Of a stretch of DNA of 24,000 nucleotides, positions 1 to 24,000 are shown in pieces. The stretch's first letter is position 1, and each line of letters begins with the position of its first letter. Below the pieces are notes generated by a model. It worked only from the letters and a program-made list of their open reading frames with translations. It was not told the DNA's origin and made no database searches. The DNA is from Candidatus Iainarchaeum sp. (GTDB lineage: Archaea > B1Sed10-29). The stretch spans positions 1 through 24,000 of the forward strand of contig PWMI01000075.1 in the NCBI GenBank assembly GCA_003558235.1, given 5' to 3'. The translations under genes were made by a program, and so were the position numbers.

Positions 1-1
1 A

Positions 2-460
2 CCCAAAACATACACAGCATGCTACCTCGACCTCTGCCTACACTCACAGCAACAAAGACCAGTAACACACATAGAAGAAACACTACAACAAGCACAAAAA
101 ACACACATAGTATTCGAAGGAGAAGAAAACAGAACAGAAGAAAACCCAATGACCTTCCAAGCAGCAACCAAGATGATAACCGCAGCAGGAAGAAAAACAA
201 CCATAACCCAAGAAAACATCTACGTAGTAACACACAGAAACAACCAACCAATCAAATGCGAAAACCTACTCGACCAAGAGTTCCCACTAAAACACTGCCA
301 AGAACTACAACCACAACAAAACGAAATGACAATACACCTAAAGTACCCAAACCACCACGAAAACAGAGTAGACATAGAAAACAACAAAATAACAATCAAA
401 ACCAAATCACCACAAGACCTACTAGCAACAGCCACATTCCTAGAACAAAAATTCTTCTAG
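2..460 (+). CDS. hypothetical protein, 5'-truncated by the window edge
   Basis: Frame 2 is open from nt 2. There is no stop in the 49 codons upstream of the ATG at 149 that the ORF track uses, and the frame ends at TAG 458-460. Codons in this frame end almost only in A or C, like the neighbouring real genes. The overlapping 19..489 ORF is a low-complexity R/K/N/T shadow. No family recognised. Confidence 0.5.
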   Translation, partial: PKTYTACYLDLCLHSQQQRPVTHIEETLQQAQKTHIVFEGEENRTEENPMTFQAATKMITAAGRKTTITQENIYVVTHRNNQPIKCENLLDQEFPLKHCQELQPQQNEMTIHLKYPNHHENRVDIENNKITIKTKSPQDLLATATFLEQKFF

Positions 461-485
461 GAAAAACCCCAAAGGAAGTAAATAG

Positions 486-1406
486 ATGAAACTAAACAAA
501 AACATACTCTGGATAACCCTAGCAGTAGCAGTAATAGCAGCACTCGCGATACACACAGACCCCACCGAAATAACACAAGCAAACCCAGCGCTACTAGTCG
601 CAGCAGCAGCAACATTCACAGCATCAATCTACACATGGTTCCTAGCATGGAACCACCTAATGAAAGAACCATTCAAAAAATGCATAAAGATAAACACCAA
701 GTCACTCATGGGCATATTCGCGCCGATGGGACTAGGAACAGACCTACTACGAGCATACTTCTCCAAAAAAGAACAAATAAGTGGATCAAGAGCAATAGCA
801 GCGAGCTTCATGGTCAAGTTCTGGAAGTTCCTACTGATGTTCTTCCTAATGCTACTAGCAATAGTCCTACTAGCAACAAGAACACCCGAGTTCCTCCAGC
901 AAGCACCCTCATTCATAGCAGCACTACTACTAACCATGGCCGGAGCAGTAATAGTACTACTATTCAGATTCAAAGCAGTAGCACAAAAACTAAACAAATT
1001 ACTCAAAAGATACCCCATGATCAGGTTCCACGAAGAACTAAAACACCAGTTCCACGAACTAACACCACGAACAACAGCAACACTAGTAACCACACTAGCA
1101 GCATCAACTCTACTAGAAGTAGCAACAGTCTACCTACTATTCCTATCAATAGGAGTAAACCTAACAATGATACAGATATTCATATTCACAGCAGTAGCAC
1201 ACAGCCTAGTACTAGTACCACTAACCCCACAAGGAATAGGAATAGCAGAAGGAGGAGGATACATACTACTATCCATGACCTACTTCGCACTACCCAAAGG
1301 AACAATAGGAAGCTTCCTAATACTATGGAACATAGTAAGAATATGGGTACCCAGCGCAGTAGGCCTAGCCACAACAATCATAGACAAAGGAACAAAGAGG
1401 AGATAA
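486..1406 (+). CDS. polytopic membrane protein, flippase-like (UPF0104 / lysyl-PG-synthase TM-domain type)
   Basis: 306 aa with about 8 hydrophobic segments. A 'PLTPQGIGIAEGGG' loop resembles the P-G-G-x-G-x-x-E signature of the UPF0104 family. Its stop (TAA 1404-1406) lies 1 nt before the start of the GT2 gene, a pairing typical for this family. Confidence 0.6.
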   Translation: MKLNKNILWITLAVAVIAALAIHTDPTEITQANPALLVAAAATFTASIYTWFLAWNHLMKEPFKKCIKINTKSLMGIFAPMGLGTDLLRAYFSKKEQISGSRAIAASFMVKFWKFLLMFFLMLLAIVLLATRTPEFLQQAPSFIAALLLTMAGAVIVLLFRFKAVAQKLNKLLKRYPMIRFHEELKHQFHELTPRTTATLVTTLAASTLLEVATVYLLFLSIGVNLTMIQIFIFTAVAHSLVLVPLTPQGIGIAEGGGYILLSMTYFALPKGTIGSFLILWNIVRIWVPSAVGLATTIIDKGTKRR

Positions 1407-1407
1407 A

Positions 1408-2103
1408 ATGATATCAATAATCATACCATCATACAACGAAGAACAAAACATAGAAAAAGCAGTAAAAGAAATGAAAAAACTAAAACTCAAAGAAAAACAC
1501 GAAGTAATAGTAGTAGACGACGGATCAACAGACAAAACAGCGGAAAAAGCAGAAAAAGCAGGAGCAGACCAAGTAGTAACCTACAAACAAAACCAAGGAA
1601 AAGGTTACGCAATGAGAAAAGGAACAGAAAAAGCAAAAGGACAAAAAATACTATTCAGCGACGCAGACCAATACACCACGAAAGACATATCACTATTCAT
1701 GAAAAAACTAGAACAAGCAGACATAGTAATCGGAAAAAGAGACTTCACTAAGATACCATGGCCAAGAAGAATAAACATAGGACTAACAAAACTAGCAATC
1801 CTACTAGCAACAGGAAAAACCATCCAAGACCCCATCTGCGGAATAAGAGCAATGTACAAAAAAGACATCCAGAAACTCAACCTACAAGAAAACAGATTCG
1901 AAGTAGAATCAGAGATAAACCTAAAAGCACTCAAAAGAAAAATGAGCATCCAGTACGTACCAATACACATAGAATACCCAGAAGGAACATTCAAAGTAAA
2001 CAAACTAAACTGGACAAACAGCTTCAAAATCATCAAGTACCTAGTAAAATCAGTACTACAATCATGGGCAGGAACATACGGAGAAAAACACCAAGCCAAA
2101 TGA
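1408..2103 (+). CDS. family 2 glycosyltransferase (polyprenol/dolichol-phosphate hexosyltransferase-like)
   Basis: 231 aa. The N-terminus 'ISIIIPSYNEEQNI', 'VIVVDDGSTDKT' and the 'FSDADQ' DxD-type motif form the classic GT-A / GT2 pattern (Dpm1/GtrB/ArnC-like). Confidence 0.85.
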   Translation: MISIIIPSYNEEQNIEKAVKEMKKLKLKEKHEVIVVDDGSTDKTAEKAEKAGADQVVTYKQNQGKGYAMRKGTEKAKGQKILFSDADQYTTKDISLFMKKLEQADIVIGKRDFTKIPWPRRINIGLTKLAILLATGKTIQDPICGIRAMYKKDIQKLNLQENRFEVESEINLKALKRKMSIQYVPIHIEYPEGTFKVNKLNWTNSFKIIKYLVKSVLQSWAGTYGEKHQAK

Positions 2104-2274
2104 AACGACCTAAAGAGATACAGACACCACCAAAACAAAAGAAAAAACCCATGAGCAAGTGAAACAAACCCAAAGACAAACTAGAGAAAGAGACGAGTTT
2201 AAAGAACAGATAAACCACGAGGACCCCAACACTTCACCCACCAACCACGAAAAACACGAATAAAAAGTGATCAA

Positions 2275-3759
2275 ATGAACATGAAACAACTGACATACAA
2301 ACAGAAACTACTCATACTCACATGCATCGCGATCACGGTATTCGCAATGCCACAGATCCTAAGAACAACACTACACCACGACTCCATGTTAGGATCAACC
2401 ACATACTACCACAGAAGAGTAGCACACCTAGTAGTATCAGGGCAACAGATAGATCCACTATCCTTCGGAGGCAGACCCATAACCTACCCACCAGGATTCT
2501 CATGGATGATAGTACTAACCCCGCTCCCAGAGTTCCTACTAGCACCACTCATAGGAGGACTAGGGATAATAGTAGGATACTACTTCGTCAAAGAACTCGG
2601 ACTAACCGACAAACAAGCACTATACTCCTCGATGTTCCTATTCTTCAACCCAGCATACGCATACTTCGCAGTACACCTCAACCCAAGGCTACCAGCCATA
2701 ATAATGATGGTCATAGCCTACATAATGATAAACAAAGACAACAAAAAGATCAACTACCTCTCAGCAATCCCCGTAGCAGCATCACTCATAACCAGCCCGA
2801 TGATAGGAGCCACACTGATAGTAGTAGGGCTAATCGCATTCAGGAAAAAAATCAAGAAGATGGTAGCACCATTCTCAGCAGCAACACTAGCATTCATGAT
2901 ACACTTCGTACCGATAATAGCTGAAAACGGGTTATTCCAAAGCCACGAAGCATACGAAATATTCACGGAATTAAACAGAGGAATACAGTACTTCATACTA
3001 GAATCAGGACTAACAGCAATATCCTTCACAGTAGTAATGGTAATCCTAGCAGCATACGGGTTCTTCAAACTCAACGACCCACAATCAAAACCAGTTCGAG
3101 AATGGCTACTAATCGGAACCATCGCGTCACTAGCAATATTCAACAGAATGAACGATGTACTGATCTACCCAGTATCCATACTAGCTGGAGTCATCCTAGC
3201 AACACACGTAGACGGCCTCAGAGAAACACTGAAACTAGAGTGGATACCAAGAAAATGGTTAAAAAGAATCCTTTGGGCATACCTAATAATCCTCGTAGTG
3301 GTTCCAGGAATAGGGATGATAACCATAGACCCATCACCAGAACAACACGAAGCAATGATGTGGATAAAACAAAACACCCCCGAAAACGCAACGATAATGG
3401 CCTACTGGTGGGAAGGCCACTACATAACAGGGATAGCCGACAGAAGAAACGTAATGGACGCTTACCTCGAGTTCGCCCCTGAAGTGGACGAAAGATACGA
3501 AGACGTGAGGATGGTAATGTTCGGATCGAGAGCAGAAAAAACAATAGAAATAATGCAGAAGTACAATGCGGAGTACATCCTCTACAGGATAGATACAGGC
3601 AGAAACCACTGCTCAGGGTTCCCATACGTCTCCAAACACGGAAAATTCGAAGAAGTGTTCTCAAACGAAGAATACAGGATATATAAACTCAGGGAAGAAC
3701 CCATCTCACCAGGATCAGACCTATGCGAAGCAATAGACGAAAAAAGAAGAGAAAAATAG
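2275..3759 (+). CDS. GT-C glycosyltransferase, short AglB/STT3-like oligosaccharyltransferase
   Basis: 494 aa with a multi-TM N-terminal part. The first external loop 'HHDSMLGSTTYYHRRVAHLVVSG..IDPLSFGGRPITYPPG' matches the STT3/AglB D-x-x...YYH-x-R...D...YP-x-G pattern. The C-terminal soluble part has 'AYWWEGHYITG' (codons 3406-3420) at the WWDYG position. It is followed by 'AEKTIEIMQKYNAEYILY', which resembles the conserved STT3 C-terminal block. Confidence 0.6.
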   Translation: MNMKQLTYKQKLLILTCIAITVFAMPQILRTTLHHDSMLGSTTYYHRRVAHLVVSGQQIDPLSFGGRPITYPPGFSWMIVLTPLPEFLLAPLIGGLGIIVGYYFVKELGLTDKQALYSSMFLFFNPAYAYFAVHLNPRLPAIIMMVIAYIMINKDNKKINYLSAIPVAASLITSPMIGATLIVVGLIAFRKKIKKMVAPFSAATLAFMIHFVPIIAENGLFQSHEAYEIFTELNRGIQYFILESGLTAISFTVVMVILAAYGFFKLNDPQSKPVREWLLIGTIASLAIFNRMNDVLIYPVSILAGVILATHVDGLRETLKLEWIPRKWLKRILWAYLIILVVVPGIGMITIDPSPEQHEAMMWIKQNTPENATIMAYWWEGHYITGIADRRNVMDAYLEFAPEVDERYEDVRMVMFGSRAEKTIEIMQKYNAEYILYRIDTGRNHCSGFPYVSKHGKFEEVFSNEEYRIYKLREEPISPGSDLCEAIDEKRREK

Positions 3760-3760
3760 A

Positions 3761-5062
3761 TCAATCCAAACAATCAATCCTTCCGAAAACACCCAAATCG
3801 GTTTCAAGTACCTCGGAGAACTCAGCCTCTTCATTCCAGTAATCGGGCTCCCAGATAACGTTTCCATCGAACTTCCAGAGGAAAACAGCCACATCTTCAC
3901 ATGAAGTCTTCTCCTCAAGCTCCTCATAGGTCCTCGGGAGCTTCCTAAATCTATCGGAACCCATCAACCACCTAATCTGCTCATCATTAACCTGCATGTA
4001 GACTAAGCCATCCTCGTAACTCGAGATAGATTCTACTCCATCAAGGTACCTCTGCACACCCCAGTTCCTCTGAGCCTGCCTGAACCTAGCGAACACGAAG
4101 GCCCCGGAAAGAACGAGGGAAACAATCAAAATCAAAGCCATTACCCTGTTTCTCTCCACTCTAGCCAGCCCCTTCGCCGAAGGGAGCAGTAATCCAGGCA
4201 AAAAGAAGATAGTGTACCTAGCAACCCACGTAGCACTAAGCAACAGGGTCCCAGCTATCACCAACAAGCAGTAGACAAGGGAAAACCTAACGAAGGTATC
4301 GGAAAGATCCAGATTCCTCCTACCCCATAACAAGAGGAGCAACACAGGACCTAACCCTACCATAAACATCGAGATGAAGCTACTCAAACCAGGGAGAGCT
4401 ATCGGGTAAGAGTAACTCAAAGAGTACTCCAAGAAAAGGAACATGCTTGAACCCACCAAAAGAGTATACCCTACCAAAGGAGCAAAAGTAGAGACCAAGA
4501 ACCTCTTAAACTCGATCTTACTGTGAAAAAAGAGAAAAACAGGGACAAGGAGCAACGCGGATTCCTTCGTAAGAACAGCTAAAGACAGAGAAAGACCCAT
4601 CAACCAACTCCACTTATTCCTCTCCCCCCACTCATTCACAGATCTCAGGAAGAAGTAAATGGATAACAGAACGAAGAAGAGCACCACGTAGTCAGTCAAG
4701 ATGGTTCCGAAGTAGAACAGTAGTATGGGAGAGAACAGCATAGGTAGAGAAGTAAGTTCTCCTGGAAGATCAACTTCTTCACCTATCCAGAAAGCCAGTA
4801 AGAAAGACCCTAAAACAAAGGGAAGAATGATTAAGCGAGCCAACGGAAGAGGCAGACCAGAAACCAAGAAAGCAAGGGAAACGAAGGCAGGTCTGTGAAC
4901 CACGGGTATCTCGATCTCAGGGACCAGATTCCCTCTTCTCCAGGAAGCACCGTAGTTTAGGTATGTTCCCTCATCAGGATACATCCTAGGAATGAAAGAA
5001 GTAGCTAAAAACAGTAGGGTTACCAAGATCATGATTGAAACTATCTTACTTTTCCTATTCAT
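3761..5062 (-). CDS. GT-C glycosyltransferase, PMT/ArnT-like (GT39/GT83-type) membrane protein
   Basis: Multi-TM protein with 'YPDEGTY' in the first loop after TM1, the DE motif of PMT/ArnT-type lipid-linked-sugar transferases. The track ORF starts at a TTG (5089). The ATG at 5062 (MNRKSK...) is preceded by a G-rich SD-like run and overlaps the truD stop by 8 nt, so I prefer 5062. Confidence 0.6.
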   Translation of the reverse strand: MNRKSKIVSIMILVTLLFLATSFIPRMYPDEGTYLNYGASWRRGNLVPEIEIPVVHRPAFVSLAFLVSGLPLPLARLIILPFVLGSFLLAFWIGEEVDLPGELTSLPMLFSPILLFYFGTILTDYVVLFFVLLSIYFFLRSVNEWGERNKWSWLMGLSLSLAVLTKESALLLVPVFLFFHSKIEFKRFLVSTFAPLVGYTLLVGSSMFLFLEYSLSYSYPIALPGLSSFISMFMVGLGPVLLLLLWGRRNLDLSDTFVRFSLVYCLLVIAGTLLLSATWVARYTIFFLPGLLLPSAKGLARVERNRVMALILIVSLVLSGAFVFARFRQAQRNWGVQRYLDGVESISSYEDGLVYMQVNDEQIRWLMGSDRFRKLPRTYEELEEKTSCEDVAVFLWKFDGNVIWEPDYWNEEAEFSEVLETDLGVFGRIDCLD

Positions 5063-6137
5063 CTTTTTTCCCCCCAAAAAGTTGCTCAACAGCGACCGTT
5101 GCGTAGCTTCCCTTCGGAAGAGAGAACCTCACTATGTAAAAACCTTCTCCTTCTTTTAGTACTTCAAAGTCCTTTAACTCTATGAACAATTTTCTCCTTT
5201 CACCTTTCTCACTTAATTCGGGCATCAGGGTGTTCTTGAATTCACTCAGATCCAAATCGTGTCTTTCAAGGATTCTAAGTTCGTATTCGTTCTTTATTTC
5301 TGTGTTGTACCCGTAGATTGGTCCTTCTTCCTGTTTTAAGTTCTTGTCCTTGATTTCATCTATGTATTCATTGAACAGGTGGCTCTGGTATGCGTGTATG
5401 AACATCATCTCCAGGTTATGGGGGAGTTTCCGTATCGCGTTTATGTGGTCCAGAGGGTACTCTGAGAGGTGGTGCAGCAGTATTCTTTCGTAGTGCAAGT
5501 ATGTGGGGTACTTCTTGAGAGCTTCTTTGAACTCTCCCCAGTTTTCTTTCAACCATCTTCTGGCTTTGAGGGACTCCGGGTTTTCCTCTGGAAACTCTTT
5601 GGTCAGGTATATCTTCACTGCTTCCTCGGGATTCTTCTTCAGGAGTGCTTCTCCAACCAGGTGAGTTATGGGCCTCACTTTGCCGAATCGCTGGTGCCCG
5701 TAGTAGTTTGGTATCTTCTCAGGAACTTCCTTTATCTCCTGATCTGTCTCTATCTTCAGGGTGAATCTGTTTCCCCAGAGGTCTCCCAAAGTGACTCTTT
5801 CCCGTGTTTTTTCCAGTGGAAAGAGTTTCAGTCTGTTTACCTTGAAGTTTTCCAGGTCCTTCGGCTCCGCATTATTTATTGATACTCTTTGACTGGTTAC
5901 TGCTCGCTTATCTTTTGTTCCCGCAAAACCTATTCTTCTCCTGGACATATGGAGGGAGTTGCTTATTGCTCTTATGGCTTTGTTCTGCTCCCAGTTATCT
6001 TTTATAAGAACACAGATTAGGTTGTTTCCCTTTGTCTCAGGATTAAATTTGTAGTCTTTTTTTATTTCCAGGACATCTTCGTTGGGAGTTATCTCTTCTA
6101 CAACGAAGTCTTCTGGGCTCTTCTTTATTTGATACAT
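5055..6137 (-). CDS. truD: tRNA pseudouridine synthase TruD/Pus7 family
   Basis: 360 aa. It starts 'MYQIKKSPEDFVVEEI' and contains the catalytic 'GFAGTKDKRAVTSQ' block (G-x-K-D-x-x-A-x-T-x-Q) diagnostic of TruD/Pus7. Confidence 0.9.
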   Translation of the reverse strand: MYQIKKSPEDFVVEEITPNEDVLEIKKDYKFNPETKGNNLICVLIKDNWEQNKAIRAISNSLHMSRRRIGFAGTKDKRAVTSQRVSINNAEPKDLENFKVNRLKLFPLEKTRERVTLGDLWGNRFTLKIETDQEIKEVPEKIPNYYGHQRFGKVRPITHLVGEALLKKNPEEAVKIYLTKEFPEENPESLKARRWLKENWGEFKEALKKYPTYLHYERILLHHLSEYPLDHINAIRKLPHNLEMMFIHAYQSHLFNEYIDEIKDKNLKQEEGPIYGYNTEIKNEYELRILERHDLDLSEFKNTLMPELSEKGERRKLFIELKDFEVLKEGEGFYIVRFSLPKGSYATVAVEQLFGGKKDE

Positions 6138-6146
6138 CTATCTTCC

Positions 6147-7352
6147 TCAGTACCTTAGGATGGCGGCTATTCCTCCGAATGCCTGGTAGAACTGTTTTCC
6201 TTTGTCTGTTTCAGTTGAGATGTACAGTATTTCTGACCCGGTTTCTTCCGCCATCTTTTCAAGTTCATCAGAGACGTCTTTCTCTTCTTTTGTTTTCATC
6301 TCGTTGTTGCACTCTGGACATATCTTTCCTTGTTTCTCGAACTCGTCCCAGTCCTTCACGAGTTCTTTTTTGATTTCTCCGCAGGATGGGCACTCTAACT
6401 CTACGTGTGCCCATTCCAGTTCGTCTGATAAGAGTAGTTTATCTACTTTTCCTTCTTCCAGTGCTTTTACTACTTCTCTGAGCCCGTAGGTTGCTAGGTG
6501 GCTGTCCACCAGTTTTCTCAGGAACTCGTTCACGATCTCTCTTTCTTGCTGTACTTCTAGGTCTTCTATTACTTCTTCTGATTTCTCCATTAGTTCTTTT
6601 ACTCCTGATTCGTCCGAGTAGCCTGTGTTTATCTTTCCGATTATCTTGTCTTTGACTCTTTTGGTGAGATATTTTTTGCTCGCTAGATCGTCCTTTGTTT
6701 GTCCGGGTCCTCCTAGTATCACACCTTTTATTTCTTCTTTATCAAGTTCGTGGTTTACTGCGTCCCCCACTTTTTTGAGGAACTCGTGTCTGGCTTCGTT
6801 TATTAGTCTTTCAAATCTTCTTTGGCTCCATCCTCCTTTCGTGTGTTTTGAGGGTACGCTTGAGCTGAATCTTTGCCTTATTTCCAAGTTTTTACCTGTT
6901 AATTTGGCTATTGTAGCGTCTTTTCCATCTATCGTGACTAATCCGTATTTTTCTTTTGATTCCACCAGTTTTTCGAGTGGTTCAAGGTAGAAGCGTGAGT
7001 CGCATCTGTAGAGGTTTATCTTTATGGGGTTTGGGGGGATTATTCTGTACTGCTTTACGTCTCCTGCTATGTATCCGCAGAATATGGCTACTCCATTTTT
7101 AGGTGGTTTCTTCACGCCTGTTAATGCGTGTATTATGCTCTTCAATGCTGCTTGAACGTTTTTTCGCGTTGACTTTGACTTTATGTTTGCGGCTTCACTG
7201 TACTCGGTTCTCAGCCTACTTACTTCTTGGCTTATGTTGTGGTCGCCTGGAATGTAGATGCTGATTAACTCGGTTCCCTTTCCTTTCTTCTTCTTGAGTT
7301 GTTTCAGTTTCTTTTCAAGCTGCTTTTTTTCTTTGTCGTCCATCTCGATCAC
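6147..7352 (-). CDS. prf1: peptide chain release factor aRF1 (non-canonical GGW motif)
   Basis: 401 aa with an aRF1 N-domain: 'ELISIYIPG', NIKS (aa 56-59) and YxCxxxF ('YRCDSRF', aa 115-121). The middle domain reads 'SKHTKGGWSQRRFERL' where aRF1/eRF1 have 'HGRGGQSAxRFxRL'. The C-domain carries a CxxC...CxxC insertion. The track start is a GTG at 7352; the ATG at 7343 (MDDKEKK) with an upstream GTGAT is an alternative. Confidence 0.9.
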   Translation of the reverse strand: MIEMDDKEKKQLEKKLKQLKKKKGKGTELISIYIPGDHNISQEVSRLRTEYSEAANIKSKSTRKNVQAALKSIIHALTGVKKPPKNGVAIFCGYIAGDVKQYRIIPPNPIKINLYRCDSRFYLEPLEKLVESKEKYGLVTIDGKDATIAKLTGKNLEIRQRFSSSVPSKHTKGGWSQRRFERLINEARHEFLKKVGDAVNHELDKEEIKGVILGGPGQTKDDLASKKYLTKRVKDKIIGKINTGYSDESGVKELMEKSEEVIEDLEVQQEREIVNEFLRKLVDSHLATYGLREVVKALEEGKVDKLLLSDELEWAHVELECPSCGEIKKELVKDWDEFEKQGKICPECNNEMKTKEEKDVSDELEKMAEETGSEILYISTETDKGKQFYQAFGGIAAILRY

Positions 7353-7434
7353 TTTTCTCGTTATAGTATTCTACTTTTGGTATGTTAAATCTGTAGGGGT
7401 ACCGGTTCATGAGATTTTGTGGGGGGTTTGTTGT

Positions 7435-8388
7435 TCATCTGTCTTTTGCGTTGACCAGTTCCTTCGCTTCGCTGGGGAGCAGTATTGGTTTTTCATAGTT
7501 TTTCCAGTCATCCAGAACTATCCTTGGGCACGCGTTTATCACGAATGCATCGAAGGGGAGGTAGTTTACCTTGTTCGGTGTTATCTCAGTCATTTTAACT
7601 TCGTAAACTTTCTTTCCTTTCTCTCTGAGGGTTTTCTTGGTTTCTTTGAGGAGGGGTGTGTCGATCTGGCCGGGGTGCTTCGTGGTGATTAATGCGAATG
7701 TTTTCGCGTTCCTCGCTTTGTCTTTACGGATTTCCTTTTCCTTCATCCACTGCCCGGGTTTCACTGTGGTAACTTCTCCGTTGTAGGGATTTCCTTGAAT
7801 GATCTCGGTTCCTACTGCGTTGGCTACTCCTTGGGGGTGAAACTTCCCTGATCCTATGAATAGGAGGGAGTCAGCTTTCTTCACTTCGAGTGTGGAATCG
7901 AAGGAGCATCCTAGTACTTGGGCTTCGCGAACACGTTCGTTTCCTGGGTAGGTTACGGGGGTCTTCCCTAGCTCTCTTACTGCTTTTTTCATGTCCGGTA
8001 GCTTGTGTAGGTGCTGTGTTAGTGTAACTATGCCTATTTTTTCCCCTTTTGCTTTCTCCGCTGCTTTTTTGGTTACTTCGTGGACTTCGAGATTTGACTT
8101 TATCGGTAAGTACATGGTGTTTTCTGCTTCGATCATCTCGGTGTGGCCGAAGTGTAGAACGAGATCGTAGTCCTTCATTTCTTCCTTAGTAGGTATGCAG
8201 CATGCTCCCCATATCATACCGCCATCTAAAACTGCTTCGGCGTTAGTTTCTTCTTTTATGGTTTCCATTATCTCCTTTGACTTTGTTTTCATTCCTTCAG
8301 GTAGTTGTATCAATACTCTAGAAGGAGAGTCTCTCTTTATCCTTTCTACTACTCTCTCTAGTTCCAGGTTATACTTCATTTTTTTCAT
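7435..8388 (-). CDS. dph2: diphthamide biosynthesis enzyme Dph2 (2-(3-amino-3-carboxypropyl)histidine synthase)
   Basis: 317 aa. 'RVLIQLPEGMK' at the N-terminus is typical of Dph1/Dph2. There are three candidate [4Fe-4S] cysteines in separate domains ('WGACC', 'VLGCSF', 'INACPR'), as in archaeal Dph2. Confidence 0.85.
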   Translation of the reverse strand: MKKMKYNLELERVVERIKRDSPSRVLIQLPEGMKTKSKEIMETIKEETNAEAVLDGGMIWGACCIPTKEEMKDYDLVLHFGHTEMIEAENTMYLPIKSNLEVHEVTKKAAEKAKGEKIGIVTLTQHLHKLPDMKKAVRELGKTPVTYPGNERVREAQVLGCSFDSTLEVKKADSLLFIGSGKFHPQGVANAVGTEIIQGNPYNGEVTTVKPGQWMKEKEIRKDKARNAKTFALITTKHPGQIDTPLLKETKKTLREKGKKVYEVKMTEITPNKVNYLPFDAFVINACPRIVLDDWKNYEKPILLPSEAKELVNAKDR

Positions 8389-8500
8389 CTCTTGCTGTAG
8401 TTTTTCTTGGTTTCCTTATTCATTAACTTTGATTAACTAAGGGTCGTCTGGAAACTGGGAAAACAGGAAATGCCTTATTTTCATGTTGTGTGAAGAATAC

Positions 8501-8546
8501 AAAAGGTTATATATTGTAAGTGTTGTAAATATTGTAAATTTGTAGG
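8501..8546 (+). promoter_or_regulatory. putative archaeal promoter (BRE/TATA) plus tandem TTGTAA operator-like repeats upstream of the toxin-antitoxin operon
   Basis: 'AAAAGG TTATATAT' at 8501-8513 looks like a purine-rich BRE followed by a TATA box. It is followed immediately by TTGTAAGTG / TTGTAAATA / TTGTAAATT / TTGTAGG, starting at 8514, 8523, 8532 and 8540 (9-bp period). These repeats overlap the expected transcription start, about 25 bp downstream of the TATA. Confidence 0.35.
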
Positions 8547-8554
8547 TGGTATTT

Positions 8555-8758
8555 ATGGTTCAAAAGATGGAGAAAAGAATACCTGTATCTGAATCTAGGT
8601 GGAAGCAGCTTGGAGAGATGAAAGGAGCTGGAGTCACGTATGATCAGTTGATAAAAGAACTGATTCAAAAGGCAAATAGGTATGAGCTGGCGAAAAAGTT
8701 AAGAAAAGCTGAGAGAGGAGAGGGAAAGTGGTTGAAGTTGGAGGAAAACGTTGAATGA
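8555..8758 (+). CDS. type II antitoxin (archaeal VapB/RelB-like small protein)
   Basis: 67 aa from ATG 8555, with SD-like AGGTGGT at 8543-8549 (the track uses GTG 8546). 'KRIPVSESRWKQLGEMKGAGVTYDQLIKELI' matches the archaeal small-antitoxin pattern x-I-x-V-S-x-x-x-x-x-x-L-x-x-x-K-G...(S/T)(F/Y)-(S/D)-x-(L/V)-I. Its stop overlaps the toxin start (ATGA, 8755-8758). Confidence 0.6.
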   Translation: MVQKMEKRIPVSESRWKQLGEMKGAGVTYDQLIKELIQKANRYELAKKLRKAERGEGKWLKLEENVE

Positions 8759-9042
8759 AGGATTATAGCGTACAGATCTCTGAAGAGGTTTACCAGTATC
8801 TTGATTCATTGGATAAAAAAAGTAGGAGGGTGTGTAGAGAAAACTTAAAGAAATTAAGTAAACCTTATCCAGGTGAAGGGATAGGAGACAAAGAGAAGAT
8901 AGTGGTTGAGGGAAAAGAAGCTTACAGGATTCATATTGGAAGAACTTACACTGCTTTTTATACAATCCTTAAGGACAGGAGGATAGTTAGAGTAGTTGAA
9001 CTTTTGCCGATAGATAAAGCTCACAAGAAGTATGTTTACTGA
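8755..9042 (+). CDS. relE: RelE/ParE-family toxin (mRNA interferase)
   Basis: 95 aa. 'YRIHIGRTYTAFYTILKDRRIVRVVELLPIDKAHKKY' is the typical RelE/ParE C-terminal core (Y-R-I-x-x-G-x-Y-R-x-x-Y...h-x-R-K-x-x-Y). It is translationally coupled to the upstream antitoxin. Confidence 0.8.
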   Translation: MKDYSVQISEEVYQYLDSLDKKSRRVCRENLKKLSKPYPGEGIGDKEKIVVEGKEAYRIHIGRTYTAFYTILKDRRIVRVVELLPIDKAHKKYVY

Positions 9043-9222
9043 TTTTTCTTAAGTTAGGTTTATTCTTAAAATTTCTGCTAGTCCCACTATTTTTTATAGG
9101 TTTTTTCTTTCAGATTTTTATCGTCGTATCCACAGAGATTAAGTGCGCACATCACGGTGAATAGTCTCCATCTGTTTCTACCGCCATCCTAGCCATGATT
9201 TCACTTTGATTAAAATAGGTGA

Positions 9223-9378
9223 TGGGGTCTGGGAGATTTGAATTCGGGAACCGGTTACTGGTTTTCTCCCGTCAACTGGTGTCCTCCACACCAATTGGAC
9301 ATCATAGCGATGAATCGCTCAGCGCTCCTTCGTCTGTGACTGGAGCCAGTTAGGATAACCAGACTACCCTAAGACCCC
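9223..9378 (-). tRNA. tRNA-Trp (anticodon CCA) with two introns (59 nt at 37/38, 23 nt at 53/54)
   Basis: Minus-strand read: GGGGTCT TA GGGT AGTCTGGTTA TCCT A ACTGG CTCCAG | intron 1 (9339..9281) | A CCAGT TGAC GGGAG | intron 2 (9265..9243) | TTCAAAT CTCCC AGACCCC A. The exons (39+15+20 = 74 nt) fold into a full cloverleaf. The anticodon CCA is at 9343..9341, the discriminator is A73, and no CCA tail is encoded. The spliced T-arm GGGAG-TTCAAAT-CTCCC is identical to that of tRNA-Ile at 22760..22834. Both splice-site pairs sit in bulge-helix-bulge motifs (details in findings). Confidence 0.8.
9300..9322 (-). other. K-turn (box D'/C'-like) motif inside tRNA-Trp intron 1
   Basis: Minus strand reads CUGA (9322..9319) - GCGA UUCA UCGC stem-loop - UA - UGAUGU (9304..9299). 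This has the D' box / capped loop / C' box geometry of an L7Ae-binding K-turn: tandem sheared G.A pairs, a U.U pair and a closing G-C pair are all possible. Confidence 0.45.
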
Positions 9379-9405
9379 ATCTGTGAATATTAATACGGTT
9401 GTTCA

Positions 9406-9606
9406 TTATAAGTTTTTTCTTTTCCTTGCTTTCTTTTCAAGTTCCTCGAATACCTTGATTTCGTTCGTTCCTTCCGCTTTTATGCATTCTTGGTCCTTGG
9501 TCATGGCGCAGAAAAGGTTTTTCTCCCCTTTCACGTGGTAGTGGTTCATTCCGACTATGCTCCAATCTTTTAAAGTGGGTTTGTTCCAGGGTAGGTCATT
9601 TTTCAT
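9406..9606 (-). CDS. small hypothetical protein (66 aa) between the two intron-containing tRNA genes
   Basis: The track ORF 9406..9663 begins inside tRNA-Arg, so its first 19 codons read the tRNA 3' half. The internal ATG at 9606 gives 'MKNDLPWNKPTLKDWSIVGMNHYHVKGEKNLFCAMTKDQECIKAEGTNEIKVFEELEKKARKRKNL'. Third codon positions are A/C-leaning like other minus-strand genes here. No family recognised. Confidence 0.45.
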   Translation of the reverse strand: MKNDLPWNKPTLKDWSIVGMNHYHVKGEKNLFCAMTKDQECIKAEGTNEIKVFEELEKKARKRKNL

Positions 9607-9638
9607 TCTTTCACTTCCTTTTTTGAATTTCTTTTCAA

Positions 9639-9768
9639 CGGGCCTGGTGGGATTTGAACCCACGATCTACAGCTCCCTCCCAAACTTTTTGAAAAAGTTT
9701 GCTTTGAATCAAAACTTTTCTAAAGTTTTGTTAGGAGGCTGTTGCCCTATCCACTAGGCTACAGGCCC
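9639..9768 (-). tRNA. tRNA-Arg (anticodon CCT) with a 57-nt canonical intron at 37/38
   Basis: Minus-strand read: GGGCCTG TA GCCT AGTGGATA GGGC A ACAGC CTCCTA | intron (9731..9675) | A GCTGT AGATC GTGGG TTCAAAT CCCAC CAGGCCC G. The mature tRNA is 73 nt. The BHB is textbook: central helix CUCC/GGAG, 5' bulge UA|A, 3' bulge GG|A, outer helix CAAA/UUUG. An AT-rich TATA-like box (gtatatttat, 9791-9800) lies about 25 nt upstream. Confidence 0.9.
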
Positions 9769-9825
9769 AATCACTCGAAGTTGGTATGGGGTATATTTAT
9801 TCTTGGAGTAAAATAAAGATACTGG

Positions 9826-9882
9826 ATGATGAAGCGAACAACCAATGAGGTTCTCCAACCGATGATTAAACCTTTTTTCTGA
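9826..9882 (+). ncRNA. candidate box C/D sRNA (2'-O-methylation guide)
   Basis: Elements in order: C box AUGAUGA (9826-9832), 12-nt guide AGCGAACAACCA, D' AUGA (9845-9848), GGUU-CUCC-AACC stem-loop, C' AUGAUUA (9862-9868), 10-nt guide AACCUUUUUU, D box CUGA (9879-9882). Total length is 57 nt. The non-consensus D' A1 and C' U6 can still pair, which looks like a compensatory change. A TATA-like box lies about 25 nt upstream and a T-run (9892-9900) just downstream. Confidence 0.5.
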
Positions 9883-9900
9883 CGTTCATGATTATTTTTT

Positions 9901-10638
9901 CTATTCCAGGTTTCTCTTCAGGCTCTTGGTTAAGAAGGGTGACTTTACCCATGCGCCGACTTCTCCTTCTTCTTCTCGGGGGGTCAAGAAGAGGATGGAG
10001 TGGTCATCTATCGCCATGAATCTGTGTCCGTGTTCTTTTTCTTTGACTTCCATGAACTCGTGTTCGCTTGGAATTCCATGGTCTTTGTGTGTGAATAACT
10101 TTATTTTAACGCCTCTATCCTTGGCTTGCTTCAGGGCTTCGCTGTACTTCACTAGGTTGTCCTTCATGTCGTTTGGATCTGTTGCGATCACAACTTCTTC
10201 TTGAGCGTTCTCCATGAGTGATTTTATCTTGGACTCTATCTTTAAGTGATCGTTCAGGAGCCATAGTAGGTTGTTGCTCCTTTCTTTTCTAGGGGTTATC
10301 TGTTCTACTTCTTCCTGAAGGGTTTGTTTTACTTTTTCTATCTCTTCTATCCTTTCTTCGTGTTCCTTTATCTCTATTCTCTTCAGGTTATCTATTGATT
10401 CTTTTACTGGGAGGGCACTGTATTTTATGGGTCTCGATGGCTGCTGTGTTACCATTCCCTTCTTTTCAAGGTCTCTTAAAACATCGTAGGTTCTTGGGCG
10501 AGGTATATCTGCTTCTTCTCCAACTTCGGATGCTGACAGGGGCTTTTCCTTCAGCAGTAGTGAGAGGTATGCCTTTGATTCATACTGGTTCAATCCAGCT
10601 TTTTTCAGTTCATTGATGAGGTCTTTTCTCTTACTCAT
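9901..10638 (-). CDS. TrmB-family transcriptional regulator
   Basis: N-terminal winged-helix 'LINELKKAGLNQYESKAYLSLLLKEKPLSASEVGEEADIPRPRTYDVLRDLEKKGMV' is the TrmB HTH signature, followed by a coiled linker and a C-terminal domain. The track start is 10665. The ATG at 10638 (MSKRKDL...) fits the family N-terminus and the TATA position better. Confidence 0.8.
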   Translation of the reverse strand: MSKRKDLINELKKAGLNQYESKAYLSLLLKEKPLSASEVGEEADIPRPRTYDVLRDLEKKGMVTQQPSRPIKYSALPVKESIDNLKRIEIKEHEERIEEIEKVKQTLQEEVEQITPRKERSNNLLWLLNDHLKIESKIKSLMENAQEEVVIATDPNDMKDNLVKYSEALKQAKDRGVKIKLFTHKDHGIPSEHEFMEVKEKEHGHRFMAIDDHSILFLTPREEEGEVGAWVKSPFLTKSLKRNLE

Positions 10639-10683
10639 TTTAACGTCACCGGTATGATCATTCATGTGGAGTAAAACACTTTG

Positions 10684-10758
10684 TATTTAAACGTTTAGTG
10701 GTGAATTCTGCACGTTGAGAGTGTTCACCGCTATACTAAAACCCGAAATGTTTAAATA
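10684..10758. promoter_or_regulatory. divergent promoter region with two mirrored TTTAAATA boxes and an inverted repeat
   Basis: TTTAAATA occurs on the minus strand (10691..10684, toward the TrmB gene) and on the plus strand (10751-10758, about 37 nt before ATG 10795). Between them lies the inverted repeat GTGGTGAA (10698-10705) ... TTCACCGC (10724-10731), matching at 7 of 8 positions. Confidence 0.3.
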
Positions 10759-10794
10759 TGTTGTCACCAACTAATAGTTACAGGTGAAAAATAT

Positions 10795-12033
10795 ATGAAA
10801 TTAATTAACTCAGGATTGGGAGCACTTAAAGTAGCTCTACTAGCAGCAATACTGGTTACTGCACTATCCACTTCGGCACTCGCTTTGAACATCGTGATCG
10901 AAGACCAGGTTAGAACAGTATCCTCAGAAGAAACCGCGCAGTTCGCAATCGAACTAACCAACACGCAGGATGAATTCGAGGCAGTTGAACTGTCCGCTGA
11001 ATCGGATGTTTCAACTAGTTTCTCATCCAGGCAGTTGACACTTGGACCGGGAGAAACCAAGACAACTTACCTTTTTGCAGTTCCCCTCAACAAGGGTGAA
11101 GGAACGTACATGATAAGGCTCAATGTTAACCAGGAAACAAGGCTCCTGGCTCTAGAAGTAGTCGAAGGAAGACCAGCACTTGAACTGTACAATGGCTACG
11201 GAAAAGTAACGGCTGTACAGGACTCAACGCAGAGCATAAGGATGGTCGCGAGGAACTCCGGAGACAGAGAACTTAGAAACATAGTCGTGAAAGGAGACTT
11301 CTCAGAAAGACTCAACGCTAAATACAGTCCTGAGGTATTTCACCTGGATGCAGGAGAAGAAAGAGAAGTAACGGTGGTTCTAGACGTGCCGCTTGACTAC
11401 CCCAAGGACCTTTACGACTACAAGGTAACGATAGCATCAGGAGACACCAGCGCCTCAGAAGAGGTAAGGCTTGAAGTGATCGGGGCTGTTCCAATGAAGA
11501 ACAGAATGAGCCTAGAAACACTTAGAGCATGGGAAAAATTACTTGATGAAGATGGGGATGTAGTGGGATACAAGGTCCCGATGCGAGTAGTGAACAGGGG
11601 TTTGATAGACCTATCAGATGTCCAGTGGGAAGTGAGAGGACTCCCAGAAGGATGGGAAGTAACGGGAACCCAGGCCTTCGCGATAAGGGGAGCGGAAACA
11701 ATGGACAAAACGCTCTCATTCAACACCAACGGGGACTTCAGAGACAGGGTAGTGGAAGTAGCACTACTTAAGAATGGTAGAGAGATAACAACCGAACAGA
11801 TAGAGTTCCACGGTAGAAAAGTAGGAGTAAGAGGAACAGGACTTGTTCTCGGTGGAGCAGGATCAGTCATGCTGGGACTAATGGTCGTAGCAGCACTGCT
11901 AGTGATAGTTTACCTCGTCAGAGAAAAGAATAAAGCAATGGAAGAATCTGGAAGAGCAACTGACCAAAGTAAACTGAAGAGGCTCGTTGACGAAGCACTT
12001 AAAAGAGAAGAAAAGTCAGAAGAAGAGGAGTAA
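10795..12033 (+). CDS. secreted, membrane-anchored cell-surface protein with CARDB/NEW3-like Ig-fold repeats
   Basis: 412 aa. It has an N-terminal signal peptide (MKLINSGLGALKVALLAAILVTALSTSALA). Repeated beta-rich modules follow the pattern 'xxNxGxxxLxNVxV...(P/L)xxGExxxVxVxLxVPxDxxxGxYxxxV', as in archaeal surface/adhesion domains. A C-terminal TM helix (GLVLGGAGSVMLGLMVVAALLVIVYLV) is followed by a charged tail. Confidence 0.7.
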   Translation: MKLINSGLGALKVALLAAILVTALSTSALALNIVIEDQVRTVSSEETAQFAIELTNTQDEFEAVELSAESDVSTSFSSRQLTLGPGETKTTYLFAVPLNKGEGTYMIRLNVNQETRLLALEVVEGRPALELYNGYGKVTAVQDSTQSIRMVARNSGDRELRNIVVKGDFSERLNAKYSPEVFHLDAGEEREVTVVLDVPLDYPKDLYDYKVTIASGDTSASEEVRLEVIGAVPMKNRMSLETLRAWEKLLDEDGDVVGYKVPMRVVNRGLIDLSDVQWEVRGLPEGWEVTGTQAFAIRGAETMDKTLSFNTNGDFRDRVVEVALLKNGREITTEQIEFHGRKVGVRGTGLVLGGAGSVMLGLMVVAALLVIVYLVREKNKAMEESGRATDQSKLKRLVDEALKREEKSEEEE

Positions 12034-12068
12034 GCCTCTTCTCACCTCATTTCTTTATTTTCTTGGTT

Positions 12069-14033
12069 TCACTCTACTTTTGAACCTGTCTTAACTTTTT
12101 TATCGGGCATCAGCATCGAGACTTTTTCGCCTTCCACTGCGGCAAGAATCATCGCCTCTGACTTTACACCCATGATTTCAGCTGGCTCCAGGTTCGTCAG
12201 TACCACGACTTCCTTGTTTTCCAGTTCTTCCTTCGAGTAGTACTTCTTCAGTCCTGCTACGCTTGTTCTGACTTCTTCACCTATGTCTACCTTCATTTTG
12301 TATAGGTTGTCAGATCCACTCAATTCTTCTGCTTCGATTATCTTTCCGGTCCTGATGTCCAGTTCCTTGAAGTCGCTGTAGGAAATTTTTCCCATCTCTT
12401 CACCTCCTTCTTCACTGTATTTTTCTTCGTGTTCCTCGGTTTCTTCTTCACTTATCTTTTTGAATAGTGGCTCGAAATCATTGATCTCCTTACCAGGGGT
12501 TATCCTTTCCAAAGCACCCTGTAGGTTGTTTGTATCTATGTCCAGAAACTTCTTTATCTTGTCGGCCGTTTCAGGTATGAATGGCTCTAGGAGAAGTGAG
12601 AGAGCTTTGGTTATTTGAAGGGAAACGTATATCACTTCTTTCTGTCTTTCTTTGTTCTTCCATGGTTCCTCATCACTTATGTATCTATTTCCTTTTCGAG
12701 CTAGTTTAGTTACTTCTTCTAGGGCTTCGCTTAGCTCTGCTTCATGAATCAATTCCCTGGTTTTGATTGTGGTGTTCTCTATCTCTTTCAGCATCTCTTC
12801 ATCGTTTTCCTTCAGGTTTGGCGTTGGGACTTTGCCTTCGAAGAAGTTCTTGGTGAACGTGAGTGTTCTGTGGATGAAGTTGCCTATAGTGTCGTTCAGG
12901 TCCCCGTTAACTATCTTCTGGAACTCTTTCCAGGTGAAGTCCCGGTCCCTGTTTCTCGGGTACATCTTTATCAGGGTGTATCTCCAGTAGTCGCTCGGGT
13001 ACTCTTCCAGGGCTTCTTCTATGGAGAATCCTTTTCCCCTGGATTTGCTGAACTGCCCGCCTTCGTAGTTTAGGTACTGTGATGCTGCGACCATCTCCGG
13101 CTTTACGTAGTTTTTTCCCGTTGCTTTCAGCGTGGCAGGAAAGTAGGTGGTGTGGAAGGGAACGTTGTCTTTTCCCATGAAGTGGATTAACTTGGTGTCT
13201 GGTTCTTTCCACCAATTTCCTATTCCTATCTCTTTTGAGAAGCTCATATATCCTATTGGTGCTTCTATCCAAACGTAGAAAACTTGTTCTGGCTTGTCGG
13301 GGATTCTTATTCCCCAGTCCATGTTTCTGGATATGTCTTTGTCTCTTAGGCCTTCTTTTAACAGGTTCTCCGTTAACTTGATGGCTGTCTTCGACCACTT
13401 GTTTCCCTTATCCTTCAACAGGTCTTCTATGTATCCTTGTAGTGCGCTTAACTTGAAGAAAACGTGTTCGCTCTGCTGCTTCTCTGGCTTTGAGCTGCAT
13501 ACTGCGCAGTGGTAGTCACTCAGTTGAGTTGGGGTATCGAAGAGGGATCCACATTCATCGCATTGATCTCCTCTTACGCCCTGTGCTTCGCACTCGGGGC
13601 AGGTTCCTTCAACGAACCTATCAGGAAGTGAACGCATGCATTTTTTGCAGTAAAGTATCTCGACTTCTTTCTTGTAGATGTATCCGTTTGACTTCATGTC
13701 TTCGTATATCTGTATGGTATTGTCTCTGTGTGTTTCACTGGTCGTTCTTGAGAAGACATCGAAGTCTATTTGGAACTTCCCGAATATCTCGCTGATTCTG
13801 TCGTAGTTTTCGTCCACGAGTTCCTTTGGACTCTTCCCTTCGCTGACTGCTTTAGTGGTTATTGGGGTTCCGTGTTCATCTGTTCCACAGACGTATCTGC
13901 ATTCTTCTCCATCCGCTTTAAGAAACCGCTGGTAAACGTCCGCGGGCAATACGGATCCCACTAGGTTACCTAGGTGAGGCAGTCCGCTTGAGTAGGGCAG
14001 TGCTGATGTAACTAAGTATTTGAAGGTAATCAC
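12069..14033 (-). CDS. metG: methionyl-tRNA synthetase with C-terminal tRNA-binding (Trbp111/EMAP-like) domain
   Basis: 654 aa. 'ALPYSSGLPHLGNLVG' is the HIGH-type motif and 'FSKSRG' the KMSKS-type motif. There are two zinc knuckles (CKKC...CPEC, CDEC...CAVC). The C-terminal 'DIRTGKIIEAEEL...LYKMKVDIGEE..RTSVAGLKKYY' is an OB-fold tRNA-binding domain. The start codon is GTG at 14033. Confidence 0.95.
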   Translation of the reverse strand: MITFKYLVTSALPYSSGLPHLGNLVGSVLPADVYQRFLKADGEECRYVCGTDEHGTPITTKAVSEGKSPKELVDENYDRISEIFGKFQIDFDVFSRTTSETHRDNTIQIYEDMKSNGYIYKKEVEILYCKKCMRSLPDRFVEGTCPECEAQGVRGDQCDECGSLFDTPTQLSDYHCAVCSSKPEKQQSEHVFFKLSALQGYIEDLLKDKGNKWSKTAIKLTENLLKEGLRDKDISRNMDWGIRIPDKPEQVFYVWIEAPIGYMSFSKEIGIGNWWKEPDTKLIHFMGKDNVPFHTTYFPATLKATGKNYVKPEMVAASQYLNYEGGQFSKSRGKGFSIEEALEEYPSDYWRYTLIKMYPRNRDRDFTWKEFQKIVNGDLNDTIGNFIHRTLTFTKNFFEGKVPTPNLKENDEEMLKEIENTTIKTRELIHEAELSEALEEVTKLARKGNRYISDEEPWKNKERQKEVIYVSLQITKALSLLLEPFIPETADKIKKFLDIDTNNLQGALERITPGKEINDFEPLFKKISEEETEEHEEKYSEEGGEEMGKISYSDFKELDIRTGKIIEAEELSGSDNLYKMKVDIGEEVRTSVAGLKKYYSKEELENKEVVVLTNLEPAEIMGVKSEAMILAAVEGEKVSMLMPDKKVKTGSKVE

Positions 14034-14143
14034 CTTTGTTTTTCTTTTTTAGATTCAAGTTCCCGTGTTTCTTCCACGGGTTCTCGGTATACTTTTAAGT
14101 TGTCTCTCGTTATAAGTTTTTCCGTAGGTAATCATTTTATTTC

Positions 14144-14830
14144 ATGAGTCACTCAAGTTGTGGTAAGGTGATCTTCTTGAAGATAGATATGCATACTCAC
14201 TCTAAGTACAGCAAGGATGGTTCCTCCGAAGTGAGGGAGATGTTCGATAGGGCAGAGAGTAAGGGGCTCGATGGCCTGGCTATAACTGACCACTACGATG
14301 TTAGAGCTTGGAAGGAGGCAGAGGAGATTTCCGAAGAGAAAGGCATGTTCTTCATTCCTGGTGAGGAGGTGAAGATCCTCGATGAGGATGGAAAGTGTAA
14401 TGGAGAGGTTCTACTCTACTTCATGAAGAGGGGTATAGGTAGCATGACGATAGAGAAGATAAATAAAGAGGTAAGGAAGCAAGGTGGCTTAATATTCGTT
14501 GCGCATCCTTTTTCAAGGACTAGACATACTCCTAAAAACGTTAAGGGTCTTTTGAGGTATGTTGATGGTATCGAGGGGTTCAATGCGAGATCGAGGTTTG
14601 CTTCGACCAACAAGAAGGCTTCTGGGTTCGCTTCGAAGCATGGTATTCCAACGGTCGCTGGAAGCGATGGTCACATTCCGCTTGAGGTGGGCTGTGGATA
14701 CACTGAGGTTGAGGGGGCATCGGACTTGGAGGACTTTAAGAAAAAGATCGAGCAAGGGAAGGGTATCTCTAGGGGAAAAAAGGTGAATTCATTCATCTAC
14801 TATGCTTCCCAGCTCAGAGGCAGGGTTTGA
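14144..14830 (+). CDS. PHP-domain metal-dependent phosphoesterase
   Basis: 'IDMHTHSKYSKDG', 'LAITDH', 'VAHP' and 'GSDGH' are the four His/Asp metal-binding blocks of the PHP fold. The TTG at 14177 follows AGGTGAT and would give the family-typical N-terminus MKIDMHTHS, so the true start may be 14177. The 3' end overlaps the convergent XPD gene by 42 nt. Confidence 0.8.
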   Translation: MSHSSCGKVIFLKIDMHTHSKYSKDGSSEVREMFDRAESKGLDGLAITDHYDVRAWKEAEEISEEKGMFFIPGEEVKILDEDGKCNGEVLLYFMKRGIGSMTIEKINKEVRKQGGLIFVAHPFSRTRHTPKNVKGLLRYVDGIEGFNARSRFASTNKKASGFASKHGIPTVAGSDGHIPLEVGCGYTEVEGASDLEDFKKKIEQGKGISRGKKVNSFIYYASQLRGRV

Positions 14831-16696
14831 AGTTTCCCAGAACTTTGTTACCTCTTCCTTTGGGTTTTCAGTTATCTTTGGGGGTGGCGTCCTCGGGAAA
14901 CACCTTGAGTAGTTTCGCCATGTGTATCTTTCATCGAGGTATATCACTGTTCCTTTGTCTTTCTCGTTTCTTATGCATCTTCCTCCGGCTTGTACTGCTT
15001 TGGCCATCGCTGGAAATATGTAGCCGTACTCCCAGCCTTTTCCGTACTTTTGATCGTGGTACTCTATCAGTGCTTTTGTTTCCAGGTTGGGTTCTTTCAG
15101 GGGTACTCCTACTACCATGACGTTGACTAGTTCTTGGCCCGGTAGGTCTATTCCTTCTCCGTAGCTTCCTCCTGAAACTCCCAGTAGGACCGCTCCGTTT
15201 GAGTATGCGTGGTCTCTGAATCTTCTCAGAAGCCGGTTACTCTCTTTTTGAGATTGCTTGCTTCTCTGAACCAGTACGGGTTTCTCGGTTCTATCTAGGT
15301 ACTTCGAGACGTTTTTAAGTAGCATATATGATGGGAAGAATACCGCGGAGTTTCCAGGGGTTTCTTTGACCACTTGGTTTATGTTTTCAGCGATCTTTTT
15401 GTACTGCTGTGTGCCTCTTTCTGTGTACTTGGTGGTTACGCTTGGGACTATTAATCGAAGTTTGTTTCTTGTTGGGAAGGGGGAGGAGTACTCTTTGAGT
15501 TCTGTTCTGGATTCTTCCAGTCCGAGTAGGTCGCGGTACATCTCTTGTGGTTTGAGTGTTCCGGACATGAGTATGGTTGAGTTTGTCTTTTTGATGATCT
15601 TTTCGGTGTATAGGGATGGATCCAGGCATCTGTGGGATACTGAGTGTCCTCCTCCTGTCTTCCATTTTTCTATGGTCCTTATGAATGCTTTTTTTTCTTG
15701 TTTCCATTCTTCGTAGAAACTTTGTAGGGATAGGCAGCTGCTGGTGTTTTTGTTCATCTTCTCCATGTACTCCATTCCTGTTTCTTTGAGTTCTTTGAGT
15801 GTTCCTCTGCTGGGTATGGGTATGGTGTTCTTCGAGATGAGTTTTTCTTTTTGGTCTTTCTTGAGGGTTCTGCCTTGTTTCTCTATGGCTTGCTTTATTC
15901 GGGATAGTTCTTTTTTGAGTTCGTCGTTTTCGAGTACTGTGCATTCTTTCATTGCTCTTTTCAGTGTGGATGTGCCTATTTTCCTGCTGAGGGAGTCTCT
16001 TACTCTTGATGGGGCGTTGTGTGCTTCGTCTATTATTAGTATGGAGTTTTCCAGTGTCTTGTTGATCTTTGCTAGGAATGTTTTTGATATGAATGGATTT
16101 AGAACGTGGTAGTAGTCGCATATGATTAGGTTTGCTCTTTTTCCTGCTTCTGATAGTGCTTCGTATCCACAGGGTGGTTCAGGTAAGCCTGATATGTGGT
16201 TGGCGGCTTCTTCATGGGTTTTGCCTGGTTCGTACCATGCTAGGAAGGTGTTTATTCTTTCTTGTGCTTCTTTCTTTTCTCTCAGGGAGTATCCTTTTGC
16301 GTATCCGTAGAATGGGCACTTCTTTGATTTGACTCTCTTGTTGCATATTTCGTAGAACTCGGTTGAGGGGGCTTCTCTGAGGGCTTCGTCGGCACAAACG
16401 TGTTTTTTACCGACTATGTCTGCTGCTCTTATGTCTATATCATACTTTTCATGTAGGTCTTTGACTAGTTCGACCGCTACTTCGTGTTGAGATATCTTTG
16501 GGGTGACGAAGAATACTGTTTGTCCTGTTTCGAGGGCTCGTGTTATGGCGGGTCCGAGCGCCGCGTCGGTCTTTCCCATTCCGGTGGGGGCATGGGCTAC
16601 TAGGTTTTTCTTTTCTTTTATGGCCTCGGCTATGTCTGATAAGAGTTTTTTCTGTTCGTCTCTTACTCTCCCGTGTCTGAAGTAGACTTTATCCAT
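14789..16696 (-). CDS. xpd: XPD/Rad3-family (DinG-like) superfamily 2 DNA helicase with Fe-S domain
   Basis: 635 aa with Walker A 'HAPTGMGKTDAAL' and DEAH box 'IIDEAHN'. Four cysteines lie between motifs I and II (HVCADE, EICNKR, KKCPFY, PPCGYE), as in the XPD 4Fe-4S cluster domain. C-terminal helicase motifs are 'LMSGTL' and 'QAGGRCIR'. Confidence 0.9.
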   Translation of the reverse strand: MDKVYFRHGRVRDEQKKLLSDIAEAIKEKKNLVAHAPTGMGKTDAALGPAITRALETGQTVFFVTPKISQHEVAVELVKDLHEKYDIDIRAADIVGKKHVCADEALREAPSTEFYEICNKRVKSKKCPFYGYAKGYSLREKKEAQERINTFLAWYEPGKTHEEAANHISGLPEPPCGYEALSEAGKRANLIICDYYHVLNPFISKTFLAKINKTLENSILIIDEAHNAPSRVRDSLSRKIGTSTLKRAMKECTVLENDELKKELSRIKQAIEKQGRTLKKDQKEKLISKNTIPIPSRGTLKELKETGMEYMEKMNKNTSSCLSLQSFYEEWKQEKKAFIRTIEKWKTGGGHSVSHRCLDPSLYTEKIIKKTNSTILMSGTLKPQEMYRDLLGLEESRTELKEYSSPFPTRNKLRLIVPSVTTKYTERGTQQYKKIAENINQVVKETPGNSAVFFPSYMLLKNVSKYLDRTEKPVLVQRSKQSQKESNRLLRRFRDHAYSNGAVLLGVSGGSYGEGIDLPGQELVNVMVVGVPLKEPNLETKALIEYHDQKYGKGWEYGYIFPAMAKAVQAGGRCIRNEKDKGTVIYLDERYTWRNYSRCFPRTPPPKITENPKEEVTKFWETSNPASELGSIVDE

Positions 16697-16797
16697 TCTT
16701 TCACTGCTTCTTCGTTTTATGCTTGCATTGGTTCTACGTTGTTCAGGGAGATAGAACTAGTTGGCTTCCTCTTTTCGGAGGGTTCTCGTGGTTTAAT

Positions 16798-16956
16798 TTA
16801 CCTTAGTTTGTAGAGTAAAGATACTTTTTCCAGGAAGTTCCTGTGGTTTATTCCTTTTTCTCTACATCTCGTCTTCATCTCGTTGAATAGTTCTTCTTCG
16901 TCTTCGGTGAACTTTACTCCGGTTGATGCTGGTTTTCTAAATTTTTCTAGGCTCAT
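16798..16956 (-). CDS. small ribbon-helix-helix (CopG/Arc-like) protein, 52 aa (below the ORF-track size cut-off)
   Basis: My translation: MSLEKFRKPASTGVKFTEDEEELFNEMKTRCREKGINHRNFLEKVSLLYKLR*. It has a beta-strand/helix/helix layout. A strong SD (GGGAGGA) lies 5 nt upstream. The ATG overlaps the stop of the upstream small ORF (TAATG). Confidence 0.45.
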   Translation of the reverse strand: MSLEKFRKPASTGVKFTEDEEELFNEMKTRCREKGINHRNFLEKVSLLYKLR

Positions 16957-17123
16957 TAGTATCCTCCCTTCTCTATTTTTTTAAGGAAACCGTCTTCCAT
17001 CTTGAATTCATGGCTTGGAACTTTAGGACATCTCCATATGTCGTCCTCTCTCTTCAGAACTATGGTTTCCCCCGTTTTAGCGAAACAACGTGGACATGCT
17101 TCTTTTTGTTCAACTGTACCCAT
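16956..17123 (-). CDS. small zinc-ribbon-like protein, 55 aa (below the ORF-track size cut-off)
   Basis: My translation: MGTVEQKEACPRCFAKTGETIVLKREDDIWRCPKVPSHEFKMEDGFLKKIEKGGY*. It has a C-x2-C...C-x5-H arrangement. An SD GGTGGT lies 3 nt upstream of the ATG, and the gene sits 64 nt downstream of the RuBisCO stop on the same strand. Confidence 0.45.
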   Translation of the reverse strand: MGTVEQKEACPRCFAKTGETIVLKREDDIWRCPKVPSHEFKMEDGFLKKIEKGGY

Positions 17124-17187
17124 GTTACCACCTACTGTAATTAGGGAAGGAGTATTATTTAACCTTTGCCCTAGGCTCTGCTTTTTT

Positions 17188-18450
17188 TCAACTTGTGCCC
17201 CACAAGTCTAGTGCTTTTTTGAGCTCGATGTGGTCTTCCGCGTAGTCCCATGGGTCGATTCCCTTCATCTTAGCATCTACAACTTGCCTCATCGCTCTGG
17301 CTCCTGCTTTAGATCCATCAGGGTGCCCGTGCACGCCCCCTCCAGACTGGATTATTACGTCGTTCCCCATGAATTCCATTAGGGGATCCACGTGTCCTGG
17401 GTGCAGTCCTCCACTGGATACTGCGAAGACGGGTTTTATGTGGTGCCATTCCTGCCCGAGTTCTTTTGTTTCGTCTCTGGATTTTATCTTCATCTTTTCC
17501 ACGTTTTCAGCTATCATCCTAACCTCCTCTTTTCCCCCCTCCATCTTACCTACTGCTGTTCCTACGTGGAGTTGATCTACTCCCATGAGTCGATATAGTT
17601 TCGCTAGTGCCAGCATAGTTATTCCATGTTTCTTGTTTCTTGTTAGGGCTCCGTGCATCGCTCTGTGGGCATGCATGATTAAATCTGGTCCATTTTCCCT
17701 CATCTCCTGAACTGCTGAGAACCCAGTGGTCAATACATCTATCATCATGTACCGTCCACCCATCTCCTTTATCAATTCTGCTCTTTCCATCATCTCGCTT
17801 GACCCAGCGGTCGTGTTACACATGTAGACCTTTTTTTCTCCTGTTTCCTCTTCAGCTATGTCTCTCGATTCAAGGGTGGCTGCTAACCTATCTTCATAGA
17901 TGTTGAAGGGCTGGCTCGTTAGGTTTTCATCGTCTTTCACTACGTCGCATCCACCTATCCATGATTCTTCAGCGACCTTGGCGTGGCTCTTCGCATCCAG
18001 GCCTAGTTTTGGCTTTACTATGGTGCCGACTAAGGGTCTTTCAGGCACTTCCATTGTTTTCCGGACTCCTTCGATACCGTACCTTGGTCCCGCGTATTCT
18101 TCGATCATCTTCTTAGGGAACTTTACGTCCACTAACCTTAGGTTATCTATTGCCTTCATTCCGAATATATTTCCAGCTATCGAGCTCATCACCTGGGGGA
18201 TGTTGCTCAATTCAAACAGTTCTGAAGGATAAGCCACCTCCACGTAAGGATCATTGAGTTTGTAAGCCCTCGCTTTTATCCTCTTCGCTCTCTCGTTGAG
18301 TGTACCAAGGTGCGTCCACGTTCCAACGCTTGATTCCTTCGCGATGTGGTCACAAGCCCTCTCAAAACTGTTCTCTGAGTTGGGTTCAACTCTAAATAAA
18401 CATATCAAATCATCTTCACTCGGAGCATAATCTTTTTCCACAAATTCCAT
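17188..18450 (-). CDS. rbcL: ribulose-1,5-bisphosphate carboxylase/oxygenase large subunit, form III (archaeal type)
   Basis: 420 aa. Catalytic blocks are intact: 'GTIVKPKLGL', 'VKDDENL' (carbamylated Lys plus Mg ligands), 'HAHRAMHG', 'SSGGLHPG' and 'QSGGGVHGHP'. The length and the absence of a small subunit gene fit form III. Confidence 0.9.
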   Translation of the reverse strand: MEFVEKDYAPSEDDLICLFRVEPNSENSFERACDHIAKESSVGTWTHLGTLNERAKRIKARAYKLNDPYVEVAYPSELFELSNIPQVMSSIAGNIFGMKAIDNLRLVDVKFPKKMIEEYAGPRYGIEGVRKTMEVPERPLVGTIVKPKLGLDAKSHAKVAEESWIGGCDVVKDDENLTSQPFNIYEDRLAATLESRDIAEEETGEKKVYMCNTTAGSSEMMERAELIKEMGGRYMMIDVLTTGFSAVQEMRENGPDLIMHAHRAMHGALTRNKKHGITMLALAKLYRLMGVDQLHVGTAVGKMEGGKEEVRMIAENVEKMKIKSRDETKELGQEWHHIKPVFAVSSGGLHPGHVDPLMEFMGNDVIIQSGGGVHGHPDGSKAGARAMRQVVDAKMKGIDPWDYAEDHIELKKALDLWGTS

Positions 18451-18553
18451 TCAATCACCAACATCATAAAGACAGTTCAGCTTAAAAAGATTTCTAGGTT
18501 TCAATAATCAATACATTAATTAAAGACCTATGCGTTATAACACATGATTCAAA

Positions 18554-19258
18554 ATGGCTAGGGTACCTACAGGAATACCGGGACTGGATGAGTTAATACA
18601 AGGGGGACTGCTTGAAAAGTCAACGGTCCTAGTTTCAGGTGGAGCAGGGACAGGAAAGACCATATTCTCCATGCAGTTCTTCTACAAAGGAGCAGAAGAG
18701 TACGATGAACCAGGAATCTACATAAGCATGGAAGAAGGAGCAACGAACCTCTGGTGGAACATGAAGAACTTCAGGTGGAGAGTGACAGAACTAGAAAGAA
18801 AGAACCTACTACAAATATACAAGGTAGGAACCATAGACCCAAGCAAGTTCAAGAACAAGTTCGAGGAAGAAGTGAACACCATAAAAGACATGGTGGACGA
18901 CATGGGAGCCAAGAGACTCGTGATAGACTCCACCACAGCGTTCGGAATGTGGATGGAATCAGAATCACAAACAAGGTACTCACTATTCAAACTAAACGAC
19001 GCACTCAAAGAGATGGACCTAACAACGATCATGACATCCGAAGCCATCGGAGGAAAGAAGAGCTTCAGCAGATTCGGGGTAGAAGAATTCATAACAGACG
19101 GAGTAATCAGACTATACTTCAAGCCCCCCACAAGAGCACTATTCGTCAGAAAGATGAGGGGAACGGACCACGACAAGAAACCCCACCCATTCAAGATCAC
19201 CAACGAAGGCGTAGTCGTGAACGCCAAGCAAGAAATACTTTGGGAAAGCTTGGAATGA
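18554..19258 (+). CDS. KaiC-like / RecA-superfamily ATPase (single domain)
   Basis: 234 aa. 'VPTGIPGLDELIQGGLLEKSTVLVSGGAGTGKTIFSMQFFYKGA..EPGIYISMEE' is the KaiC/RadA-like N-terminus with a Walker A motif. 'RLVIDS' is the Walker B motif. Confidence 0.8.
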   Translation: MARVPTGIPGLDELIQGGLLEKSTVLVSGGAGTGKTIFSMQFFYKGAEEYDEPGIYISMEEGATNLWWNMKNFRWRVTELERKNLLQIYKVGTIDPSKFKNKFEEEVNTIKDMVDDMGAKRLVIDSTTAFGMWMESESQTRYSLFKLNDALKEMDLTTIMTSEAIGGKKSFSRFGVEEFITDGVIRLYFKPPTRALFVRKMRGTDHDKKPHPFKITNEGVVVNAKQEILWESLE

Positions 19259-19277
19259 AAAAACTCCCGGTGAACAA

Positions 19278-20132
19278 ATGAACTACTTAAGCAAAATCAA
19301 AGCATTCCTAGAACTAACAAGAATGAAACACGGGCTAATGCTAGCCCTAGCAGTAATAGTAGGTCAACTGGTGACCCTGGGAAAGCTACCAGTCAACAAG
19401 ATACTTATACCTTCACTAATCACCCCCATACTAATCTCAGCGGGAGCCATGGCCATAAACGACTACATGGACTACGAAGCAGACAAGAAGAACAACAGAA
19501 AAGACAGGCCACTGGTAACAGGAACGATAAGTAAGAAAGCAACCCTACTCACAGCACTGATTCTCCCCCCAGCAGGAATCATCTCAGCGTACTACATCAA
19601 TCTCCAAGCAGTAACTATAGCACTCATCTTCACAGCACTAAGCTACTCCTACGCAGTCAACCTAAAGAAGATCCTCCTCATAGGGAACGTATCCATAGCA
19701 GCCAGCATGGCAATACCATTCATCTTCGGAGCAGTAACAGTCTCCAACCAAGTACCCATAGCAATATGGATACTCTCAACCATGGCATTCCTATCAGGAA
19801 CAGGAAGAGAGATAGTCAAATCGATACAAGACATGAAAGGAGACAAAGAACAAGGAAGAAGAACCCTCCCGATAGTCGCAGGAAAAAAGAAATCAACCTG
19901 CTCAGCAGTAATGCTCATACTAACCGCGATAGCGATATCTCCCGTACCATACCTAAAACTACAAGGATACCTAGGAAGCATACCCTACATCCTGACAGTC
20001 ACAGTAGCAAACGTTGTTTTCATACTAGCACTCCATGGATTAATCAGAGAAGAAAACTACGAGAAATTCAGGAAACTCAGCCTAATAGCCATGGCCATAG
20101 CACTCATAGCCTTCCTAGCACCACTGATCTAA
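19278..20132 (+). CDS. UbiA-family prenyltransferase, likely digeranylgeranylglyceryl phosphate synthase
   Basis: 284 aa with about 8 TM segments. The first Asp-rich motif is 'NDYMDYEADKKN' (NDxxDxxxD) and the second is 'KSIQDMKGDKEQGRRTLP' (DxxxD-like), as in archaeal DGGGP synthases. Confidence 0.75.
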   Translation: MNYLSKIKAFLELTRMKHGLMLALAVIVGQLVTLGKLPVNKILIPSLITPILISAGAMAINDYMDYEADKKNNRKDRPLVTGTISKKATLLTALILPPAGIISAYYINLQAVTIALIFTALSYSYAVNLKKILLIGNVSIAASMAIPFIFGAVTVSNQVPIAIWILSTMAFLSGTGREIVKSIQDMKGDKEQGRRTLPIVAGKKKSTCSAVMLILTAIAISPVPYLKLQGYLGSIPYILTVTVANVVFILALHGLIREENYEKFRKLSLIAMAIALIAFLAPLI

Positions 20133-20275
20133 GTGAAAATATGGTTGACAGAAGAAAAAAGGCAAAAGACATAGACAAGATGAGAGAGCAAGACAAGGTA
20201 AGTAAATATATAGGATAAAAACGTTCTAAAAGCAAAGGGAGACAGCTTCCCAAACCCTGAACAACGGTGTGCCGC

Positions 20276-21022
20276 ATGGAAAAACAACTACAATCAGAGG
20301 GAGAAGTCAAGAACAAGATAGATCTGCATGAAATATCCCAAAGACACGACTGGAGAGAAGTCCTAAAAGACATAGTAAAAAAAGAAAAAATGGATCCATG
20401 GGACATAGACGTATCAAAACTAGTCAAAGAATTCATAGAGATAATAAGACAAGCAAACAAGATGGAGTACAGAATCCCAGCCAACGCGATACTCGCAAGC
20501 TCCATACTACTGAGAAAAAAAAGCGACTCATGGATACTAAGAGAAGAAGACGAATCACAAGACACCTGGGACGATATATTGATAACACCAGACCAAATAC
20601 CACTACCAAGAGAAAAAATACCTGAACCAAGCCCAAAGAAAAGAAGAACCAAGAGAAAAGTCAGCCTAGATGAACTCATAGAAGCAGTAGACGACGTCAT
20701 AGAAAAAGAAAAAACCAAGGCAATAAAGGAAACAAAGAAAAAAGAAACACCAATACAGAACATCGTGCCCAAATACATGCTTGAACTCGCCAACACCAAT
20801 GGAGAAGACTTCGAAGACAGAATAGAAGAAATAAGAAAAAGAATCGAAAGAAGCATAGACAACGAAAACCTAACGAGGTTCACTGAAATAATAGAAGAAA
20901 AAACCAAGGACGAAATAATAAACACCATGCTACCAGTACTCCACCTAGCCAACAAAGGATCCATATCCATATGGCAAGAAGAGATCTTCGGAGACATATT
21001 CATACTCTACCCAAACAAATGA
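20276..21022 (+). CDS. scpA: segregation and condensation protein A (kleisin)
   Basis: 'DPWDIDVSKLVKEFIEIIRQANKMEYRIPANAILASSILLRKKS' matches the ScpA N-terminal winged-helix block. An acidic/basic linker and a C-terminal WH domain follow. The gene lies directly upstream of scpB. The track start is GTG 20267; I use the ATG at 20276. Confidence 0.75.
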   Translation: MEKQLQSEGEVKNKIDLHEISQRHDWREVLKDIVKKEKMDPWDIDVSKLVKEFIEIIRQANKMEYRIPANAILASSILLRKKSDSWILREEDESQDTWDDILITPDQIPLPREKIPEPSPKKRRTKRKVSLDELIEAVDDVIEKEKTKAIKETKKKETPIQNIVPKYMLELANTNGEDFEDRIEEIRKRIERSIDNENLTRFTEIIEEKTKDEIINTMLPVLHLANKGSISIWQEEIFGDIFILYPNK

Positions 21023-21040
21023 ACGAAAGGAGCAACAAAC

Positions 21041-21502
21041 ATGAAGGAAATAATAGAAGCGGCACTATTCATGTCACCAGAACCACTAACACTAGACACA
21101 TTGAGCAAGGTAAGTGGCCTAAACTACTCACAAACACTTAAAGCAATAGAAGAGATACAGAAACAATACAAATCAAGAGAAACATCACTCAAGATACAGA
21201 AAGTCGGTAAAAAATACGAGATGACCCTAAAAGAACACTACAAAGACAAAGTAAGCTACCTCGCAGTAGACCCAGACCTAAGCAAAGCAGAACTAAGAAC
21301 ACTCGGACTAATAGCAATAAGGGAACCCATAAAACAGAGCAAAGTCGCGAAGGTGATAGGAAACAAAGCATACCAGTACATAGGGAAACTGGAAAGAAAA
21401 GGATTCATCAAAACAGAAAGAGAAGGTAGAACAAAGTTATTGAACACCACCGACAAGTTCAAGGACTACTTTGGAAAGGACCCACAGGAAGTGGACTGGT
21501 AA
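21041..21502 (+). CDS. scpB: segregation and condensation protein B
   Basis: 153 aa. 'IIEAALFMSPEPLTLDTL' is the ScpB signature start and 'LSKAELRTLGLIAIREPI' the second winged helix. An SD GGAG lies upstream. Confidence 0.8.
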   Translation: MKEIIEAALFMSPEPLTLDTLSKVSGLNYSQTLKAIEEIQKQYKSRETSLKIQKVGKKYEMTLKEHYKDKVSYLAVDPDLSKAELRTLGLIAIREPIKQSKVAKVIGNKAYQYIGKLERKGFIKTEREGRTKLLNTTDKFKDYFGKDPQEVDW

Positions 21503-22699
21503 CTAATCAATACCCAGAATATTCTTATCGATGTAGTATTTCTGAATCTCCTCACCAACTTCCTTGAAACCCGTTACGCCCTTATCCGCAAGGTCCCGAA
21601 GGAACATCTCCTTATCCCTAAGTTCAGTTTGAACCTCCTTCAAAGACTTTCCTGAAATCTTCGCCAACTCCTCAAGCTTTATGCTCGGCACATCGGTCCT
21701 CTCAACATTATCGGTTTGAGGATTATAAGTAAAAACCTCGTTGAAAGAAACACCCACCTCCGAAGGAGAAACCTCAACTATCGTTGAAACCCTTCTAAAC
21801 ATCTTATCCCCACGAATCACCTTCTTCTGAACCACCATTAAGTCGACCAGAGGAAGCATATTAACTGGAACATTCATCGGGGGATTAGTCAACCTCGATT
21901 TAGATTCAGAAGGGGAGTTAGCATGAAGAGTCCCCATAGCGGAGTGGCCTATGTTCATCGCGTTAAAAAGAGATTCAGCCTCAGAACCCCTAACTTCCCC
22001 CATAATCACTCTATCTGGCCTCATTCTAAGAGCATTAATCAAAAGATCATTCATAGTTATCCCAGGATTCTCCTGGGAGCCTGGAACCGCCTCCATTCTA
22101 ACCAGGTTCTCCCTGCCGAAGAAGTTAAGCTCAAGTGTATCTTCTATCACAGTAATCTTATCTGAACGAGGTACAAATGCGGTTAGGGTATTTAGGGTTG
22201 TCGTTTTACCAGTACCCGTACCGCCTATCGAGAGTATGTTCTGAGGATAGTTCTTCTCTCCCTCCACGTTCGTCCAGAGGAAAGCTGCAGCTTCAAATGA
22301 AAGAGTATCATTCTGAACTAAGTCGATTATCGAGAAAGGTTTCTCCCTGAACTTACTTATCGTTATGGTGGGTCCCTCGGGGGTAGCTGGAGGGATAGTT
22401 GCGTTTAAACGTGATCCATCTGGAAGACGCGCATCCAAGAAAGGTTTAGATCGATTTATGTAATCACTACTGTTGTCAGCAGCTTCCTTTATAACTCCCA
22501 TCATCTCATCTTCATCCATGATAAGGTTCGTTCTGCATCTGCCCTGATCCCTATGGAAAATGTAAACGTGTCTACCTGGTCCATTGACCGAGATCTGTTC
22601 CAAGCGATCATCATTCATCAGTATCTCGAAAGAAGGGCTATCCATCAAGTAGTTTTTCCCATCTTTCTCTTCAATTATCTGAACTCCAGAGTTAACCAT
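21503..22699 (-). CDS. type II/IV secretion-system ATPase (PilB/VirB11/FlaI superfamily)
   Basis: 398 aa. Walker A is 'GGTGTGKTTTLN' and the Asp box 'VIEDTLEL'. Walker B plus the His box is 'RMRPDRVIMGEVRGSEAESLFNAMNIGHSAMGTLHANS'. The stop abuts the scpB stop with a 0-nt gap. A TTTATA box about 30 nt upstream of the ATG suggests a leaderless transcript. Confidence 0.85.
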   Translation of the reverse strand: MVNSGVQIIEEKDGKNYLMDSPSFEILMNDDRLEQISVNGPGRHVYIFHRDQGRCRTNLIMDEDEMMGVIKEAADNSSDYINRSKPFLDARLPDGSRLNATIPPATPEGPTITISKFREKPFSIIDLVQNDTLSFEAAAFLWTNVEGEKNYPQNILSIGGTGTGKTTTLNTLTAFVPRSDKITVIEDTLELNFFGRENLVRMEAVPGSQENPGITMNDLLINALRMRPDRVIMGEVRGSEAESLFNAMNIGHSAMGTLHANSPSESKSRLTNPPMNVPVNMLPLVDLMVVQKKVIRGDKMFRRVSTIVEVSPSEVGVSFNEVFTYNPQTDNVERTDVPSIKLEELAKISGKSLKEVQTELRDKEMFLRDLADKGVTGFKEVGEEIQKYYIDKNILGID

Positions 22700-22759
22700 G
22701 TAATCAAGTAGTAAACATCGAGTAACTATAAATTTGTTTTGGTCTAAAGCACGAAGCGA

Positions 22760-22834
22760 TGGGCCAGGGGAGATTTGAACTCCCGATCTCCCCGTTATCA
22801 GCAGGGCGCTTTAACCAGGCTAAGCCACTGGCCC
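22760..22834 (-). tRNA. tRNA-Ile (anticodon GAT), intron-less
   Basis: Minus-strand read: GGGCCAG TG GCTT AGCCTGGTTA AAGC G CCCTG CTGATAA CGGGG AGATC GGGAG TTCAAAT CTCCC CTGGCCC A. It is 75 nt and folds into a complete cloverleaf. Confidence 0.9.
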
Positions 22835-22970
22835 ACGAGAAAAATGAACTACAGGTAAATTATAGTCCACAATGATTAAAAAGGGTAGATGTATACTAAA
22901 AGTGGAATGCTTATAAAGCATCATGAAAATAAATATGTAAAATAATTGAAATCGTGGAGGATGAGAAGAT

Positions 22971-24000
22971 ATGATGTCAAAAATTAAGAAAAAGGAACTG
23001 GAACTGAAGAAGCTTAAACAGAAAGAAGCGCAAGAAGCAGCTAAAGAGTTGAAGAAGAAGATAGCAAAGGACTCAACTCTTACAAAGAATGTTTCTGATG
23101 TTGAACTAAAACGTAGAGAAGAAAAAATTGGAAATTTAGTCCAAAATCTGAAAACATATGAAGAAGTGAAAGGATCATATTCCCGCACAAAACTAAAAGA
23201 ACTTAAAAAGCAGATAGAAGAAGGTCAAAAGTATGTAAAAAATTACATCCTTCCAGATGTGAAAGAGGTACAAAAAGAATATGCTGGTGGAACCAAAGGA
23301 AGACGTCTTAAGAATCAGATAAATCGTCTTGAAGAAATCTCTGGAGTTAAAGTTGAGAGAAAGAAAGCAGAAGCAGCAGAAGCCGAGAGAAAGAAAGAAC
23401 AAATTAAACAAAGAACTGGGGAACTAGGAGAAAAATATGCTGAAGAAGTAAAGTGGAAAGCAGAACTGAGAGAACTAGGAAAAAAGTATGAAGAAGCAGG
23501 AACAAGGAAGGAAAAAGAAAAAGCTCTAAAAGAATTAAAGAAACATCAAAAAAGATCACCAGAATATGAAAAAGGGCTAAAGGAATTGAAGGAAAAGCAA
23601 CGAAAAGCTACTTCAAGCAAAAACAAAAAGAAATTCGGGAAAAAAATAGAAGAATACAAGGGAAAAGGACCAACAGCTCAGAGACAGGCATTAAAAGAAG
23701 TGTCTGAAGAAGCACAACAAGGAATGAAGATGTTCAGAGGTCCAAAGCAGACTATGGAAGGAGTCAACAAACAAGTTGAAAGGTTACAAGGTAGAATGGC
23801 GCACCTCAAGGAAGAAGCCTCAAAAGGAAATATAAGCACAGCAAAATACAACAGAGAAAGAAACAACCTCGTGGGCCAAATAAAGAAAGTAAGAAAATCA
23901 GCATCAGGACCTGCTAAGAGAGGAAAAACTCCAAAATGGGTTAAAACAGAAGAAAAAGAAACTAAAAGAAGAAAAAAAGACTCAGACATTAAAAGAGAAC
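22971..24000 (+). CDS. Lys/Glu-rich coiled-coil-like protein, 3'-truncated by the window edge (absent from the ORF track)
   Basis: I translated this frame by hand. ATG ATG at 22971 follows GGAGG (22956-22960). The frame then stays open for 343 codons to the window end: MMSKIKKKELELKKLKQKEAQEAAKELKKK...KWVKTEEKETKRRKKDSDIKRE. The three minus-strand track ORFs in this interval (22820..23188, 23193..23411, 23678..23989) are F/S/L-rich antisense shadows. No TM segment, signal peptide or family recognised. Confidence 0.6.
   Translation, partial: MMSKIKKKELELKKLKQKEAQEAAKELKKKIAKDSTLTKNVSDVELKRREEKIGNLVQNLKTYEEVKGSYSRTKLKELKKQIEEGQKYVKNYILPDVKEVQKEYAGGTKGRRLKNQINRLEEISGVKVERKKAEAAEAERKKEQIKQRTGELGEKYAEEVKWKAELRELGKKYEEAGTRKEKEKALKELKKHQKRSPEYEKGLKELKEKQRKATSSKNKKKFGKKIEEYKGKGPTAQRQALKEVSEEAQQGMKMFRGPKQTMEGVNKQVERLQGRMAHLKEEASKGNISTAKYNRERNNLVGQIKKVRKSASGPAKRGKTPKWVKTEEKETKRRKKDSDIKRE

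Follow-up and report, generated by a model that had tools for sequence, protein, structure and literature searches.

What process gives the two strands of an archaeal chromosome sharply different base compositions, and why does the polarity of that difference flip several times within 24 kb? The question is raised by a 24,000-nt stretch (the window), which is chromosomal DNA of a small uncultured DPANN archaeon. Its features are as follows, "mirrored" marking genes with complementary synonymous composition and AT3 denoting sense-strand AT skew at third codon positions.

2-3759, plus strand: four co-oriented genes with the strongest sense-strand A/C bias of the window
2-460, plus: partial gene (third-position T 0/153)
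486-1406, plus: LPG_synthase_TM by Pfam (third-position T 2/307)
1408-2103, plus: GT2 by Pfam (third-position T 2/232)
2275-3759, plus: GT-C-like membrane protein by Pfam, "GT-C A" (third-position T 12/495)
3761-5089, minus: GT-C/PMT-family gene with a Pfam PMT match, "GT-C B", mirrored
5055-8388, minus: run of Dph2, aRF1 and TruD; sense strand A/C-rich, plus strand T/G-rich
5055-6137, minus: TruD (AT3 skew +0.43)
6147-7352, minus: aRF1 (AT3 skew +0.78)
7435-8388, minus: Dph2 (AT3 skew +0.61)
8560-9042, plus: two-gene module, toxin-antitoxin-like by eye, an unskewed compositional island
9901-10665, minus: TrmB-family regulator, sense strand A/C-rich (AT3 skew +0.58)
10795-12033, plus: surface or membrane-anchored protein gene (AT3 skew +0.47)
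12069-14033, minus: MetRS, moderate sense-strand A/C bias (AT3 skew +0.53, fC 0.81, fG 0.41)
14144-14830, plus: PHP-domain gene between the minus-strand genes XPD and MetRS, mirrored over its whole length
14789-18450, minus: XPD helicase, Zn-ribbon ORF and RuBisCO, sense strand A/C-rich
14789-16696, minus: XPD helicase, strong bias (AT3 skew +0.77)
between XPD and RuBisCO, minus: small Zn-ribbon ORF
17188-18450, minus: form III-like RuBisCO, weak bias (AT3 skew +0.39)
18451-18553: divergent 103-nt spacer with a polarity flip (AT skew +0.19)
18554-21502, plus: KaiC/RadA-like ATPase, UbiA prenyltransferase, ScpA and ScpB, sense strand strongly A/C-rich
21503-22699, minus: T2SSE/FlaI-like ATPase (FlaI), convergent with ScpB without a spacer
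22971-23999, plus: K/E-rich coiled-coil-like gene running off the window

The strand asymmetry is real and stronger than first described: AT skew per 1 kb reaches +/-0.55 and stayed at or below 0.18 in 200 shuffles, bearing out the extreme asymmetry with polarity flips and mirrored codon usage reported in the first-pass annotation. The asymmetry is concentrated at third codon positions; A versus T is its main component, and the G/C component is weaker. In the first four plus-strand genes only 16 of 1187 codons end in T and AT3 skew is +0.92 to +0.97; across nine genes, sense-strand T3 is 0.01-0.06 and AT3 skew +0.77 to +0.97, against a background of -0.06 +/- 0.10 in 78 MetRS genes from unrelated genomes. 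At the first and second codon positions T occurs at normal frequency (e.g., T2 =.41), yet T3 is ~.01, and all proteins of the window are intact, with homologues in relatives; amino-acid-changing positions compared with L081 orthologues gave no clear strand-specific shift. The sense strand is A/C-rich in 15/19 complete genes scored, in line with the earlier statement that most genes are of this kind, and plus-strand genes are on average more skewed than minus-strand genes. The five 60-nt hand counts and the 91 A- or C-ending codons among the first 94 non-Met codons of GT2 were exact; the share of G/T-ending codons, put at about 63% for PHP and at a majority for GT-C B, was measured at 64.5% and 64.9%. 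Two earlier details did not hold: the plus strand after ~22.9 kb, described as G/T-rich, is A- and G-rich (A+C 0.58-0.66), and the composition of RuBisCO varies along its length no more than that of other genes (chi-square p=0.056).

The decisive comparison concerns four-fold degenerate sites. On the sense strand of strongly skewed genes in either orientation these are A.62, C.23, G.10, T.05 (n=848), and on the sense strand of three mirrored genes T.52, G.23, C.13, A.12 (n=252); Fisher's test, on counts back-calculated from these rounded fractions, gave p ~2e-76. Since the mirrored sites are the reverse complement of the skewed ones, selection on codons or tRNAs cannot produce the pattern. Spacers between co-oriented genes carry the skew as well: 2104-2274 (171 nt, non-coding; A89 C43 G25 T14), 7353-7434 (T38 A13), 16697-16960 (T118 A43) and 20133-20266 (A65 T19). 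Together these observations uphold the earlier view of the asymmetry as a mutational property of the strand and not a codon preference. The sum fC+fG is 1.05-1.38 in the 19 gene segments that are syntenic or skewed, the two strands sharing it in varying proportions, and lower in the two unskewed genes (0.91 in 8755-9042; 0.72 in the K/E-rich gene, corrected frame), which suggests a single A:T->G:C pressure allocated by strand. Some codon-level selection does exist, since moderately skewed genes preferentially keep GNT codons.

Polarity follows the orientation of gene runs. The turning points of cumulative A-T (~5040, 8560, 9030, 10730, 12034 and 18390) match transcription-unit borders, including both ends of the surface gene. 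This lone plus-strand gene within a minus-strand run retains its own sense-strand A bias, with a minimum at ~10730 and a maximum at 12034 delimiting a one-gene flip, and both its arrangement and its behaviour recur in L084; the earlier claim that polarity is largely irrespective of gene orientation is contradicted even by this single gene. Three of four divergent spacers are weak or neutral (AT skew +0.04, +0.19 and -0.20); the neutral one at 10666-10794 (+0.04) contains TATA boxes (TTTAAATA) for both flanking genes, and the minimum at ~18390 lies near the spacer 18451-18553. The module bounded by turning points 8560 and 9030 yielded no match in a Pfam search, and other small genes occupy its position in relatives; its gene 8755-9042 is about neutral (third positions A.31, C.11, G.24, T.33). 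The K/E-rich gene is A-rich without the T->C shift (third positions A.57, C.08, G.18, T.17; fC 0.48).

The mirrored genes, namely GT-C B, PHP and the 3' half of FlaI, each sit either directly downstream of an oppositely oriented run or within one. GT-C B shares its orientation with TruD and converges with the plus-strand run 2-3759; at synonymous sites it is T/G-rich on the sense and A/C-rich on the plus strand (four-fold sites A.12, C.20, G.22, T.47; fG=0.74), and the maximum at ~5040 marks a switch at the overlap of these co-oriented genes, which supports the earlier remark that no intergenic origin lies there. Skew decays with distance into the convergent genes: plus-strand third-position A+C in GT-C B falls from 0.69 (3761-4658) to 0.55 (4661-5087; p=0.003). 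FlaI adjoins the plus-strand run 18554-21502 (AT3 skew +0.85 to +0.89, T3.03-.04); its 3' half is mirrored (four-fold T.56, A.08; plus-strand third positions A80 C71 G24 T25, A+C 0.75) and its 5' half is near neutral (A63 C45 G44 T47, A+C 0.54; p=1e-5). PHP has four-fold sites A.16, C.17, G.23, T.44 and fG 0.78, and the 3'-terminal 150 nt of MetRS are neutralised (A+C 0.50).

In more than 20 related contigs (L001, L002, L081-L085, L086-L102), those genes of the window that each contig yielded keep their order and relative orientation, with extra genes inserted between them in some relatives; L103 differs at the TruD/GT-C junction. T2SSE stays opposite ScpB (in 16 relatives), PHP opposite XPD and MetRS, and GT-C A still converges with the pair TruD > GT-C B; GT-C B has matching place and orientation in L101 and L102 and is mirrored in L102. 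At similar distance from the window, relatives may be strongly skewed (L084/L102, L101, L103, L083), weakly skewed (L081, L001, L002; A3>T3 in every gene) or unskewed (L082, L086-L100), and since some are unskewed the trait is lineage-specific. Orthologues rank similarly in four skewed genomes, with the GT2 operon and aRF1 high, TruD lower and GT-C B mirrored. PHP, whose orientation is unchanged in all relatives, provides a natural experiment that fits an effect of distance: it is mirrored in L083, where it adjoins XPD as in the window, and unmirrored with a weak sense polarity of its own in L084, where an fn3 gene, itself neutral to mirrored, separates it from XPD. In L103 a smooth gradient (.03-.07,.1,.2,.3-.45) runs across four co-oriented genes into an opposite-strand gene.

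These patterns are probably best explained by an extremely strong strand-asymmetric substitution bias that takes its polarity, locally, from the direction of transcription, with spill-over by read-through. Composition, four-fold complementarity, spacer skew, gradients, synteny, and recurrence and variability in relatives are observed; from them we infer polarisation by transcription and read-through, with transcription direction taken from gene orientation. On the non-template (sense) strand T would be driven to C, with G->A accumulating as well, so that G and T are depleted and A and C gained; equivalently, the template strand would accumulate A->G and C->T. Each site's net skew would depend on how transcription in the two directions balances there. 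Co-oriented runs transcribed strongly or unopposed would acquire an A/C-rich sense strand; the bias, extending through spacers and ~0.6-2.4 kb beyond the last gene, is attributed to read-through, and weakly expressed genes facing or embedded in such a run would take on complementary composition and mirrored codon usage. The surface gene, if well expressed in its opposite orientation, would keep its own polarity, and recently acquired genes may have yet to develop skew. Speculatively, miscoding lesions of keto bases (O4-alkyl-T and O6-alkyl-G) could remain on the non-template strand when repair is directed at the template; alternatively, and equally speculatively, repeated rounds of repair synthesis on the template strand might introduce G.T-mispair errors.

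As a caveat, several observations sit uneasily with transcription as the polarising process. T6, T5 and T5 tracts lie directly 3' of XPD on its sense strand and should end some transcripts before or inside PHP; the 2.4-kb opposite-strand gene of L103, mirrored over its full length with little decay, would need long read-through; and the polarity is opposite to that of textbook transcription-associated asymmetries. RuBisCO should be well expressed yet has one of the weakest skews, which requires the added assumption of codon selection opposing the mutation bias. The lack of a clear strand-specific shift at amino-acid-changing positions also weighs against this reading, as do the view of Paravel et al. 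(2026) on archaea (PMC12999951) and the fact that transcription-coupled repair is, to our knowledge, not established in most archaea.

It is possible, though unlikely, that selection on RNA and not mutation favours A/C-ending codons and A/C-rich leaders, through the tRNA set, the advantage of unstructured or more stable U/G-poor mRNAs, or avoidance of U-tract termination; mirrored genes would then be under relaxed selection, or abundant antisense RNA would be the selected molecule. The A/C-rich sense strands of most genes whatever their orientation, the A3>T3 of even weakly skewed relatives, the retained GNT codons and the absence of terminator-like tracts of T>=5 from T-poor sense strands all agree with such selection. 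The mirrored four-fold sites, however, complement the skewed ones exactly (A.08-.16, T.44-.56) and lie far outside the baseline of the relatives; composition shifts between the halves of a single gene (FlaI), and gradients cross gene borders and orientations in L103. Junk read-through RNA would moreover need to outweigh a gene's own codon selection, and the presumably highly expressed RuBisCO and MetRS are least biased.

An improbable reading invokes two components, a process unrelated to transcription that sets polarity over 5-15-kb domains (domain-wise repair, or the direction of replication where zones of initiation and termination are numerous) and a smaller sense-strand effect. It would account for L103, where the plus strand hardly varies in composition over 14 kb, then changes polarity a single time within an overlap of two co-oriented genes, and where opposite-strand genes mostly follow the block, as well as for the similarly placed switch at ~5.04 kb and the greater average skew of plus-strand genes in the window. 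Yet it requires an origin and terminus ~13 kb apart and a second pair around the 1.24-kb surface gene, so that the closely spaced replication boundaries entertained earlier would be separated by 1-13 kb; skew falls gradually along gene runs in four genomes, with no step; and the sense, leading-like strand is A/C-rich, the reverse of the keto-rich leading strand usually seen. The orc1/cdc6 gene and ORB-like repeats that had been proposed as landmarks were sought in the window and neither is present, the divergent spacer 18451-18553 being just 103 nt long and free of ORB-like repeats.

Several flips within 24 kb might suggest that a genome with strong replication-linked bias has recently undergone inversion of genes or segments. 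This is very improbable, since an inverted gene would carry its skew along and clash with its block whereas opposite genes match the block, and since across all three junctions relatives at 57-66% protein identity have exactly the same gene order and orientation. A technical artefact (chemical conversion of reads, or a chimera arising in assembly or by MDA inversion) has nothing but the odd composition in its favour and is hardly credible, as the loss of T only at third positions in genes encoding intact, homologous proteins indicates evolutionary change and not base conversion, and as identical skew and mirrored genes recur in at least four independent assemblies (NCBI, JGI from two samples, ENA, Logan).

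For the preferred transcription-polarised bias, a counterpart of comparable magnitude is found in mitochondria. ND6, the minority-strand gene of vertebrate mitochondria, has reversed codon usage. Animal mitochondrial genomes show strand asymmetry with an A+C-rich light strand (PMC3269012, PMC2939890). The window resembles them in four-fold magnitude, in its A/C-rich sense strand and G/T-rich complement, in a signature that A->G and C->T on one strand would be expected to leave, and in the complementary synonymous codons of other-strand genes; unlike them, it is part of a cellular chromosome, flips every 1-14 kb with gene-run orientation and not once per molecule, and does so without a known single-stranded replication intermediate or any need for one. 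Escherichia coli shows C->T on the non-transcribed strand, and mammals a G+T excess on the coding strand. Mutational asymmetry associated with transcription in mammalian genes (Green et al., 2003, as far as cited in PMC3269012) likewise tracks transcription direction, extends to non-coding DNA that is transcribed, and changes sign at divergent promoters; in contrast, the window's sense strand loses T and G instead of gaining them, the effect is larger by about an order of magnitude, and spill-over reverses the codon usage of convergent genes.

Borrelia burgdorferi has replication-strand-specific codon usage. The same is documented for Lawsonia intracellularis (PMC2671203). Both share with the window two complementary codon usage classes arising from strand-specific mutation bias; their classes correspond to leading and lagging replichores of hundreds of kb with a G/T-rich leading strand, whereas those of the window follow local gene runs with an A/C-rich sense strand. 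Trypanosomatids, as Nilsson and Andersson are said to have described in 2005, have directional gene clusters whose skew flips at strand-switch regions. Multi-gene co-oriented transcription units and flips at convergent or divergent switch points are common to both systems, but trypanosomatid Pol II polycistrons are eukaryotic, span tens to hundreds of kb and have much weaker skews; we know of no description of mirrored embedded genes in them.

Paravel et al. (2026) argued for little strand-specific mutation or repair in archaea and attributed archaeal skews to gene strand bias and translational selection (PMC12999951); purine loading, or Szybalski's rule (PMC2447400), offers a related account. 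Skew that tracks gene orientation and an A-rich sense strand belong to this ordinary archaeal picture, which the weakly skewed L081, L001 and L002 fit. The lineage of the window differs in having a further T->C shift, seen at four-fold as well as non-coding sites, and its C exceeds its G, so that simple purine loading does not describe it; being complementary in opposite-strand genes, the shift is a strand-specific mutational signal, contrary to PMC12999951. The asymmetry is unusual in both magnitude and polarity, and it occurs in the archaea, where strand-specific mutation is said to be absent.

When composition was resolved by codon position, the A/C-rich versus G/T-rich strand asymmetry described in the first-pass annotation proved real and far stronger, but it is chiefly an asymmetry of A against T. 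Across the 24-kb window, the AT skew reached ±0.55 in 1-kb windows, compared with at most 0.18 in shuffled sequences. In nine genes distributed over both strands, third codon positions of the sense strand contain T at 0.01–0.06, A at 0.41–0.66 and C at 0.26–0.33, and only 16 of the 1187 codons in the first four plus-strand genes end in T; in a comparison set of 78 MetRS genes from unrelated genomes, the AT skew at third positions (AT3) is −0.06 ± 0.10. The five 60-nt hand counts and the three codon-usage statements of the annotation (GT2, PHP and GT-C genes) were reproduced exactly. Polarity had been described as largely irrespective of gene orientation; it follows orientation in 15 of 19 complete genes scored. 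The plus strand after about 22.9 kb is A/G-rich rather than G/T-rich, and the reported heterogeneity of the RuBisCO gene along its length is not significant.

The window, part of a contig of 43,079 bp, has a GC content of 43% and carries a compact set of archaeal genes: those for an LPG_synthase_TM protein, a GT2, two GT-C-like membrane proteins, TruD, aRF1, Dph2, MetRS, an intron-containing tRNA, tRNA-Ile, TrmB, a surface protein, a PHP protein, XPD, a form III-like RuBisCO, a small toxin-antitoxin-like pair, a KaiC/RadA-like ATPase, UbiA, ScpA, ScpB, a T2SSE/FlaI-type ATPase and a K/E-rich protein. The nearest named homologues of XPD belong to 'Candidatus Micrarchaeota', 'Diapherotrites' and 'DPANN group' archaea, and protein identity to the closest relatives anywhere is only 58–72%.

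Features of the window referred to in the text
2275–3759, plus strand: GT-C A, GT-C-like membrane protein
3761–5089, minus strand: GT-C B, GT-C/PMT-family protein
8560–9042, plus strand: toxin-antitoxin-like pair
9639–9768, minus strand: tRNA with intron, 130 nt (Rfam 59.9 bits; missed by ARAGORN)
10795–12033, plus strand: surface protein
12069–14033, minus strand: MetRS with C-terminal tRNA_bind domain
14144–14830, plus strand: PHP protein
14789–16696, minus strand: XPD
17188–18450, minus strand: RuBisCO
21503–22699, minus strand: FlaI, T2SSE/FlaI-like ATPase
22758–22835, minus strand: tRNA-Ile(GAT) (both Rfam and ARAGORN)
22971–23999, plus strand: K/E-rich coiled-coil-like protein (>343 aa), continuing past the window edge

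The toxin-antitoxin-like pair was recognized by eye as an RHH-like ORF ending near 8750, followed by a RelE/ParE-like ORF of 95 aa (8755–9042), and has no Pfam match. Its composition is unskewed, and relatives carry other small genes at the same place, for example a PIN pair in the related contig L101, which makes recent acquisition as a mobile module probable. The adjacent 596 nt (9043–9638) hold no convincing ORF or Rfam match at E ≤ 0.1; the plus strand here is T-rich and includes a G+C-rich, structured-looking segment, and an undescribed RNA might lie within it. The intron-containing tRNA was the sole match in an Rfam scan of 8389–9900. The K/E-rich protein likewise has no Pfam match, and the silent sites of its gene remain at baseline (four-fold A.50, T.31), without the T to C shift of its neighbors. 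Outside its own family, the best genome matches of MetRS were 78 loci from bacteria, Bacteroidota in nearly every case (35–39% identity), and included no other archaea, in a peptide-pattern search with possible bias; a bacterial-type MetRS could have been acquired by this DPANN group.

At four-fold degenerate sites, the strongly skewed genes contain A.62, C.23, G.10 and T.05 (n = 848), and three genes or gene parts, termed mirrored here (GT-C B, PHP and the 3′ half of FlaI), contain A.12, C.13, G.23 and T.52 (n = 252); the two compositions are reverse-complement images of each other (Fisher p ~2e-76, from counts back-calculated from rounded fractions). In two-fold codons, the strong genes have a C/(C+T) of 0.92 and a G/(A+G) of 0.26, the mirrored genes 0.49 and 0.78, respectively; Leu codons move from TTR to CTR. 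The sum fC + fG is 1.05–1.38 in 19 syntenic or skewed gene segments of any class, with a strand split that varies. In moderately skewed genes the surviving T-ending codons are mostly GNT (GAT, GTT, GCT, GGT), with C/(C+T) of 0.40–0.57 for GNT versus 0.61–0.88 for other first bases, a sign that selection on codons may counteract the mutation bias. At residues substituted relative to orthologues in the related contig L081, codon positions 1 and 2 show only a general shift from A to G/C, without a clear dependence on strand. Since stop codons need T and are thus rare in any frame of a T-poor sense strand, long spurious ORFs open in alternative frames (19–489, 635–1411, 1758–2162, 15387–16121, 18754–19281 and others) and encode low-complexity, T/N/R/K/P-rich "proteins".

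The cumulative A–T curve turns six times in 24 kb, near 5040, 8560, 9030, 10730, 12034 and 18390. The switch annotated at about 5.09 kb, within an overlap of co-oriented genes, was borne out, with its turning point (~5040) at the TruD/GT-C B overlap; 8560 and 9030 bound the unskewed toxin-antitoxin-like island, 10730 and 12034 lie at both ends of the lone, 1.24-kb plus-strand surface gene, and 18390 corresponds to the 103-nt divergent spacer between RuBisCO and KaiC. Polarity goes by the direction of transcription, as read from gene orientation, and flips at divergent promoters, and neutral transcribed sites carry it outside codons as well: intra-operon spacers have AT skews of ±0.47–0.73, and co-oriented spacers are strongly biased at 2104–2274 (A89 C43 G25 T14), 20133–20266 (A65 T19), 7353–7434 (T38 A13) and 16697–16960 (T118 A43). 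Of the four spacers at divergent promoters, three have little or no skew (AT skew +0.04, +0.19, −0.20); the fourth, between MetRS and PHP, retains the skew of its block (−0.53). Every mirrored gene lies directly downstream of, or within, a run of opposite genes: GT-C B adjoins the stop codon of GT-C A, FlaI adjoins the stop codon of ScpB, and PHP is located between XPD and MetRS. The mirrored signal weakens away from the convergent gene end: the 3′ half of FlaI has a plus-strand third-position A+C of 0.75 and the 5′ half 0.54 (p = 1e-5), and the value falls from 0.69 to 0.55 in GT-C B (p = 0.003). In MetRS, XPD and TruD, the last ~150 nt at the 3′ end are partly neutralized.

For comparison, 24 related contigs with shared window genes were fetched: L001 and L002 from GTDB genomes, L081 and L103 from ENA, L082, L083 and L104 from Logan, L084, L085 and L102 from JGI 3300000557 and 3300027784, L101 from GCA_964388265.1, and L086–L100 from JGI. 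Gene order and orientation are kept at all junctions of interest, with extra genes intervening in some relatives. The arrangement T2SSE > < ScpB < ScpA < UbiA < KaiC recurs at 16 loci; XPD > < PHP, then MetRS > < surface gene, then TrmB > at six loci; and aRF1 > TruD > GT-C B > < GT-C A < GT2 < LPG_TM in L101 and L102. None of the switches therefore stems from a recent inversion, and the mirrored genes count as native.

The relatives differ in composition. L081, L001 and L002 (GC ~33%) show an ordinary, mild excess of A3 over T3 in every gene, and the skew is absent from L082 and L086–L100 (GC 43–52%); L083, L084/L085, L101, L102 and L103 (GC 37–42%) share the phenomenon of the window. In these skewed relatives T3 is.06–.12 in XPD, and in the GT2 operon.02–.03 in L102 and L103 and.03–.09 in L101. 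Their opposite-strand neighbors are mirrored, with AT3 values of −0.31 (GT-C B) and −0.39 (h138) in L102, −0.33 (Flg_new), −0.42 (h799) and −0.24 (h478) in L103, −0.17 (fn3) in L084 and −0.12 (PHP) in L083. In L084 the fn3 gene, neutral to mirrored, is inserted between XPD and PHP, and PHP, 1.1 kb further from XPD, keeps a weak sense polarity. In L103, plus-strand third-position A+C rises smoothly over four co-oriented genes (.03–.07, then ~.1, then.1–.2), and the gradient runs on at.3–.45 into the next gene on the opposite strand. Orthologues rank alike in four genomes, the GT2 operon and aRF1 highest, TruD lower and GT-C B mirrored. By sample and MAG names, two relatives seem to come from soda-lake sediment metagenomes (L084/L085/L102, JGI 3300000557 'SL_8KL_010_SED' and 3300027784; L002, T1Sed10); 'T1Sed10' names are used in soda-lake papers (PMC6704655; PMC6146748), and a link between alkaline habitat and G·T-mispair chemistry is conceivable. 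L002 (PWHJ01000067.1), deposited as 'Bacteroidetes bacterium isolate T1Sed10_131', holds an archaeal PHP-MetRS-surface-TrmB-Dph2 cluster syntenic with the window and is almost certainly a misbinned DPANN contig.

Among known processes, only transcription matches the spatial grain and the structure of polarity, and a mutational asymmetry linked to transcription direction is therefore favored, the local value reflecting net transcription in both directions; read-through would carry the asymmetry into convergent or embedded genes. Against the weakly skewed relatives, the lineage-specific change is mainly T to C on the non-template strand, atop a pre-existing A>T sense bias, and the depletion of G relative to C on that strand points to G to A; the template strand thus seems to be the one gaining A to G and C to T. 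As candidate mechanisms, keto-base miscoding lesions might remain on the non-template strand if repair favors the template strand, or the template strand might acquire G·T-mispair errors through being resynthesized often in repair. To our knowledge, transcription-coupled repair is unproven for most archaea. A fuller proposal is tentative: in this DPANN clade, a transcription-coupled mutation or repair process may drive neutral sites almost to fixation (T ~1–5% on the non-template strand), so that the DNA would record net transcription, read-through and antisense included, at sub-gene resolution.

As a caveat, the polarity is the reverse of the classical transcription-associated one, in which T (from C) and G (from A) accumulate on the non-transcribed strand; in the window these are the two bases depleted on the sense strand. 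T6/T5 tracts, terminator-like, just after XPD argue against full read-through; a 2.4-kb opposite gene in L103 is mirrored over its full length; and RuBisCO is weakly skewed. Plausible TATA boxes upstream of FlaI, TrmB, the surface gene and KaiC do not discriminate between models. Selection at the RNA level ranks as a weaker rival and is unlikely. Because of these caveats, a block-level second component alongside the proposed transcription effect keeps some weight, although it is rather improbable. The lack of T≥5 runs on the plus strand in 1–5063 and 18434–22652, and of A≥5 runs in 5139–8692, is expected from composition alone (~0.6 expected) and is not independent evidence.

Replication alone predicts uniform replichores with flips only at origins and termini; it can neither explain flips on either side of a 1.24-kb gene nor put origin and terminus 13 kb apart, and the closely spaced replication boundaries suggested earlier are discounted accordingly. 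Of the origin features expected at the divergent switch, no Orc1/Cdc6 ORF was found in the window and a search for ORB-like repeats gave low-complexity matches only. Third-position and four-fold counts confirm that sense strands are A+C-rich, contrary to a keto-rich (G+T) leading strand. Codon or tRNA selection, which would favor the same codons in coding sequence only and most strongly in highly expressed genes, cannot yield complementary four-fold sites in native genes, skewed spacers or within-gene shifts; RuBisCO and MetRS are among the weakest-skewed genes, and native PHP, FlaI and GT-C B use complementary codons. The recent inversions proposed earlier would leave an inverted gene discordant with its block, yet the genes are concordant, and L002, L081–L085 and L086–L102 have the same order and orientation at all three junctions. 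The suggested assembly chimera fails on the recurrence of the pattern in independent assemblies and on intact proteins, bisulfite- or deaminase-converted reads on normal T and G at codon positions 1 and 2, horizontal origin of the mirrored genes on the synteny of PHP, T2SSE and GT-C B in relatives, and a UV/dipyrimidine signature on T3 loss that is not greater after pyrimidines (fC.64–.65 after T or C,.75 after A, in moderately skewed genes).

Prokaryotic strand asymmetries usually amount to a few per cent and are taken as replication signals. In mitochondrion-like asymmetry, one strand stays single-stranded for long while the DNA replicates, and a gradient extends from the origin; animal mtDNA resembles the window in its pair of A/C-rich and G/T-rich strands and in the reversed codon usage of minority-strand genes, but has one polarity per molecule, and the multiple local flips in the window speak against a single gradient of this kind. 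Transcription-associated asymmetry in E. coli and mammals follows the same logic with opposite polarity and is much weaker. Near analogues are the trypanosomatid gene clusters, where skew flips at strand-switch regions, and the replication-strand codon classes of Borrelia and Lawsonia (PMC2671203). A full-text literature search did not find such a pattern described in archaea. According to a 2026 survey, skews in archaea stem from translational selection and the orientation of genes, and archaea are much less capable of strand-specific mutation or repair (PMC12999951); the lineage of the window seems to be an exception.

Spurious ORFs could lead gene callers to annotate such genomes wrongly, and binning or HGT detection that relies on composition can go astray, as one related archaeal contig sits in a Bacteroidetes bin. 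The window represents an archaeal lineage with mitochondrion-scale asymmetry at neutral sites that tracks local gene direction. Since sister lineages have the same gene order without the bias, and syntenic relatives differ in its degree, comparing gene content could reveal a putative change in repair or polymerase behind it. If the asymmetry is transcription-coupled, operon extent and read-through would be readable from sequence alone, and the lineage would offer a natural system for archaeal transcription-coupled mutagenesis or repair.

Follow-up and report, generated by a model that had tools for sequence, protein, structure and literature searches.

The locus analysed here raises the question of whether an archaeal class I release factor can dispense with the glutamine of its GGQ motif. 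To our knowledge, GGQ is described as the one motif that peptide-release factors all have in common, and what its glutamine does has been debated for 25 years in terms of water positioning, nucleophile selection, packing and the reason for its methylation. The residue has been described as universally conserved and as methylated by Mtq2 (PMC6144793). A first-pass annotation of the window (the whole stretch of 24,000 nucleotides that was analysed) noticed an aRF1 gene with a tryptophan codon at this position and left three readings side by side, namely an unusual functional release factor, a non-hydrolysing paralog, or one of two aRF1 copies. The first of these is favoured here by the orthologous position of the gene, by its unrelaxed conservation and by a loop that is found throughout its clade, and we consider it probable that the gene was inherited vertically in a DPANN archaeon and encodes a functional aRF1, in which the catalytic carboxamide has moved to another glutamine, Q174.

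Identity of the gene and its genomic position

Judged by homology and synteny, the gene is a genuine aRF1, though one whose motif departs from the canonical GGQ of release factors. Its product scores 464.1 bits against the aRF1 equivalog profile TIGR03676 (cut-off 234.7), with residues 6-398 covered, and it is matched by each of the Pfam domains eRF1_1, eRF1_2 and eRF1_3. The top Foldseek match of its AF2 model (pLDDT 87) is the aRF1 structure 4af1 (TM 0.73), and eRF1 termination complexes are likewise among the top matches. Pelota was rejected as an identity, with TIGR00111 giving 90.6 bits (cut-off 177.65) and with both stop-codon recognition motifs present in the window protein, and so was Balon/baeRF, for which the Rv2629 family gives 61 bits against a cut-off of 320. 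The motifs in question, NIKS and YxCxxxF, had been called intact in the first-pass annotation, and they are indeed both found in the translation and invariant in the alignment (Table 1). The zinc-ribbon insertion of the C domain has three invariant cysteines, C318, C321 and C342, and a fourth, C345, that is nearly so (at least 90%). The open reading frame can be extended to 6147-7352 on the minus strand (401 aa from a GTG at 7352), but translation likely starts at 7343, because the homologues begin with MDxKEK in the alignment and the ATG at 7343 is preceded by the Shine-Dalgarno-like GTGATC. Residues are numbered from this ATG throughout, and G170, G171, W172 and Q174 correspond to G173, G174, W175 and Q177 of the earlier numbering.

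Table 1. Features of the aRF1 gene and its neighbours in the window
Feature	Positions	Strand	Basis or remark
TruD tRNA pseudouridine synthase, downstream neighbour	5055..6137	-	Pfam TruD, 6e-104
aRF1 CDS with eRF1_1/2/3 domains	6147..7343	-	398 aa from ATG at 7343
CxxC...CxxC zinc-ribbon insertion of the C domain (C318/C321/C342/C345)	6309..6392	-	alignment
CAA, Q174, Gln of the GGWSQ / GxuQ loop; candidate relocated catalytic carboxamide	6822..6824	-	invariant in clade
GGA GGA TGG, G170 G171 W172; Trp at the position of the GGQ glutamine	6828..6836	-	sequence
YxCxxxF motif (YRCDSRF, Y112-F118)	6990..7010	-	Y112, C114 and F118 invariant
NIKS stop-codon recognition motif (N53-S56)	7176..7187	-	translation; columns N53 I54 K55 S56 invariant
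Diphthamide synthase (Dph2-like), upstream neighbour	7435..8388	-	Pfam Diphthamide_syn, 7.5e-63

The gene order in the window is NPCBM-like, TrmB, Dph2, aRF1 and TruD, and order and orientation are both shared, from the NPCBM-like gene to TruD, by a locus with a GGQ aRF1 (L003). TruD also follows the GGQ aRF1 gene of a further locus (L005) and a GGW gene related to that of the window (L001), and a Dph2-like neighbour is found in L001, L003 and L005. The window gene is therefore situated where sister DPANN lineages have their GGQ aRF1 genes, at the orthologous locus. Each of the three stop codons is used nearby, as had been noted before: among the 22 main open reading frames of the window, 13 close with TGA, 5 with TAG and 4 with TAA, and hence an omnipotent release factor is needed. 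No suppressor tRNA was found within the window, whose sole tRNA is tRNA-Ile(GAT).

These observations bear on the idea that the gene is a specialised or non-hydrolysing copy beside a second, canonical GGQ aRF1, acting in stalling, rescue, ribosome splitting with ABCE1, or hibernation. Homologues that lack the glutamine, such as Pelota and the Balon-type factors, do have non-catalytic roles, but the window gene occupies the aRF1 locus itself and its NIKS and YxCxxxF motifs are intact. Moreover, aRF1 is normally a single-copy gene in reduced genomes, to which these belong. In the profile scan of the genome collection, PWFL01, the one GGW genome among the matches listed, is represented by one aRF1 locus, and no second aRF1 from it was found in the best 80 loci of at least 600 matches listed, which argues weakly in the same direction. 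Further evidence on this point comes from the conservation of the loop, and with it included we regard such a copy as improbable.

Conservation and recurrence of the substitution

Re-reading of the codons from the sequence confirmed GGA GGA TGG at 6836-6828. The minus-strand codons 6860..6822 (AGC GTA CCC TCA AAA CAC ACG AAA GGA GGA TGG AGC CAA) translate to SVPSKHTKGGWSQ, then RRFERL, and the GGQ tripeptide is absent from the tip of domain M, where GGW is found instead. A HMMER alignment to solved aRF1/eRF1 structures, including 4af1, places W172 opposite the GGQ glutamine with no indel, which upholds the first-pass interpretation of a Gln-to-Trp substitution. The only glutamine near the two glycines is Q174, two residues downstream of the canonical position.

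The relatives of the window protein are labelled Candidatus Iainarchaeum, Diapherotrites or Micrarchaeota, and the tryptophan proved to be conserved among them, in answer to a check that the first-pass annotation had proposed. The motif KHTKGGWSQ[KR]RFER is present in 8/8 protein clusters of the clade (P0001-P0008; 60-100% identity), which were drawn from NCBI, ENA, JGI and Logan, and the 10-residue loop SKHTKGGWSQ is invariant over them although their identity is no more than 60-89%. The fractions of invariant sites in the N, M and C domains are 45, 46 and 35% in the GGW clade, compared with 46, 55 and 36% in an equally diverged GGQ sister set, and by this comparison the constraint on the GGW aRF1 has not been relaxed. 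Both observations speak against the specialised copy discussed above, the loops of non-catalytic relatives being variable and poorly conserved (PMC6514570).

The oddness of the tryptophan residue is all that would suggest a sequencing or assembly error, a pseudogene, or decoding of TGG as glutamine, and the chance that any of these accounts for it is negligible. Two related loci from independent assemblies, L001 and L006, have this TGG codon as well, and with GGW in clusters from four sources an error is ruled out, in line with the earlier view that a single-base error is unlikely. The option of a decaying pseudogene, also raised at that stage, falls with the intact and well-conserved reading frame. 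Altered decoding is ruled out by TGG codons that align with conserved tryptophans, as at W309, which corresponds to tryptophan in the GGQ homologues.

The substitution is not confined to this clade. Among the 150 nearest aRF1 representatives, clustered at 50% identity, the residue after the two glycines is Q in 124, W in 12, M in 5, F in 5, A in 2, and S and E in 1 each; the GGQ glutamine is thus missing from 26/150 (~17%), which fall into at least seven independent lineages. For P0001, P0263, P0292, P0336, P0340 and P0360 the closest relatives are all GGQ proteins, from which independent origins follow. In an Aenigmarchaeota-like clade (13 representatives) GGW is found in 115/120 clusters, and NIKS and YxCxxxF in 120/120; a change that pervades the aRF1s of an entire DPANN lineage is a further argument against a specialised copy. 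GGWSQ also occurs in crenarchaeal-type aRF1s, which have NIKL. The first-pass annotation took the glutamine to be present in every class I release factor, but this does not hold in uncultivated archaea, and the textbook GGQ motif is not universal. No earlier report of GGW or GGWSQ release factors was found in full-text literature searches, including those on DPANN release factors. What appears to be new here is that loss of the GGQ glutamine is not an isolated case but recurs in many uncultivated archaea, nearly always together with a glutamine two residues on.

The glutamine two residues downstream

The loss of the GGQ glutamine is strongly coupled to a second glutamine at the position of Q174 (+2), which is present in 23/26 loops without the GGQ glutamine, compared with 30/124 GGQ loops (24%; Fisher p = 1e-9). 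In the Aenigmarchaeota-like clade, 112/113 uninterrupted GGW loops have either Q at +2 or N at +3. The presence of the +2 glutamine alone proves little, since it is common in GGQ aRF1s as well (72/112 in the list of top matches, a biased sample). Nor is it strictly required, as 30 Aenigmarchaeota-like clusters read GGWSA[N/S] without it; N is found at +3 in 29/30 of these. A third line of evidence is provided by the archaeal Vms1-like family aVLRF-1, in which the loop reads KH[ST]KGG[F/W/L]SQ[KR]RFER in 117/117 readable matches (F 84, W 32, L 1), with an invariant Ser-Gln. Taken together, the coupling, the N at +3 and this Ser-Gln indicate that selection still acts on a nearby carboxamide. The first-pass annotation had itself pointed to Q177 (here Q174) of WSQ as another glutamine that might lie at the catalytic tip, and the figures above, with the GG[W/F]SQ loop of aVLRF-1, support it by comparison.

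Alternatively, the aRF1 may be functional with the tryptophan itself as the working residue, the +2 glutamine being a permissive background with no catalytic part. The backbone NH after the two glycines would then drive hydrolysis, and W, F, M or A would mimic the packing of N5-methyl-Gln, perhaps making Mtq2 methylation dispensable. Such a view accords with the replacements being nearly all hydrophobic (W 12, M 5, F 5, A 2), with the GGWSA[N/S] clusters, and with the attribution of catalysis to the backbone amide of the glutamine (PMC6742477) and of a packing role to its side chain (PMC5799190). It also accords with the exact placement of W172 and with the AF2 model, in which a long helix starts at W172, which N-caps it, and Q174 lies at its first turn, although the loop has a low pLDDT of 65-72 and the model lacks a ribosome, and the geometry of W172 versus Q174 is not readable from it. 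The coupling of the substitution to the +2 glutamine, the N at +3 in the GGWSA cases and the invariant Ser-Gln of aVLRF-1 all run counter to it, and we regard this alternative as possible but doubtful.

In the reading that we prefer, that of a functional aRF1 with a relocated glutamine, the intact N domain would still read all three stop codons through NIKS and YxCxxxF, and the M domain would still put the Gly-Gly loop into the peptidyl-transferase centre, in the alternative form GG-W-S-Q. The bulky, hydrophobic tryptophan would replace the canonical, normally N5-methylated glutamine and fill its packing role, while Q174 would supply, from the first turn of the helix, the carboxamide that helps to position the hydrolytic water, an arrangement equivalent to the GGxSQ / GxuQ of the archaeal Vms1-like release factors. 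That the window protein releases peptides, and that its side-chain chemistry comes from Q174 and not from W172, is our inference. Neither E. coli nor yeast tolerates changes of the GGQ glutamine in vivo, which counts against a functional GGW protein. A Q182E variant (PMC12440015) bears on this intolerance.

If the preferred reading is correct, as seems to us rather likely, the sole class I release factor of several archaeal lineages (the Iainarchaeum-like clade, most Aenigmarchaeota-like DPANN and some crenarchaeal-type lineages) lacks the GGQ glutamine, and all termination in them would proceed through a GG-[W/F/M/A]-S-Q loop. The glutamine and its methylation by Mtq2 would then be replaceable in vivo, provided that a carboxamide lies one helical step on, and the Vms1-type loop would be an interchangeable solution and not a peculiarity of rescue factors. 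The affected lineages are predicted to have no need of Mtq2 methylation of aRF1. The aRF1s with Trp, Phe or Met, which occur in nature, are conserved and evolved more than once, offer ready-made variants (GGWSQ, GGFSQ, GGMSQ, GGASQ and GGWSAN) on which the role of the glutamine could be tested on archaeal ribosomes. On the practical side, annotation rules and catalytic-residue filters that demand GGQ would wrongly mark these essential genes as inactive.

Comparison with known release and rescue factors

The closest counterpart of the loop is that of aVLRF-1, named 'Vms1/Ankzf1 family peptidyl-tRNA hydrolase' by NCBI, and through it the canonical release factor is linked to rescue factors of the Vms1-like kind. 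The two proteins share a catalytic loop of ~14 residues, KH[ST]KGG[W/F]SQ[KR]RFER in aVLRF-1 and KHTKGGWSQRRFER in the window protein, and the archaeal Vms1-like loop has been described as a GGxSQ motif by Burroughs & Aravind 2019 (PMC6514570). In other respects they differ: aVLRF-1, which presumably acts independently of stop codons, has an N-terminal coiled coil and acVLRF1 as its best Pfam match, and it is devoid of NIKS, YxCxxxF and the C-terminal eRF1_3. Among the features that define the aVLRF-1/VLRF-1 clade, the window protein has the GGxSQ loop but not the others; it has eRF1_1 and eRF1_3 domains and matches eRF1_2 better than acVLRF1. The M domains share little sequence beyond the loop. 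Import of the loop from aVLRF-1 by gene conversion was considered, but convergence appears more likely, as the likeness stops at the loop and there were several origins on different aRF1 backgrounds.

Given that the two loops are identical and that ANKZF1 reportedly removes the CCA end by cleavage (reviewed in PMC7026593), the GGW proteins might be imagined to cut the 3'-CCA end of the tRNA instead of hydrolysing the ester, with the CCA-adding enzyme repairing the tRNA. This we hold to be very improbable, as damage to a tRNA at each termination event would be very costly, the chemistry of aVLRF-1 is itself only presumed, and outside the loop the M domain is that of an aRF1 (Pfam eRF1_2 134 bits versus acVLRF1 49 bits).

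Yeast Vms1 and human ANKZF1 (GxxQ loop) resemble the window protein in having an essential glutamine offset from the glycines, GGSQ in yeast. Yeast Vms1 needs this glutamine, and a change of GGSQ to GGQ destroys its function (PMC5989216); loops with an offset glutamine can therefore be active. On the other hand, these are eukaryotic RQC factors that act on 60S-peptidyl-tRNA and have no stop-codon domain, and their chemistry is disputed between ester hydrolysis and CCA cleavage (PMC7026593). Pelota/Dom34 and the Balon-type aeRF1 homologues share with the window protein the aeRF1 fold and the lack of a glutamine at the canonical position, but they are without NIKS and YxCxxxF and their loops are poorly conserved.

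The canonical aRF1/eRF1 proteins (TIGR03676; 4af1, 3agk, 1dt9, 5lzu) have the most in common with the window protein, namely the three domains and their fold, NIKS, YxCxxxF, a Gly-Gly loop followed by S-x-x-R-F-x-R-L, a zinc-ribbon C domain and, as in the sister lineages, a position beside TruD and Dph2. The difference lies in the loop, where the window protein has tryptophan after the two glycines and its nearest glutamine two residues on.

An aRF1 with tryptophan at the glutamine position

The protein is an aRF1 by homology, fold and genomic position. Pfam matches eRF1 domains 1, 2 and 3, and the match to TIGR03676, the NCBIfam equivalog model for aRF1, reaches 464 bits where 234.7 is the cut-off. 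The protein scores under the cut-offs of pelota (90.6 bits against 177.65) and of the Balon-type families, and these identities were ruled out. In the AlphaFold2 model (mean pLDDT 87; top structural match aRF1 4af1, TM 0.73) the Gly-Gly loop is of low confidence and a long helix begins at W172. We adopted the 398-aa numbering because homologues start with MDxKEK and GTGATC lies ahead of the ATG; W175 and Q177 of the first-pass annotation thus become W172 and Q174. Its statements that the stop-recognition motifs are intact (NIKS, N53-S56; YRCDSRF, Y112-F118) and that all three stops are used (TGA 13, TAG 5 and TAA 4 among 22 main ORFs) were confirmed.

The protein fails the classical definition of the GGQ motif. 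The minus strand does read GGA GGA TGG, within the segment AGC GTA CCC TCA AAA CAC ACG AAA GGA GGA TGG AGC CAA, which translates to SVPSKHTKGGWSQ, followed by RRFERL, and W172 is aligned by HMMER opposite the GGQ glutamine of solved aRF1 and eRF1 chains with no gap, so that the change is a substitution and not an indel, as had been proposed. Trp is kept across a clade: a protein search found eight clusters (P0001-P0008; 60-100% identity) from NCBI, ENA, JGI and Logan assemblies, with KHTKGGWSQ[KR]RFER in each of them and GGQ in every match whose identity is 50% or lower. Sequencing error is ruled out by these separate assemblies and by the same TGG codon in two related loci. Elsewhere in the protein, the TGG of W309 aligns with a conserved Trp, therefore the genetic code is standard. 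Decay is ruled out as well, since invariant-site fractions give no sign of relaxed selection in the GGW clade versus a GGQ sister set of equal divergence (each about 60-89% pairwise identity): 45% vs 46% in the N domain, 46% vs 55% in the M domain, 35% vs 36% in the C domain, and 18/23 vs 20/23 in the loop region.

Genomic setting

Features of the window discussed in the text
Feature	Position	Strand	Remark
aRF1, GTG start	6147-7352	-	401 aa
aRF1, ATG start	6147-7343	-	398 aa
Segment encoding the loop	6860-6822	-	
GGA GGA TGG	6836-6828	-	Gly-Gly-Trp
TruD	5055-6137	-	downstream of aRF1
Dph2-like diphthamide synthase	7435-8388	-	upstream of aRF1
Gene-poor interval	8389-9900		between Dph2 and TrmB
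95-aa ORF	8755-9042	+	no Pfam match
TrmB	9901-10665		
NPCBM-associated protein	10795-12033		
RuBisCO large-subunit homologue	17188-18450	-	Pfam 6.7e-91
tRNA-Ile(GAT)	22758-22835	-	overlaps 3' end of 122-aa ORF
122-aa ORF	22820-23188	-	no Pfam match

The order TruD, aRF1, Dph2-like synthase, TrmB, NPCBM-associated protein recurs, with the same orientation, around a GGQ aRF1 of 49% identity (P0010, from a MAG labelled Candidatus Micrarchaeota), where it runs NPCBM-like, TrmB, ..., Dph2, amino-acid kinase, aRF1, TruD. TruD also lies just downstream of another GGQ aRF1 (P0016, Candidatus Diapherotrites), and P0004, a GGW relative, is preceded by Dph2 and followed by TruD. From these common neighbours it follows that the GGW gene occupies the ancestral aRF1 locus. 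The sole GGW genome among the matches listed, which are species representatives, is PWFL01, labelled Candidatus Iainarchaeum.

The remaining genes (MetRS, XPD helicase, RuBisCO large-subunit homologue, KaiC-like ATPase, UbiA, ScpB) fit a DPANN-type archaeon. In such an archaeon the RuBisCO, here on a small-genome contig, is expected to be of form III. The 95-aa ORF is the only one in the gene-poor interval, whose counterpart in a GGQ relative (L003) contains a KaiC-like ATPase along with other small genes. The end or reality of the 122-aa ORF is doubtful, given its tRNA overlap and want of a Pfam match.

Distribution of non-glutamine loops among aRF1s

With P0001 as query, HMMER was run exhaustively over 1.84 billion representatives clustered at 50% identity, and the best 150 were examined; nearly all have NIKS-type and YxCxxxF motifs. 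The position of the canonical glutamine (position 0) is Q in 124 of them and is otherwise almost always hydrophobic (W 12, M 5, F 5, A 2; plus S 1, E 1), so that the supposed conservation of Gln in all class I release factors does not hold in uncultivated archaea. Gln at +2, the place of Q174, accompanies 23 of the 26 non-Gln residues vs 30 of the 124 GGQ motifs (others: A 76, S 14, other 4), a coupling with Fisher p = 1e-9 when representatives are treated as independent of phylogeny. This supports what the first-pass annotation had named as a refuting condition, that another glutamine such as Q177 might sit at the catalytic tip.

Non-Gln forms are scattered across the neighbour-joining tree of these 150. 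The nearest relatives of six (P0001, P0263, P0292, P0336, P0340, P0360) are GGQ proteins (50-63% identity). Counting one 13-member clade as well, non-Gln loops arose independently at least seven times, an approximate figure, as it comes from a distance tree on deep divergences. A third protein search widened that clade, with members named Candidatus Aenigmarchaeota, Nanoarchaeota or Micrarchaeota, to 120 clusters, all with NIKS and YxCxxxF; 115 have GGW (WSQ 83, WSAN 29, WSAS 1, intein-interrupted 2).

In about 45 of the 150, with lengths of 500-1450 aa, the query match is split at residue 172/173 (e.g. P0257, P0258, P0268, P0271, P0276, P0281, P0298). The pattern suggests that an intein interrupts the loop precisely between GG[Q/W/M/F/S] and the Ser that follows, as in KGGW/CVHEDD and IVHN/SAHRFERL (slash, junction); two of these proteins have a listed match to PF14890, which may be an intein family. 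P0307 (GGS-intein-SAG) and P0383 (GGESAR) are aRF1-like with Gln at neither 0 nor +2; in P0383, possibly a non-catalytic paralogue, NIKS and YxCxxxF are missing as well.

A metagenome DNA scan with K-H-x-x-G-G-W-S-x-x-R-[FY]-[DE]-R matched at least 120 stretches; the pattern left +2 free, yet all 80 loci listed carry Gln there. Thirteen are crenarchaeal-type aRF1s (NIKL, RRYDRIIEE) with GGWSQ; Aeropyrum pernix 3agk resembles them, but its own loop reads GGQSQRRYERIIEQ. Two others (L089, L119) encode a divergent aeRF1-like protein of about 385 aa with three domains (zinc ribbon, loop KHKKGGWSQMRFDR; best Pfam match baeRF_family10) without NIKS or YxCxxxF.

A proposed mechanism and the Vms1-like loops

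About 64 of the 80 loci are not aRF1s: they have an N-terminal coiled coil, lack NIKS/YxCxxxF and the C-terminal domain, and match Pfam acVLRF1 best. They match the aVLRF-1 family described by Burroughs and Aravind, which has a coiled-coil extension and shares GGxSQ with acVLRF-1 (PMC6514570). A search from one such protein, with no selection for Trp, gave 117 readable loops (GGFSQ 84, GGWSQ 32, GGLSQ 1), in all of which Ser-Gln is invariant; many matches are named 'Vms1/Ankzf1 family peptidyl-tRNA hydrolase'. The family (coiled coil plus eRF1_2-like domain; L086-L165, P0124-P0243) is abundant in methanogen-type archaea and its loop, KH[ST]KGG[F/W/L]SQ[KR]RFERLRE[ED]D, is nearly invariant, with Phe in Methanosarcina-like and Trp in Methanomicrobiales-like proteins.

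Catalysis has been assigned to the GGQ glutamine's backbone amide (PMC6742477), the side chain having a packing role enhanced by methylation (PMC5799190); in Haloferax aRF1 it is methylated by Mtq2 (PMC6144793). We infer that the GGWSQ loop would be active, with Trp taking over the packing role and Q174 providing the polar group. The hydrophobic replacements, the carboxamide kept at +2, or provided by Asn at +3, in 112 of 113 GGW loops of the Aenigmarchaeota-like clade, and the invariant Ser-Gln of aVLRF-1 argue for this. Alternatively, Trp might suffice and Q174 be only permissive, as the 30 GGWSA clusters lacking Gln at +2 (P0255, P0394-P0511) would allow; we consider this unlikely, for 29 of them keep a nearby carboxamide as Asn at +3 (the other is GGWSAS), which suggests that the carboxamide moved a second time.

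Full-text literature searches turned up no earlier account of a release factor with GGW or GGWSQ, and the aRF1 GGQ was still called universally conserved in 2018 (PMC6144793); the GGW form thus appears to be new, and it matters to students of translation termination.

As GGWSQ falls within the aVLRF-1 range, the window loop KHTKGGWSQRRFER is an aVLRF-1 loop set in an otherwise ordinary aRF1, the likeness to aVLRF-1 being confined to the loop. A Gln offset from the glycines is also found in GGSQ of yeast Vms1, which depends on that Gln and on the first Gly; deletion of the Ser, to give GGQ, abolishes function (PMC5989216).
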